Shown here: positions 1-37,547 of the stretch, in pieces
Position numbering within the stretch: position 1 is the first letter of the stretch
Layout of the letters: each line of letters begins with the position of its first letter
NCBI GenBank assembly: GCA_964412315.1
Contig: CAYPON010000002.1
Coordinates: 1 to 37,547, forward strand
DNA: 37,547 nucleotides
From: an uncultured Anaerolineae bacterium
GTDB lineage: Bacteria; Chloroflexota; Anaerolineae; JAAYEA01
Reading direction: 5' to 3'
Position numbers and translations under genes: made by a program
The notes under the pieces: generated by a model
Told to the model about the DNA's origin: nothing
The model's input: only the letters and a program-made list of their open reading frames with translations
Databases searched by the model: none

Positions 1-361
1 CTTCCACATTCACTGTCACAAACACATCCTCTTTGACGACCGAGATGTGGTTCAGGAGTTCAAGCGCATCTATACCCAACTCCAACTCGCCAATGGTTTT
101 CCAGGCGACCTGGGCGCTGGAGAGCGCGGAAGCGAACTCGTTGCGGGCAGCAATTAGCTCTTCAGCGGAGGTCTTCGTGCCTGTCGGCGAGAAGAGGGGG
201 TCCGATGCGACCACTTGCAGCCGCACGGTTGCCCGATAGACCGGCGGTTCCGTAGCCACCATGGCAACGATAATACCGATGGTAACGACCATGAGCAGCA
301 GGATAAGCCACAAGCGTTTCCGAATCACGCGAAAATAAGTCACAAATTCGTTCGCATCCAT
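1..361 (-). CDS. Wzz/PCP-type polysaccharide chain-length determinant protein, N-terminal part only (gene continues past the left edge)
   Basis: Absent from the ORF track because it is open-ended. The reverse-complement frame from ATG 361..359 reads MDANEFVTYFRVIRKRLWLILLLMVVTIGIIVAMVATEPPVYRATVRLQVVASDP... with no stop down to position 1. It has a short N-terminus, one TM helix, then PVYRATxxLxV as in Wzz/PCP N-terminal domains. An alternative GTG start at 343..341 would make a GTGA overlap with the upstream stop (342..340). Confidence 0.6.
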   Translation of the reverse strand, partial: MDANEFVTYFRVIRKRLWLILLLMVVTIGIIVAMVATEPPVYRATVRLQVVASDPLFSPTGTKTSAEELIAARNEFASALSSAQVAWKTIGELELGIDALELLNHISVVKEDVFVTVNVE

Positions 362-1581
362 TCATCTTTTCCTTTCTTGGCAAGGCAATGGCCTGATAGG
401 GTCAAGGTGATAAGTTCCGAGATCCTTTCCACTCGATCGCCCCATGTATTGTGCGAGGCGAATTCCTGACGACGGCGAATGAGGGCGGCATCGCACTCGG
501 CCAGGGCCTCGCACACCTGCTGACAGAAAGCCTGCTCGTTTTCGGCGATATAGATGAGGCCAGGACTGAAGCCGCGCACCGCAGGGATCGCGGTGGAGAC
601 GACAGGCTTGCCTGCGGCCAGATATTCGTACAATTTGAGCGGATTGATGTGAGCCGTCCACTCGTTTAGCTTATAGGGCATTAAGCAAACCTGACATGCA
701 TGAACGTAACGAGGCACTTCCGACACCGGCTTGGCTCCCAATAGGTGAACGTTCGGCAGTTCCAACTTATGTAAGCCCGTAAAGTCCAGACGCAAATCCA
801 CCGGGCCGACCAGGATGAGCGAGCCGGAGGCGCACGTTTCGGCCACGCGGCGGAGCAGATCGTAATCCAATTTCTCGTTTACGGCCCCGATGTAACCGAT
901 GATTGGCTTGGGCAGCCCGGCCAGATCAGCGGGAGGCTCCGCGTTGCGCAGGGATTCGGAAGCGAAAGCCTCGTAATCTACCCCGTTGGGAACCCAATGC
1001 ATATTCGCATTATAAGCTCGCTTGCGCTCCAGTAAAGAAGCGGAGGTAACGATGACCAGATCGGCGGCCTGGAGCAGTGCGTGCTCGCTCCGCTCGACGC
1101 TGGCACGACGGCTTTCGCTATAGATCGTCGTGAATTCAGCCTCGTAAGCCGCGTACTCATCCACGATGTGGTAAATCACCAACTTTTCGCCAAACCTCCC
1201 CACAAGATCGCCCATGTTGGGCCGGTACAGCCACAGGATTGGCGATCGGAAACCTAACCGCCACATGGTGTTTTTCATTTGCGTCTCGCGCAGCCACCGG
1301 AATAAGGTGTTGAGAGGGAAGCGACCGCTGATCGGTGCGTAAGCCGGCGGGTGATAAACCCACAGATTCCCTCGCACCTGGGTCACCAGCGGCGTCCCGA
1401 AGTCGGCCCAACTGATTCTCCCCTCGCGCCAATCTCGCCAAACACCCCTCAAGTAAGGGCGAGGCTCGACGAAAAGAACTTTGTTGCGGGCGGCCAGGCG
1501 AGACATGATTTGATGGCGATTTCGCCAGATATGTTGCCACTTTTCGGGCGCAAAGCAAAGTATGCTCTCACCCTCGATCAT
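340..1581 (-). CDS. Glycosyltransferase family 1 (GT-B fold, GT4/TuaH-like)
   Basis: 413-aa ORF. The C-terminal half has GT1 signatures (IIGYIGAVNEKLDYDLL; EX7E-type PLKLYEYLAAGKPVV). ATGA start/stop overlap with the upstream GT1 at 1578..1581. Confidence 0.85.
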   Translation of the reverse strand: MIEGESILCFAPEKWQHIWRNRHQIMSRLAARNKVLFVEPRPYLRGVWRDWREGRISWADFGTPLVTQVRGNLWVYHPPAYAPISGRFPLNTLFRWLRETQMKNTMWRLGFRSPILWLYRPNMGDLVGRFGEKLVIYHIVDEYAAYEAEFTTIYSESRRASVERSEHALLQAADLVIVTSASLLERKRAYNANMHWVPNGVDYEAFASESLRNAEPPADLAGLPKPIIGYIGAVNEKLDYDLLRRVAETCASGSLILVGPVDLRLDFTGLHKLELPNVHLLGAKPVSEVPRYVHACQVCLMPYKLNEWTAHINPLKLYEYLAAGKPVVSTAIPAVRGFSPGLIYIAENEQAFCQQVCEALAECDAALIRRRQEFASHNTWGDRVERISELITLTLSGHCLAKKGKDEWMRTNL

Positions 1582-2657
1582 CTTTCGCGTCCCTCGTGCT
1601 TTTTCCTGCCTTCGTGTTCCAGGGTTCCCGCATACGCCTGCAAGTGCTGTCGCGCGATTACGCGCCAGTCAAGCTCTCGCGCCAGAGCGAAAGCTTCTGC
1701 GCTGGCAGAAACGAGGTCAAACTGGCGCGCCTGTCGCAGGGCGTTCAACAGAGCATGTGGGTCCTGCGCATTATACAGCAAGCCGCGCCGCTCGCCTACC
1801 AACTGCGGAAAGTCGCCGAGGCGGGGCACGATCACAGGTTTGCCGAAAGAAAAGGCTAGTATCGCCGCTCCCGAGGTCGTGGCGTGAAGATAGGGCAGGA
1901 CGCAGACATCAGACGCATTCATGAAATACTGTATCTCCTCCGGCGGCACATAAGCAAGACTGAGGATCACCCGTTCATCCTGGGCCGCCAGAGCCTTGAT
2001 GCGTTCCCCATATGCCGGGTCGTGCACATGGCCGGCGATGATCAGCTTGCAGTCGCGCCCCGGCAGCCGCCCGAAAGCCTTCAGCAACTCCTCGATTCCC
2101 TTATAGGGGCGGATTTGCCCCAGGGCGAGGTATACAAAGGTCTGTTGCGGGATACCGAACCTCGCCCGCGCTTCCTCCCTGGAGCAGGTGTTGGGATACG
2201 ACATATAGTTGCCATGCGGGATGACTACGAGGCTCCGCTGGCAACCGAATCGCTCCGCCACAGCCGCCCGTGTGCGCTCGTCATGGACGTGGACAATATC
2301 CGCCACTTTGAAGAGAAGGGCGTTTGCCGTCCTGTTGAGGAGCGAGTAGCGCCCCTCATGTTGCTCCAGATTATGAACCGTATAGGCGATACGGGCACTT
2401 GCGAGTTTGGCCAATCCCAGGCCGCTGATGAAGCGGAGCCACTTCCGCCAGGCACCCCGCCAGGTGTTGGAAGCATAAAGCAACTCCGTCCAATGGAGAT
2501 GCAGCACATCTATCTCCCGCCGTTTCCGCCAGAGCCAGCAGGGGGAAAGATCATCTCGGATAGTGCAGGTGACTCCTGGGGCGATTTGCTCCATGGCGGC
2601 GGCCAGCAAGGTAACGTAGGGATTCATTTGCACGCGCGAGACAAAGACAACGTTCAA
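1578..2657 (-). CDS. Glycosyltransferase family 1 (GT-B fold, GT4-like)
   Basis: GT1 C-terminal domain (FVYLALGQIRPYKGIEELL, ...VCVLPYLHATTSGAAILAFSFGKPVIV). The track ORF start (2732) would overlap the flippase gene by 79 nt. An in-frame TTG at 2657..2655 gives M-NVVFVSRV (a typical GT first beta-strand) and a TTGA overlap with the flippase stop. AAGAGG lies just upstream. Confidence 0.85.
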   Translation of the reverse strand: MNVVFVSRVQMNPYVTLLAAAMEQIAPGVTCTIRDDLSPCWLWRKRREIDVLHLHWTELLYASNTWRGAWRKWLRFISGLGLAKLASARIAYTVHNLEQHEGRYSLLNRTANALLFKVADIVHVHDERTRAAVAERFGCQRSLVVIPHGNYMSYPNTCSREEARARFGIPQQTFVYLALGQIRPYKGIEELLKAFGRLPGRDCKLIIAGHVHDPAYGERIKALAAQDERVILSLAYVPPEEIQYFMNASDVCVLPYLHATTSGAAILAFSFGKPVIVPRLGDFPQLVGERRGLLYNAQDPHALLNALRQARQFDLVSASAEAFALARELDWRVIARQHLQAYAGTLEHEGRKKHEGRER

Positions 2658-4183
2658 ATCGCCTCTTTTCCTTGCCACTTGGCGCTGAGCCGAGAGAGCC
2701 ACTCTCTCCCACGCTGTTGCCCCTCTCGCCATGACGACCGGGCCAGATTGCGGAATTCAGCGTCTATCAGCCAGGTCAGCAACCCATATACCCCAAACAT
2801 CACCAGGCCCGCCAAAGGCAGGGCGATGATCACCGGCCTGCGCCAGGCGAGATCAAAGAAAAGATAAGGATAGACCAGCTTGGCGGCTGTCACCGCGATC
2901 AGCGAATTGGTGAAGATGGGGAGGAGCATCCGCAGAAAATCGCCTGTCGGCAGACCGACGAGACGATTGGTCAATACCATCGAGAGGAAAAAGTCCAGCA
3001 CGGCCACAACTGCGGAGAGCGCGCTGACGCCGACAATCCCATAGTATCGCGTGGCGGGGTAAAGGCCGATCACCATCACCGCCAGGCGCAAGATGGCAAT
3101 GCCCACCAGCCAGTGGGGCTTCCCGCCTGCCTTGAACACATTGCCCATATTGGCCGCTATCGAGCGCATGAGGCCATAGACCCCCAGGAGTTGCAAGGGC
3201 AGGATGGCCGGCGCCCAGGTCTTGCCATAGACGCCGTTGATGAAATCGCTGGCGAAAGCGATGATACAAATCGCTGCTGGCACGGCGACTAAAGACGCAT
3301 AACGGGTCGTCTTCAGGTAAATATCGCGCAGTATCTCGAGATTATCTTGAACCTTAGAAAAGGCCGGGAAAGTCACCTGGCCCACCAGGCGCGTGATTTG
3401 TGTCGCCGGCAAGTTCGAGGTTTTGTAAGCGAAACCATAATAGCCCAGTTGGGTAGGTCCCAACAGTTTGCTCACGAAGGCGTCGTCTGTGTTGGTGATT
3501 AAAAAGACGAGCACATGGCTGCCCACGATACTCTTGCCGTAGCTGAACATCTCCCTGGCGGTCTGCCAATGAAAGCGCCACCTGGGCCGCCAGGGGCAGA
3601 CGAACCAGATCACTGTCGCGGCCAGGGTCGCCTCGAACAGATAGCCGGACACGAGGCTCCATACGCCCAGCCGGGCCACAGCAAGGGTGATGGAAAGGAT
3701 AGCCCCTCCCAAAGCCCCAACCATCTCAGGGACAATCTTGCGCCGGAAATTCAGATCCTTGGCCAGGAGGATGGTCGGCACCTGGCCGATGGAGGATATG
3801 ACCATCGTCAGGGCTAGCACGCGCAGCACAGGGACGGCTTGTGCAACAGAGGAAGCGTCCTTGCTGACCAGGCTCATCAACGGCTCGGCGGCGAAAAGGG
3901 CGACCAGATAGAGCAGCGCGCTGCTCAAAACGATCGCTGTGAAGGCGGTGTCCGCTGCCTTTTCCAGGTCATCTCGCCGATAGATGAGGGCCGAGCCGAA
4001 TCCCAACTCTCGGAAAAGTTCCAAAGCCGCAATGCCCAAAAACGCGACTTGCACCAGGCCGAAGTCGGCAGGGAGGAGGAGCTTGGCCAGGATCAACATC
4101 TGAAGGGCAGAGAACGCCTTGGTTACTACAGTAGCTACCCCCACCCAGAAAACGCTTATGGCTGTTTGACGTTTGACGGCCAT
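2654..4183 (-). CDS. Wzx-like oligosaccharide/polysaccharide flippase (MOP superfamily, polysaccharide biosynthesis protein)
   Basis: 509-aa ORF, hydrophobic throughout (about 12-14 helices). The N-terminus VFWVGVATVVTKAFSALQMLILAKLLLPADFGLVQVAF..LGFGSALIYRRD is characteristic of Wzx/RfbX-type proteins. GAGG lies upstream of the ATG. Confidence 0.85.
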   Translation of the reverse strand: MAVKRQTAISVFWVGVATVVTKAFSALQMLILAKLLLPADFGLVQVAFLGIAALELFRELGFGSALIYRRDDLEKAADTAFTAIVLSSALLYLVALFAAEPLMSLVSKDASSVAQAVPVLRVLALTMVISSIGQVPTILLAKDLNFRRKIVPEMVGALGGAILSITLAVARLGVWSLVSGYLFEATLAATVIWFVCPWRPRWRFHWQTAREMFSYGKSIVGSHVLVFLITNTDDAFVSKLLGPTQLGYYGFAYKTSNLPATQITRLVGQVTFPAFSKVQDNLEILRDIYLKTTRYASLVAVPAAICIIAFASDFINGVYGKTWAPAILPLQLLGVYGLMRSIAANMGNVFKAGGKPHWLVGIAILRLAVMVIGLYPATRYYGIVGVSALSAVVAVLDFFLSMVLTNRLVGLPTGDFLRMLLPIFTNSLIAVTAAKLVYPYLFFDLAWRRPVIIALPLAGLVMFGVYGLLTWLIDAEFRNLARSSWREGQQRGREWLSRLSAKWQGKEAI

Positions 4184-4193
4184 TTTCGATACC

Positions 4194-4889
4194 TCATCCG
4201 CCTTCTTTTCGCCCCACCAATACGAAATCTCGCGCGAAAAGAGAAGGCCATTTGTGTGCCAGCCAGGTATATATGTCGCGGATAGCCGGCCAGCGCAGCA
4301 AAGTAGGATAGAACTCCTTCACCCACAAGCTGGCGCTGCCATCCCTCTCCAGGACTTTGATCCCTCGTCGCTTGAGCAGTTCCTCGGCCTCGCGGATCGT
4401 GAAAAAACGCAGATGAGTCAAATCCGTGGGCGAGTTCCGCATGTACGGGAACCTGCCGAAAAGAATCCACAGACGGCAGCGCCAATGAGCGACATTAGGC
4501 AAGCAAAGCAAGAATTTGCCTCCCTTGCGCAGGACGCGCACACATTCATCCAGGGAGCGGTCGAAGAAGAAGCGGTGTTCGATCGCCGAGTTAGAGACGA
4601 CGGTCTCGAACGTTTCACCGGCAAAGGGGAGAGCCTCCGTGTCCAGATCCACCTGAGTGACCTCGAACCCTTTGGCGCGGGCGCGGTCCACAGCCACCGC
4701 CGATAGATCAGTGCCCACAACTGTAGCGCCTCGTTCGCGCATCATCTCGGCCAGCACGCCAGGGCCACAATCCACTTCCAGGACGTTCTCTCCCGGCCCG
4801 ATCCGCTCGGCGATAAGGCGCAGCCGCGCCAGGTCAAAAGTATCACCCATTTTGCGCCAATAAGCATCATAATACTCGGCGAGATTCAC
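4194..4889 (-). CDS. Class I SAM-dependent methyltransferase
   Basis: SAM-binding motif I VLEVDCGPGVLA, followed by an acidic residue after beta-2 (VVGTDLS). GTG start in a GTGA overlap with the stop of the upstream radical SAM gene (4886..4889). Confidence 0.85.
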   Translation of the reverse strand: MNLAEYYDAYWRKMGDTFDLARLRLIAERIGPGENVLEVDCGPGVLAEMMRERGATVVGTDLSAVAVDRARAKGFEVTQVDLDTEALPFAGETFETVVSNSAIEHRFFFDRSLDECVRVLRKGGKFLLCLPNVAHWRCRLWILFGRFPYMRNSPTDLTHLRFFTIREAEELLKRRGIKVLERDGSASLWVKEFYPTLLRWPAIRDIYTWLAHKWPSLFARDFVLVGRKEGG

Positions 4890-6307
4890 TTGGTCGCGCT
4901 CCTGATATGCACGCGCATCTGTAGGGGTTTCAGAACCCTCTGGATGCCAGTGCGCAGCCTGTTAAGCAGCCGGTATAGACGGTATCTCAACGGGCTTCTC
5001 TTTTTCAAAAACAGCTCTTTCTTTAGCTCCTGGAAGCGATCATAGCCGCGTGCCAATTCCTCACGCGAGAGGGTGGGCAACTGCAAGATGCTCTCCCGCT
5101 CATAATAGCCGGTCAGGGTTTCTCCCTCCCGCAGATAACCTTCCCGCACGCTGACCTCGTATAATTCTGTCATGGGATATGGGTAGAAAACCGAGAACTG
5201 GAACTTGTCGGGGACAAGCTCGCGATTCAAGGCGATGGTCTCCTCGATCATTTCAGGCGTTTCCTCTGGAATGCCGATCATATTACAAGTATAGGTCTGA
5301 ATCCTATAGCGGTGCAACAGGTGAAAGGCACGCCGGAAATCGTCATTAGACATCTGCCGTTTCAGGATTTTGTTGCGCAGCCACTCATTGCCGGACTCTA
5401 CCCCGATGCGGACACCCTGGCATCCAGCCTCGGCCAACATGCGAACGAGGTCTTCGTCCAAACATTCCACGCGGGTGTTGATCCAGAAAGGCAGGGAAAA
5501 CTCGGCGCGATAAGCGCGGCAGAATTCCTCCGTCCAGCGGCGATCCAGGGTAAAGGTGTCGTCCTGAAAGTTCAGGGAGGCGACATGATACCGTTCCTGA
5601 AGCGAACGTACCTCTGCCAAAAGGTTGGAAACTCCCCGAAAGCGCACATATTTGCCCAAGCCTCTGTACCGCTTTTTCAGAGCGGGATTGCAGCAATAAG
5701 AACAGCTATAAGGGCAGCCTCGCCCGGCTATCATGTCCGCCTGGTAGCCATTCTGTTCCAGTATCTCCGCGTAGCCGAACAGCTCGCGGTCGGGAAAGGG
5801 CAGCACGTCCAGGTTGGTAATCAGGGGGCGCAAGGGATTTCGCATGATCTCGTCGCTCTTCTTATCGCGCACCCAAAGGTTCTGGATGTGCAGGATGCTT
5901 TTTCCGTTGGTCAGGGCATTGGCCAGATCCAAGAGCGGGTACTCCCCTTCGCCCACGCAGACAGCATCCAAATTCCTGTCGGCGATGACCTGCTCTGGAA
6001 CCAACGTGGGATGCACTCCACCCGCTATTGCAAAGGGAGCAGGATTCGCTTCCTTGAGCCAGGCGGCGCAACGGACGATAAAGGGGTGTTGGTGCGTCGT
6101 CGAGGAGAAAGCCACTACGTCGGGCGAGGCCGCCGCGATGTCGCGCAGGAACTCCTCACGAGAAGGCTCCTTTTGCAGGTAGATCAGGCGGGTCTCGAAA
6201 CCTGCCTGTTTCAGGACACTGGAAAGATAGCCGATGCCATGGTAGAACTTTTTGCTTCCGTAGTGCTCGACACCGCCGATGTCTGGATACACAAAGCAGA
6301 TGCGCAT
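4886..6307 (-). CDS. B12-binding-domain radical SAM protein (class B architecture)
   Basis: 473 aa. The N-terminal flavodoxin-like domain (MRICFVYPDIG.., VVAFSSTTHQ, AIAGGVHPTL) is followed by the CX3CX2C cluster motif GRGCPYSCSYCCN and a TIM-barrel-like core (GVRIGVESGN). Confidence 0.85.
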   Translation of the reverse strand: MRICFVYPDIGGVEHYGSKKFYHGIGYLSSVLKQAGFETRLIYLQKEPSREEFLRDIAAASPDVVAFSSTTHQHPFIVRCAAWLKEANPAPFAIAGGVHPTLVPEQVIADRNLDAVCVGEGEYPLLDLANALTNGKSILHIQNLWVRDKKSDEIMRNPLRPLITNLDVLPFPDRELFGYAEILEQNGYQADMIAGRGCPYSCSYCCNPALKKRYRGLGKYVRFRGVSNLLAEVRSLQERYHVASLNFQDDTFTLDRRWTEEFCRAYRAEFSLPFWINTRVECLDEDLVRMLAEAGCQGVRIGVESGNEWLRNKILKRQMSNDDFRRAFHLLHRYRIQTYTCNMIGIPEETPEMIEETIALNRELVPDKFQFSVFYPYPMTELYEVSVREGYLREGETLTGYYERESILQLPTLSREELARGYDRFQELKKELFLKKRSPLRYRLYRLLNRLRTGIQRVLKPLQMRVHIRSATK

Positions 6308-6320
6308 GGTCCCCCGTCCC

Positions 6321-9300
6321 TTACCTTTTCAGGATAGGTAGATAGACTCGGTGAATGAAAGGTGTCGCCGTTGGCGTCTCTGTTGCTGTGACTTTGGGAG
6401 TGCGGGTTGTGGTTGGCGTTCCCATCTCTGTAGGAGATGCCGTCGGCGTATTTGACGGCCTGGGTGTCCGTGTGGGTGTCATTGTATCAGTAGGCGTGGG
6501 GGTTAGCGTCCCCGTGAGAGTTGGCGTCGCCGTGGGTAGCCGGCACAGCCCAACATCGAACACCAAATCCGGCGGCACATAGCGTACAGATCCCCAAGAC
6601 GTTGTTGCCTTATAGCCGTCGGGTATAACCACCAGCACGGCATATTGGCCGCTCGCCAAACTATCGAATCTATATCGCCCGTCGGCCTGAGTGGTGTAAC
6701 GGCCCACCTCCTGGGCGACACCGGGGATGCGCAAGATAACCTCGACCCCCTCCAGAGGAGGCTCGCCCGCATCCTGCTCCCCGTTCCTGTTTCGATCCTC
6801 CCAGATGATACCGTAGGCAGAAGAAATGCTGCGCGTGGGTGTTGCCGTGAACGTCGCAGTCGGTGTGGGTGTTGCTGATGGGAGCGGCGTGGCCGTCGGC
6901 GACGTCGTCGCCGATTCCGTCGCTGTTGGCGTCGCCGTCGCCGTGGGTGTAGGCTCAGGTGTACCTGTGCCAGTGGGCGTCGCCGTTAGGGTGCGCGTCG
7001 CTGTGGCGGTCGGGGTTGGAGAAGGCGTGGCTACGATATAGATGATCTCCAGCCTGGGCCTTTGCGCCGGGTTCAACCGATATTCGGAAGTATGGAACTG
7101 ATAAGAGCCGGTGCCGCTCCCTTTCAGCAAGATACCCCGGTTTTCCTGGCGATGATCGGCCCAGTATTGCACCAGGCCCCGCACATTGAAGCGGTACTCG
7201 CGGTTCGCGGCGTTAATACGGCGTGTGTCGGAAGGGATGCCTAAACGGTCAGAGGTGGTGTCCTCGCAGCCGGGCAGCCCCCAGCGAACTCCCTGCCGTG
7301 CATATTGCCAATTCGCCTCCATCTCTTCCCACGGGCGGAGAACACGGTGGGCTTTTAGATCGAGATCCCCATCGCCCCAGGCGGTGGTCAGATAAAGATG
7401 AGCAGCATGGACCAAAAGGGGCGAGGGGAGCGAAGATATATCAAACTTGATCAGGGCGGAGCGGTTGCCGCCACTTAGAAACACCATTTCGTCGGAGCCA
7501 AAGTTCACACTCGGCTGGTATTGGACTATATAGGTGTCCGCCGTGCCGGAATAGCCATCAAAGCCTTCCTGGAAACGCACTGTCACCGGTTCGATAGAAC
7601 CACCGGAAGTGATGGTCAGGTGGAAATGGCGGGGGTCGTTCTGGCCCTCCATCCTCACTGTGAGCAGCCCGTCGCTGGGGACCACTTGAAAGCGCTCGAA
7701 TTCTCCGCTCTCATCCTCGTAAAGCTCGACGGTGTATGTAGCGTGCGGGTTCAGCCCCATGCGATACAGGTTGAAAGTCAGCCGCACGGCATACCAGGGA
7801 GGCCTGGTCCGGTACGGATCGTTGATGTCGTCAAGGACATCCACCCAGATGCTGCCGATGCTCGGATCATAGCGGGCCTCTACCTCTGTCCAATGCGCTC
7901 TTGTGGTTAGCCCGCTTCCAAGAAATTGCTCGATCAACAGCCAGTAATACTCCTTAGTGGCCTCATCATTGCGGATGTGAAGGTCATGAGGCGGATCCTC
8001 TTGCAGAACATATTGACCTAGAAAGTCGAGTATACCATCGGGAGAGCGTCTCTGCATGTCGTTGCCGGGGAAATCGTCGTTGTGTCCCCCTGGGTATTCA
8101 TAGAAAACGACATCCTCGGCTCTATAATGCCTTAGCGCATCATAAAGCTGCCGTCCATGATTCACGGATACGATAGCATCTGAAGTGGGATGCGTGATGC
8201 AAATAGGTACATGCTTCAGGTTTTGCGCCATGTGTCGGCTGGAGCGGCGCTGATACTCGAAGGGCCTCAGGTTGGGATCGCCGATCTCCGTCCAGAGCAC
8301 AGAGCGATAGGAGGATCCTTCCGGGTGCTCATAATACCATTCGGCCAGATCGGTAGGCCCCCTCTCCTCCGCCACAGCCGCGAAGACATCGGGATGTTTG
8401 GCCGCTACGGCGGCGGCGATGCCAGCGCCCATAGAGACCCCCGTGATGTAAACGCGCCGGCGATCCACGGCGTAACGGTCTTGCATGTAGTGGAGCAATC
8501 GAATGATATCCCTTTGGATGTCCAGGCTCGCACTATGGTGCCCCAGGATTTGGGGGGCTACCAGCAGCCAACCGTGTTCGTTGGCGGCCATAGCGTAGTG
8601 ATATAAAGTGTTTGCGGAAGCGGCGGCAGCGTCGAAAGACCAGCCATGTAAAACGATCAGCAAAGGCACCGGCATATCGGGGGAATAGCCTATGGGAACC
8701 TGCACTTTGGCCTGCAAGGTGTATGGCGGACGCTCCCCGTAGGAAATATCCTCCCACCTGGGGCCGACCACAGCGCCAATGAGGCGAATCTTGATATTGG
8801 TCGCCGTCCATCCATCCCAGTAGGCACCGTCGTTCGTGATGCGGATGGTGTTCCAGCCGTTGATCAGAATATTAGGATTGAGTTGCCAAGTCTTGGTGCT
8901 TCTGCTGTCGCAGTAGGAGCCACCCACGTTCCTGAAGGATTTTCCTACCAACTGGTTGTTCACGTAAATGCTATGCTCGTAGTCAACGTTCGCCTCGTCC
9001 ATGACCAGCACGGCTGACCAGGGTGTGCCCTGCCAAAAGAGGAGCACTCGCATCTGATCGTCGTGTAATCCTGTGCCGGCGCCGATGCAGCTCCCCACAG
9101 AGGAGGTGATGATGTTGAGATTCTCCGGCGTCGGCGTAGCTGTCGGCGTGAAAGTGGGGGTTGGCGTATGAAGCGGAGGCGCACCTTCATAGGTGACGAC
9201 CAGCCGTGGCCGCTGCGCTTGAAGCAAGACATCGGAAGCAGCGAAGCAGTAACCGGTAGTCTGTCCCGGCAAACTTGATCCTATGAAGATCAAGCCCTGG

Positions 9301-9947
9301 TTGCTGTTGGGGTCATCAACCCAGGCCTGCACTGCTGATGTTATGTCCAGGGAGATGTGCTGCGTCCGATCTGCCGGGCGCAGTATCTTGGTGAGCACAG
9401 GGGTGCCCAGGCGGTCAGATGGGATACCATCGGCGCCGCCTATGCCCCAGGAGGCCCCGACAGCAGCCCGCTCCCAGGTCACCTCGCTTTCCCTCCACGT
9501 CCGGTTGAGGCGATAGACTTTCACCTCCAGGTTTTTGGTGTAGTCACCATACCGATTATAAGTCACATAAAGTTCCAGACTAGCCTGTGTAACGGCGGCG
9601 CCAGCCGGGATTACCGAGATGTCAAACCGGATCAGGGAGCGCTGACTGCCCCCATAGCGAACCCACATCTCGGGATCGGCGCCATAGTTGATGCCCCTGA
9701 AAGAGTCTCGCCCGTCTATGTACGAATCCACGACGCCATTATACCCCCCTACGCCGCGCTGGAAGGTCACCCTATATGTGCCGGATGGGCCGACAGAAAC
9801 CAGGCCTGCCTGAGCTGCCGCTCCAGGCATTTCCATCCCTGCAGCGCCCCAAAGTGCTGCCGTCAGGGCGATGAACGAGCCTATAGCGCAGAGTAATGGC
9901 GTGATTCGCCCTTTGGAGTTGCTATGATGCGACTTGGATGACTTCAT
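6321..9947 (-). CDS. Secreted multidomain protein: 2x DNRLRE/CBM96-like modules + alpha/beta-hydrolase (esterase) + SdrD-B/Cna-B-like domain, joined by Pro/Thr-rich linkers
   Basis: 1208 aa with an N-terminal signal/anchor (LLCAIGSFIALTAALWGAAG..AAAQA). DNRLRE-like modules lie at about 9183..9776 (DSYIDG..NYGADPEMWV..RSLIRFDIS) and 7032..7589 (ADTYIV..NFGSDEMVF..RSALIKFDIS). The alpha/beta-hydrolase core spans about 8080..8680, with nucleophile elbow G-V-S-M-G at 8427..8441. The SdrD-B-like fold WEDRNRNGEQDAGEPPLEGVEVIL..DGRYRFDSLASGQY is at 6540..6833. The protein ends FIHRVYLPILKR. Confidence 0.8.
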   Translation of the reverse strand: MKSSKSHHSNSKGRITPLLCAIGSFIALTAALWGAAGMEMPGAAAQAGLVSVGPSGTYRVTFQRGVGGYNGVVDSYIDGRDSFRGINYGADPEMWVRYGGSQRSLIRFDISVIPAGAAVTQASLELYVTYNRYGDYTKNLEVKVYRLNRTWRESEVTWERAAVGASWGIGGADGIPSDRLGTPVLTKILRPADRTQHISLDITSAVQAWVDDPNSNQGLIFIGSSLPGQTTGYCFAASDVLLQAQRPRLVVTYEGAPPLHTPTPTFTPTATPTPENLNIITSSVGSCIGAGTGLHDDQMRVLLFWQGTPWSAVLVMDEANVDYEHSIYVNNQLVGKSFRNVGGSYCDSRSTKTWQLNPNILINGWNTIRITNDGAYWDGWTATNIKIRLIGAVVGPRWEDISYGERPPYTLQAKVQVPIGYSPDMPVPLLIVLHGWSFDAAAASANTLYHYAMAANEHGWLLVAPQILGHHSASLDIQRDIIRLLHYMQDRYAVDRRRVYITGVSMGAGIAAAVAAKHPDVFAAVAEERGPTDLAEWYYEHPEGSSYRSVLWTEIGDPNLRPFEYQRRSSRHMAQNLKHVPICITHPTSDAIVSVNHGRQLYDALRHYRAEDVVFYEYPGGHNDDFPGNDMQRRSPDGILDFLGQYVLQEDPPHDLHIRNDEATKEYYWLLIEQFLGSGLTTRAHWTEVEARYDPSIGSIWVDVLDDINDPYRTRPPWYAVRLTFNLYRMGLNPHATYTVELYEDESGEFERFQVVPSDGLLTVRMEGQNDPRHFHLTITSGGSIEPVTVRFQEGFDGYSGTADTYIVQYQPSVNFGSDEMVFLSGGNRSALIKFDISSLPSPLLVHAAHLYLTTAWGDGDLDLKAHRVLRPWEEMEANWQYARQGVRWGLPGCEDTTSDRLGIPSDTRRINAANREYRFNVRGLVQYWADHRQENRGILLKGSGTGSYQFHTSEYRLNPAQRPRLEIIYIVATPSPTPTATATRTLTATPTGTGTPEPTPTATATPTATESATTSPTATPLPSATPTPTATFTATPTRSISSAYGIIWEDRNRNGEQDAGEPPLEGVEVILRIPGVAQEVGRYTTQADGRYRFDSLASGQYAVLVVIPDGYKATTSWGSVRYVPPDLVFDVGLCRLPTATPTLTGTLTPTPTDTMTPTRTPRPSNTPTASPTEMGTPTTTRTPKVTATETPTATPFIHRVYLPILKR
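6360..6539 (-). repeat. Coding low-complexity Pro/Thr-rich tract (C-terminal linker of the 1208-aa protein)
   Basis: Translates to LPTATPTLTGTLTPTPTDTMTPTRTPRPSNTPTASPTEMGTPTTTRTPKVTATETPTATP. On the plus strand it appears as degenerate ggtgt/ggcgt repeats. Confidence 0.9.
6834..7031 (-). repeat. Coding low-complexity Pro/Thr/Ala-rich tract (66-aa linker)
   Basis: Translates to ATPSPTPTATATRTLTATPTGTGTPEPTPTATATPTATESATTSPTATPLPSATPTPTATFTATPT. Confidence 0.9.
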
Positions 9948-9979
9948 CCCTACCTCTCGATGTCCAGAACTGTCTTCGC

Positions 9980-10012
9980 AGACCTGACAGGTTTCCCAAA
10001 CCTGTCAGGTCT
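9980..10012. repeat. Perfect inverted repeat (15-bp arms, 3-nt loop) 3 nt after the metallophosphoesterase stop; REP-like hairpin or attenuating terminator
   Basis: agacctgacaggttt-ccc-aaacctgtcaggtct, with arms that are exact reverse complements. No T-tract follows on the coding (minus) strand. The next gene starts 33 nt further on. Confidence 0.6.
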
Positions 10013-10015
10013 CTC

Positions 10016-11479
10016 TCAACCACGTCGAAGTGTGAAGACGGTGATTTCGGGCGGGCAAAGAAACCGGATAGGGAAAAACCGCGTGCCGATGCCGCGATTG
10101 ACATAGAGCTGTGTACTACCAAAACGAAATAGTCCCTGATTGTATTTTCCCCCCAGTTCGGCGTTGACGTAGAGTGGCCCGACGAGTGGCAGCCTTACTT
10201 GCCCCCCATGGGTATGCCCTGACAGCACCAAATCCAGGCCGGCTGCTGCTGCCTGGCCGATGATGTCCGGCGAATGCGCCAGCAGGATGGTAAAGGCCTC
10301 CCGCGGCACTCCGCGCATCGCTTCCGCAAGATTCCCCTTGTTTATGCCGAAATCCAGCCAATGCGGCGGATCGCTTTGGACTGGATAACTCTCGAAATCC
10401 TCCCGCCATGCCAGAGCTTTGCCGGTCACTTGCAGGTCATCGAAGTACTTCCATCCCGGGCCAACGCCCCAGAAGCCAATGGTTCCTGCCTGGGGAGCAA
10501 CAGTCTCTTGCGCGGCACGAACCGTGCAGTCCACCGGCCACTCTGTTGGCTCCGGCTCCCCCTCTTGCCAGATTCTAGCCCGGATCCGTGCCTGGTCGTC
10601 CTCCACTTCCCAGCGAATGCGAAAGCGATACCAGGTGTTCGGCTGAAGCTGCAAGCTGGTGCTCGTTGTCCCTGCGGTGACTTTCGCTCCGCGAGGGGAG
10701 AACTCCCATACAGGCGCGTCTTTGTAACGACGCAGCCGGTAGAAATAATCCTCTCCCAGGGGAAAACGGGAACCCCAGATGACACCTATGCCCCCCGCGG
10801 GATCGGTATAACGCAGACGCCCACTGAACTCATATTCTCCCCAGGCCGTCCAGTCTTCCGGCAAGTAGTGAGCGAAAGAGTTACCTTTGCTAGGCCCCAC
10901 CGCAAGCATGGTGTTTCCTTGCTCGCTGGCCGTAACGCAATCGGCAGAGAAGCCCTCGAGCAGGTGAGCGAAGTCCGTGCCTATTAGATAAAGACGCTCC
11001 CCACCGATATCGAGTTGCGCATGTTGGTTGAGCAAAAGCTTTACCCCGCTCTTTCGTATCCGCCGGACGAGGAGGTCGTTGTGCCCCCCGTAGCGAGTGA
11101 TATCCGAGTTGCCTAGCGTAGCCCAAGTGCCGTAGGGCGTGGGCGGCAACCCATCGAGGAATTTGCCCACCTCCTCGACGCGCCTGAGCCAGATATCATA
11201 GGAAGGCGCGTACTCTATGAAATCCCCTGTGAAGACGATCAGATCGGGTTGCAGTGCACGGATTCGCGCCTGCACTTGCTGCTCATAGCCCCGAAATGCC
11301 TTAATGTGCGTGTCGCTGATCTGGAGGATGCGCAACCCCTGCAGGGAAGCCGGAAGATCAGTGAAGGAGAGAACCGCCTCTTCAACCTGCAACCGGTATG
11401 GTTCGATAAGGAAAACATCCACCAGCAAGAATCCCAGGAGGCTGACCGCGACCAAGGCGGCCCATATTCTTTTTTTCAA
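10016..11479 (-). CDS. Membrane-anchored calcineurin-like metallophosphoesterase (YkuE-like) with a ~200-aa inserted beta-sandwich domain
   Basis: Metallophosphoesterase motifs: LQISDTHI, FTGDFIE, LGNSD..GGHND, LLAHSPD, LSGHTHGGQ. The track ORF (to 11800) would overlap the upstream gene by about 150 nt. The first in-frame ATG/GTG/TTG after that gene's stop is TTG 11479..11477. It gives M-KKRIWAALVAVSLLGFLLV (signal anchor) and sits about 50 nt downstream of a near-consensus promoter. Confidence 0.8.
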   Translation of the reverse strand: MKKRIWAALVAVSLLGFLLVDVFLIEPYRLQVEEAVLSFTDLPASLQGLRILQISDTHIKAFRGYEQQVQARIRALQPDLIVFTGDFIEYAPSYDIWLRRVEEVGKFLDGLPPTPYGTWATLGNSDITRYGGHNDLLVRRIRKSGVKLLLNQHAQLDIGGERLYLIGTDFAHLLEGFSADCVTASEQGNTMLAVGPSKGNSFAHYLPEDWTAWGEYEFSGRLRYTDPAGGIGVIWGSRFPLGEDYFYRLRRYKDAPVWEFSPRGAKVTAGTTSTSLQLQPNTWYRFRIRWEVEDDQARIRARIWQEGEPEPTEWPVDCTVRAAQETVAPQAGTIGFWGVGPGWKYFDDLQVTGKALAWREDFESYPVQSDPPHWLDFGINKGNLAEAMRGVPREAFTILLAHSPDIIGQAAAAGLDLVLSGHTHGGQVRLPLVGPLYVNAELGGKYNQGLFRFGSTQLYVNRGIGTRFFPIRFLCPPEITVFTLRRG

Positions 11480-11536
11480 GCTGTACTCTCTGCCCGCGGG
11501 AGTTGTCTTCAGAGAATCTCCCAGCAGTAACGAAAT

Positions 11537-11565
11537 ATTATACCAGAAGGCTTCCTGAAAGGCAA
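11537..11565 (-). promoter_or_regulatory. Sigma-70-type promoter candidate with extended -10
   Basis: The minus strand reads TTGCCT-N17-(TGG)TATAAT. The -35 is at 11565..11560 and the -10 at 11542..11537, with TG at the extended -10 position. It lies in the 169-nt gap upstream of the metallophosphoesterase gene. Confidence 0.5.
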
Positions 11566-11580
11566 TTAGCCAGTTGACAT

Positions 11581-11647
11581 GGGTGCATTTCAGTCCTGGG
11601 GCGAAACGAGAAATGCACCCGTTGACGTCCGCAACCTTTACGGTTGC
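11581..11647 (-). terminator. Two stem-loops directly after the stop of the 692-aa membrane protein gene (possible terminator or REP-like)
   Basis: gcaacc-tttac-ggttgc (11631..11647) and gggtgcattt-N20-aaatgcaccc (11581..11620, perfect 10-bp arms). No clear U-tract, so not a canonical intrinsic terminator. Confidence 0.3.
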
Positions 11648-11648
11648 G

Positions 11649-13727
11649 CTAATCGGCTTGCGCCGAAAGTTCGTAAACGTAAATCGTATCCGCAACAAAG
11701 GGGAGTTCTGTGCCCCTGGTAGAGGCAAACCAACGGTCGCCCCGGTAAAGTGACTTTTCCGGAAAGAGGCCCACCGCACGCAGGTCACCGCAGGCGGCAA
11801 TGCGCCTGGACACCTCCGGCCAGGTTTCGCCGTAATTCAGCGAAGCGACCAACACATAACGCACTCCCCATCCCCGCAGCAACTCAAGTGATTCCCGCGC
11901 GGGGAATTGCAGCAAAAGAGACCGTTGGGCGATCCACTCTCGTGGGAAAAAGGTCCCGTACCCATAGGCGATCCGCTTGCCATGTAGCGTGGCAGCGTAC
12001 AAGGGAGGGCCATTCAGCGCCCGGCTCAGCGGCAACTCTATTACAGCCAAGTCTCCAGGTTGCTGACGTAGCCATTCCGTGGCCGGCTGGGCACGCACCT
12101 CCGAGGCGCCGTAAGGGAACGGGATGGCTGCATACTCGAACAGCAATGCTGACAGGAAAGCAATGCTCAAAACCGCAGGGGCCCATCCATTGAGACAGTG
12201 TTTTAACGCGAAACGTAAAATGTTCGCCAGGCCACTCCCTGCCAGGATCGAAACGACCAGGATGACGAAAAGGCCGAAACGAGACCACACGCGCATGGCG
12301 TTGGAGAACGGGAAATACAAATAAAACAACATGGCGGGCAAAGGGAGGACGATGTGGCCGGGAAGTTGATAGCCCCAATGGTAGGCGCTGGGATTCAGGG
12401 AGAAACGGGTGATCCAATTGAACATCAGCCGCGTGAAAAGCTTGTCCACTCCCGGCGGCACAGGAATATATAACGGGGCTACATCACGCCAGTGCAGGGT
12501 CGTACCCAGGGAGAGGATAAAGGCAATCGCTCCCACCCAGAGCAGTGCCGAAAAAGTCACCGGGTTTGCTGGCTCTTCCGTTGCATCGTCGCCCTCGGCG
12601 GGGTTGTGCTGATCTGAGGATGAATCAACGCCAAGCCGCAAAGGCGCAAAGAGAATAGAAGTGGAGACGCAACATGTTGCGTTTCTACTTGGCGTTTTCA
12701 TATTTGCCTCATGACGCACGGATGTCTGCCCCGAGAAGCTTTTCCTCAAGCTCCAGATTGCTAGGCCGGCCAGCAACATGGGCACAAATCCCAACGCCAG
12801 GATGCGCTCATAGAAATACAGTTGGCCGCTGTAAAATAGGGTAGTCACCCCTCCCCAAAGCGTTTGCACAGGGTTGGGCAGCAGATAGTCAGCGATGCTG
12901 GCCGACCAGCGATCCACGAACTGCAAAGAGTAGGACATCCCTTCCTCTCCGCTCAGCCGCAAGGTCGGCAGGATGGCGGGCACGACCATTATCGCGGCCA
13001 CAACGACGGCAGCGAACAAGGCAGCCCAGACGTAACGTTCTCGGAGATAATGCCGCCAGGGACGGGCGCGAAACAGGACATATACCGGGAGCAGCAGCCC
13101 AGCCATAAAAGCGTAATACCAGGAGGAGAGGGCAGCCAACCCATAGAATAGGCCAGCGCCGAGGCCATGACTCCAGCGCCTCTCGCGTAACGCCCGTTCA
13201 ATGCTCCAAAGACAGAGGGGCAACCATTGCGTGCCGAGGAGGGGCAGTTGGCCCCCTCCCAGATGGGCCATCCTGTAGGGGCAGAAAGCAAAGATGGCCC
13301 CGCTCACGATCCCGGCAAACCAGCTTTTCGTCAGATAGAACACCAACAGATACATCCCGAAGGCGGACAGGACGAAAGACGCCAGAACGGCAGTGTTATA
13401 GGCAGCTACCTCACCTCCCCAAAGCAACACAGGCAGGGTCAAGATAACGTTGGCCCACGTCGTTTCCGAAGTGCTAAAGTTGTGCCCAAAGGGGTAAAAG
13501 ACGTTTGGATTGATGGTGCTGGGTGCGTGGAGATCGAGACACGTGTGTCTGAACCAGGCGAACCAACTCAGATAATAGTAATTATCTTGCGGGGCGCCCA
13601 GCACCGTTGTCGTGAAATGCGCGGCTAGCGGCCAGGTCATAGCCAGGCTCAAGGCGATGAACAAGGCCAGAGCTGCCAGATGCCATCGTGCGACTGGACT
13701 TCCCACATGGGAAATACGACCGCTCAT
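11649..13727 (-). CDS. Large polytopic membrane protein, GT-C/YfhO-like architecture (putative extracytoplasmic glycosyltransferase); family not assignable by eye
   Basis: 692 aa with many hydrophobic helices (WHLAALALFIALSLAMTWPL, AVLASFVLSAFGMYLLVFYL, LFYGLAALSSWYYAFMAGLLLPVYVLF ...) and a C-terminal soluble domain of about 140 aa. It lies 10 nt downstream of a DPM1/GtrB-like GT2. It carries an in-frame repeat element at 12628..12699. Confidence 0.65.
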   Translation of the reverse strand: MSGRISHVGSPVARWHLAALALFIALSLAMTWPLAAHFTTTVLGAPQDNYYYLSWFAWFRHTCLDLHAPSTINPNVFYPFGHNFSTSETTWANVILTLPVLLWGGEVAAYNTAVLASFVLSAFGMYLLVFYLTKSWFAGIVSGAIFAFCPYRMAHLGGGQLPLLGTQWLPLCLWSIERALRERRWSHGLGAGLFYGLAALSSWYYAFMAGLLLPVYVLFRARPWRHYLRERYVWAALFAAVVVAAIMVVPAILPTLRLSGEEGMSYSLQFVDRWSASIADYLLPNPVQTLWGGVTTLFYSGQLYFYERILALGFVPMLLAGLAIWSLRKSFSGQTSVRHEANMKTPSRNATCCVSTSILFAPLRLGVDSSSDQHNPAEGDDATEEPANPVTFSALLWVGAIAFILSLGTTLHWRDVAPLYIPVPPGVDKLFTRLMFNWITRFSLNPSAYHWGYQLPGHIVLPLPAMLFYLYFPFSNAMRVWSRFGLFVILVVSILAGSGLANILRFALKHCLNGWAPAVLSIAFLSALLFEYAAIPFPYGASEVRAQPATEWLRQQPGDLAVIELPLSRALNGPPLYAATLHGKRIAYGYGTFFPREWIAQRSLLLQFPARESLELLRGWGVRYVLVASLNYGETWPEVSRRIAACGDLRAVGLFPEKSLYRGDRWFASTRGTELPFVADTIYVYELSAQAD
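12628..12699. repeat. Palindromic repeat element (family A, copy 1) inserted in frame in the 692-aa membrane protein gene
   Basis: Outer arms are acgccaag / cttggcgt (12628..12635 and 12688..12695). The inner near-palindrome is 12664..12685, with a perfect 14-nt core cgcaacatgttgcg (12668..12681). It shares the 11-mer aaggcgcaaag and the 12-mer cttggcgttttc with 21183..21245, in the same order and at similar spacing. Confidence 0.7.
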
Positions 13728-13737
13728 TGTGTTATGT

Positions 13738-14466
13738 CTATCGCGGACTTGCGTCCGCAGGGGGTGATTGTTGTAGAGTTTGGGGCAGTGAGTTCCGCCG
13801 GGCGAATCGCTTCCTGAACAGAAACATCAGGTTCGTCAAGCCGTCGCGCCACATGCTCAGCTTGCTTTCGCCGGCCCGGTCACGGTAGTAGATGGGCAGT
13901 TCCTCGGCGTGGATACAGCGATTGGTGAAAGCTTCGATCTTGATCTCCTCCGAAAAGGCCATGCCATCGCTGGTGAGATTCAGGTAGGGCAGGATGCTTC
14001 TTTTGAATAGCCACATCCCCGACTGGGAATCATGGATGCGTACCCAGAAGAGCAGGTTCATGGCCAAACCCAGGAGCCAGTTGCCAAAGACGCGCAGGCG
14101 ACTGGACTTGGTCAGCTTGTGGCCGGTACGGTCGCAGGTAATGAAATCCAGATCCATCTCAAACATGACATCCAGAAGCACAGGGATGAATGTGCGCGGA
14201 TAAGTGCCATCGGCATCCATGGCGACGATAATATCCCCTGTGACGTGACGGAAGCCCGCCTTGTAAGCTGCACCGTAGCCCTGCCGTCTTTCTGGCACGA
14301 CGATGGCGCCCAGTTCTTTGGCGACGATGCTCGTCCCATCCACGGAGTTGTTGTCCACGGCGATCACCTCATCCACGAAGGAGGGCATATCGGACATGAC
14401 GATGCGAATGCCATCTTCTTCGTTGTAGCAGGGCAGCACCACCGATATTTTCCGTCCCTTGTACAT
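13738..14466 (-). CDS. Glycosyltransferase family 2, DPM1/GtrB-like (putative polyprenyl-phosphate sugar synthase)
   Basis: ISVVLPCYNEEDGI, AVDNNSVDGT, VAMDADGTYP (DxD), HDSQSGMWLF. 242 aa with no C-terminal TM region. Confidence 0.85.
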   Translation of the reverse strand: MYKGRKISVVLPCYNEEDGIRIVMSDMPSFVDEVIAVDNNSVDGTSIVAKELGAIVVPERRQGYGAAYKAGFRHVTGDIIVAMDADGTYPRTFIPVLLDVMFEMDLDFITCDRTGHKLTKSSRLRVFGNWLLGLAMNLLFWVRIHDSQSGMWLFKRSILPYLNLTSDGMAFSEEIKIEAFTNRCIHAEELPIYYRDRAGESKLSMWRDGLTNLMFLFRKRFARRNSLPQTLQQSPPADASPR

Positions 14467-14475
14467 CTCGCTCCC

Positions 14476-15645
14476 TTATTTCTCGCTGGCAGCGCGTATA
14501 GTCACCGTGGCATCCCTTGCACCGCCCAACAGCCGGCCTTTCAACTTGGCTCCCTTGAGGATAGCCCATTCCTTGAAGACACAAGGCAATACCAGGGGAT
14601 TGAACAGGATATTGATGGTCAGGAAGCACTCATAGGTACAGAAGCACTTGGTATCTCGAATGTAGCGCCGCAGTTCCTCAGCGCGCTCGCTCGACCAGAT
14701 CGCTTTGAAGTCATAGTTGTAATCGCGCACGTTGCCAATAATGCGATTCACCTGAAGTTCGCAAGGGAGAACCTGCCCCTGGCTGAACATCGCTGCCCCC
14801 AGCGAGCCGGCATAGCAGGGAACCTGGTATCGCTGCTCGCGCACCGTCTTGGCGATGATCCTGGGCCGCACGATGCGCTTGGCATTAAGGACATCGGAGA
14901 AGGGCATTTTGTAGTAGCCGGAGAGAATGTATGCCTTGTTGTCCCGCTCCAGGGCACGGTGCAACTCTTCGTACTTGCGGATGTCAAAGTTCTTGGCCCC
15001 CGCTTCTCTGGGTGCGCCGCGCGTCAGCAGGGTGAAGACCGTGTTCGCGCCCAAGTTGTGGGTGATGTAATCGTACAAATCCAGCAGATAATCCTGGTTA
15101 TAGGCCGAGACGGTGATCTCGACGCAGGTGCTGAAGCGGGGGTAATGTGCTTCCAGCTTGCGCAGTTCGCGGTAGGTGCGCGTGGCCCGCTCAAACAACC
15201 CTGGGAATCCCCGAATTTCATCGTGTGCCTGGCCAATATCATCAATGGAAACGTCAATATGCAGGTCAATATCCGGGCATGTTTTCAGCATCTCTTCCGT
15301 CGTCGCCACTATGCGGTCGGTGAGGCTGCCATTGGTCGGTATCCCCACGTTCAGGGCGTGGTTATTGCGATGAAAGATGCGCACGATCTCGGCGAGATCT
15401 CGACGCAGGAACGGCTCCCCTCCCGTGGGCGTGAAGAAGAGCATGTCGTCCATGCTGGCCGAGACCTTCTCGATCTCGTCAATGGTCAACTCCTTGGTCC
15501 TGACCGCTTCGTCGTGCTCGGCGAGCAAGCAATGCTTGCAGTAGGCATTGCACAGGTCGGTGACGAAATAAACAAAATATAGTGGTGATGCGCCCCGCTT
15601 GTAAAAGATGCGCTTGGCGTATTGCATGTAGTCAAGATAACTCAT
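14476..15645 (-). CDS. Radical SAM protein with C-terminal Cys-rich auxiliary-cluster (SPASM/twitch-like) domain
   Basis: CX3CX2C motif in FVTDLCNAYCKHC; GGEPFL motif; C-terminal cysteines VPCYAGS..LPCE..CFCTYEC. AGGAG lies 11 nt upstream of the ATG. Confidence 0.85.
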   Translation of the reverse strand: MSYLDYMQYAKRIFYKRGASPLYFVYFVTDLCNAYCKHCLLAEHDEAVRTKELTIDEIEKVSASMDDMLFFTPTGGEPFLRRDLAEIVRIFHRNNHALNVGIPTNGSLTDRIVATTEEMLKTCPDIDLHIDVSIDDIGQAHDEIRGFPGLFERATRTYRELRKLEAHYPRFSTCVEITVSAYNQDYLLDLYDYITHNLGANTVFTLLTRGAPREAGAKNFDIRKYEELHRALERDNKAYILSGYYKMPFSDVLNAKRIVRPRIIAKTVREQRYQVPCYAGSLGAAMFSQGQVLPCELQVNRIIGNVRDYNYDFKAIWSSERAEELRRYIRDTKCFCTYECFLTINILFNPLVLPCVFKEWAILKGAKLKGRLLGGARDATVTIRAASEK

Positions 15646-15673
15646 CAGTTGTTATACTCCTGACGGTTTTTCC

Positions 15674-15723
15674 AGCCGGCCTTGGCCGGCTTCAGCTTTC
15701 AGCCCGATGGTTTACCGTCGGGC
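15674..15723 (-). terminator. Two GC-rich stem-loops in the 124-nt gap after the membrane GT2 gene
   Basis: agccggcc-tt-ggccggct (15674..15691, 8-bp stem) and gcccgatgg-ttta-ccgtcgggc (15702..15723, one G.T pair). No U-tract follows. Confidence 0.3.
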
Positions 15724-15769
15724 CTCGCCGACCGATGTTACTTAAAGTCTGCGACTACAAGGGCCGCAC

Positions 15770-16825
15770 TTAGTAGAGACGGCCCCATGCGATGTCCCCA
15801 AGAGCAGCCGCGATCCCCAGCCCCGATACGAACAGATTGATGGGCAGGAAAAGGCAGGATTGGACAAAGAATCCCCAGCCGCGCAGCCTGCCAAGACAAG
15901 CCAGAAAAGACGTATTAAGCAACAGAATCAACGCACAACTGCCCGCGACGAGGCTTATGCCCCAGGCCGGCCAGATAAAAGATAGGAGAATCCCCACAAG
16001 CAATAGCCCCGACAGGGGCACGCTCACCGTAAAGAACCAGGGCACGGAGGCGTAGTGCTTTCGTCCCGTGCGTGTCAGCTCGTTGCGCAGCCGAATCTTG
16101 GCCAGAGCTTTCGCACGCCCGAAATCGGTGCGCAATAGCTCGCCCAGCGAATAGCGTTTCAAGTGCTGGACGGCCAACCTCCTGTCCAAAAGTATGCGAT
16201 GGCCCGCCGTCAACAGCCGCTGCCCGAAATCCATATCCTCGGTGACACTAGCGCCACGGTAGCCTTCGTCGAAGCCCCCTTCCCTCTCGAAGACGGGCTT
16301 TCGGATGGAGGCCGCGCTGGTATAGAACAGACCGACGTAGCGGGGCAGCCGGGCATAGGTGAAATGCATCCACAGATTCTTGAACTGGCTGGCGAAATCC
16401 TCATAAGGTAACTCTGCGCTCAGCAGCCCGACGACCCCCGCTATATTGGGGTCGGCGAAATCTTCGACCAGGATGCTCAGAGCCTGGGGCGGGATCAACA
16501 CGTCCGCGTCGGTGAAAAAGAGGATGTCTCCCCCGGCTTCTGCCGCTCCGCGATTCTTCGCTCGCGCGGCGCCGACATTCTCCGACAAGCGTACAAGCCG
16601 GCATGGATAGCGGCGGGCGATCTCCACCGAGCGGTCGGTGGAGGCATCGTCCACGACGACGACCTCGTAGGGTGGATATTCGGAGCGATATATCGCCGCC
16701 AGGCATTGCTCCAGGGTGCGCTCGCCATTATGCACCGGGATCACGACAGATATTCTCAAAGGAGCCTGGGTTTCCGTTTCTTGTGGCAATAGACGACCGT
16801 CCACAGGGGCTGAACACTCCTGCAA
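15770..16825 (-). CDS. Glycosyltransferase family 2 with C-terminal transmembrane helices
   Basis: ISVVIPVHNGERTL, VVVVDDASTD, FTDADV (DxD), then 3-4 TM helices (VPWFFTVSVPLSGLLLVGILLSFIW, LVAGSCALILLLNTSFL, FFVQSCLFLPINLFVSGLGIAAAL). The start is uncertain. The track start is TTG 16825, only 7 nt from a TATAAT box. In-frame GTG (16804) and TTG codons further down are alternatives. Confidence 0.8.
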   Translation of the reverse strand: MQECSAPVDGRLLPQETETQAPLRISVVIPVHNGERTLEQCLAAIYRSEYPPYEVVVVDDASTDRSVEIARRYPCRLVRLSENVGAARAKNRGAAEAGGDILFFTDADVLIPPQALSILVEDFADPNIAGVVGLLSAELPYEDFASQFKNLWMHFTYARLPRYVGLFYTSAASIRKPVFEREGGFDEGYRGASVTEDMDFGQRLLTAGHRILLDRRLAVQHLKRYSLGELLRTDFGRAKALAKIRLRNELTRTGRKHYASVPWFFTVSVPLSGLLLVGILLSFIWPAWGISLVAGSCALILLLNTSFLACLGRLRGWGFFVQSCLFLPINLFVSGLGIAAALGDIAWGRLY

Positions 16826-16831
16826 CTATCC

Positions 16832-16847
16832 ATTATACTATATTATA
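16832..16847 (-). promoter_or_regulatory. Two overlapping-phase TATAAT boxes (candidate -10 elements) in an AT-rich gap
   Basis: The minus strand reads GGGTATAATATAGTATAATGGATAG (TATAAT at 16847..16842 and 16837..16832). The -35 matches are poor (best TTTCAT). The sequence is locally much more AT-rich than its flanks. Confidence 0.3.
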
Positions 16848-16860
16848 CCCGAAACATGAA

Positions 16861-16883
16861 ATCAGGATGAAAACCATCCTGAT
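16861..16883 (-). terminator. Candidate intrinsic terminator after the acyltransferase gene
   Basis: Minus strand: ATCAGGATG-GTTTT-CATCCTGAT (perfect 9-bp stem) followed by TTTCATGTTTC (T-rich). Confidence 0.4.
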
Positions 16884-16931
16884 CTCAGGTGACAATATGT
16901 TCATCTCAAGACCCGACGGGTCTCTAACTCT

Positions 16932-17630
16932 CTACCCGCGCTGGCCTCGCCGACGGATGACGCGAGCGGGCACACCCACGGCGATAGCATAGGGCGGGAT
17001 ATCTCTCGTAACTACCGCTCCGGCTCCAATGACGGCTCCCTGGCCGATGGTCACACCGTCCAAAACCACAGCGCCGACACCCAGCCACACATCGTCTTCC
17101 AGCACAATATCCCCCTTGCTATATATCTCCTGGGTGCGGATGGGGCGCGTCGCGTCCTCGAAGCCATGCTCATAGGGGCTGAGAGCACATTGCGGCGCCA
17201 ATTGGACGTGTGCACCGATGCGCAGGTCACGCAGGAACGCCTTTAGATTACAGTTCGCCTGAATATGGGTATCCTCTCCGATGATCACCTGCCCACCTGC
17301 GCCGACCTCGACGATGGTGCCGCGATGGATGTGTACCCGGTCTCCAATCTGTATCCCCTTGCCATCCTCGTGGCTGTAGATCGTCACGTAATCGTCCAGG
17401 AAGGCGTTCCGGCCAATAGACAGGTTGGCGCACTTGATCTGCGCGCGCGGCGAGATATACGGCTTTGCCGTCAGATTGGCCAGGATTTTCTTGTCCTTAT
17501 AAGGGCCAACCATCAGGCTCGCCAGCCAGGCGCAAAAACGCCCCAGGCCGTGCAAGCCGGAGTAGCTCATGAGAAACCGCAGAGCCGATTTCTTAATGCC
17601 CCATTGGAGCCTATGCCATTTTCCGCCCAT
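16932..17630 (-). CDS. Hexapeptide-repeat (left-handed beta-helix) acyl/acetyltransferase, WbbJ/WcaF-like
   Basis: Repeated [LIV]-G-x4 hexapeptides (IGDRVHIHRGTIVEVGAGGQVIIGEDTHI.., VWLGVGAVVLDGVTIGQGAVIGAGAVVTRDIPPYAIAVGVPARVI). Confidence 0.8.
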   Translation of the reverse strand: MGGKWHRLQWGIKKSALRFLMSYSGLHGLGRFCAWLASLMVGPYKDKKILANLTAKPYISPRAQIKCANLSIGRNAFLDDYVTIYSHEDGKGIQIGDRVHIHRGTIVEVGAGGQVIIGEDTHIQANCNLKAFLRDLRIGAHVQLAPQCALSPYEHGFEDATRPIRTQEIYSKGDIVLEDDVWLGVGAVVLDGVTIGQGAVIGAGAVVTRDIPPYAIAVGVPARVIRRRGQRG

Positions 17631-18596
17631 TTAGCCCTTCACATATCCATGATCTCGGAACCAACGCACCGCTTCCGTCAGCGCCCCCTCTAGAGGTGTT
17701 TGGGGCAATCCCAACTCGCGGATCGCCTTGCTTGGATCACAGGTCAAAGCCGCCGGCTGACGGCCTTGATCCTGCCTGGCCGCTTTCCGCGAGAGCCGCT
17801 GCCGCAACCTGGCCAGGGGGGAGGCCTGCACCTCAGGGAGAAGCTGGAGCCCCGAGGCCCGCGCCATGAGTGCGCAGAATCCCTCCAGCATGAGGTTGCC
17901 ACTGGCGTTGCCGAGGATGTAACGTTGCCCGACCTGTCCCCTGCGCGCGGCCAGAAGATGGCCTTGCGCCACATCCTGGACGGCAATGAAGTTGATCCCC
18001 CCTGGTGGGAAAGAGGGCTTCTTGCCGTTCAAATAGTCCACGATGCGCTGGCCGGTGCTGGTCGGCTTGATGTCGCATGGCCCGACCGGCGCACAGGGAT
18101 GGACAACGACCACCGGCAGGCCATACTTCACCATAGACAGGGCGACTGTCTCGCCCAAGTACTTCGATTTGACGTAATCACTGCACGTTTCCCAAAGGTT
18201 AAAAGGCGTGTCCTCCGTCGGAAGTTCATCGCCGGTGGGACGACCAATAGTGCCGATGGTGCTCGTATGCACCACACACTGCACGCCACTCTCCAGGGCG
18301 GCCATCATCACATTTTTCGTGCCTCGCACGTTGACCTGGAACATCGCCGGCCCGTCCTCCGCCCTCGTGCTGTAAAATGCCGCCACATGATACAACTCGT
18401 CACAGCCCTTCAGTAAGGCCAGGAGCCGCTCCTGATCCCGCAGGTCGCCGTAGACGATCTCCACGTCCAGGCCATCCAGGTTGTGTTTGTCGCTTCCCTC
18501 CCTCACGAGAACGCGCACCCGCGCTCCTTCGCGCAGCAAAGCGCGCACGGCGTGGGTGCCGACAAAGCCTGTCGCCCCTGTCACGACAGCGATCAC
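17631..18596 (-). CDS. NAD(P)-dependent sugar epimerase/reductase of the extended SDR family (HpnA / dihydroflavonol-reductase-like)
   Basis: Rossmann motif VVTGATGFVGTHAVRALL; YxxxK in DYVKSK; SDKHNLDGLDVEIVYGDLRD, DIKPTSTGQRIVD and GQRYILG resemble HpnA-type proteins. GTG start in a GTGA overlap with the upstream radical SAM stop. Confidence 0.85.
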   Translation of the reverse strand: MIAVVTGATGFVGTHAVRALLREGARVRVLVREGSDKHNLDGLDVEIVYGDLRDQERLLALLKGCDELYHVAAFYSTRAEDGPAMFQVNVRGTKNVMMAALESGVQCVVHTSTIGTIGRPTGDELPTEDTPFNLWETCSDYVKSKYLGETVALSMVKYGLPVVVVHPCAPVGPCDIKPTSTGQRIVDYLNGKKPSFPPGGINFIAVQDVAQGHLLAARRGQVGQRYILGNASGNLMLEGFCALMARASGLQLLPEVQASPLARLRQRLSRKAARQDQGRQPAALTCDPSKAIRELGLPQTPLEGALTEAVRWFRDHGYVKG

Positions 18597-19981
18597 TCCG
18601 CTTCACCCCCTATCCGTCGGCGCAGCCATCCTCGCGCTTCCTGCAACATCCCTCGCTTGGGACCACTTCCACTTTCAAGCCGCTTCTGAACTTGCAGGAA
18701 TACCTCAAGAGTGGCCTCATCAGGCGGGATTGCGGCTTTTATCTCCTCAGCGGAGAGGCGAATCCCCGGATATGCCTGGAAAAGCTTGATATTGAGCGCG
18801 GAGGGGCGTATTTTCTCCAACCAGTCCAGGGTTTCCTGCGCTGCGCTCTGCTCCTGGCCCGGCAGTCCAAGCATCACAAAGACGCGGCAGCGCAAGCCGA
18901 TGGCGAGGCAAATCCGCACCAGTGCGGCGACATGTTCTCGGTAAGCTGATGCTGCCTCCACTGTCTCTATTCTCCGTAGCTTGTGGAGCAACGGGCCAGA
19001 CGTAGTTTCCAGCCCGATCTTGATCCCTTCGCAGCCCGCCCGCTTCATTAACCGCAGCAGCGCCTCGTCGAAATGCTCAGGGCGCGACTCGCATTCCCAA
19101 CGGAGATGCAGCCTCGCGGCCAGGATTCCCTGGCAAAGGTCTACGACGCGCTCCCGATCCCAGGCGAAGACAGGGTCGCGGAACACGACCCGGCCGGGCC
19201 TGAATTCCTCGGCCAACCAAGCTAGCTCACCGACGATGCTCTCCGGCGACCGTGCCCGGAAACGGTTCCCTTGCGTCGCCACATAGGGACAATAGCGGCA
19301 ATAGTCGCCACACCCTCGGCTGCCCATCACGGTCAGAAAGCGATACCGCACGTAGGGCAAAAGGTCCCAGGCCGGATAGGGCAGGCTATCCAGCCCCTGG
19401 ATGTAGCCCTCCTCGTCGTAGCCGGGAACTCCCAGGCTTTGTGGGGAGAAAAAAGCCGGAGTTCGTAGTGGCGACTTTAGTCGTCCCCCCGTGTCAGAAG
19501 CGACTGAAGTCGCTACTACGAACCGGCAGGCGCTGAAAGAGCGCTCTGGCTCGCCCAAGAGTATACCATCCACGTTTGTCCGGCCAAGCTCCTTCTGGAC
19601 ATAGCGCGTCGCCGGGCCAAAGACGATAACGGAGCAGTGCGGGATTTCCGCCTTCAACGCTTGCAGAAACTCGATATCTCCCCTTAACGTATCGTAGGAC
19701 ACGAATACACCGATGACCGCCTCGCGGCCCTGCCGGATTGATGCTAACACGTCTTGGATGCTCCATCGCTGTGCTACGGCGTCCAGGGCACGAACCTGCC
19801 ATCCTTCCTGACGCAAGACAGCCCCAACATAGGCGATGGTCTGTGGCGGATAGTAAAAGCCTTGCGGCGAATGATCCAGATAACCGAGGCCCGCCGCGCC
19901 TTCGCGGTTAGCGGTGGCCCCTGCCGGGCTGGGCGGATTGATCAACACAGCGCTCTCTCTCGCCGACACGTTGACGTTCAC
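18593..19981 (-). CDS. B12-binding-domain-type radical SAM protein (class B architecture)
   Basis: 462 aa. The N-terminal flavodoxin-like domain (AVIGVFVSYDTL, SVIVFGP) is followed by the CX3CX2C motif GSRGCGDYCRYCPY and GIKIGLETTS. It carries an in-frame palindromic element (19456..19526) between the two domains. Confidence 0.8.
   Translation of the reverse strand: MNVNVSARESAVLINPPSPAGATANREGAAGLGYLDHSPQGFYYPPQTIAYVGAVLRQEGWQVRALDAVAQRWSIQDVLASIRQGREAVIGVFVSYDTLRGDIEFLQALKAEIPHCSVIVFGPATRYVQKELGRTNVDGILLGEPERSFSACRFVVATSVASDTGGRLKSPLRTPAFFSPQSLGVPGYDEEGYIQGLDSLPYPAWDLLPYVRYRFLTVMGSRGCGDYCRYCPYVATQGNRFRARSPESIVGELAWLAEEFRPGRVVFRDPVFAWDRERVVDLCQGILAARLHLRWECESRPEHFDEALLRLMKRAGCEGIKIGLETTSGPLLHKLRRIETVEAASAYREHVAALVRICLAIGLRCRVFVMLGLPGQEQSAAQETLDWLEKIRPSALNIKLFQAYPGIRLSAEEIKAAIPPDEATLEVFLQVQKRLESGSGPKRGMLQEARGWLRRRIGGEAE
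19456..19526. repeat. Palindromic repeat element (family B) inserted in frame in the radical SAM gene
   Basis: Arms are ccgg(ag)ttcgtagtggcgactttagtcg (19456..19483) and cgactgaagtcgctactacgaaccgg (19501..19526). They match at 24 of 26 paired positions; both exceptions are G.T on the plus strand, and there is a 2-nt bulge. The loop is 17 nt. Encoded peptide: RFVVATSVASDTGGRLKSPLRT. Confidence 0.7.
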
Positions 19982-19990
19982 CTCTCCTTA

Positions 19991-21745
19991 TTACCGCACA
20001 CGGTATACGAGCGTTTTGCCCTCGGACTGACCCCGTTCTCCTCTGTCTACATGCACCAACTCAAGCTCCGCAGGTGGGTTGGCCTCATCCAACAGCGGTG
20101 CGAGCATCGGGCGCAAGATCGTCCCTTCTCTCTGGCTGATCAGCAGATAGTCCACACGGTGGTAGCGGACATAATCCAAATAAGCCTTCAAATCGGCATG
20201 GGGAGAAGGCACCCACGCTCTCTCAGCGTAGACAGCCACGGCTACGTCGCGGCTCATGATCCTCGCCTGCGGCAGTGTGTGCTCTTTCAACCACAGCCCT
20301 GCCCGCTTGCAACTGAAATCGGTGCCCCTTTGTGCTGCGCGGGCTGTGACGGGCTGCATAAGGACAAAATATAGCAAAAGGCCAAACAAAGGCAAAACAC
20401 GCAAAGCCATTTCCCCCCCTCGCCAGGCGAAGGGCCGCTCGTCGCGCCAAACCTTCACCGTATCCCGCAGCCAAAGGCCGGCCTCATCCAGCCCCCTGGC
20501 AACCCAGAGCAGCAGTACAGGAAAGATTGGTGCAAAGAAACGCAATTCGATGTGCAGGGCCAGAAAAGCGAAAGGAGGAAGAATAGCGGCTAACAGAAAA
20601 AGCTCCTTCCTGGCTCGCGGCCGCGTCCAGGGACTTTTGCACCAGGCCAGGAATACCAGGCCCAGCAACCAGTATGGGAAGGCGGTCTTGGTGAAGAACA
20701 GGCTTTGCCAAGATCGCGCGTTCGCCAGGATGCGCTTGAGATACCCCGCTGGATCGGCGAGAACCTGGCTCAACATGCCGGGCTGGCGAAAACGCTGCGG
20801 GGAAAACCAGATGATGTGGTGGCCGCTATCGTCCAGGCTGGCGGTCGCGGCATCGTAGGCCGCCGGGTCCCGCTCGACCACCGCCTCACCCAGGGCGAAG
20901 GTCACGCCTACCTTGCCGCTGAAGGCCCATTGTCCGGTGTGCCGATGCAGGTAGAGGACGTAGGGCAGGACGCAGAGGGCAAAGATGGCAACGTAGACCA
21001 ACAGGCCGCGCCAACTCTCTTTTTGCCCCAGCCGGCCCTCTGCCGCGCGCCAGATCACGATCAGAGCCAGGAAGAGCACGAAATAGAGGATACCTTCCGG
21101 TCGAGTCAGATAGGCCAGAGCGAACATCAGGCTGGCCCAGGCATAGTAAACCCATCCACCCTGACTGGAGAATAGTCTAACGCTAAGGCGCAAAGGTGTA
21201 AAGGTAATAAAAGGAATCTTTGCGTCTTGGCGGCTTGGCGTTTTCTCTGTATCTATAGCCTGCCAGGCGGCGTAAAGGCCAGTGTAGACTAGCAGCAGAT
21301 ACAAAGGCTCGGACATGGTTCCCCAATAGAGGACGCTGACCGCCAACGCGGGAAAAGTCAGAAGCAAAGCGACAGCCATATAACCAACGCGACGGCCATA
21401 GACGCAGCGAGCGAGGCCGTAGTAAGGAAGCACTAGCAAAGCACTGCAAAGGATGTACCAGATATTGCTCGCCAGCTCCGCTTGGCGGGTGAGAGAGTAA
21501 GTCAGCCCTAACAAAAATGGCAGCAGCGGGGGGTAATGAACTTCTGGATAGCCAGCGGTGGTGAAGCCTCGCCCCGCCCACAGGTTCCGGCCCAACATCA
21601 AATAATCGGACTCATCCCATTTGACCACGCGCTCCAGTTCCGCCAGGCCGACTCGCGTCACAATAGCCAGGACAAGGAAAAGGAGCAGGAGCATCCGTTC
21701 CCAACGTGGGGCGGTGGAGTCATTCTGATCGCTGAAGGATATCAC
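19991..21745 (-). CDS. GT-C fold glycosyltransferase, ArnT/PMT_2 (family 39/83)-like
   Basis: 584 aa, polytopic. The first periplasmic loop motif VKWDESDYLMLGRNLWAGRGF...HYPPLLPFLLGL is typical of ArnT/PMT_2 enzymes. It has a C-terminal soluble domain and is a paralogue of 23360..25003. It carries the in-frame repeat at 21183..21245. Confidence 0.8.
   Translation of the reverse strand: MISFSDQNDSTAPRWERMLLLLFLVLAIVTRVGLAELERVVKWDESDYLMLGRNLWAGRGFTTAGYPEVHYPPLLPFLLGLTYSLTRQAELASNIWYILCSALLVLPYYGLARCVYGRRVGYMAVALLLTFPALAVSVLYWGTMSEPLYLLLVYTGLYAAWQAIDTEKTPSRQDAKIPFITFTPLRLSVRLFSSQGGWVYYAWASLMFALAYLTRPEGILYFVLFLALIVIWRAAEGRLGQKESWRGLLVYVAIFALCVLPYVLYLHRHTGQWAFSGKVGVTFALGEAVVERDPAAYDAATASLDDSGHHIIWFSPQRFRQPGMLSQVLADPAGYLKRILANARSWQSLFFTKTAFPYWLLGLVFLAWCKSPWTRPRARKELFLLAAILPPFAFLALHIELRFFAPIFPVLLLWVARGLDEAGLWLRDTVKVWRDERPFAWRGGEMALRVLPLFGLLLYFVLMQPVTARAAQRGTDFSCKRAGLWLKEHTLPQARIMSRDVAVAVYAERAWVPSPHADLKAYLDYVRYHRVDYLLISQREGTILRPMLAPLLDEANPPAELELVHVDRGERGQSEGKTLVYRVR
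21183..21245. repeat. Palindromic repeat element (family A, copy 2) inserted in frame in a GT-C gene
   Basis: The stem is ctaaggcgcaaag (21183..21195) with ctttgcgtcttgg (21218..21230). 11 of 13 positions are Watson-Crick; the other two are G.T on the plus strand. The loop is 22 nt, followed by cttggcgttttc (21234..21245). It shares both terminal motifs with 12628..12699. Confidence 0.7.
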
Positions 21746-21763
21746 CAGGCTGCTCCCTGCCGC

Positions 21764-23353
21764 TCAATCGCTTCCGTAAACCAGGATGTCGGCAGTCTCT
21801 ACCGGGCCTCGATAGTCCAGGATAACCTCCAGCAACCGGTATTTTGCATCCAAGGCTGTCTTGAGAGCGCGGATTTGGTCGAAGAAAGTATCCTTCGGAT
21901 AGGCCTCCAATGGCGCAATAAGCCAGATTTTCCCAGAAGGCCCTCGGGCGCGCGCAATATAGTCTAGCATGGCAGGGATCGCTTCGGCAGCGCGCCGCCG
22001 GCGCTCTGCCCATCCGGCCCAGTCCACCATTTCCACTCGCTGGGGGAGCCACGGAAAAGCTGCTTGTGGCTGTGGGCCACGGAAATAATAGCTGAACGTG
22101 GGAGCCAGATAGTCAGGGGCTACAATGATGACATCTTGTTCTCCAGCGTTTTTTCCGACGTGCTGAGCTATCTCCCGCAAGACAGAAATTGGCCCCTGGT
22201 AGAGCCTGGAATCTGCCCGCAACCAGAGGAATGATATTCCAGTAAGCACTGCCAGAACGAAGAGCCAATGATGTAGCGCAATGACACCCAAGGCTAGCAG
22301 GAGGCAGAGGACAGGAAAGACCACCATTGCCGCATAGGAAGGCAGCAAGCCCTGGCTACGGGCTAATAAAGGCCCCAGTATCATGGGCAGAGCCAAGCCG
22401 GCCACGACCAGATTGCGTGCGGGAGTAATAGGATAGGCGATGTCCAGAGATAGCACGTTCTCTGCCCGTTGGAGGCGGATAGCAAAAGCCCCCAGGGCCA
22501 ATAGAATCACCCACAGATAAGGATACCCTCGGGGCCAGGCCAGGGCGGTTAGCTCGTTGAACAGTCGCAAGACGGTGGCGATGATGGATTGTTGCGGTAA
22601 CCAGGGCCCGACAGCGGATTCCTGGACCTGGAGTTGGCCCCACAAGATAGGCAGGTACGGCGAGAAAAGCACGGCGATGCCGATCTCGGCCAGAATCCAG
22701 GCCCCATAACCGGATTTCGGGCGGCGCTCCCACAACAATTGGAACAGGGCGTAGCCACTCAAAGCGCCGACCCAGAGGATGCCCCAATAATGGGTGTACA
22801 TCGTAGCTGCGGCCAGGAGCGCGTAGGCCAACCAGGCACGTTTCTCCCCCTTTTCCAGGGCGCGATAGAGAAAGATGAGGGCCAATAAGCCCAGCATAGG
22901 CAGGAGAGTATACATGCGCGTCGTGCGGGAACAGGCCACATGTAGCGGCAAAACAGCCCCTATCCAGGCGGCAAGCAGCCCCACTTTGCGATCAAAAAGC
23001 TCTCGTCCTGCCACATAGATCAGCGGAACCGAGACGATGCCACACAGAGCGGAAAGGAGCCGAACACCAAACTCGCTGTATCCCGCCAAGCCAAGCCAAA
23101 AGTGCAGGAGATAGAAATAGAGGGGAGCGTGGGCCGAGCTAGATAATATTCGGCTGATCTCTACGGGAAAGCCTGCGCTGGCTATAAAGACGGTCTCAGC
23201 CTCATCTCGCCAGAGACCATAGGTGCCCAGATGGTAGAGGCGCAATCCTGCTCCTAGGAGCACGATGCCAAGCAAAAGGCCCAGATGTCGGAAATCTTCA
23301 CCAGACCGAAATCCAGAAGATCGAGTTTGCAGATTCTCCAAGTCTTTTACCAT
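21764..23353 (-). CDS. GT-C fold glycosyltransferase, PMT_2 (family 39)-like
   Basis: 529 aa, polytopic. LRLYHLGTYGLWRDEAETVFIA...HAPLYFYLLHFW is the PMT_2-type first-loop acidic motif. It has a C-terminal soluble domain. Confidence 0.8.
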   Translation of the reverse strand: MVKDLENLQTRSSGFRSGEDFRHLGLLLGIVLLGAGLRLYHLGTYGLWRDEAETVFIASAGFPVEISRILSSSAHAPLYFYLLHFWLGLAGYSEFGVRLLSALCGIVSVPLIYVAGRELFDRKVGLLAAWIGAVLPLHVACSRTTRMYTLLPMLGLLALIFLYRALEKGEKRAWLAYALLAAATMYTHYWGILWVGALSGYALFQLLWERRPKSGYGAWILAEIGIAVLFSPYLPILWGQLQVQESAVGPWLPQQSIIATVLRLFNELTALAWPRGYPYLWVILLALGAFAIRLQRAENVLSLDIAYPITPARNLVVAGLALPMILGPLLARSQGLLPSYAAMVVFPVLCLLLALGVIALHHWLFVLAVLTGISFLWLRADSRLYQGPISVLREIAQHVGKNAGEQDVIIVAPDYLAPTFSYYFRGPQPQAAFPWLPQRVEMVDWAGWAERRRRAAEAIPAMLDYIARARGPSGKIWLIAPLEAYPKDTFFDQIRALKTALDAKYRLLEVILDYRGPVETADILVYGSD

Positions 23354-23359
23354 TGCCTC

Positions 23360-25003
23360 TTACCTGTCTAATATCTCGTAAACGACCAGTCGCTCGCCTT
23401 CGCTCATCTCTGTGTGCACGAGCCGCAACTCCGCAGGGATTTGGCGTCCTTCGACCAGGAAGGCAAGCTGTTTGCGCATACTCTTGGTCTCGCGCTCATC
23501 TACGACAAAGTAGCGCGCCCCTTTGTGCCGGGCATAGCGCATGACCTGCTCGTATTCGGCGTTGGGCGTGGGCACCCAGCGCGTGTCGGCGTGGAAGGCG
23601 ATGGCCGGATAGCGGGACATGATGATGGCGTCGGGGGAAAGGCCCTGGGCGCGAAGCCACAGCCCCGTCGTCCTATGGGCCTGCCGGAAAGACCCCTGGC
23701 TGGTCGTCCTGGCCGTGCGCGGCACCATCAACAGACAAAAGCCCAGGGCGGCGATCAGCGGCAGGGCGATGAGCAAATACCTCCACCCTTTGCGCAACGG
23801 CGCGCCGCGCAAGTTCTGCACCGTGCCAGCGAGCCAGTCGCCGGCATCTCGCAAGCCAACGGCCAGCCAGATCAACAGCGTGGGCAAGAGCGCGGCAATG
23901 TACCGGTCTTGCACGAAAAAGAGCAGAAAGGAGAGGACCGGCGCCAGCGAAGCGCAGAGAAGCAGTTCCGCCTTTGTTCGGGGTTTGCTCCACGCCTCAC
24001 GCAGCAGGGCCAGGCCCAGCAGGGGAGCGAAGAAATAGGGGAACAAGCGAAGCGAAAAGAGCGAGTCCGCAAACTTGGCCGCGTTCTGGTAAACTAGCCG
24101 GGCGAAAGCGCGTGGATTGGCCCGGACGTACTCCCACATGCTGACGTTGTAGCTCTCCGGTGAGAAAAAGTACACTTCCAGCCCGCTCTTATCCAATCCC
24201 CAGGTAGCCTTGTCGAATTCCACCACATCGCCCCGGCTCAGCCCGAGGCCGGTGATGAAGGTCACGCCCGCTTTCTCGCTCACCATCCAGGAGCCGGTGT
24301 GCTTATGCACATAGGCAGCATAGGGTATAAAGAAAACGGCAAAGCCGACGAGATAAAGGGCCAGCCCCAGCACTGCCTCGCGCGTAAAAAGTCGCCGCTC
24401 CAGCAGGCGGATGAAAGCGAGGACGAGGCCGATGGCGGCCAGGTAGGCGATGGCTTCCGGACGTGTCAAATAGGCCAGGGCGAACAGCACCCCTGCTGCG
24501 CCGTAAGACCAGGGTGTGCCCTTGCCGCGCAGGGCTAAAAGGGTCGCATAAAGCCCAGTATACACAAAGAAGAAATAGGGGGGTTCAGTTAAAGTGCCCC
24601 AGTAAAGGATGGCGACGGCCAGGGGGGGAAAGAAAGCTGCCAGCAGGATGCTGAAGTAGCCCGCACGCCGGTCGTAGATTTCACGGGCAATGCCGTAGAC
24701 CGGCAGGCATAACGCTGCGCCGAAAATGATGTACCAGATGCGGCTGCTCAGGGCCATATCCCCGGTCAAAAGATAAAGCAGGCCGGTGAGGAAGGGATAG
24801 AGGGGCGCGTGGTGAACGTCGGAATAGCCGGTGAAAGAGTAGCCCTTTCCCGTGATCCAGTTTCGCCCTAGCCAGAGATAGAAAGGCTCATCTCCCCAGA
24901 TGACGCGATCCACGCTCGAGAGGAGAAAACGAAACAGCAACGAGATGGCGATCAGGAGCGCCACGATGCATAATTCGCGGCGAGGGTTCTCTTGCTCGGA
25001 CAT
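23360..25003 (-). CDS. GT-C fold glycosyltransferase, ArnT/PMT_2-like (paralogue of 19991..21745)
   Basis: 547 aa. VIWGDEPFYLWLGRNWITGKGYSFTGYSDVHHAPLYPFLTGLLY aligns with the 19991..21745 product. Shared motifs include FALAYLTRPE and YVHKHTGSW / YLHRHTGQW. Confidence 0.8.
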   Translation of the reverse strand: MSEQENPRRELCIVALLIAISLLFRFLLSSVDRVIWGDEPFYLWLGRNWITGKGYSFTGYSDVHHAPLYPFLTGLLYLLTGDMALSSRIWYIIFGAALCLPVYGIAREIYDRRAGYFSILLAAFFPPLAVAILYWGTLTEPPYFFFVYTGLYATLLALRGKGTPWSYGAAGVLFALAYLTRPEAIAYLAAIGLVLAFIRLLERRLFTREAVLGLALYLVGFAVFFIPYAAYVHKHTGSWMVSEKAGVTFITGLGLSRGDVVEFDKATWGLDKSGLEVYFFSPESYNVSMWEYVRANPRAFARLVYQNAAKFADSLFSLRLFPYFFAPLLGLALLREAWSKPRTKAELLLCASLAPVLSFLLFFVQDRYIAALLPTLLIWLAVGLRDAGDWLAGTVQNLRGAPLRKGWRYLLIALPLIAALGFCLLMVPRTARTTSQGSFRQAHRTTGLWLRAQGLSPDAIIMSRYPAIAFHADTRWVPTPNAEYEQVMRYARHKGARYFVVDERETKSMRKQLAFLVEGRQIPAELRLVHTEMSEGERLVVYEILDR

Positions 25004-25007
25004 GACC

Positions 25008-25388
25008 TCACTCCTCTTTCGACTCTGGCTCCGCCGATAGGCGTTTTTCCAACTGCTGCACTTTTTTCGTCAGGATGGCGAGGTCCTGGGCCAGGGTCTT
25101 GATCTGCTCGCTGAATTTAGAGATGCTTATGGAGAATTGAAACAAAATGAACAGCACGCCCAGGAAAGCGATCAAAAACATCAGAGCGGGGGGATACTCG
25201 ACTCCCACTGCATAGGAGATAACATCCAAAAGATCAACAGCGAGCGAAGCGATCACCAGCACAATCGCCGTTAGCAGCCATAGCAAGGCGTACTCCTCCT
25301 TTAGCTTCTTGGTGCGCACCAGATTGATGACGAAGAGCAGAGTCGCCACGCTCAAAATGACAACGAGTATCCTCGCCCGAAAGAGCAT
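25008..25388 (-). CDS. DUF2304-like small membrane protein (3 TM helices + C-terminal coiled-coil)
   Basis: MLFRARILVVILSVATLLFVINLVRTKKLKEEYALLWLL... matches my memory of the DUF2304 family that accompanies GT2 genes. ATG 25388 is preceded by AGGAGG with a 6-nt spacer. The track's longer start (25460) would overlap the upstream gene and adds a non-hydrophobic Arg-rich extension. Confidence 0.7.
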   Translation of the reverse strand: MLFRARILVVILSVATLLFVINLVRTKKLKEEYALLWLLTAIVLVIASLAVDLLDVISYAVGVEYPPALMFLIAFLGVLFILFQFSISISKFSEQIKTLAQDLAILTKKVQQLEKRLSAEPESKEE

Positions 25389-25413
25389 GTTTTGCCTCCT
25401 GGAGCCGCACCTC

Positions 25414-26268
25414 TCACGAGTGCGCCTTCCAATCCGCCAAAACCTGGCGCAGCGGTGCAAAGGAAAAAGCCTGCAACAGCCGTTCCAACTTACCTAGCGC
25501 GCCCCCGATGTTGCTATAGGTCACTGCCTGGGACACCCAGGGGAGCTTGCGCAGTCGAGGGGTTCCGGAGTAGGTCTCCCAGGGGTGCAGGTAAATGACG
25601 AAAGGCCATCCCCTCGCGTTGATCCGCTGCAAAAGGGCGCGTATAACGACAAAAGGCAACGCCCGCAGATAAAAGCCGCCGCACACGGGCATTTTCCATC
25701 TGCCGAGACGATAAACGGACATTGGGAATTCCCAAAGTGCCCCTTGTGGGTCAGGACGGGTCACATCGCTGTCCCCCAACAGATAAGGCGTCGGCGGGCA
25801 ATCCGCCACGCCGTACATATAATTGCGCAGCGGGAAAATGCTGGAATCGTATTGATAGCTGAACTCACGCAGGATCGGAACCGCCCACCGTGTATCGTTG
25901 TTCAGGGAAAAAGTCGGCGCACGGAAGCCCACGATGTCATCTACAGAGAGAGAGGCCATCAACCCGGCATAACGCCGCAACTCGGCACGCAGCTCGTCCG
26001 CTTGCAGAGCCTCCAGCGGCCGGTGGGACATGCCATGACAGCCGATTTCATGGCCTGCTTCGGCGATCTCGTGCACCAACTCTGGAGCCGATTGCGCCAC
26101 TTCCCCGACGATGAAAAAAGTTGCCCGTACCCCGTAGCGATCCAGGAGGCGCAAGATAGGCCGGGCCGCGGCTTCGATTTGCGGCCTGGCCTCTCCTGGC
26201 GCGACATGACCGCGCACCAATTCAGGATGGTACCATTCTTCCAGGTCCACCGACAAAGCGTTAAGCAT
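25414..26268 (-). CDS. Polysaccharide deacetylase (CE4/NodB fold) of the DUF3473-containing subfamily
   Basis: MLNALSVDLEEWYHPEL.., RATFFIVGEVA, EIGCHGMSH (H-x3-H motif), and a C-terminal region typical of DUF3473-type deacetylases. ATG 26268 gives an 8-nt overlap (ATGCTTAA) with the upstream GT2 stop. Confidence 0.85.
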   Translation of the reverse strand: MLNALSVDLEEWYHPELVRGHVAPGEARPQIEAAARPILRLLDRYGVRATFFIVGEVAQSAPELVHEIAEAGHEIGCHGMSHRPLEALQADELRAELRRYAGLMASLSVDDIVGFRAPTFSLNNDTRWAVPILREFSYQYDSSIFPLRNYMYGVADCPPTPYLLGDSDVTRPDPQGALWEFPMSVYRLGRWKMPVCGGFYLRALPFVVIRALLQRINARGWPFVIYLHPWETYSGTPRLRKLPWVSQAVTYSNIGGALGKLERLLQAFSFAPLRQVLADWKAHS

Positions 26269-27043
26269 TCGTTCCGACCTTCGGCAAACCCGGCTTCGTC
26301 TGATCGAACCGCTTGGCATTAAGATGAGTTCTCTGCCGCAGAAGGACGATAAAAATGGACAAAAGCATCTTGACCACGTAATAGATCGGCCGCAGGCTGG
26401 CGTGCATACTTTGCCCGCTCAGGCGCTCGCGCATGGTCACTGGCACTTCGCGCACTCGAAAGCCGGTGAAGAAAAGAAGCATGAGCAAATCCGCATCAGG
26501 AAAATCGGAGGGATAATTGTCGCGGGCCAGGAAGCGCAGGACATTGGCGTTCAACGCCTGGAAACCGGAAGTTGGATCGGTGATCCGCTGTTTCATGACC
26601 CAAGAGACGATCTCCGCGAAGAAAAACGCCCCCGCCCGTCGCAGCCACGACGCGCGGTATTCCATGCGCCCCAGGAAGCGCGATCCCAAAGCCACATCCG
26701 CTTGTTGGCTTTCCACCATCTCCAAGAGGGCCGCGATGCCGGAAGGATCATGCTGGCCATCCGCGTCCATCAGGATGGCGGTATCGTAGCCATTCTCGAC
26801 AGCGTACTTGAAACCTGTCTGCACCGCACCCCCGTAGCCGAGATTGCAGGGCAGGCTGACCACCTCCGCGCCCATCTCGGCGGCCAGAGACGCCGTGTTG
26901 TCGGTCGAACGATCATCAACCACCAGGATGTCGGCGCCTTGGGAGAGCGGTTTTAGCTCGGCCAAAACCGGCCCGATATTTCGCGCCTCATTGTGGGCGG
27001 GCATGATGATCAGCCGTTTGCGTGCAGGCTCTCTGTTCGGCAT
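26261..27043 (-). CDS. Glycosyltransferase family 2 (DPM1/GtrB/ArnC-like)
   Basis: RLIIMPAHNEARNI, LVVDDRSTDNT, LMDADGQHDP (DxD), ITDPTSGFQAL. Confidence 0.85.
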   Translation of the reverse strand: MPNREPARKRLIIMPAHNEARNIGPVLAELKPLSQGADILVVDDRSTDNTASLAAEMGAEVVSLPCNLGYGGAVQTGFKYAVENGYDTAILMDADGQHDPSGIAALLEMVESQQADVALGSRFLGRMEYRASWLRRAGAFFFAEIVSWVMKQRITDPTSGFQALNANVLRFLARDNYPSDFPDADLLMLLFFTGFRVREVPVTMRERLSGQSMHASLRPIYYVVKMLLSIFIVLLRQRTHLNAKRFDQTKPGLPKVGTNA

Positions 27044-27057
27044 GGTTTTTGCCTTTC

Positions 27058-27756
27058 CTAGTATCCGAACCGCAGGCTGAGCACGGTGCGCGTATAGGCC
27101 AAGATCATGCGCAGAAGGCGCGACTTACTTTGACCGTGGCGGCGCAACACGTAAAATACTGGCACTTCCAACATGCTATATCCTTCGCGCCAGGCCAGGA
27201 AAAGCAGGCGCATGAACCATTCGCCGTATCCGTAAAAGATGCGATCCAAATCCATGCGCAGCAGCTTGTCACGGCGCATGGAGAAAAAGCCGCTCAGGTT
27301 GTCCTGGATTTGGGTCCTGAGCACAAGCCGCACGAGTACATTATACAGGAAGCTCAAGTAATACCGCAAGTTGTCCTCCATGCCGCCACCCATGGTGAAA
27401 CGCGAGCCGATGATCATGTCATAATACTCGAGGAATCTGACCATTTGCGGCAGCATCTTGGGATCATGGTTGAAATCGGTGTCCATCACGACGACAATAT
27501 CTCCGTTAGAGTGCAGAATCCCGTATTTGATAGCCGTGCCTAGCCCTTTCTCCTGGGTGCGCACATGGAGTTGCAGGCGGGGGTCGGTTCGGGCACGCTC
27601 CCGGACTAGCCCAGCCGTTCCGTCGGGGCTGTTGTCGTCTACCGCGACCAATTCATGCTCGATCTTCGCCACCGTCAAATAGTCCTCGGCGGCCTCGATC
27701 AGAGAGATGATATTCTTTGCTTCATTATAAGTTGGCAAAATGACAGAAACCTTCAT
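27058..27756 (-). CDS. Glycosyltransferase family 2, polyprenyl-phosphate sugar synthase-like (DPM1/CsbB/GtrB-like)
   Basis: VSVILPTYNEAKNI, VAVDDNSPDGT, VVMDTDFNHDP (DxD), IQDNLSGFFSM. The start overlaps the YfhO-like gene end by 32 nt. Confidence 0.85.
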   Translation of the reverse strand: MKVSVILPTYNEAKNIISLIEAAEDYLTVAKIEHELVAVDDNSPDGTAGLVRERARTDPRLQLHVRTQEKGLGTAIKYGILHSNGDIVVVMDTDFNHDPKMLPQMVRFLEYYDMIIGSRFTMGGGMEDNLRYYLSFLYNVLVRLVLRTQIQDNLSGFFSMRRDKLLRMDLDRIFYGYGEWFMRLLFLAWREGYSMLEVPVFYVLRRHGQSKSRLLRMILAYTRTVLSLRFGY

Positions 27757-30199
27757 GCGCGATTCTCCTCAGTAGTGTCGGTAGATCACAGGTTTGCATC
27801 ACGACGACGGCCAGGAGTGTTAGACTGGTTATCCCATATCCCAACCAGACGTACCAGGGCTTTTCGTAGCGGAAGAGCAGGTTATGTTTCCCCGCTTCCA
27901 GGCGTGCGCCGAGAAAGGCATAGTTGACCCGCCAGACGCGCTCCTCCCGGCCATCCACATAGAGATGCCAATTCGGATACCAGGCTTCGCTCACCATCAG
28001 GACTGCTGGCTCGGCTGTCTCCACGGAAATCTCGATTCTCTCCGGCCCCGGACGCCTCCAGGTGACAGACGCTGAGGCTGCACCATTCCGCTCGCTGCTC
28101 CACGTCGGCGCCAATCTGATCACCTCAGCGTGCTTTATCACTCCGCCGGGCACCACTCGCTCTATTTCGGCGGCCCAAGTCGGGTCACGGCACCACGGCT
28201 CTCGCACAATGACCCGCTCGAACTGCACGATCTCCTCCCGGCTATAGCCGTCGGCGTAATCCGAAGGCCCGGCCACGAGCGCCACGTCCTGCGCCACCAA
28301 GGCCGGCAGGATGTCCAAAGCCCTGTACTCCGGATCGCCCAAATAGAGGGCGCTTTCCTGGTAAACGCGGACAAACGGTTGCCAGTTGGGATTTTCCCAA
28401 ATGGAGAGGCTTGCCGAATCCCACGCTTTCTGGGCATAACCTCGCGCCAATATCTCCTGAAGCTGGACATCCTGCTTCCTGTAGGGCCGCGCCACGATGT
28501 AACGCACGCTGCCCAACTCCAGGGCAGTGGGCACATCTCCCCAACTGTGGAGCGCCCACATGTGACGCGGCGCGCCGTTGTCGTAATATCCCCAAAGGTG
28601 TGCGCCTCCGTCATATTGGAGGGCGTAGCTTCGCAGGTAATTATCCCGGTGCGCTGTCGTGTATTCCCAACTGCGAAAACCGGTCCCTTGAGCTGCCATC
28701 CACCGATAGGCTTCTATCTCATCCTCGGGGAAATAACCGGGCAAGGTCACCAAGGCCTTCGTCGCCGGCAGATAGTCAAGAAAGAGCAAAGCTGCGATGA
28801 CAACTGTTATGCCCCAGGTGTATAATGGTGATTTGGCAAGTCGTTCACCCTGCCAACGGAGCAGCCCTTGCGTCCCCCAACCCACGAGCATCGAGAGAAA
28901 AAAGCCGACAAAGATCAGGCCACGGAATGCGGCCAGCCGTCCCAGGAAGGGCAGGCGGGGGAAGGGGTTCCAGGGCAACCAGCTTCCCATCACAAACAGT
29001 AGTGACAGGCCCAGCAAAACCAGCGTGATCCTGGTTCGCGCATCCTGGCGCGCGTGCCACATGCCCGACAGAGCCAGCCCTAACGCCACCAGGCCGGGAT
29101 ACCAGGCGATAGACCAAAACGCGCTGCCAATGACGGGCATTCGGGGCAATGCGTAGTCCGCCCCCAACCGCTTGACAATGGCCCGCCATATCAGAGTTGG
29201 CGGCAGGGCATAATCCCGCAGCAGTTCCGCGCTCTGGAAAGAGGCGGCTCCATGTTTCAGATAAATGCCCACATATTCTAGCTCGATGATGCCTGGCAAT
29301 ACAAAGAAAGCCGCTAGCCCCACAGCCACAAGGCCAGCGATGGCCCAAAAGCCGAGCAGCGAACGCCAGGTGTACCTGCGTTGCCACAGCAGCGACGCAT
29401 CCCTCAGGATAACGTATAAGCCCCAAAAAGGTGCGGTCAAGAGCGTGTGCTCGCTGTTGACGATGGGAAGAAGGCCAAGCAACAGCCCGAGGTAGAGGCC
29501 ATCCCGTGCCCGTAACCCTGAAGCTTGGCTACTCCTGAGGCCCTTCAATCCTTCCTGTGTTGTCATCCTAGACGGAGCGAGATTCTTCGCTTCGCTCAGA
29601 ATGACATCCGGGTGACGTCTGCTCGGAATGACATCCGGGTGGCGCCTGCTCCGCTCATAGACTAGAAAGAGCAAAGGTAGAAGTGCCCAAAAGAGAGCAT
29701 GTGCCCACGCTTCGGCAGCTCCGTGGAGATGAAAGGGAAATAGCGCATAGGCCAGGGCTGCGATGAGGGACGGCGCGCGTTCCTGGTTTAGCTCATAAAC
29801 AAATTCATAAAAGGTGATGGCGGAGAGGACGAAAGCAGCGATGAAAGTGACCTTGAAGAGCCATTCCAGCGAGGCATTGGTGATGATCGAAAGCAAGGCC
29901 AGGGCGTCGTACAACGGGTAGGACAAATACCTCACCAGGGGGAAACCCGCGAACTCGTACTGGCTCCATTCCGTCAGCAAGCCACCTTCCAGGATCCGTT
30001 GCTTAGCCATCCAGATGATGCCCAGCTCCGGCACCATCTCCAGACGAGGGCTGGCCAAACAGCCCGGCCCTAGCCAGCCCCGCAAGGCAAAAGCTACGAG
30101 AAGCGCGAGGAGGCCCCAGTCCCATGGCCTCCGCCACGCGAACATACTCGCCCTTGCCCTGGCCAGACGTTTTGCCAAAGGCACTGTTTCAGACCTCAC
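27725..30199 (-). CDS. YfhO-like GT-C polytopic membrane protein
   Basis: 824 aa with many TM helices in the N-terminal 500 aa. A large extracytoplasmic domain ends VSEAWYPNWHLYVDGREERVWRVNYAFLGARLEAGKHNLLFRYEKPWYVWLGYGITSLTLLAVVV (the YfhO-type C-terminal pattern plus a terminal TM). The start is GTG 30199 or GTG 30184. It carries an in-frame repeat element at 29562..29650. Confidence 0.7.
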   Translation of the reverse strand: MRSETVPLAKRLARARASMFAWRRPWDWGLLALLVAFALRGWLGPGCLASPRLEMVPELGIIWMAKQRILEGGLLTEWSQYEFAGFPLVRYLSYPLYDALALLSIITNASLEWLFKVTFIAAFVLSAITFYEFVYELNQERAPSLIAALAYALFPFHLHGAAEAWAHALFWALLPLLFLVYERSRRHPDVIPSRRHPDVILSEAKNLAPSRMTTQEGLKGLRSSQASGLRARDGLYLGLLLGLLPIVNSEHTLLTAPFWGLYVILRDASLLWQRRYTWRSLLGFWAIAGLVAVGLAAFFVLPGIIELEYVGIYLKHGAASFQSAELLRDYALPPTLIWRAIVKRLGADYALPRMPVIGSAFWSIAWYPGLVALGLALSGMWHARQDARTRITLVLLGLSLLFVMGSWLPWNPFPRLPFLGRLAAFRGLIFVGFFLSMLVGWGTQGLLRWQGERLAKSPLYTWGITVVIAALLFLDYLPATKALVTLPGYFPEDEIEAYRWMAAQGTGFRSWEYTTAHRDNYLRSYALQYDGGAHLWGYYDNGAPRHMWALHSWGDVPTALELGSVRYIVARPYRKQDVQLQEILARGYAQKAWDSASLSIWENPNWQPFVRVYQESALYLGDPEYRALDILPALVAQDVALVAGPSDYADGYSREEIVQFERVIVREPWCRDPTWAAEIERVVPGGVIKHAEVIRLAPTWSSERNGAASASVTWRRPGPERIEISVETAEPAVLMVSEAWYPNWHLYVDGREERVWRVNYAFLGARLEAGKHNLLFRYEKPWYVWLGYGITSLTLLAVVVMQTCDLPTLLRRIAHEGFCHFANL
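29562..29650. repeat. Composite repeat (family C) in frame in the YfhO-like gene: imperfect hairpin plus 27-nt tandem duplication
   Basis: The hairpin is gtcatcctagacggagcgag-attc-ttcgcttcgctcagaatgac (29562..29605). The tandem units are 29597..29623 and 29624..29650, with 24/27 identical. Encoded peptide: SRRHPDVIPSRRHPDVILSEAKNLAPSRMTT. The SEAKNL/SRMT-type peptide is one I recall as a recurrent translation of a dispersed bacterial hairpin repeat. Confidence 0.7.
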
Positions 30200-30839
30200 T
30201 CTCTGTCAGGCTGAGTGGGGCTGATGAGCCGCCTGGCTTCATCTGGGCCTGCGCGAGGGGCAAGTAATACAGGTTCATCTTGCGGCCATACAGTTCAAAG
30301 CCCCCCACAATTTGGAAGCCGTAGTTAACATAAAAGGCATTGGCTGCGGAGTTCGCCGCGTCCACTGTGACTTTGAAGGCGATAGCCCCCCGCCGGCGGC
30401 TCTCTTCGCTTAAAGCGTCGAGCAACTGGGTGCCGATGCGTCGGCGCCGCGACTGGTCTCTGACGCCGATAAAGAGAAGCTCCGCTTCCCCAGGCTCGAT
30501 ATCTAGCTTGTCGGGATAAAAAAACGTTTGCAACACCTTGGCCAGAAGCGAAGGATGCCGGATCAACCGACAGAGCGTGGGTAGGGCCAGGTGTGCCCCC
30601 TCTCTGGTCATAAGCTCCCTGAACAGCGCATGGGTGTCATTGGTGCCTATGGCCACGCCCAAAGCATCGTCCCCTTCCATGGCGACATAGCCATAGCCCC
30701 ATTTGGAATCGCTAAGCCCGGCATAGAAGGCCGTGAGAAAGCCCTCGCCCAGAGTCGTGAGAAACGTCCCCGGTTGCCCTTCTATGTGCAACAGCGCCGC
30801 CGCGCGCGCGTCCTCTCGCTGTACCTTGCGGATTTCCAT
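30189..30839 (-). CDS. GNAT-family N-acetyltransferase (copy 2 of a tandem pair)
   Basis: 216 aa. Acetyl-CoA motif A-like VRDQSRRRRIGTQLLDAL. Alignable end to end with the 30848..31489 product (MEIRKVQREDARAAALLHIEGQPGTFLT.. vs MEIREIRREDCRGAAQVHMEGQPGTFLT..). Confidence 0.75.
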   Translation of the reverse strand: MEIRKVQREDARAAALLHIEGQPGTFLTTLGEGFLTAFYAGLSDSKWGYGYVAMEGDDALGVAIGTNDTHALFRELMTREGAHLALPTLCRLIRHPSLLAKVLQTFFYPDKLDIEPGEAELLFIGVRDQSRRRRIGTQLLDALSEESRRRGAIAFKVTVDAANSAANAFYVNYGFQIVGGFELYGRKMNLYYLPLAQAQMKPGGSSAPLSLTESEV

Positions 30840-30847
30840 TGATGACT

Positions 30848-31489
30848 CTATCCCCTTTGGGTCTCATTCTTTGCTTGGCTCACCGAGTCGGCCTTGCTTT
30901 CCTGGTAAGGGTAGGAATACAGGTTCATCTTTCTTCCGTACAGGTCAAAGGTCTTGATCAGGCGAAAGGGCCTTTTGACATGCATGGCATTGGATACCGG
31001 GTTAGCCGCATCCACTGTGGACAGGAGAGCAGTGGCTCCTCGCCGGCGCGTATCCTCGATGAGCGTGTCCAGCAATTGGCTGCCGATGCGCTGACGCCGC
31101 GCCTTGGCGCTGACGCCCATAAAGAGAAACTCGGCCTCCCCGGGCTGTTCACCCAGCTTATTGGGGTAGAAGAGGGTCTGGAGGATTTTGATGATAAGGG
31201 AAGGGTCTTTGAGCACCTGGCGCAGCACAGGGAAGAACAGGCGAGGCCCTTGTTTGAGGATGAACTCTTTGAACATCGTGTGCGTGTCGGTAGTGGCAGT
31301 GACCACTCCCAAAACCTCGTCTCCTTCGACGGCGACAAAACCATAGCCCCACGAGGAATCAGCCAGCACGCGATAAAAAGTCGTGAGGAACGTTTCGCCC
31401 AAGGAGGTGAGAAAAGTCCCCGGCTGCCCCTCCATGTGCACCTGCGCTGCCCCGCGGCAATCTTCTCGTCGTATCTCGCGTATCTCCAC
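30848..31489 (-). CDS. GNAT-family N-acetyltransferase (copy 1 of a tandem pair)
   Basis: 213 aa. Motif A-like VSAKARRQRIGSQLLDTL. GTG start directly abutting the aminotransferase stop. Confidence 0.75.
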   Translation of the reverse strand: MEIREIRREDCRGAAQVHMEGQPGTFLTSLGETFLTTFYRVLADSSWGYGFVAVEGDEVLGVVTATTDTHTMFKEFILKQGPRLFFPVLRQVLKDPSLIIKILQTLFYPNKLGEQPGEAEFLFMGVSAKARRQRIGSQLLDTLIEDTRRRGATALLSTVDAANPVSNAMHVKRPFRLIKTFDLYGRKMNLYSYPYQESKADSVSQAKNETQRG

Positions 31490-32593
31490 TTACCCCTCCA
31501 CGTTGTCCTTGAGGACCTGGCATATCTGGGTTATTTGTTGCGGCGTCAGTGTTGCCGATGAGGGCAGATTCAGACCTTTTCGCGAAAGCTCCGTGGCTAC
31601 AGGAAACTCCTGGCCTTCGGCTCCGGCCTGGTAAGGCGGCATAGTGTGAATAGGGTAGAAGAAGGGACGGCTGTCTATGTCGCGTGCTTTCAGTTCTTTC
31701 ATCAACTCGTCGCGGGCCAGGCCGTAGCTATCCTCCGCCAGTATGGAGTACATCCAGTACACATTCCGCGCCCAGGAGGCTTCAGGCGGCAGGCTGATGC
31801 CCGGCACACTCCGCAACAGGCCATTGTAGAGAGCGGCATTTCGCCTCTTGGCGGCGATGATCTCCTCGATACGCTCCAATTGGGCTACGCCGAGGGCTGC
31901 CTGCAGATTGGTGAGCCGATAGTTAAAGCCGATTTCGGGATGCCAGTACCGCTTCTCTTTCGACATGCCGTGGTCGCGCAGGGAACGCGCCCGTTCCGCC
32001 CACTCCGCGTTGTCGGTGAGCACCATGCCACCCTCGCCGGTGGTGATGATCTTGTTGCCGTAAAAGCTGAAGCAGGACATATCGCCCAGCGAACCCGCCC
32101 GCCGGCCTTTGTAAAGCGCGCCATGGGCCTCGGCAGCATCCTCGATCACATAGAGATGGTGACGCTTGGCGATTTCGAGGATGGGATCCATATCGGCGGG
32201 ATGGCCGTAGAGGTGCACGGGGATGATCGCCTTGGTGCACCCCGTTATCTTTTCTTCTATCCGCGCCGGATCCATGTTCCAGGTCTGCGGCTCGGAGTCC
32301 ACGAAGACGGGGCGCGCGCCGGTGTAGGTGACGGCGTTAGCCGTGGCGATAAAGGTCAGCGTGGGCACGATCACCTCGTCCCCCGGCCCGATGCCCAGCA
32401 CGGCCAACCCCAAGTGTAAAGCGGTAGTGCCATTGCTGGTGGCAATGCCATACTTTGCCCCACAGTACTGGCTGAAGCGCTCCTCAAACTCCCGCACGTA
32501 TTTGCCAAGCGATGACACCCAGCCGGTTTTGATGCAGTCCGTAACGTATGCTAATTCGTTCCCCCCCAGCGAAACGTCTGTCACAGGTATCAT
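31490..32593 (-). CDS. DegT/DnrJ/EryC1/StrS-family PLP-dependent sugar aminotransferase (perosamine-synthase-like)
   Basis: GNELAYVTDCIKTGWVSS.GKYVREFEERFSQYCGAKYGIATSNGTTALHL, DAAEAHGA, and the PLP-lysine motif SFYGNKIITTGEGGM. Confidence 0.9.
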   Translation of the reverse strand: MIPVTDVSLGGNELAYVTDCIKTGWVSSLGKYVREFEERFSQYCGAKYGIATSNGTTALHLGLAVLGIGPGDEVIVPTLTFIATANAVTYTGARPVFVDSEPQTWNMDPARIEEKITGCTKAIIPVHLYGHPADMDPILEIAKRHHLYVIEDAAEAHGALYKGRRAGSLGDMSCFSFYGNKIITTGEGGMVLTDNAEWAERARSLRDHGMSKEKRYWHPEIGFNYRLTNLQAALGVAQLERIEEIIAAKRRNAALYNGLLRSVPGISLPPEASWARNVYWMYSILAEDSYGLARDELMKELKARDIDSRPFFYPIHTMPPYQAGAEGQEFPVATELSRKGLNLPSSATLTPQQITQICQVLKDNVEG

Positions 32594-32625
32594 GGGTCTT
32601 CTCCTCTATTCAAGTAGGAACGCTA

Positions 32626-34221
32626 CTATTGGCCCGCAGCAATCCTCTTCCTCAGGTCGAAGATTAGATATGTCTTACTCTTGGCTACTATAGGGAATTC
32701 CCTGCTCAGCACTTGTTTCAAATCCTTCTGCGCTTCAAATTCCCCGAAATTTGTAACAATGAAATATTCGGAGAAGCCTGCCTTGATCATCTTATTCAGG
32801 CGCTCCTCTACATTTAGTTCTTGCTTTCCCAGCAGTTCTCGTTGCCGGAGGGCGCCTCCTGCAGGCCAGAGTTGCCCAGAGAGTTCCCCGTAATATTGGA
32901 GCGGCATTCCGTTGTAGAAAGACATCAAGATAGTTTTAGTGCTGTGTCCAACAGCCTCGCCAATTTCCTGGGCTACACTTACTTCGCGGGCGAAGTCAGG
33001 AGCAAGCCCCCATGTCTTTGTAGAGGGGCTGATAAATGTTACCACGAGAAGCGCGCCCCAGACAACCAGGCGCCAAATCCATCCCGCACGGGCCTGACCC
33101 AAACGGCTCGAGATTAGAGCGCCTGCGGAGCCTAAGGAAAGGGCCACAATGGGGATAAGCTGCAAATGATAATACTGGTGAGTATGGATGTGCCAATTGA
33201 ATACCAAGCCGAAGACAATATAGCCGATCCATAATCCTATCAGCAAGGCTGTCAGCGATCCGCGGCGGAGCATGAGGAGCCCCAAAAGCGCCCCTATGAG
33301 AGCAACATACCCGATCGCGTGATTGATTAGCCTGAGCCACTTCTGCCAAAAAAGCGGGGAGAACAGCAGTTGAGGGAGGAATCTTCCTCCGATTAGCCCT
33401 CGCAGATATCCAGTGATGAACATGCCGTACACGAAGAACAAAACGGTCGGCAAAAGGCTCATAATTGCAAATAACCAAAGGTTGCGACTAGCCGCCGTCC
33501 TCCGAACGCCTTGTCTGAAAATGCTGAGCGAGATGAATGCTCCGAATATGACAAATAGGCAAATGGGGGGCTTGACAAACAGGGCCAGACCTGAGACGAT
33601 GGCTGCGATCACCAACCTGCGCAGCGATGGCCGCGCATGATACCGCCATATGGCAAAAAGGCTAGCCAGAAACAACATGATCATCAACGGATCCGGCTGG
33701 AAACTCATGCTTGCGGCTATGCTGAAGGGAAGAAAGAGATAGAACGCCATAGAAAAGGCCGCGGCTTCGATGGAGATCAACTCCTTGGCGAGCAAGTAGA
33801 GGAAGGCCCCGCCTATCAACCAGAATATCGAGGACAGCAATCGTGGAACCCAGAGTTTTTCCCCCCCGATAGCGCGATAGGCAAGGGCTGTTATGGTTTC
33901 CATGATCGGAAGCTCAGGGTTCCTTCTCATGCTAGCGATTGCGACCTGTTTTCTCCATTCAGGAATTGACTCCAGGTTCCTAAAATAGTATCCCCTGGCA
34001 ATGAGAGCAGAAAGATAGTGGCGCATAGGAGCAAATCCAGAAGGCTCGTCAATGTGGTAGAATCTGATTCCTAAAGCTGCAATGAACAAAGAGCTAATAA
34101 TAAGCAACCATAATCCCCTTTTTAAGGGAAAGCGCTGTTTCCCCTGAGTTGGTTCAGATTGCGATTCGGCTTGCATTGTAGTGGCCTCCTGAGCTAGCTT
34201 GAGCGCCATGACTGGCGACAC
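32626..34221 (-). CDS. GT-C fold glycosyltransferase, ArnT/PMT_2-like
   Basis: 531 aa, polytopic (about 11 or more helices), with a C-terminal soluble domain of about 110 aa. IRFYHIDEPSGFAPMRHYLSALIARGYYF is the first-loop acidic motif. Its last 142 nt are 88% identical to 37406..37547. The start is GTG 34221 or ATG 34209. Confidence 0.75.
   Translation of the reverse strand: MSPVMALKLAQEATTMQAESQSEPTQGKQRFPLKRGLWLLIISSLFIAALGIRFYHIDEPSGFAPMRHYLSALIARGYYFRNLESIPEWRKQVAIASMRRNPELPIMETITALAYRAIGGEKLWVPRLLSSIFWLIGGAFLYLLAKELISIEAAAFSMAFYLFLPFSIAASMSFQPDPLMIMLFLASLFAIWRYHARPSLRRLVIAAIVSGLALFVKPPICLFVIFGAFISLSIFRQGVRRTAASRNLWLFAIMSLLPTVLFFVYGMFITGYLRGLIGGRFLPQLLFSPLFWQKWLRLINHAIGYVALIGALLGLLMLRRGSLTALLIGLWIGYIVFGLVFNWHIHTHQYYHLQLIPIVALSLGSAGALISSRLGQARAGWIWRLVVWGALLVVTFISPSTKTWGLAPDFAREVSVAQEIGEAVGHSTKTILMSFYNGMPLQYYGELSGQLWPAGGALRQRELLGKQELNVEERLNKMIKAGFSEYFIVTNFGEFEAQKDLKQVLSREFPIVAKSKTYLIFDLRKRIAAGQ
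32641..32782 (-). repeat. Direct repeat partner of 37406..37547 (3' ends of two paralogous GT-C genes, offset 4765 nt)
   Basis: Hand alignment without gaps gives 125/142 identical. This includes a 45-nt exact run, 32737..32781 = 37502..37546. Confidence 0.85.
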
Positions 34222-34287
34222 GAGCTACGCTTTGCCTATTTGAGCCTTAACCTGACGGCGGAGGTGAAAGCGTCACTGGATTGCCTG

Positions 34288-34956
34288 TCACGGTATCTGC
34301 TGTGGCTTGACTGCCACAATCCAGGCCTGGCTACCCATTATGCCCCAGATAGGCGGAAACAACAGGTACAGGCGAACGAGAAAGGGATGTTGTGGAATAC
34401 GGCTACGGGTAGTATAAGGCAGGAATCTCGGACGTACCTCTATTACCTTCAAACCAATCACAGTCACTGCCTCTACCAGGGTACGGTCTGTCAGAGGTAT
34501 CTGATGATCAACAAAGTCCCAATAACTTCCGCCCAGAAAGCGTATGTTCGGCTGAAGCACGAGCAGCTTCGCCCCAGGGCGCAAAATGCGGTATACTTCG
34601 GCCAAAGATGCGATGAAAGTGCGCTTATCTGGCAAGTGCTCAAAAAAGTTACTAGCAAATACAATATCCACTGAGTTGTCAGCTATTTTGCCCTTCAGAG
34701 AGTGCGCAGGAGCAATGATAACTCGAGTTCCCTTCGGCGCAAACTGTGTTACCTGTGAATCAAGATCAACGGCAATACGCTCTTTGCATTGAATGTAGCG
34801 GAGGAACTCGCAGAATCCGGCACCAAGATCGAGCACCGTCGCATCGCTCGAGACATACTTTTGGAAGAAATAGCGACATAGCACTCGCCAGATGGCATCC
34901 TTGGCTGCGCGATCCTCCTTCGAAAAGCGATTTGCGTATACCGTCGTTAAATCCAC
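34288..34956 (-). CDS. Class I SAM-dependent methyltransferase
   Basis: Motif I VLDLGAGFCEFL, VDIVFASNFFEHL, LRPGAKLLV. GTG start. Confidence 0.8.
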   Translation of the reverse strand: MDLTTVYANRFSKEDRAAKDAIWRVLCRYFFQKYVSSDATVLDLGAGFCEFLRYIQCKERIAVDLDSQVTQFAPKGTRVIIAPAHSLKGKIADNSVDIVFASNFFEHLPDKRTFIASLAEVYRILRPGAKLLVLQPNIRFLGGSYWDFVDHQIPLTDRTLVEAVTVIGLKVIEVRPRFLPYTTRSRIPQHPFLVRLYLLFPPIWGIMGSQAWIVAVKPQQIP

Positions 34957-34980
34957 CGTCTTCTTTTCTCCCCTCTTCGC

Positions 34981-36006
34981 TTAACGCCATTGCTTACCAT
35001 AGCCAGAGGACCTTAGAATCTTATTCCGCAGATTACGCCCTACACATATATCCCACACGGCATAATAGAGCCGTGCCCCCCAACAGCATATCACAAACAA
35101 AGGTGTGTCAAAGGCCAACCAACGAACAAACGATCTTCTTAACGCTAACTCTAACCAAGACACTACATTGTGCTTTGCCGGGACGAAACGCTTCGTGACC
35201 TCTGCGATGGGTTCTCCCACCACAATTATATTCTTGTGGTCTGCTACACCCAAGCCATGGCGGGCACACAACTGCAAATGCTCAATTCTATCTGGGTCAA
35301 AGCCCATGACCTGCGCAGCGACAACATCCAATGCTACTAGATCGCCTGAAGCTAGTACTAGGCCCATCTCTTTCGGCCGTCCGGCCTTCGGGCCGTTGCC
35401 TTCCAGAGCAATTGTGCCATCCATCACCGCAAAGCGTGGCCGAACTATAGCGTTGACATCAACTAGGGCCTGCGATAGTACCAAATGAAAACTGTGACGT
35501 AGCGTCTGTAAGCAGCCCCACTGATTTTTGACAGCTCCACTTATCGTCGTCTTGTTGTGGGTCTTCATCAAAGGGATAGTGATGACCTCAGTACGAGTCA
35601 AGATCTCGGGGATATAGATATCCTTGAGTACTAAATGATCATCGTTTAGCAAACGCACAAAGTTCCCGCGAGACATATTCACCCACTGGATATCGTACTT
35701 TTTGCATACTGCGTCAAGGCGTGTACTGCGCAGTGCATCCTCAACGTTGACAACCACTTGGCTAGACTCAACCATATAGACTCTCCCGACATAATCTCTA
35801 ATGGTCTGTATAACACCTTCTACAACCCACGGCGCGCTAACAGCACCAGGGATTAAGATGTCCCAACCGAGATTGACCTTGAGAGACACATCCGCACCAG
35901 GCGAAATAAACTGATGCCAGTTGACTAACTCCATTGCACGCTGGACGCCTTCATAGATCATTTCTGGTGAGACACGCACGAGGCTAACAACGGATTGGTC
36001 ACTCAT
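34981..36006 (-). CDS. DUF362-domain protein (function unknown)
   Basis: 341 aa. ADVSLKVNLGWDILIPGAVSAPWVVEGVIQTIRDY, IPLMKTHNKTTISGAVKNQWG and AVMDGTIALEGNGP match my recollection of the DUF362 pattern (KPNL.., K.H....T...KN..G, DG..g.eG.GP). It has a hydrophobic C-terminal tail. GAAGGA RBS. Confidence 0.65.
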   Translation of the reverse strand: MSDQSVVSLVRVSPEMIYEGVQRAMELVNWHQFISPGADVSLKVNLGWDILIPGAVSAPWVVEGVIQTIRDYVGRVYMVESSQVVVNVEDALRSTRLDAVCKKYDIQWVNMSRGNFVRLLNDDHLVLKDIYIPEILTRTEVITIPLMKTHNKTTISGAVKNQWGCLQTLRHSFHLVLSQALVDVNAIVRPRFAVMDGTIALEGNGPKAGRPKEMGLVLASGDLVALDVVAAQVMGFDPDRIEHLQLCARHGLGVADHKNIIVVGEPIAEVTKRFVPAKHNVVSWLELALRRSFVRWLAFDTPLFVICCWGARLYYAVWDICVGRNLRNKILRSSGYGKQWR

Positions 36007-36036
36007 TTGGGTTCCTTCTAACAGAAATGAGAGACA

Positions 36037-37362
36037 TTACACATTCCCCGTAGAGCGTTCAGTTTCTACTATGGTCAACGCAACTTTGTGTGCTAAGTCT
36101 ATAGTGCTGCTGATAGTACGATCTGCTGGGTAGAGTTGGCTTGATTCAATCAGATAAAGGTTACGAATGGGCGTCACGTGTGCAGGGATGCGTTGAGCAA
36201 AGTCGTTGGTGCAAATCACTTGGGCAAATGGGTCTCTCGTCACAGCATAATCTATGATCCAATCAACATTAAAATCACGACTCACAATCGTCAGAGCTTT
36301 AGCACACTCTTGAAGCAGTTGCTCGTCGCTATAGTGGAAACGTTCATGCTTGTGAGGCAAGTAATAAGGCACATATAGAACCGCAGAGCCATCAGATGTA
36401 GCTTGCTTATTGAGATTAGTGTACTCAATACAACCATTAAAAGGCACACGTGGGTCATTGATGTTCAGCCAGAAATTTCCAGTTAGAGGGTAACGCAGGC
36501 GTAATATCAGACAGATTACTCCAATAAAGTCTATCGCAGCAAGCTTGCTGCGATAGTCTGGCGGCAGGTCCGGTGTCAGGTGCAAGAAAACAGGCAAGGG
36601 CACAGCCGATACGACATAGTCGAAATGCCAACGCTGCCCATCAGTAGTGTGCAGTCCCCAAACTTGGCCATCATCTACTATGATCTTTGCCACTGGCCGG
36701 CTAAGCATAACACTGCCTCTATGTTGTCGCAACTCCTGCACTAACGATTTGATGAAAATGTCCGTGCCTCCCTCAAGATATCCTAACATCTCACGATGCA
36801 AAGGCGTCTTGCGTGACTGGGCCACCCGATGAATGCGATGCCAAACCCACGCCGCCGAGATCCGATCATGGTATTCGCCAAACTTGACTTTGAGCAGAGG
36901 ATACCAAGTGACCATGTACGTGTTATAACCCAACAGACGCATTAGCCATTGCTCGGCAGGTATTTGATCCAAATGCCGCCAATGATTAACGAATAAACAA
37001 TACAGAATCAAAAAACCGTAACGGAATCGTCCCACTACATTGGTACCGCCGAACTTGAGAAGATCAAAGCCAGAACTGAACGGATACAACTTGCCTTGAT
37101 TGAAAAACCCCATCTTTGTGGGTTTCCAGCGCAGCTTGTCTTCTATTCCTAGCTCACGCAGTTTGCGAAAATAGCCAATGTCACCAGCACAAATAAAATG
37201 GTAATAACGTTCAATGTGGATATCGCCGAACTGAAACGATCGAGCCAGTCCACCCAGTTCAGACGTGGCCTCAAACAGAGTGACTTGGTGTCCAGCACGG
37301 CTAAGGTCATGCGCCAGTGCCAAACCTGCTGCCCCGCCGCCTACGACGCCTACTTTGCTCAT
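36037..37362 (-). CDS. NAD(P)/FAD-dependent oxidoreductase (amine-oxidase / phytoene-desaturase / HemY-like fold)
   Basis: Dinucleotide motif KVGVVGGGAAGLALAHDLSRAGHQVTLFEATSELGGLARS. ATG 37362 is preceded by GGGAAGGG. The track's TTG 37407 start would overlap the upstream paralogous GT-C gene. Confidence 0.8.
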   Translation of the reverse strand: MSKVGVVGGGAAGLALAHDLSRAGHQVTLFEATSELGGLARSFQFGDIHIERYYHFICAGDIGYFRKLRELGIEDKLRWKPTKMGFFNQGKLYPFSSGFDLLKFGGTNVVGRFRYGFLILYCLFVNHWRHLDQIPAEQWLMRLLGYNTYMVTWYPLLKVKFGEYHDRISAAWVWHRIHRVAQSRKTPLHREMLGYLEGGTDIFIKSLVQELRQHRGSVMLSRPVAKIIVDDGQVWGLHTTDGQRWHFDYVVSAVPLPVFLHLTPDLPPDYRSKLAAIDFIGVICLILRLRYPLTGNFWLNINDPRVPFNGCIEYTNLNKQATSDGSAVLYVPYYLPHKHERFHYSDEQLLQECAKALTIVSRDFNVDWIIDYAVTRDPFAQVICTNDFAQRIPAHVTPIRNLYLIESSQLYPADRTISSTIDLAHKVALTIVETERSTGNV

Positions 37363-37387
37363 ACCCTTCCCTAGAGTTATGCCGACG

Positions 37388-37547
37388 TTACTGTTTGCTG
37401 GAGCCAATCCTTTTCCTTAGGTCGAAGATCTGGTATCTCTTATGCTTGGCTACTAAGGCGAATTCGTTGCTCAGCACTTGTTTCAAATCCTCCTGCGCGT
37501 TAAATTCCCCGAAATTTGTAACAATGAAATATTCGGAGAAGCCTGCT
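37388..37547 (-). CDS. 3' end of a further ArnT/PMT_2-like GT-C gene (paralogue of 32626..34221); gene begins beyond the right edge
   Basis: The open-ended reverse frame reads ..AGFSEYFIVTNFGEFNAQEDLKQVLSNEFALVAKHKRYQIFDLRKRIGSSKQ* (stop 37390..37388). It is nearly identical to the C-terminus of the 32626..34221 product (..GFSEYFIVTNFGEFEAQKDLKQVLSREFPIVAKSKTYLIFDLRKRIAAGQ*). Confidence 0.65.
   Translation of the reverse strand, partial: AGFSEYFIVTNFGEFNAQEDLKQVLSNEFALVAKHKRYQIFDLRKRIGSSKQ

Follow-up and report, generated by a model that had tools for sequence, protein, structure and literature searches.

One conserved, co-directional envelope-glycan locus in an Anaerolineae genome

Do 31 genes that share one strand, and that encode parts of several kinds of glycan pathway, constitute one envelope-glycan locus or independent loci that are merely adjacent? 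The question was raised by a preliminary description of a stretch of 37,547 nt (hereafter, the window), which corresponds to the entire contig C2 of a Chloroflexota (Anaerolineae) MAG and was thought to mix three assembly logics: (i) Wzx-dependent parts; (ii) polyprenyl-phosphate-sugar and GT-C glycosylation parts; and (iii) tailoring enzymes.

Layout and extent of the locus

As originally described, the window contains 31 minus-strand genes (30 from the ORF chain, plus a 5'-cut gene at 37388-37547), and recognisable genes are confined to that strand: six long ORFs are present on the plus strand, none with a Pfam match. All coordinates given for overlaps and gaps were reproduced: (i) 4-nt overlaps occur on the minus strand at 1578-1581 (ATGA), 2654-2657 (TTGA), 4886-4889 (GTGA) and 18593-18596 (GTGA); and (ii) exactly three gaps exceed 100 nt, i.e., 11480-11648 (169 nt), 15646-15769 (124 nt) and 16826-16931 (106 nt). 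Spacers of 35 nt or less account for 25 of the 30, and the coding share of the window is ~98%. A promoter-like site is located at 11565-11537, within the gap upstream of g08. The packing is operon-like, the median spacer being 9.5 nt and all intergenic gaps of the window being free of terminator-like sites. Even by a crude ORF caller, which splits the C2 run wrongly, no same-strand run in the assembly is longer than that of C2 (19 genes; next best 14, median 2, 95th percentile 6).

Both window edges cut genes, the rest of g01 being on C178 and that of g31 on C39, and the locus does extend beyond 37.5 kb. By means of synteny and overlaps, the window was joined to C39 (upstream) and to C178 and C129 (downstream), resulting in a locus of ~65 kb and ~47 same-strand genes of which the window is the middle 37.5 kb. 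Contig C178 carries, in this order, the remainder of Wzz, a GT4, a methyltransferase, a PMT_2 protein, a Wzy_C protein (70 bits, ~6 kb beyond the left window edge) and a second GT4; C129 contains a GT-C-like gene and three GT4. On C39, the remainder of g31 is followed by a GT2, a DegT, an 816-aa membrane protein, two PMT_2 proteins and a B12 radical SAM protein. There, the array stops at an IS-type HTH fragment and a histidine kinase, a boundary shared by the related genome G002. The genes that continue the array on C178, C129 and C263, 12 in all, are labelled h01 to h12.

The window was correctly said to lack an ABC exporter, a phosphoglycosyltransferase (PGT) and Wzy. Extension of the contig, which had been recommended in search of the latter two, provided the Wzy_C protein of C178 but no linked PGT: an initiating PGT was not found in the locus of either this genome or G001. 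Elsewhere in the genome there are 6-7 Bac_transf and three Glycos_transf_4 genes, and the LCP ligase gene is not linked to the locus.

The term "uninterrupted" holds for the genes of the window but not for their ancestry. Genes g27-g31 form an insertion, low in GC and lineage-specific, that is absent from the sister genome and begins with g27 (GC of g27, g28 and g29: 0.51, 0.50 and 0.49, respectively). The block was found in this lineage only, and the G002 locus, compared over 64 kb, contains no g27 orthologue. The full g31 gene, present in L001 and C39, shows 80% amino-acid identity to g27, and a 162-nt direct repeat (32620-32781 and 37385-37546) is 85% identical.

Gene families of the window

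Families were assigned to all window genes with Pfam and NCBIfam profiles (Table 1). All specific NCBIfam equivalog scores fell below cut-off and, therefore, substrates cannot be assigned. These profiles agree with the earlier calls of Wzz, Wzx, two GT1 (here, GT4/GT-B), four GT2, three radical SAM enzymes (two B12-binding, one SPASM), two methyltransferases, three acyltransferases (one hexapeptide, two GNAT), a deacetylase, an FAD oxidoreductase and DUF362. Five genes were missing from that list: a DegT aminotransferase, an SDR, DUF2304, the DNRLRE/CBM96-esterase protein and a metallophosphoesterase.

Table 1. Genes of the window, with position, strand and supporting evidence (NCBIfam scores marked * are under cut-off).
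Gene	Family	Position	Strand	Evidence
g01	Wzz/PCP chain-length regulator, N-terminal 120 aa	2..361	-	PF02706, 33.2 bits
g02	GT4 (GT-B) glycosyltransferase, TuaH-like	340..1581	-	Glyco_trans_1_4, 49 bits; TuaH 147*
g03	GT4 (GT-B) glycosyltransferase	1578..2657	-	Glycos_transf_1, 63.8 bits
g04	MOP-family Wzx-type flippase	2654..4183	-	Polysacc_synt_3, 247 bits; NCBIfam PRK10459 219, TuaB 170 bits
g05	Class I SAM methyltransferase	4194..4889	-	MetW, Methyltransf_11, related families
g06	Class B B12-binding radical SAM enzyme	4886..6307	-	Radical_SAM 75.6 bits, B12-binding 68.9 bits; best NCBIfam BchE*, HpnJ*, PhpK*
g07	Secreted 1208-aa protein, DNRLRE/CBM96 + esterase	6321..9947	-	Pfam, NCBIfam
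g08	Membrane-anchored metallophosphoesterase, LpxG/YaeI-like	10016..11479	-	Metallophos, 41 bits; LpxG 119*, YaeI 113*
g09	GT-C, YfhO/STT3-like class	11649..13727	-	Predicted fold
g10	Short GT2, polyprenyl-phosphate-hexose-synthase-like (AglJ/DPM type)	13738..14466	-	Glycos_transf_2, 83 bits; AglJ 105*, dolichyl-P-hexose transferase 99*
g11	Radical SAM/SPASM enzyme	14476..15645	-	Radical_SAM + SPASM
g12	GT2 with C-terminal membrane segments	15770..16825	-	Glycos_transf_2, 111.5 bits
g13	Hexapeptide-repeat acetyltransferase	16932..17630	-	Hexapep, 65 bits; WcaF, WbbJ, LacA-like
g14	NAD(P)-dependent SDR	17631..18596	-	Epimerase, 115 bits; HpnA-like NCBIfam 305* (cut-off 368)
g15	AprD4-like radical SAM enzyme	18593..19981	-	PDB 6fd2 alignment; AprD4 121*
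g16	GT-C, PMT_2/ArnT-like class	19991..21745	-	PMT_2, 33.1 bits
g17	GT-C, PMT_2/ArnT-like class	21764..23353	-	PMT_2, 80.1 bits
g18	GT-C, PMT_2/ArnT-like class	23360..25003	-	PMT_2, 52.2 bits
g19	DUF2304 small membrane protein (GacJ/Rv3632 family)	25008..25388	-	PF10066, 91 bits
g20	Polysaccharide deacetylase with DUF3473	25414..26268	-	Polysacc_deac_1 75.6 bits, DUF3473 110 bits; TIGR03006 219.7* (cut-off 276)
g21	Short GT2, PpgS-like	26261..27043	-	Glycos_transf_2, 81 bits; best NCBIfam PpgS 92.6*
g22	Short GT2, PgfS/ArnC-like	27058..27756	-	Glycos_transf_2, 98.8 bits; NCBIfam PgfS 73 (best), ArnC 54 bits
g23	GT-C, YfhO-like, class of g09	27725..30199	-	YfhO 36.4 bits, C-terminal end only
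g24	GNAT acetyltransferase	30189..30839	-	Acetyltransf_1, 38 bits
g25	GNAT acetyltransferase	30848..31489	-	Acetyltransf_1, 39 bits
g26	DegT-family sugar aminotransferase	31490..32593	-	DegT_DnrJ_EryC1, 451 bits; LegC-family NCBIfam 401* (cut-off 420)
g27	GT-C, PMT_2 class	32626..34221	-	PMT_2, 52.3 bits
g28	SAM methyltransferase (inserted block)	34288..34956	-	Methyltransf_11, 45 bits
g29	DUF362 protein (inserted block)	34981..36006	-	PF04015, 127.8 bits
g30	FAD-dependent oxidoreductase, PRK07233 family (inserted block)	36037..37362	-	Amino_oxidase, 108 bits; PRK07233 471 bits, above cut-off 252
g31	C-terminal end of 503-aa GT-C	37388..37547	-	Paralogue of g27

The C-terminal 254 aa of g01 are encoded at C178:7530-6766 (weak GNVR match), and g01 is 69% identical to its G001 orthologue. 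The g03 start codon is a TTG at 2657, with a Shine-Dalgarno-like motif, and the ATG start of g30 at 37362 is also the start in the L001 gene call. The flippase g04 (~13 hydrophobic segments) is the sole flippase-type gene in the whole locus and, because no member of the GtrA family is present in the genome, the only flippase candidate. Seven GT4 are encoded in the locus (g02, g03 and five on C178 and C129). Gene g06 is coupled to g05 by a 4-nt overlap, and the two adjoin in every relative compared. The secreted protein g07 has two DNRLRE/CBM96 modules, an alpha/beta esterase domain, an SdrD_B fold, an N-terminal hydrophobic segment (residues 18-36) and long Pro/Thr linkers (residues ~259-275, 974-1040 and 1130-1195). 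The 487-aa form of g08 is backed by 0.96 coverage in G001.

The seven GT-C proteins (g09, g16, g17, g18, g23, g27 and g31) had all been recognised as GT-C-like, and these calls, like those of radical SAM enzymes, survive profile-HMM and fold tests. Four pass the PMT_2 Pfam cut-off of 26.1 bits (g16, g17, g18 and g27), and the others were identified by fold (g09), profile homology (g23) or paralogy (g31). Against PMT_2, g09 scores 24.3 bits in the protein scan, i.e., below cut-off, and 28.3 bits, slightly over it, in a six-frame genome search. Its AlphaFold model (pTM 0.75) predicts a GT-C fold: each of its 25 best Foldseek matches is a GT-C enzyme, among them STT3, AglB, DPY19, ArnT, AftD and PglB (E down to 4e-9). 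After its first transmembrane helix, G44-P46-D48-N49 are invariant, and an in-frame insertion of ~45 residues (~340-385) is missing from 10 homologues. In turn, g23 (at least nine hydrophobic segments) aligns with the g09 family in hhalign over 351 columns (probability 96.4%, E 1.2e-9). The ten to twelve GT-C enzymes of the locus belong to two structural classes, PMT_2/ArnT-like and YfhO/STT3-like. The six-frame search yielded 31 PMT_2 matches in the genome, nine of them in the locus, and contig C12 groups another four; GT-C genes are therefore not special to the locus, and their abundance is a lineage trait.

Regarding the donor-related genes, g11 is the locus protein with the highest conservation: its CxxxCxxC motif (C32, C36, C39) is invariant, relatives at 50-60% identity occur in at least six phyla, and its predicted fold (AlphaFold pLDDT 86) resembles CteB, SkfB, anSME, DesII and BtrN. 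The neighbouring g12 has hydrophobic segments at residues 259-338, in a GtrB/ArnC-like architecture. A full-length alignment of g15 with AprD4 (PDB 6fd2; E 1.1e-30, residues 11-410) makes it a candidate sugar diol-dehydratase; AprD4 requires a reductase partner, AprD3, and by this precedent, together with the GTGA overlap, g14 is the likely reductase partner of g15. Similarly, g21 is a candidate polyprenyl-phosphate-HexNAc synthase, and g19 is probably its activating partner by analogy with GacJ/Rv3632, the DUF2304 proteins that stimulate GacI/PpgS (10.1101/180810). In every relative compared, g18 adjoins g19-g21. Gene g24 is a tandem duplicate of g25 (repeat family D4), present as a single copy in G001 and G002.

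Conservation across Anaerolineae families

In G001 (same family, another genus), g25 to g01 and then h01 to h12 follow in identical order at 47-80% identity, and the contig starts with the end of g26, so that G001 shares 26 genes of the window and 12 of the continuation. The G002 locus is likewise collinear, and g04 to g21 and g23 are collinear in G031, from another family. In family f52 (G109, G144, G069, G175) and in G024, nearly the full set is co-directional, with modules reordered. The following modules move as units: (i) g01-g06 with GT4, Wzy and GT4; (ii) g07; (iii) g10-g12; (iv) g13-g16; and (v) g18-g21. Family f38 has g10-g12 alone, and the block g22-g26 was seen in family f1 only, except that G031 and G003 encode a homologue of g23. 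Since other families show the modules in a different order or lack part of them, they are separable. In all array-bearing families, Wzy_C and Wzz adjoin g04.

Sub-blocks thus stay together in other genomes, and comparative sequence evidence indicates that they are not neighbours by chance: three to five families keep nearly the whole set together. This comparison, which the preliminary description had named as one that might refute it, thus supports the view of one envelope-glycan locus. The locus is real and conserved, and its component parts are of known kinds; its scale and its putative radical-enzyme sugar editing are uncharacterised.

A putative two-stage pathway and its alternatives

We consider it fairly probable that the locus builds one complex extracytoplasmic glycopolymer, with a Wzx/Wzy backbone that is then decorated outside the membrane. 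Going by family membership, in a first stage an unlinked PGT would prime polyprenyl phosphate at the cytoplasmic face, the seven GT4 would build the repeat unit, g04 would flip it, the Wzy of C178 would polymerise it and g01 would set chain length. In a second stage, for which characterised analogues also serve as a guide, several short GT2 would place single sugars on polyprenyl monophosphate: (i) g21 and g19 may form polyprenyl-P-HexNAc, as GacI/GacJ and PpgS/Rv3632 do, for g20 to deacetylate following an ArnD-type logic; (ii) g22 may load an amino sugar made by g26 and acylated by g24 and g25; (iii) g10 and g12, with g11, may act on a third donor; and (iv) g15, g14 and g13 may yield a deoxy or acetylated sugar. 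Once flipped, donors would be used by the GT-C enzymes to transfer sugars to the polymer, and, outside the cell, g07 and g08 would act on the product.

"Three assembly logics" was an overstatement. The first two groups correspond to a known two-stage strategy, comparable to the polyprenyl-phosphate-sugar and GT-C glycosylation of Gtr, GacIJKL and PpgS/Rv3632/Rv3779, and three-component post-polymerisation glycosylation systems have been described (PMC11127046); the third group tailors donors or the polymer rather than assembling it. Counting against the proposed pathway are one flippase-type gene, with no GtrA, for the repeat unit and at least four monophosphate donors, the unlinked PGT and LCP ligase, the equivalog scores below cut-off, the abundance of PMT_2 matches elsewhere in the genome, and the separability of modules.

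It is unlikely, on the other hand, that the locus is an island of co-located independent pathways (e.g., exopolysaccharide, glycolipid, wall-polymer decorations) with no single product, which would have no more in common than their polyprenyl-phosphate chemistry and, perhaps, their regulation. Such an arrangement agrees with sub-blocks that shift between families as separate units, with g10-g12 standing alone in f38 and co-occurring inside differing glycan loci in other phyla, with the recent insertion of g27-g31, and with the three long gaps, one of them with the promoter-like site, which permit internal promoters. Yet the near-complete array remains contiguous and co-directional in three to five families despite reshuffling, which would be difficult to account for if the modules were not functionally coupled, and the whole array has a single flippase, a single Wzy and a single Wzz.

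Quite improbable is a lipoglycan whose main chain the GT-C enzymes themselves would build on the outer side of the membrane, with polyprenyl-monophosphate sugars as donors (mycobacterial arabinan and lipomannan are made in this manner) and with g04 flipping those donors, as GacK does, instead of repeat units. The excess of GT-C enzymes over only five donor synthases, the tandem expansion of g09-like GT-C genes in G024, the lack of a PGT in the locus, g04 as sole candidate given the absence of GtrA, and the precedent of GacK and MATE-like flippases (10.1101/180810; PMC11127046) fit this possibility, but Wzy_C and Wzz beside g04 in all array-bearing families are a signature of repeat-unit polymerisation.

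Finally, protein O-glycosylation of the kind carried out by PMT in actinobacteria and by the Pgf system in streptococci, in which many of the PMT_2-type GT-C would modify Pro/Thr linkers of secreted proteins encoded within the locus or next to it, is likewise quite improbable: protein O-mannosyltransferases do belong to PMT_2, PgfS is the best match of g22, g07 is kept in the array of relatives and sometimes duplicated, and secreted proteins of C263 and C39 also have PT-rich linkers, but such linkers are common in Chloroflexota secreted proteins and not locus-specific, the carbohydrate-binding module and esterase of g07 suit a polymer-modifying enzyme, and Wzx, Wzy, Wzz and the seven GT4 indicate a repeat-unit polysaccharide.

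Architecture and extent of the locus

The window is contig C2 of a draft assembly (403 contigs, 3.5 Mb, 87% complete). ORF listing and start-codon inspection show 30 minus-strand genes in uninterrupted succession and, at the right edge, one more that is cut at its 5' end, for a total of 31 (g01-g31). The preliminary description had placed all recognisable genes on the minus strand and, in agreement with this, none of the six long plus-strand ORFs has a Pfam match. Its coordinates are all correct, including those of the 4-nt overlaps (ATGA, TTGA, GTGA and GTGA on the minus strand) and of the gaps above 100 nt, of which there are exactly three (169, 124 and 106 nt). About 98% of the window is coding and 25 of the 30 spacers do not exceed 35 nt (median 9.5); scans for tRNA genes and Rfam families gave no hit in the window. 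No intergenic gap holds a terminator-like site, and promoter and terminator counts stay at the level of shuffled sequence. The longest same-strand run of the assembly is that of C2, with 19 genes by a crude ORF caller that wrongly breaks this run (next best 14, median 2, 95th percentile 6).

The protein families listed in the preliminary description were recovered with Pfam and NCBIfam: (i) the assembly genes, i.e., a Wzz, two GT4 and a MOP/Wzx flippase; (ii) four GT2; (iii) three radical SAM enzymes, two of them B12-binding and one with SPASM; (iv) two methyltransferases, one hexapeptide acyltransferase and two GNAT acyltransferases; and (v) a Polysacc_deac_1+DUF3473 deacetylase, a DUF362 protein and an FAD oxidoreductase of the PRK07233 family. 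The following were absent from that list: (i) a DegT aminotransferase (451 bits); (ii) an SDR (g14); (iii) a DUF2304 protein (g19); (iv) g07, a secreted protein of 1208 aa that combines two DNRLRE/CBM96 modules with an esterase domain and long Pro/Thr linkers; and (v) g08, a membrane-anchored metallophosphoesterase. All products belong to known families, and only PRK07233, named "hypothetical protein", reaches an NCBIfam equivalog cut-off. The two GNAT genes, g24 and g25, are a tandem duplication, for which the same-family relatives G001 and G002 have a single copy at the same position.

Both edges of the window cut genes and, as had been anticipated, the locus exceeds it. The right end of C2 is overlapped by L001, from another assembly (99.8%), and by C39, a contig of the same genome. 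L001 lengthens this edge by only 1 kb, the main extension being provided by the genome's own contigs. On C39, the minus-strand array continues with the remainder of g31, a GT2, a further DegT and a polytopic protein of 816 aa (without Pfam match or significant similarity to g23), and then with two PMT_2 GT-C and a fourth radical SAM enzyme, of B12 type. An IS-type HTH fragment, a GAF-PAS histidine kinase and a PT-rich secreted protein mark the end of the array, and G002 has the same upstream genes and the same boundary. A 170-aa ORF on the opposite strand of C39, inside the upstream part of the array, is 48% identical to a similarly placed opposite-strand ORF of G002, and could be either a genuine small gene or the shadow cast by a minus-strand gene that escaped recognition.

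The left continuation, contigs C178 and C129, was identified by synteny with G001. C178 contains the C-terminal half of the same Wzz, a GT4, a methyltransferase, a PMT_2 GT-C, a Wzy_C gene and another GT4, while C129 contains a GT-C-like gene, two GT4, an NTP_transf_5/thymidylate-kinase-like protein and a further GT4. Contig C263, with two secreted proteins, probably follows C129. Several proteins of C178 and C129 carry in-frame PLPEGEG(R/K)V(R/K)A peptide repeats (up to five copies per protein) which look like a translated dispersed DNA repeat. Secreted proteins with long Pro/Thr-rich linkers are encoded by g07, C263 and C39, and are possible O-glycosylation substrates of PMT_2-type enzymes. 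When C39, C2, C178 and C129 are joined, in a contig order that beyond the window rests on overlap and synteny, the locus reaches about 65 kb and about 47 genes.

Location of features in the locus and in related sequences
Feature	Sequence	Positions	Strand
g07, secreted protein with Pro/Thr linkers	window	6321-9947	minus
g09, in-frame insertion	window	12590-12710	minus
g12-g11-g10 trio	window	13738-16825	minus
g16, recurring palindrome arm	window	21217-21242	
g23, 27-nt tandem duplication	window	29594-29647	minus
g24 and g25, GNAT pair	window	30189-31489	minus
g27-g31 block	window; C39	32620-37547; 1-1509	minus
170-aa ORF	C39	9580-10092	plus
Secreted protein with Pro/Thr linkers	C39	15083-16705	
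Wzy_C gene, also with peptide repeats	C178	1237-2697	
Genes with peptide repeats	C129	2490-4616; 6335-7450	
Second cluster, four PMT_2-type GT-C genes	C12	3669-14419	
Tandem g09-like GT-C genes (L020-L021)	G024:C1	~92600-102700	

Conservation of the array

None of the comparison genomes is of the same genus and two are of the same family. In one of the latter, G001, the order is identical for genes g25 to g01 and for the full set of twelve continuation genes that follow them (47-80% identity), and the contig begins with the end of g26; the other, G002, is collinear on two contigs. G031, of another family, is collinear from g04 to g21 and at g23, and G003 contains g14 to g23. The four genomes of family f52, as well as G024, have nearly the whole set in one co-directional array with reordered sub-blocks. 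The mobile units which remain intact are (i) g01-g06 with GT4, Wzy and GT4; (ii) g07, often duplicated; (iii) g10-g12; (iv) g13-g16; and (v) g18-g21. The g22-g26 block is found only in family f1, save for a g23 homologue in G031 and G003. The blocks are thus kept together in the comparison, which favours a functionally coupled array of separable modules over independent loci that happen to be adjacent. The g11 marker is present in 31 of the 301 sampled genomes of the class, distributed over eight families and, in consequence, the distribution of the locus is patchy; both complete single-contig genomes of the class sample lack it.

The genes g27-g31 have a GC content of 0.43-0.51 versus 0.55-0.62 elsewhere, are flanked by two GT-C paralogues with a 162-nt direct repeat (85%), and are missing in G002, in which the g26 orthologue comes 42 nt after the C39-type GT2. 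Low GC content, flanking repeat and absence from G002 mark the block as recently inserted. Its paralogous repeat is the probable cause of the assembly break at the right edge of the window.

Polymer assembly, GT-C enzymes and donor modules

The product of g04 is a MOP-family Wzx (Polysacc_synt_3, 247 bits versus a 23-bit cut-off) with about 13 hydrophobic segments, and that of g01 is a Wzz (PF02706, 33.2 bits versus 25.5); GNVR is weakly matched by the C-terminal half of this Wzz, encoded on C178. The preliminary description had seen no obvious Wzy polymerase, which is true of the window but not of the locus: about 6 kb past the left edge, a gene encodes a 486-aa Wzy_C protein (70.1 bits versus a 31.7-bit cut-off), syntenic in G001, G024 and f52. 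In turn, the reported lack of an initiating phosphoglycosyltransferase extends beyond the window, as there is none on C2, C39, C178, C129 or G001:C24. The genome has 6-7 Bac_transf and three Glycos_transf_4 genes, all outside the locus, and its single LCP ligase is also unlinked to it. A phosphoglycosyltransferase on contig C49, near weak matches to G001 genes, was discarded: its context is probably paralogous and G001:C24 has no such gene.

The seven GT-C calls of the window hold: four enzymes (g16, g17, g18 and g27) score above the PMT_2 cut-off, and the others are supported by fold (g09), by homology (g23) or, for the edge gene g31, a full 503-aa GT-C, by paralogy (80% identity to g27). Against the PMT_2 cut-off of 26.1, g09 obtains 24.3 bits in the protein scan and 28.3 bits in the six-frame genome search; no PDB sequence match was found for it. 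Nonetheless, the top 25 structural matches of its AlphaFold model (11 homologues as input; pLDDT 68.7, pTM 0.75) are all GT-C (STT3, AglB, DPY19, ArnT, AftD, PglB), with E values as low as 4e-9 and a TM of about 0.45-0.49, and a G-x-P-x-D-N motif after the first transmembrane helix is invariant. The YfhO match of g23 is confined to its C-terminal end, and g23 is homologous to the g09 family (hhalign probability 96.4%, 351 columns), whereas the same comparison found no homology to that family for g17. Hence, two GT-C classes can be distinguished: (i) PMT_2/ArnT-like; and (ii) YfhO/STT3-like.

An in-frame insertion of about 45 residues in g09 (residues ~340-385), present in none of the 10 aligned homologues and modelled with low confidence, coincides with a palindromic repeat element, an arm of which recurs in g16 (92% complementary). 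A 27-nt tandem duplication inside g23 (89% identity) results in a repeated RHPDVI peptide, located in a stretch of some 33 residues to which nothing corresponds in the alignment of the g09 family. Upstream of its locus, G024 has at least three full-length g09-like GT-C in tandem, together with partial matches.

There are 31 PMT_2 matches in the own genome, 36 in G001 and 19 in one complete genome of the class, so that GT-C richness is a lineage trait; nine of the 31 lie inside the locus, and four more are clustered on contig C12. Despite the dozens of GT-C genes, the GtrA flippase family is absent from the own genome and from five of six relatives, i.e., from six of seven genomes examined. The sole candidate to carry polyprenyl-monophosphate sugars across the membrane is g04, needed for the repeat unit too.

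Regarding the donors, AglJ, dolichyl-P-hexose transferase, PpgS, PgfS and ArnC are the families that g10, g21 and g22 match best, always under the equivalog cut-offs, and the C-terminal membrane segments of g12 are GtrB/ArnC-like. DUF2304 corresponds to the GacJ/Rv3632 family, whose members bind the HexNAc-phosphate-polyprenol synthase and stimulate it (10.1101/180810). The DUF2304 protein g19 (PF10066, 91.3 bits) is separated from g21 by g20 alone, and the order g21-g20-g19-g18 is maintained in G001, G002, G031, G003 and f52. Since the best named relative of g21 is PpgS, these genes can be read as synthase, deacetylase, activator and GT-C, respectively. They would form a PpgS/Gac-type module with built-in ArnD-like deacylation, while g22, DegT and the GNATs would form a second donor module, for an amino sugar, served by the YfhO-like g23.

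The combination of a Wzx/Wzy polymer with extracytoplasmic GT-C decoration from polyprenyl-monophosphate sugars is established (Gtr, GacIJKL, PpgS/Rv3632/Rv3779; PMC11127046). In GacI/GacJ/GacK/GacL (Streptococcus pyogenes group A carbohydrate) and PpgS/Rv3632/Rv3779 (Mycobacterium tuberculosis, GalN on arabinogalactan), a short GT2 produces polyprenyl-P-HexNAc and a GT-C moves the sugar, outside the membrane, onto a separately made polymer. The short GT2, the small membrane partner of DUF2304 type encoded next to it and the GT-C of these systems have their equivalents in g21, g19 and g18. But here (i) the deacetylase g20 is located between GT2 and DUF2304; (ii) the module has no GacK-type flippase of its own and is one of at least four donor modules per array; and (iii) g21, at 92.6 bits, is far under the PpgS cut-off (370 bits). 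Three-component systems decorate a Wzx/Wzy- or ABC-made glycan after polymerisation, with auxiliary enzymes diversifying the donor (Kelly et al., PMC11127046). GtrA/B/C, CsbB/GtcA/YfhO and polyprenyl-phosphoribose synthase/MATE flippase/GT136 (PMC11127046) share the synthase-flippase-GT-C concept with the locus, which instead has one MOP protein and no GtrA/SMR flippase, far more GT-C (10-12) and putative donor synthases (5), and radical SAM enzymes as putative auxiliary donor editors.

The locus also resembles the Arn pathway of lipid A aminoarabinose (ArnB, ArnC, ArnD, ArnE/F, ArnT) in having a DegT (g26), N-acylation, a GT2 acting on polyprenyl phosphate, a deacylation step once the sugar is lipid-linked (g20) and subsequent GT-C transfer. 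However, g20 belongs to a different deacetylase subfamily, close to TIGR03006, the XrtA/PEP-CTERM exopolysaccharide deacetylase (same domain pair; 219.7 bits, under the 276.2-bit cut-off), GNATs replace the formyltransferase, and the host has no lipid A pathway in evidence. Neither ArnA (UDP-GlcA decarboxylase/formyltransferase) nor ArnE/F domains were found among the ~47 locus products scanned. The locus is, then, an analogue of the Arn pathway and not a member of it. With tuaA-H (Bacillus teichuronic acid) it shares the grouping of a MOP flippase (TuaB-like, 170 bits), TuaH- and TuaC-like GT4, Wzy_C and a Wzz-type protein, but it lacks a TuaA-type initiating transferase and a UDP-glucose dehydrogenase, and all scores are far under the equivalog cut-offs. 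In the arabinogalactan/lipoarabinomannan machinery of mycobacteria (Emb, Aft, PimE and others), many GT-C likewise use polyprenyl-monophosphate sugars to build or decorate an envelope glycan outside the membrane, and the structural matches of g09 include AftD and ArnT. The mycobacterial genes, however, are scattered and come from other GT-C families, while this locus, in a different phylum, packs its GT-C with Wzx, Wzy and Wzz in one co-directional array.

The envelope-glycan supercluster of three assembly logics that had been proposed is, therefore, real, conserved and larger than the window, but it comprises two cooperating known logics plus tailoring. It is the longest same-strand gene run of the genome, includes nine of the 31 PMT_2-type GT-C and is maintained as an array in at least five families, and on these grounds is a strong candidate to encode the production of a major surface polymer. 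The envelope architecture of Chloroflexota is still debated, and the literature searched yielded no paper describing this locus or, chemically, any envelope glycan of Anaerolineae. Taken as a whole, the locus probably works in two stages on a single polymer, i.e., Wzx/Wzy assembly followed by GT-C decoration, a model in which we infer the substrates, the acceptor and the single product. It contains 10-12 GT-C, 5 GT2, 7 GT4, 4 radical SAM enzymes, 2 DegT and 3 methyltransferases, together with one Wzx, one Wzy and one Wzz; that such a set is an island yielding multiple glycan products is rather unlikely. Still less probable is the O-glycosylation of proteins at Pro/Thr linkers of the kind present in g07, next to Wzx, Wzy and Wzz. 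A lipoglycan built by GT-C enzymes would likewise be surprising.

Radical SAM enzymes and the g12-g11-g10 trio

Within the two-stage model, tailoring includes several radical SAM enzymes that adjoin putative polyprenyl-phosphate sugar synthases in one locus. One of them, g15, aligns over its full length with AprD4 (PDB 6fd2, E 1.1e-30) and scores 121 bits against NCBIfam AprD4 (NF033070, cut-off 500); by sequence, it is an AprD4 relative, not an equivalog. AprD4, the only known radical SAM sugar dehydratase, is a diol-dehydratase dependent on a reductase partner, and g15 is joined by a GTGA overlap to the HpnA-like SDR g14. This similarity and this coupling suggest that g15 and g14 are a deoxygenation pair comparable to AprD4/AprD3 (apramycin C3'-deoxygenation), with g14 as the candidate NAD(P)-dependent reductase-type member, though in a cell-envelope glycan context and not in that of an aminoglycoside. 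Matches to HpnA, HpnJ, HpnE and HpnI might evoke hopanoid synthesis, a reading that was rejected given the sub-cut-off scores (HpnA 305/368, HpnJ 113-147/578, HpnI 41/310 bits) and the glycan machinery all around; cyclase and squalene genes were not found in the locus.

The SPASM-type radical SAM enzyme g11 has fold matches with peptide maturases and with the sugar-acting DesII, BtrN and AbmM. A role as BlsE-like uronate decarboxylase was considered in view of its best PDB sequence match (E 6.5e-6) and of a UDP-sugar dehydrogenase located near the trio described below in 11 of 32 distant loci. Since generic SPASM/twitch enzymes came first in the fold search, this role lacks specific support and is kept as one possibility.

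The GT2/radical SAM-SPASM/GT2 trio formed by g12, g11 and g10 appears to be uncharacterised and the most novel element of the locus. Its genes are linked, at 40-60% identity, in at least six phyla (loci L040-L104), and g11 itself is 50-60% identical across at least six. The taxa involved are Binatia, Myxococcota and other Deltaproteobacteria-labelled MAGs, PVC-group bacteria, Thermodesulfobacteriota and Limnocylindria, with more distant relatives in Patescibacteria. Elsewhere, the recurrent neighbours of the trio are PMT_2 GT-C, a MOP flippase, a type I phosphodiesterase and a UDP-sugar 6-dehydrogenase, to which the Myxococcales locus adds a Bac_transf-Wzy_C fusion.

It is conceivable, although doubtful, that trio, GT-C and MOP flippase constitute a phylum-spanning pathway in which the radical SAM enzyme edits a sugar borne by polyprenyl phosphate and a GT-C then transfers it to the cell surface. 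If so, the Anaerolineae locus would be the most elaborate known assembly of lipid-linked sugar-editing modules (three or four per array), and its product would be the main envelope glycopolymer of a monoderm-type lineage. Gene sets of the g15 and g11 types provide expressible means to test whether lipid-linked sugars undergo radical editing before export.

Follow-up and report, generated by a model that had tools for sequence, protein, structure and literature searches.

How does a palindromic repeat come to lie in frame inside the gene of a radical SAM enzyme, and is it read there as protein, as RNA, or as neither? The question is raised by positions 19456..19526 (no strand assigned) of a 37,547-nt stretch of DNA from an uncultured Anaerolineae bacterium, referred to here as the window, where an initial annotation had described a member of a second repeat family, B, inserted between the two domains of the encoded protein. 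We find that the element is very probably a doublet of inverted GTAG-headed REP units, of the REPIN/BIME type, that landed in the interdomain linker and is merely translated.

The inverted repeat lies where it had been reported. A repeat search delineates two arms of 23 nt (19461-19483 and 19501-19523), complementary at 21 of 23 positions and separated by 17 nt, and adding the CCGG flanks and a 2-nt bulge gives the 24/26 pairing described earlier. Both arm mismatches are G.T on the plus strand, and each arm holds its own mini-palindrome (CGACT-TT-AGTCG and CGACT-GA-AGTCG), just as the initial annotation had it. Within the window, the arm sequence is unique to 19456-19526, and none of 100 shuffles reaches that. 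In terms of REP units, the whole element is a doublet together with GTTC/GAAC and CCGG palindromic extensions. The left unit (19465..19485, plus strand), GTAG-T-GGCGAC-TTTA-GTCGTC, carries its GTAG head at the 5' end and has a local stem of 6 bp, one of them G.T, that closes on a TTTA loop; it shows 0 mismatches to the family core. It is followed by a variable spacer (19486..19498) and by the right unit (19499..19519), GTAG-T-AGCGAC-TTCA-GTCGCT, which is read on the minus strand and has all 6 of its local pairs in Watson-Crick form. Both units are also supported by the covariation described below.

The host gene (18593..19981, minus strand) encodes a B12-binding-domain radical SAM enzyme of 462 residues and is intact by its ORF, its Pfam matches, an alignment with homologues, and a structural model. 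The element is translated as RFVVATSVASDTGGRLKSPLRT, residues 153-174 of the protein. Pfam places the B12-binding domain at residues 42-151 and the Radical_SAM domain at 221-388; the insert begins 2 residues past the former match and ~47 residues ahead of the latter. The earlier statement that it lies exactly at the domain junction is thus slightly generous. That the element is an in-frame insertion, here in a variable linker between the domains, is supported by its absence from relatives: the peptide was found in none of 20 homologues (43-62% identical), and a family-B unit at none of 11 orthologous loci of related genomes, which include the family's two other genera (55% and 53% identity). 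The best orthologues, 61% identical in a metagenome and 55% and 53% identical in the same family, are too distant for an empty-site comparison at the DNA level. Linker length is nearly constant among the 20 homologues, varying otherwise by ~2 aa, and the host protein shows a net gain of 10 aa over them. This gain is smaller than the element, which spans 22-24 codons; by alignment, either part of the old linker may have been lost or replaced, or the comparison may be uninformative in so variable a stretch.

Four independent assemblies contain the identical protein with its insert, which is thus not an assembly artefact, and every allele in its 90% protein cluster carries the insert. All invariant enzyme residues, the CxxxCxxC cluster motif included, are retained in the alignment with the 20 homologues, and an AlphaFold2 model built on the homologue alignment has a mean pLDDT of 90.6 and a pTM of 0.89. 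In this model, the residues of the first arm complete helix 149-164, with which the B12-binding domain closes. The sole internal low-confidence stretch is residues 161-170 (pLDDT <50 at 166-170), which takes in the loop encoded by the spacer (~residues 163-168). Judged by sequence and model, the enzyme carrying the 22-residue insert is probably intact and the insertion probably harmless. For the host gene, very little would change beyond a ~22-residue decoration on a radical SAM enzyme, which annotators should take neither for a domain nor for a frameshift.

The same annotation had suggested that the element belongs to a repeat family, and a genome-wide BLAST search bears this out. The genome, a 3.5-Mb MAG made up of 403 contigs with 58% G+C, contains 26 matches, and a fuzzy search returns 42 arm matches at ~25 loci; in all, we count ~49 single REP units and 18 full doublets. 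Arm-to-arm spacing in these doublets is constant at 40 nt, and the spacer differs in every dispersed copy. Because no two dispersed copies share a spacer, the population in this genome appears to be old and inactive. In other genomes, identical copies are present, with longer flanks included.

Copies of the element share an anatomy that is set by the single unit. Its consensus, GTAG-T-[RRCGAC-TTYA-GTCGYY], can be written GTAG-T-x1x2-CGAC-TTYA-GTCG-n1n2, and the order of GTAG, 1 nt, and stem recurs in 49 units of this genome and 226 units of others, which is the layout that defines GTAG-tagged REPs (GTAG or GTGG, 0-2 nt 5' of a short hairpin). Two such REPs stand inverted around a short spacer with their GTAG heads outward, as in REPINs, and the cores of doublets in other genomes measure 53-57 nt. 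The local stem has 6 pairs (x1x2CGAC/GTCGn1n2), the outermost often G.T, around a loop of 4 nt; the rule given in PMC6006769 asks for at least 7 bp in a basal stem that is paired throughout, and for a loop of 2-5 nt. Pair counts over 113 non-redundant elements of other genomes show where pairing is maintained. The local pair x2:n1 of the left unit is Watson-Crick in 108/113 elements (G-C 47, A-T 61), and m1:z2 of the right unit in 110/113 (A-T 57, G-C 53), compared with 36/113 for x2:z2, 38/113 for x1:z1, and 61/113 for y:r, all of which pair across the arms. In a covariation analysis of 52 elements aligned without gaps, the two local hairpins scored 0.244 vs. 0.143 in shuffles, a value attained by none of 500, with 62 doubly changed cells vs. 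25.7; the long arm-to-arm helix scored 0.055 vs. 0.077, below all 500 shuffles, and paired units tend toward different sub-types. Similarly, x2:n1 in the genome of the window (n=49) is G-C in 25 units, A-T in 18, G.T in 4, and otherwise in 2, and several single units there carry a compensated double change, CGAC/GTCG to CGGC/GCCG, with the partner unit unchanged. Compensatory stem changes and sub-families of this kind are a hallmark of REPs. Since covariation is local, with none from arm to arm, the mini-palindromes are the real structural units.

The outermost local pair, x1:n2, adds a direction to this picture. Read on the GTAG strand (n=226), it is A-T in 126 units, G.T in 62, G-C in 27, and otherwise in 11, so that each unit tolerates G.T on its own GTAG strand (62 G.T vs. 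7 A.C); if the complementary strand folded, the 62 G.T pairs would be A.C mismatches. The small hairpin is thus folded and selected on the single strand that bears GTAG, and, in an inverted pair, this asymmetry would place the two arms on opposite strands. The same anatomy is given for GTAG-tagged REPs and for REP doublets (REPINs, BIMEs) in PMC3733652, PMC3116915, and PMC6006769. Family B is a clean case of a REP doublet in which selection acts on the small GTAG-strand hairpin and not on the long palindrome.

With the small hairpin as the selected unit, arguments for a strand bias that start from G.T pairs in the long stem are misleading. The initial annotation had raised the possibility that the elements fold best as the plus strand, antisense to the gene, and this idea fails. 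The predicted folding energies of the element are nearly equal on the two strands, at -47.8 kcal/mol (plus) and -44.7 kcal/mol (minus), with z scores against shuffles of -8.6 and -7.3, respectively. Across the 18 full copies of the genome, neither strand folds consistently better, and cross-arm transition mismatches are G.T 39 times on the sense strand and 40 times on the antisense strand, the sense strand being assigned approximately, from longest ORFs and not gene calls. The long helix on which the idea was built shows no covariation. The two G.T pairs that had drawn attention are the x1:z1 and y:r sites, which across the 113 elements, taken on an arbitrary plus strand, are G.T in 39 and A.C in 36 for the former and T.G in 23 and C.A in 29 for the latter. 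The arm mismatches are independent R/Y polymorphisms of the two REP units. At R/Y polymorphic sites in general, a mismatch is necessarily either G.T or A.C.

Family B prefers extragenic sites. In the wider sample, only 5/121 elements (4%) have an ORF around them that extends for 100 aa or more to either side, vs. 46% of random positions at the same loci, and the many dispersed and mostly extragenic copies are again typical of REPs. In the genome of the window, several copies touch or run into the 5' ends of genes on contigs C35, C108, C180, C252, C204, C303, and C45. Other in-frame copies are also found there: full copies in an 823-aa membrane protein without a Pfam match (C39) and in a 1291-aa secreted protein, where the copy separates MAM-like from beta-propeller parts (C65). 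Partial copies are carried by a GH-like/Wzy_C protein (C116) and a PMT_2/TPR protein (C61). Pfam domains flank the insert on both sides in C65, C116, and C61. All intragenic copies of this genome are read in the frame FVVATSVA...RLKSLLRT. A universally preferred reading frame was considered and rejected, as other genomes use a second open frame, RSNDFSR...ATEVATT; examples are a GH95-like enzyme and a pair of orthologous ABC exporters. Two genomes share an in-frame copy in an ABC exporter although the proteins are only 71% identical, and in-frame copies may persist through ~29% protein divergence. An apparently slower evolution of the REP arms in this shared insert (36/38 vs. ~78% for the flanks) is unusable owing to ascertainment bias, because both loci came from an exact-pattern search.

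These data bear on three other accounts of the element. It is very unlikely that the hairpin acts as a functional RNA, that is, that a long hairpin in the mRNA or in an antisense transcript serves as a stabiliser, processing site, attenuator, or terminator. The predicted fold is certainly very stable on both strands, REPs have been reported as RNA elements in other bacteria (PMC3733652), and the A run at 19449..19454 (minus-strand feature, identified from the sequence and the minus-strand fold) places U6 directly after the CCGGC foot of the hairpin in the sense strand, in a terminator-like layout. This U run, however, is not a property of the family and lies in a translated ORF, where it supplies the codons Ala-Phe-Phe; a simple terminator scan did not call the U6-followed hairpin, and translation across the region would hold the hairpin melted. 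The covariation of the long helix, lower than in 500/500 shuffles, and the even distribution of G.T pairs over the strands of the copies also speak against an RNA function, and an Rfam search of the element region gave chance-level matches only, with no matching family. More improbable still is that the encoded peptide, FVVATSVA...RLKSLLRT, is a selected protein module such as a linker or an interaction motif. The single frame used by all intragenic copies of this genome and the ABC-exporter copy retained in two genomes would fit such a module, but the use of the other open frame elsewhere, the variation of spacer-encoded residues from copy to copy, the low confidence of the modelled loop, and the lack of relationship among the host proteins all speak against it. 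Conservation is at the nucleotide level and is equal in intergenic copies, and we see no pointer to selection on the peptide.

The third account concerns the manner of spread. A MITE would likewise be short, palindromic, non-coding, and multi-copy; the arms would then be the terminal inverted repeats of a DDE-type insertion sequence that has suffered a deletion and moves by cut-and-paste, duplicating its target site. In some other genomes there are indeed identical copies of a longer repeat, ~120-160 nt in length, with the REP pair at its core. We nevertheless regard this origin as highly improbable. Among 14 full copies and under six boundary definitions, no consistent flanking direct repeat marks a target-site duplication, which fits Y1/HUH single-strand transposition and speaks against a DDE-type MITE. 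In addition, the arms consist of GTAG plus a hairpin, covary within each arm but not between them, and single REP units also occur alone.

The doublet reading implies a mechanism, which we describe by analogy with the characterised REP/RAYT and IS200/IS605 systems. Elements like family B are non-coding single-strand hairpin repeats; they would be copied via ssDNA by a trans-acting Y1 (HUH) tyrosine transposase, and the copying would leave no target-site duplication. In the lineage of this genome, one copy very probably inserted in the variable linker past the B12-binding domain. It probably survived there because the 55-nt core is stop-free in two of three frames, because the reading frame was kept by chance, and because the site is tolerant of extra residues. 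The inserted copy is now simply translated, its first arm, in the model, into the end of a helix and its spacer into a floppy loop.

We searched for the enzyme by scanning with the Pfam Y1_Tnp profile the genome of the window, 37 + 6 carrier genomes, and 12 non-carriers, and by checking the Y1 loci for three features: B units at up to 3 mismatches, GTAG-headed hairpins of any kind, and the sequence GACTTYAGTC. The genome of the window has one Y1_Tnp gene (C169:3308-3778), whose product has the motif Y---Q--HH and whose closest solved structures are 2xm3, 2xma, and 2xo6 (E = 3e-9), all of which we take to be ISDra2 TnpA. The readable side of this gene bears no family-B unit, and on the other side a 100-N scaffold gap (C169:3184-3282) lies 25 nt from the stop. 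The genome contains no TnpB (PF07282). The motif Y---Q--HH is that of subclass 1.2 (PMC6006769). Across 43 carrier genomes, a family-B unit was found within 1.5 kb of 0/~78 Y1_Tnp loci, where MAG breaks at repeats could hide one, and the GACTTYAGTC hairpin was found at none of the Y1 loci inspected. At least 15 of the ~78 loci have REPs of other GTAG families at their flanks, which shows that REPtrons can be recognised by this approach. The converse search agrees: an adjacent Y1 gene is present at none of 118 element loci of ~8 kb each, an HMM made from the Y1 proteins gives one weak match in these loci, 4.5 kb from the element, and when the ORFs lying up to 2.5 kb from an element were clustered all against all, generic kinases and ABC ATPases were the only neighbours to recur. 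The arrangement that defines a REPtron, a single-copy RAYT gene (Y1 HUH) flanked by the same REP, was thus not seen for family B in these genomes, where RAYT-like genes do lie beside REPs of other families.

Family B is widespread in its class. With up to 2 mismatches allowed, 126/301 sampled genomes of the same class contain the arm motif GTAGTRRCGACTTYAGTCG, and the 19-mer reaches at least 10 matches in ~56/301, representing ~22 family-level groups, with up to ~360 matches per genome; a reversed control pattern gives 0-5. The distribution is patchy within families, with counts in the window's own family of 41, 51, and 0. Among named genomes, >118 loci came to light, most of them in MAGs of Anaerolineae, Anaerolineales, or Caldilineales and a few in MAGs labelled Poribacteria, Acetothermia, Blastocatellia, Bacteroidetes, or Deltaproteobacteria. 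One further locus lies in the cyanobacterium Floridaenema fluviatile, and its G+C content of 41% argues against contamination by Chloroflexota. A search of 2.9 million viral contigs gave 17 matches and thus does not point to phages as a vector.

How such a population is kept up invites a tentative reading, which we consider possible and on balance doubtful: family B may be an 'orphan' GTAG REP, without a REPtron of its own, maintained by a Y1 enzyme whose gene never has B units beside it or by an unknown host factor. The same doubt applies jointly to its extension, in which the 19-nt unit would be kept near letter-for-letter across ~22 Anaerolineae family-level groups, a cyanobacterium, and MAGs labelled as other phyla. 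Candidate maintaining enzymes for such an orphan are the RAYT-like genes with Y---Q--HH that are common in the class and, on the strength of its end hairpins with the same core, an ISDra2-type TnpA.

Among known systems, family B is closest to the REPs. It shares with GTAG-tagged REPs, with REPINs (Bertels and Rainey 2011, PMC3116915), and with the REP/BIME elements of E. coli the 5' GTAG beside a short hairpin, the inverted pairing, and the compensated sub-types of the stem. GTAG REPs and their dimers, the G.T pairs common in them, and dimers that lie within genes and add 20-30 aa to the protein were described by Di Nocera, De Gregorio and Rocco 2013 (PMC3733652), whose elements resemble family B in being rich in G.T, mostly intergenic, and occasionally present as in-frame dimers of 20-30 residues. 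The in-frame insertion of a REP doublet is therefore an already known kind of event. In the accessible portions of that article's text and supplements, Thermomicrobium roseum is the only Chloroflexi genome listed, and neither the family-B sequence type nor a radical SAM host appears. In contrast to these systems, no REPtron of family B was found in the 43 carrier genomes, and its 19-mer, present in ~22 family-level groups of one class and in some other phyla, is spread more broadly than is usual for one type. Only in these two respects, the unusual breadth of one REP sequence type and the want of a recognisable REPtron, is family B less ordinary; the breadth, together with the unfound transposase, poses a modest question about the upkeep of REP populations in Chloroflexota.

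Two further systems resemble family B in part. Rickettsia palindromic elements (Ogata et al. 2000, cited via PMC3733652) are likewise palindromes translated in frame in unrelated genes with function apparently kept; Di Nocera et al. name RPE-4 and RPE-6 as short intragenic repeats of R. conorii and mention longer RPE-1 insertions (PMC3733652). This likeness is behavioural only; the sequences are probably unrelated, and the host of RPEs is an obligate intracellular alphaproteobacterium, whereas family-B copies are mostly intergenic. The likeness to ISDra2 of Deinococcus radiodurans, a member of the IS200/IS605 family, lies in the sequence of its subterminal hairpins. A literature search with the motif as a string returned only ISDra2 oligonucleotides and unrelated primers, and the end hairpins in those oligonucleotides (LE ..GTGAC-TTCA-GTCAT.. 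and RE ..GCGAC-TTTA-GTCGT..; PMC2806898), which TnpA binds, have the same core as RCGAC-TTYA-GTCGY, or CGAC-TTYA-GTCG, in family B. The layout is different: in IS200/IS605 ends, both hairpins lie on one strand and enclose tnpA/tnpB, and PATEs likewise keep them on the same strand, whereas the hairpins of family B are inverted, with their TTYA loops on opposite strands, stand 13 nt apart, are headed by GTAG, and enclose nothing.

The family-B copy at window positions 19456-19526, a pair of inverted REP units headed by GTAG, is translated in frame within the minus-strand gene for a B12-binding/radical SAM protein, and its foot creates an intrinsic-terminator-like arrangement within the open reading frame. 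On the mRNA strand (window 19449-19459, minus strand), UUUUUU comes immediately 3' of the hairpin foot CCGGC, and the codons across this stretch read Ala-Phe-Phe. The frame belongs to a long co-directional gene cluster. Polarity is a possible consequence of this layout and could arise upon uncoupling of translation.

A family-B REP pair also occurs in frame in two MsbA-like ABC exporters from other genomes (L170:6050-6104 and L213:1670-1724), at the same codon in both, after FSYN and just ahead of the Walker A region; in L170, additional partial units lie behind the pair. The two exporters are 71% identical, and their REP-pair spacers agree at 13 of 17 positions. The agreement of the spacers marks the pair as an inherited in-frame REP, which has persisted through ~29% protein divergence.

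Elsewhere in the window's own genome (G000), family-B doublets are found at the extreme 5' end of genes on two contigs, G000:C35:6944-7009 and C108:3503-3565. In the former, a putative ATG start codon is joined directly to the doublet, with a PMT_2 glycosyltransferase downstream; in the latter, an in-frame ATG, likewise a putative start, stands upstream of the doublet, and a MiaA-like protein has its P-loop on the other side. On a third contig (G000:C246:1976-2142), the doublet is present in 2.5 tandem copies with a period of 72 nt, the only family-B copies in this genome with a common spacer. They occupy the 5' end of a long open frame whose product looks secreted.

In the Anaerolineae MAG A05DMB24 (L121:6729-7787, JANLFX010000086.1), a two-gene module is situated between two inverted copies of a ~160-nt repeat with a family-B REP pair at its core. 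Its products, named by reading their sequences, are a DUF433-like protein of 83 aa and a PIN/Mut7-C-like protein. The module looks like a candidate toxin-antitoxin cassette borne between REP-cored repeats. A family-B REP pair with canonical units is also present in the cyanobacterial isolate Floridaenema fluviatile BLCC-F154 (L139:4599-4654, NZ_JBHFNS010000057.1), on a contig of 170 kb with 41% G+C, which points to the distribution of a single REP sequence type across phyla.

Most RAYT-like Y1 (HUH) transposase genes of Anaerolineae carry the motif Y---Q--HH. Among 15 Y1 loci listed as flanked by REPs, seven or more are of this type (L055, L057, L058, L061, L094, L096, and L105; the remaining loci are L107, L108, L246, L247, L249, L253, L258, and L260). 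Around these seven, units of several distinct GTAG REP families are clustered together, which suggests that subclass 1.2, to which Y---Q--HH is assigned, is REP-associated in Anaerolineae. In this subclass, terminal IS200-type hairpins are generally absent, and the hosts are mainly Cyanobacteria and Bacteroidetes (PMC6006769).

Follow-up and report, generated by a model that had tools for sequence, protein, structure and literature searches.

The window that we analysed spans 37,547 nucleotides of a contig from an uncultured Anaerolineae bacterium. Eight genes, all on the minus strand, occupy positions 25008 to 32593, limits that correspond to the stop codon of the DUF2304 gene and the start codon of the DegT gene, respectively. 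An initial annotation had read these genes as a single Arn-like route to a lipid-linked amino sugar. ORF prediction and Pfam/NCBIfam searches confirmed the gene order that it had given, as well as the three PMT_2-type GT-C genes that follow directly at positions 19991-25003 (Table 1). Its parts list was incomplete, however, since a fourth PMT_2-type GT-C gene directly upstream of DegT, a further GT-C gene, a third DPM1-like GT2 gene and a MOP/Wzx-family flippase gene, the last three in the same co-directional array, had been overlooked. Two GT4 genes are also encoded in the window. The order GT2/CE4/DUF2304/GT-C is repeated in dozens of related loci, and the arrangement is therefore not due to chance.

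Table 1. Genes of the window discussed in the text, with their module assignment and profile scores.
Feature	Position	Strand	Module	Remarks
MOP/Wzx-family flippase	2654..4183	-		Pfam Polysacc_synt_3 247 bits; NCBIfam MOP flippase 219 bits
Further GT-C	11649-13727			same co-directional array
Third DPM1-like GT2	13738-14466			same co-directional array
SDR	17631-18596			HpnA 305 bits (cut-off 367)
B12-radical-SAM	18593-19981			AprD4 121 bits; HpnJ 114 bits; also 'lipid biosynthesis B12/rSAM' model
PMT_2-type GT-C no. 3	19991..21745	-		Pfam PMT_2 33 bits
PMT_2-type GT-C no. 2	21764..23353	-		Pfam PMT_2 80 bits
PMT_2-type GT-C no. 1	23360..25003	-	B	Pfam PMT_2 52 bits
DUF2304 small membrane protein	25008..25388 (ORF to 25460)	-	B	Pfam PF10066 91 bits
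CE4+DUF3473 deacetylase	25414..26268 (ORF to 26319)	-	B	Pfam Polysacc_deac_1 75.6 bits; DUF3473 110 bits
GT2b, short PpgS/GacI-like GT2	26261..27043	-	B	Pfam Glycos_transf_2 81 bits
GT2a, short DPM1-like GT2	27058..27756	-	A	Pfam 99 bits
YfhO-like GT-C	27725..30199	-	A	Pfam YfhO 36 bits
GNAT copy 2	30189..30839	-	A	Pfam Acetyltransf_1 38 bits
GNAT copy 1	30848..31489	-	A	Pfam Acetyltransf_1 39 bits
DegT	31490..32593	-	A	Pfam DegT_DnrJ_EryC1 451 bits
Fourth PMT_2-type GT-C	32626..34221	-		Pfam PMT_2 52 bits; 10 TM helices; directly upstream of DegT

The two GT2 enzymes of the eight-gene set have the polyprenyl-phosphate glycosyltransferases PfDPMS, ArnC and GtrB as their closest solved relatives. 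GT2b (260 aa), which has one C-terminal hydrophobic helix, matches PpgS best among the NCBIfam models, over its full length and with a score (92.6 bits) far under the equivalog cut-off of 370; it is a candidate PpgS/GacI-like polyprenyl-phosphate HexNAc synthase. GT2a (232 aa, no TM helix) aligns with PfDPMS over residues 1-225 (105 bits) and with ArnC (54 bits), and is predicted to be a DPM1-like polyprenyl-phosphate glycosyltransferase. The initial annotation had considered that these enzymes might turn out to be processive polymer synthases, but both are short proteins of the DPMS/ArnC/GtrB type, and no channel-forming TM domain was found in either of them.

The CE4 protein probably starts at position 26268, giving 284 residues, in agreement with public gene calls. 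It contains the HGMSH motif, and residues D8, E10, H78, H82, R116 and H228 are invariant across 32 homologues. Its AlphaFold2 model (pLDDT 93.7) has a NodB fold and was grouped by Foldseek with NodB1.2 structures. In the proposed comparison with ArnD, the catalytic residues are intact, yet the protein is neither a member of the ArnD family nor a close ArnD homologue. A literature search for "DUF3473" retrieved no paper.

We detected neither a signal peptide nor a TM helix in the CE4 protein. Within the CE4+DUF3473 family, one protein (P0313) is a single-chain fusion of a GT2 and a CE4/DUF3473 part, whose GT2 part aligns with GT2b from end to end (29% identity, E 7e-27) and whose gene, in locus L083, has those of a large polytopic membrane protein and a MOP flippase as neighbours. 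Elsewhere in the family, the fusion partners are phosphoglycosyl transferases (Bac_transf or WecA-type), GT4 enzymes and a MurJ-like flippase, all of which work at the cytoplasmic face in the assembly of lipid-linked glycans. Together with the lack of export signals, this argues against an extracellular polymer as the substrate, and on the evidence available a deacetylase acting only on polymer, as the initial annotation had allowed for, would not fit. Instead, the protein is probably a cytoplasmic enzyme and a candidate polyprenyl-P-HexNAc de-N-acetylase.

DUF2304 had been presented as a protein family of no demonstrated function. This is incorrect: GacJ of S. pyogenes and Rv3632 of M. tuberculosis are DUF2304 proteins, and each binds its GT2 partner (GacI and PpgS, respectively) and stimulates it (bioRxiv 10.1101/180810; PMC9671496). 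The protein encoded here probably starts at position 25388 (126 aa), as in public gene calls, and hydropathy analysis gives three TM helices and an amphipathic helix at the C-terminus. It belongs to the GacJ/Rv3632 family and is a probable activating partner of the GT2. Of the two roles suggested for it earlier, that of GT2 partner agrees with what is established for GacJ and Rv3632; the published activator role and the lack of similarity to ArnE (18 bits) speak against that of sugar translocator. Unlike the system described here, the GacIJ and PpgS/Rv3632 systems do not include a CE4 enzyme.

Related loci (80) were collected with a CE4 profile; this is a CE4-centred sample, and the counts out of 80 refer to it. 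Their comparison indicates that the region most likely divides into two separable modules, each with donor and transferase genes. Module A consists of the perosamine-synthase-like DegT gene, the GNAT gene(s), GT2a and the YfhO-like GT-C. Module B, which is conserved in Chloroflexota, consists of GT2b, CE4+DUF3473, DUF2304 and the PMT_2 GT-Cs. A GT2b homologue adjoins CE4 in 62 of the 80 loci, 54 of which lack DegT; DUF2304 was found in 44, and PMT_2 GT-Cs like those of the window in 28. GT2a orthologues are present in nine loci, all with a GNAT gene and eight with DegT, the ninth being cut by a contig end; at a threshold of at least 300 bits they are restricted to loci with GNAT/DegT (9/9 versus 0/71). 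Each module also occurs by itself: module B is present without module A in loci L002, L006, L008, L017, L019, L031 and L033, and two DegT-GNAT-YfhO-GT2 clusters (L085 and L086) have no CE4 gene within 10 kb.

The initial annotation had named loss of the neighbourhood in relatives as grounds for discarding its reading. The neighbourhood is conserved. In the CE4 tree, the association of GT2 and DUF2304 (with or without GT-C) is characteristic of entire clades in Chloroflexota, Eisenbacteria and Deltaproteobacteria. The GT2/CE4/DUF2304 core is also present outside the Chloroflexota, with a permuted gene order in Deltaproteobacteria. In a further clade, which comprises 17 loci of Chloroflexota, only the GT2-CE4 pair is retained, and in locus L059 this pair is flanked by unrelated housekeeping genes.

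These data bear directly on the single linear pathway proposed at first, in which a DegT-made amino sugar is transiently acylated by a GNAT, loaded by a GT2, deacylated by CE4, flipped by DUF2304 and transferred by a GT-C. All its parts share one orientation in the window and lie close together, the DegT/GNAT/GT2a/YfhO genes lie immediately upstream of GT2b-CE4 in 9 of the 80 loci, and an established precedent exists in ArnB transamination with subsequent N-acylation (PMC12690121). However, GT2a is strictly linked to DegT/GNAT and CE4 to GT2b, and module B without DegT/GNAT (54 loci) and module A without CE4 both exist, so that CE4 probably has a substrate other than the DegT/GNAT product. DUF2304 being a published GT2 activator, and relatives of the locus carrying a separate ArnE-like EamA/SMR gene, also speak against a single route, which we regard as distinctly improbable. 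The Arn-like logic first proposed does not extend through all eight genes but does apply to the CE4-centred core.

Within that core, GT2b and CE4 share 8 nt, from the CE4 ATG to the GT2b stop codon (ATGCTTAA), the 25-nt spacer between CE4 and DUF2304 contains AGGAGG upstream of the DUF2304 ATG, and a spacer of 4 nt separates the DUF2304 stop codon from the ATG of GT-C no. 1. The overlap, the isolated GT2-CE4 pairs, the GT2-CE4 fusion and the fusions to cytoplasmic-face enzymes make an Arn-like step in module B, i.e., a polyprenyl-P sugar synthase followed by cytoplasmic de-N-acylation and GT-C transfer, a well-supported prediction.

Alternatively, CE4 might deacetylate a polyprenyl-diphosphate-linked sugar or oligosaccharide repeat in the cytoplasm, as part of a Wzx/Wzy-type route in which the GT2 is a fellow traveller. 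Caulobacter HfsH and the XrtA/PEP-CTERM-associated deacetylases are proposed precedents; the closest curated model of the CE4 protein is NCBIfam TIGR03006, the XrtA-system polysaccharide deacetylase (219 bits, under the 276 cut-off), and the HfsH model is weakly matched. Some family fusion partners (phosphoglycosyl transferases, GT4s) act on polyprenyl-PP-linked sugars or oligosaccharides, so that the substrate of the family may be lipid-linked glycans in general. In addition, the window has its GT4 and MOP flippase genes, and a GT2 is missing from about 18 of the 80 CE4 loci, most of these being from other phyla and archaea. Against this, CE4 in the clade of the window is paired specifically with a DPM1/PpgS-like GT2 whose gene overlaps its own, isolated GT2-CE4 pairs occur far from other glycan genes, a fusion with a DPM1-like GT2 exists, and the window yielded no phosphoglycosyl transferase gene. 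We therefore consider this alternative unlikely.

Our preferred reading is extracytoplasmic glycosylation through polyprenyl-monophosphate sugars, with module B unmasking a HexNAc and module A keeping its acetyl group; we assign the whole two-module scheme a probability of roughly 0.6. In module B, GT2b with DUF2304 would load polyprenyl phosphate at the cytoplasmic face with HexNAc taken from a nucleotide sugar, as suggested by homology and the published GacI/GacJ and PpgS/Rv3632 biochemistry. The translationally coupled CE4+DUF3473 metallo-deacetylase would then strip the N-acetyl group to give polyprenyl-P-HexN, a step to which synteny, gene overlap, the Rosetta-stone fusion, topology and intact catalytic residues point. 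After flipping, at least one PMT_2-type GT-C would move the free-amine sugar onto an envelope acceptor. Module B would thus follow the Arn logic of mask, load, unmask, flip and transfer, the acetyl group being the mask, but with non-orthologous parts. CE4+DUF3473 is accordingly proposed as a candidate family for polyprenyl-P-HexNAc deacetylation, and the probable unmasking on the carrier would represent an enzyme step without an assigned gene in related mycobacterial pathways.

In hopanoid side-chain chemistry, HpnI adds GlcNAc, HpnK deacetylates and HpnJ rearranges. By analogy, the GT2, the deacetylase and the conserved downstream B12-radical-SAM and SDR could modify a membrane lipid head group, yielding an amino-sugar or cyclitol lipid and not a glycosyl donor. 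The SDR and radical SAM matches (Table 1) and a radical SAM gene after the GT-Cs in 16 related loci are in line with this, but all these scores are well under the equivalog cut-offs, the GT2s match polyprenyl-P glycosyltransferases, the only known DUF2304 partnerships are with Pren-P synthases, and several GT-Cs, users of Pren-P sugar donors, are interleaved with the genes concerned. The probability of such a lipid product is very low.

GT-C no. 1, with at least eight TM helices, is the candidate transferase for the lipid-linked amino sugar; in 28 loci, an orthologue of it (478-780 bits) comes after DUF2304. Orthologues of GT-C no. 2 occupy the same position in loci L004, L010-L012, L025, L041 and L043, and GT-C no. 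3 has conserved orthologues in relatives (411-677 bits). For the flipping step, the ArnE-like EamA/SMR protein would be the candidate in relatives. No ArnE/F-like or GtrA-like small ORF was found in the window, where the distant MOP/Wzx gene is the sole flippase-like gene and its product a weak candidate for the translocator of lipid-linked sugars. The MOP flippase and the GT4s could also belong to a Wzx/Wzy-type route.

In module A, DegT and the GNATs would make an N-acetylated 4-amino-6-deoxyhexose (perosamine-type) nucleotide sugar, which would be loaded on polyprenyl phosphate and transferred by the YfhO-type GT-C with its acetyl group retained. The DegT-family sugar 4-aminotransferase had rightly been called perosamine-synthase-like, as its closest solved relative is Caulobacter GDP-perosamine synthase (PDB 3bn1/3dr4; 418 bits, E 3e-124, versus 213 bits for ArnB). 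The YfhO-like GT-C (824-aa ORF; 806 aa in the NCBI call) matches its Pfam model weakly and at the C-terminus only, its homologues carry PF09586, and every one of the top 25 Foldseek matches of its AlphaFold2 model (pLDDT 84.9) is a GT-C enzyme, with AftD, STT3, PglB, AftA and ArnT among them. The two GNAT N-acetyltransferase copies are tandem paralogues with near-identical N-termini, and relatives have a single copy.

The window is a dense minus-strand array of genes for envelope glycan synthesis, whose features are listed in the table. On the coding strand, the gene order within 25008-32593, and the three PMT_2-type GT-C genes that follow, proved to be exactly as the initial annotation had given them. 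The genes on its list are all present, but it had overlooked a fourth PMT_2 GT-C, a third DPM1-like GT2, another GT-C and a MOP/Wzx flippase. For the deacetylase with a CE4/NodB and a C-terminal DUF3473 domain (hereafter CE4) and for the DUF2304 protein, the ATG codons given in the table are the most likely starts; public gene calls concur for both, and the DUF2304 start has AGGAGG ahead of it. The stop codon of one of the two neighbouring short GT2 genes (GT2b) and the CE4 ATG lie within an 8-nt overlap (ATGCTTAA), and a GT-C ATG is located 4 nt past the DUF2304 stop codon. The nearest relatives are Chloroflexota/Anaerolineae MAGs, with CE4 identities of at most 67%.

Features of the glycan gene array (positions in the window; strand where assigned)
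Feature	Position	Strand	Remarks
Fourth PMT_2 GT-C	32626-34221	minus	directly upstream of DegT
DegT aminotransferase	31490-32593	minus	Pfam 451 bits
GNAT copy 1	30848-31489	minus	
GNAT copy 2	30189-30839	minus	
YfhO-like protein	27725-30199	minus	
GT2a, short GT2	27058-27756	minus	232 aa
GT2b, short GT2	26261-27043	minus	260 aa
CE4 with HGMSH motif and DUF3473 domain	25414-26319 (ORF)	minus	likely start 26268, 284 aa
DUF2304 protein	25008-25460 (ORF)	minus	likely start 25388, 126 aa
Three PMT_2 GT-Cs	19991-25003	minus	after DUF2304
Third DPM1-like GT2	13738-14466		
Further GT-C	11649-13727		
MOP/Wzx flippase	2654-4183		

The best solved relatives of both short GT2 enzymes, GT2a and GT2b, are the polyprenyl-phosphate (Pren-P) glycosyltransferases PfDPMS of P. 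furiosus, ArnC and GtrB, which align over nearly the full length. The initial annotation had named processive polymer synthases as the alternative; because the two proteins are so short and have zero (GT2a) and one (GT2b) hydrophobic helix, they are not expected to be processive. Having a GT-A domain without a membrane channel, both are predicted members of the DPM1/ArnC/GtrB/PpgS class. The best curated match of GT2b in NCBIfam is PpgS, the mycobacterial polyprenyl-P-GalNAc synthase (PMC9671496), at 92.6 bits versus a cut-off of 370 and spanning positions 4-196 of the 226-position model; GT2b is not predicted to be a PpgS equivalog.

The DUF2304 protein matches PF10066 with 91.3 bits (cut-off 25.5), has three TM helices and shares an operon with GT2b, CE4 alone being located in between. 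PF10066, about three TM helices and the vicinity of a TM-less Pren-P GT2 place it in one family with GacJ and Rv3632. The DUF2304 family had been described as having no demonstrated function. However, GacJ of S. pyogenes, a DUF2304 protein, co-purifies with the Und-P-GlcNAc synthase GacI and reduces its Km for Und-P from 18.7 to 1.1 uM (bioRxiv 10.1101/180810). Natural GacI-GacJ fusions occur, and the GacJ homologue Rv3632 of M. tuberculosis stimulates PpgS (bioRxiv 10.1101/180810; PMC9671496; PMC3485146). The initial proposal that DUF2304 may be the flippase, analogous to ArnE/F, was abandoned: BLASTP against E. coli ArnE gave 18 bits, which is not significant. A search for homologues of the DUF2304 protein returned 169 relatives, all of them close Chloroflexota.

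CE4 has neither a signal peptide nor a TM helix. Its Pfam Polysacc_deac_1 match scores 75.6 bits, its HGMSH motif aligns with MT2 of solved CE4 enzymes, and residues D8, E10, H78, H82, R116 and H228 are invariant among 32 homologues. The AF2 model has a NodB fold (pLDDT 93.7) and its top Foldseek matches are all CE4 enzymes. Sequence and model thus agree in predicting a CE4/NodB superfamily member, with an Asp/His/His metal site, MT1 Asp, MT2 HxxxH, MT3 Arg and MT5 His, which bears out this part of the initial annotation.

The comparison with ArnD that the initial annotation had made came out differently. The best structural matches in Foldseek are 3RXZ, 3QBU, 3CL6 and 1Z7A (TM 0.59-0.66), and ArnD (8T0J) ranks only 18th (TM 0.52, 13% identity). 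NCBIfam gave no ArnD match at E<=1e-3, and 8T0J was not retrieved by phmmer at E<=1 or by a profile search at E<=10. With hhalign, E. coli ArnD was aligned with a probability of 81.7 (E 1e-5) over just 102 columns around HExGxH. All four approaches, phmmer, profile search, hhalign and Foldseek, gave superfamily-level similarity only, and ArnD-like membership was rejected. According to a review on NodB folds (PMC10967932), ArnD is nearest to the same NodB1.2 structures as those found for CE4 by Foldseek, the set nearest to both being 3RXZ, 3QBU, 1Z7A and 3S6O. Because ArnD is missed by sequence and profile searches, ranks 18th in Foldseek and yet shares this NodB1.2 neighbourhood, the two proteins are distant cousins in one structural neighbourhood that belong to separate families. 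The best curated model for CE4 is TIGR03006, the XrtA-system polysaccharide deacetylase, at 219.4 bits versus a cut-off of 276.2, and CE4 is not a predicted equivalog of it.

When 1.84 billion representative proteins were searched with a profile, a CE4+DUF3473 family of 2,168 clusters (50% identity) emerged at E<=1e-30. About 20 of the best 150 clusters are fusion proteins. In one of these, P0313, a GT2 domain is fused to CE4/DUF3473, and this GT2 part aligns with the full length of GT2b (29% identity, E 7e-27). Further partners found fused to CE4 are a methyltransferase, a MurJ-like flippase, GT4 and additional GT2 enzymes, and phosphoglycosyl transferases of the Bac_transf or WecA type. All glycosyltransferases and flippases among them have polyprenyl-(di)phosphate-linked intermediates as substrates on the cytoplasmic side of the membrane, and this, together with the absence of an export signal, argues strongly against an extracellular polymer as the substrate of CE4.

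The gene encoding P0313 (locus L083, 8001-14929, GCA_031624635.1) has as neighbours the genes for a MOP flippase (Polysacc_synt) and for a polytopic DUF2206 membrane protein of 774 aa, a putative GT-C. Judged from a BAT/HTH_10 regulator, the host is probably a haloarchaeon, in which the synthase/deacetylase/flippase/transferase logic seems to have an independent counterpart.

To study the conservation of the gene neighbourhood, 80 loci obtained by a scan with the CE4 profile, one genome per species, were annotated by phmmer and iterated HMMs from the window's proteins. A GT2b homologue adjoins CE4 in 62 of the 80 loci; 44 loci contain DUF2304, and 28 have PMT_2 GT-Cs like those of the window. 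On the CE4 tree, these associations mark whole clades: GT2, DUF2304 and GT-Cs in the Chloroflexota clade of the window; GT2 and DUF2304 in an Eisenbacteria and a Deltaproteobacteria clade, with permuted gene order in the latter; and the GT2-CE4 pair alone in a second Chloroflexota clade of 17 loci. In one locus (L059), the pair is flanked by a VKOR gene and an FAD-synthetase gene. Chloroflexota MAGs with relatives of the cassette include Ardenticatenaceae, Caldilineae and Ktedonobacterales. Among the sampled loci, those from archaea, Omnitrophota, Planctomycetes and a number of other lineages have CE4 genes without GT2, DUF2304 or GT-C partners. The initial annotation had made its proposal depend on conservation of the neighbourhood in relatives, and for GT2b and CE4 this holds clade-wide. 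The specific, translationally coupled partner of CE4 in the window's clade is the Pren-P GT2 enzyme GT2b. This tight pairing fits less well with a CE4 that acts, like HfsH or the XrtA-system enzyme, on a polyprenyl-PP-oligosaccharide, and the window yielded no gene for a phosphoglycosyl transferase; such a substrate, which would agree with the fusions seen at family level and with the TIGR03006 similarity, is in our opinion unlikely.

The distribution of GT2a is a different one. Orthologues scoring at least 300 bits occur in nine of the 80 loci, where a GNAT gene is always present and a DegT gene in eight, the ninth being cut by a contig end; among the other 71 loci there are none at this threshold. 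Moreover, two loci reached via more distant YfhO homologues (L085 and L086) contain DegT-GNAT-YfhO-GT2 clusters with no CE4 gene within 10 kb. The GT2a distribution and these clusters argue that two modules lie side by side in the region: module A, consisting of DegT, GNAT, GT2a and the YfhO-like GT-C, and module B, consisting of GT2b, CE4, DUF2304 and the PMT_2 GT-Cs. Their separation contradicts the single linear Arn-like pathway through all genes that the initial annotation had proposed, which we now consider quite improbable. One of the clusters without CE4, from a hydrothermal-vent metagenome (L085), has five YfhO paralogues and, at 12334-13140, a Formyl_trans_N gene of the ArnA N-terminal type, which suggests that it keeps N-formyl or N-acetyl amino sugars as final decorations.

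In module A, the best PDB relative of DegT is the GDP-perosamine synthase of Caulobacter (418 bits, E 3e-124), whereas ArnB gives 213 bits, so the earlier designation "perosamine-synthase-like" was right. On the NCBIfam ArnB model, DegT scores 247 bits versus a cut-off of 631, and it is not predicted to be an ArnB. Module A would probably use GT2a and the YfhO-like GT-C to install a perosamine-type sugar that stays N-acetylated, as no deacylation is involved. The two GNATs (30189-31489), which lie in tandem and have almost the same N-terminus (MEIREIRREDCRGAAQVHMEGQPGTFLTSL and MEIRKVQREDARAAALLHIEGQPGTFLTTL), are paralogues from a recent local duplication; in the closest relatives there is only one GNAT.

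The four PMT_2 proteins score 52, 80, 33 and 52 bits, all above the cut-off of 26.1. Using phmmer, no PDB match was obtained for GT-C no. 1 or for the YfhO-like protein, and the fold of the latter was therefore settled with AF2 and Foldseek: the model has a pLDDT of 84.9 and its top 25 matches are all GT-C enzymes. As its homologues also carry PF09586, the YfhO assignment of this protein, weak in itself, was confirmed. BLASTP of E. coli ArnT against the window GT-C was not significant. By sequence and model, all five proteins are predicted GT-C enzymes, which does not extend to specific ArnT orthology. Within the YfhO-like gene, at about 29500-29640 (minus), a loop (SRRHPDVIPSRRHPDVILSEAKNLAPSRMT...) of low model confidence is missing from the homologue consensus; its DNA contains the tandem cacccggatgtcattc[ct]gagc plus the motif GTCATTCTGAGCGAAGCGAAGAATCTC, is single copy in the window and resembles a short palindromic repeat element that has been inserted in frame.

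Domain identities, gene coupling, conserved synteny, fusions and intact catalytic residues form the basis of the pathway proposed here for module B, whose enzymatic steps, sugar, flippase and acceptor we infer. GT2b, aided by DUF2304, would synthesize polyprenyl-P-HexNAc; CE4 would strip the acetyl group on the cytoplasmic face; a flippase would move the polyprenyl-P-HexN across; and the PMT_2 GT-Cs would pass the free-amine sugar to acceptors. We give this mechanism as a whole a probability of about 0.6.

As to the flippase, an ORF scan of the window detected no EamA/SMR-like or other small multi-TM ORF, and the only flippase-like gene is that of the MOP protein, 21 kb away. Ten related Chloroflexota loci encode a separate 117-aa EamA/SMR protein resembling ArnE; the one in L002 (997-1350) matches Pfam EamA and SMR and scores 26.6 bits against ArnE. 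The stretch of about 1.3 kb between CE4 and DUF2304 in some relatives was considered as a flippase gene and discarded, since it encodes a GT87-family GT-C. This extra GT-C of about 430 aa (PF09594, 99.7 bits) is present at this position in many relatives (L005, L007, L009-L013, L016, L022, L025-L027, L041, L043, L044 and L057) and is absent from the window.

Directly after the GT-Cs, a conserved block (16932-19981, minus) encodes a B12-binding radical SAM protein, an SDR, a hexapeptide acetyltransferase and a GT2 (MftF/HpnI-like); it also occurs in L004, L013, L016 and about 13 further loci. The radical SAM gene follows the GT-Cs in 16 related loci. Its product scores 121 bits with AprD4, 114 bits with HpnJ and 106 bits with the 'lipid biosynthesis B12/rSAM' model, and the SDR is closest to the hopanoid-associated HpnA (305 bits, cut-off 367). 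A lipid-head-group route analogous to HpnI/HpnK/HpnJ could account for these conserved AprD4/HpnJ-like and HpnA-like genes, but the radical SAM and SDR scores are all far below the family cut-offs, and we regard such a route as very improbable. The block may have a role in remodelling the amino sugar, of which AprD4/AprD3-type deoxygenation would be an example.

In the Arn route, a GT2 attaches an N-acylated sugar to polyprenyl phosphate; the sugar is de-N-acylated on the lipid, flipped and transferred by a GT-C (PMC12690121). Module B would follow this logic; the best solved relatives of the two GT2s include ArnC, and ArnD and CE4 share the NodB fold. However, no part is orthologous: ArnB, ArnC, ArnD, ArnE/F and ArnT orthology each failed, and ArnA, in the form of a formyltransferase or decarboxylase, is absent from the window, as is ArnE/F. 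In addition, the mask in module B would be an acetyl group on a HexNAc from the general pool, and the perosamine-synthase-like DegT belongs to module A. What survives of the initial Arn comparison is the scheme, as proposed for module B.

By analogy, module B appears to resemble the galactosamine pathway of mycobacterial and corynebacterial arabinogalactan even more. There, the TM-less GT2 PpgS (Rv3631), with the DUF2304 partner Rv3632, makes polyprenyl-P-GalNAc, the lipid is deacetylated, and the GT-C Rv3779 transfers the free-amine sugar (PMC9671496; PMC3485146); PMC9671496 calls the deacetylase and the flippase 'as yet unidentified'. Both systems have a TM-less Pren-P GT2, a DUF2304 partner and a GT-C, and PpgS is the best NCBIfam match of GT2b. 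Unlike in mycobacteria, the window's deacetylase gene is translationally coupled to that of the GT2, the PpgS score is far under the cut-off, and the GT-Cs are several and of the PMT_2 type.

In the GacI/GacJ/GacK/GacL system, a GT2 makes Und-P-GlcNAc, GacJ complexes and activates it, and a GT-C transfers the sugar outside (bioRxiv 10.1101/180810). A Wzx-type flippase candidate is present in the window as well. Other three-component systems are GtrA/B/C and CsbB/GtcA/YfhO; a GT-C of the YfhO type also occurs in module A. In contrast to module B, the Gac and three-component systems have no deacetylation and transfer GlcNAc as such. The Polysacc_deac_1 plus DUF3473 architecture of CE4 is found in the TIGR03006 deacetylase of XrtA/PEP-CTERM systems and in HfsH of Caulobacter, which are probably cytoplasmic too, but CE4 is partnered by a Pren-P GT2 and DUF2304 rather than by an exosortase/EPS locus. 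In Francisella (FlmF2/NaxD/FlmK) and Bordetella (LgmA/B/C), a GT2 makes Und-P-GalNAc or Und-P-GlcNAc, which is deacetylated on the lipid, and an ArnT-like GT-C passes the free-amine sugar on to lipid A, a molecule not known from Chloroflexota. The deacetylase NaxD belongs to the YdjC family and is not a CE4 enzyme.

Envelope modification with free-amine sugars from carrier lipids is known to affect the charge of the surface, phage adsorption, immune recognition and resistance to antimicrobial peptides; the Ara4N of lipid A and the GalN of mycobacterial arabinogalactan are examples. To our knowledge, on-lipid deacylases are known only from the Arn, Francisella and Bordetella systems; the present locus and related ones suggest another, very widespread family of enzymes for this step. 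With somewhat less than even confidence, we propose that CE4+DUF3473 proteins are general cytoplasmic de-N-acetylases of polyprenyl-phosphate-linked sugars, and that a widespread GT2/CE4/DUF2304/GT-C cassette installs a free-amine (cationic) envelope hexosamine in Chloroflexota, Eisenbacteria, Deltaproteobacteria and some archaea. If so, the family would supply the enzyme type that the mycobacterial PpgS/Rv3779 pathway requires and that has no assigned gene there, and the downstream B12-radical-SAM/SDR pair might remodel the amino sugar further. Within the literature that we could cover, which is incomplete, we found no paper mentioning DUF3473 and no report of a Pren-P-HexNAc CE4 deacetylase or of a CE4 coupled to a GacI/PpgS-type synthase. 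The new elements would be lipid-linked sugar deacetylation as the candidate function of a huge, so far uncharacterised CE4 subfamily, a first functional context for Pfam DUF3473, and a compact four-gene cassette that is directly testable in E. coli membranes. The concept is incremental and its logic familiar; its main use lies in annotation and in finding the missing enzyme. Many Pren-P-sugar/GT-C systems probably take part in decorating the envelopes of Chloroflexota.

Two further features of the glycan island were observed. The 1208-aa product of the ORF at 6321-9947 (minus) combines CBM96/disaggregatase-repeat, S9-peptidase/esterase and SdrD_B domains; its gene adjoins that of a metallophosphoesterase, and the protein may process glycans at the surface. 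The GC content falls from about 0.58 to 0.47-0.52 in the final 4.5 kb (33000-37547), where the upstream PMT_2 GT-C is encoded together with a methyltransferase, a DUF362 protein and an FAD amine oxidase; this stretch may be a mosaic boundary of the island.
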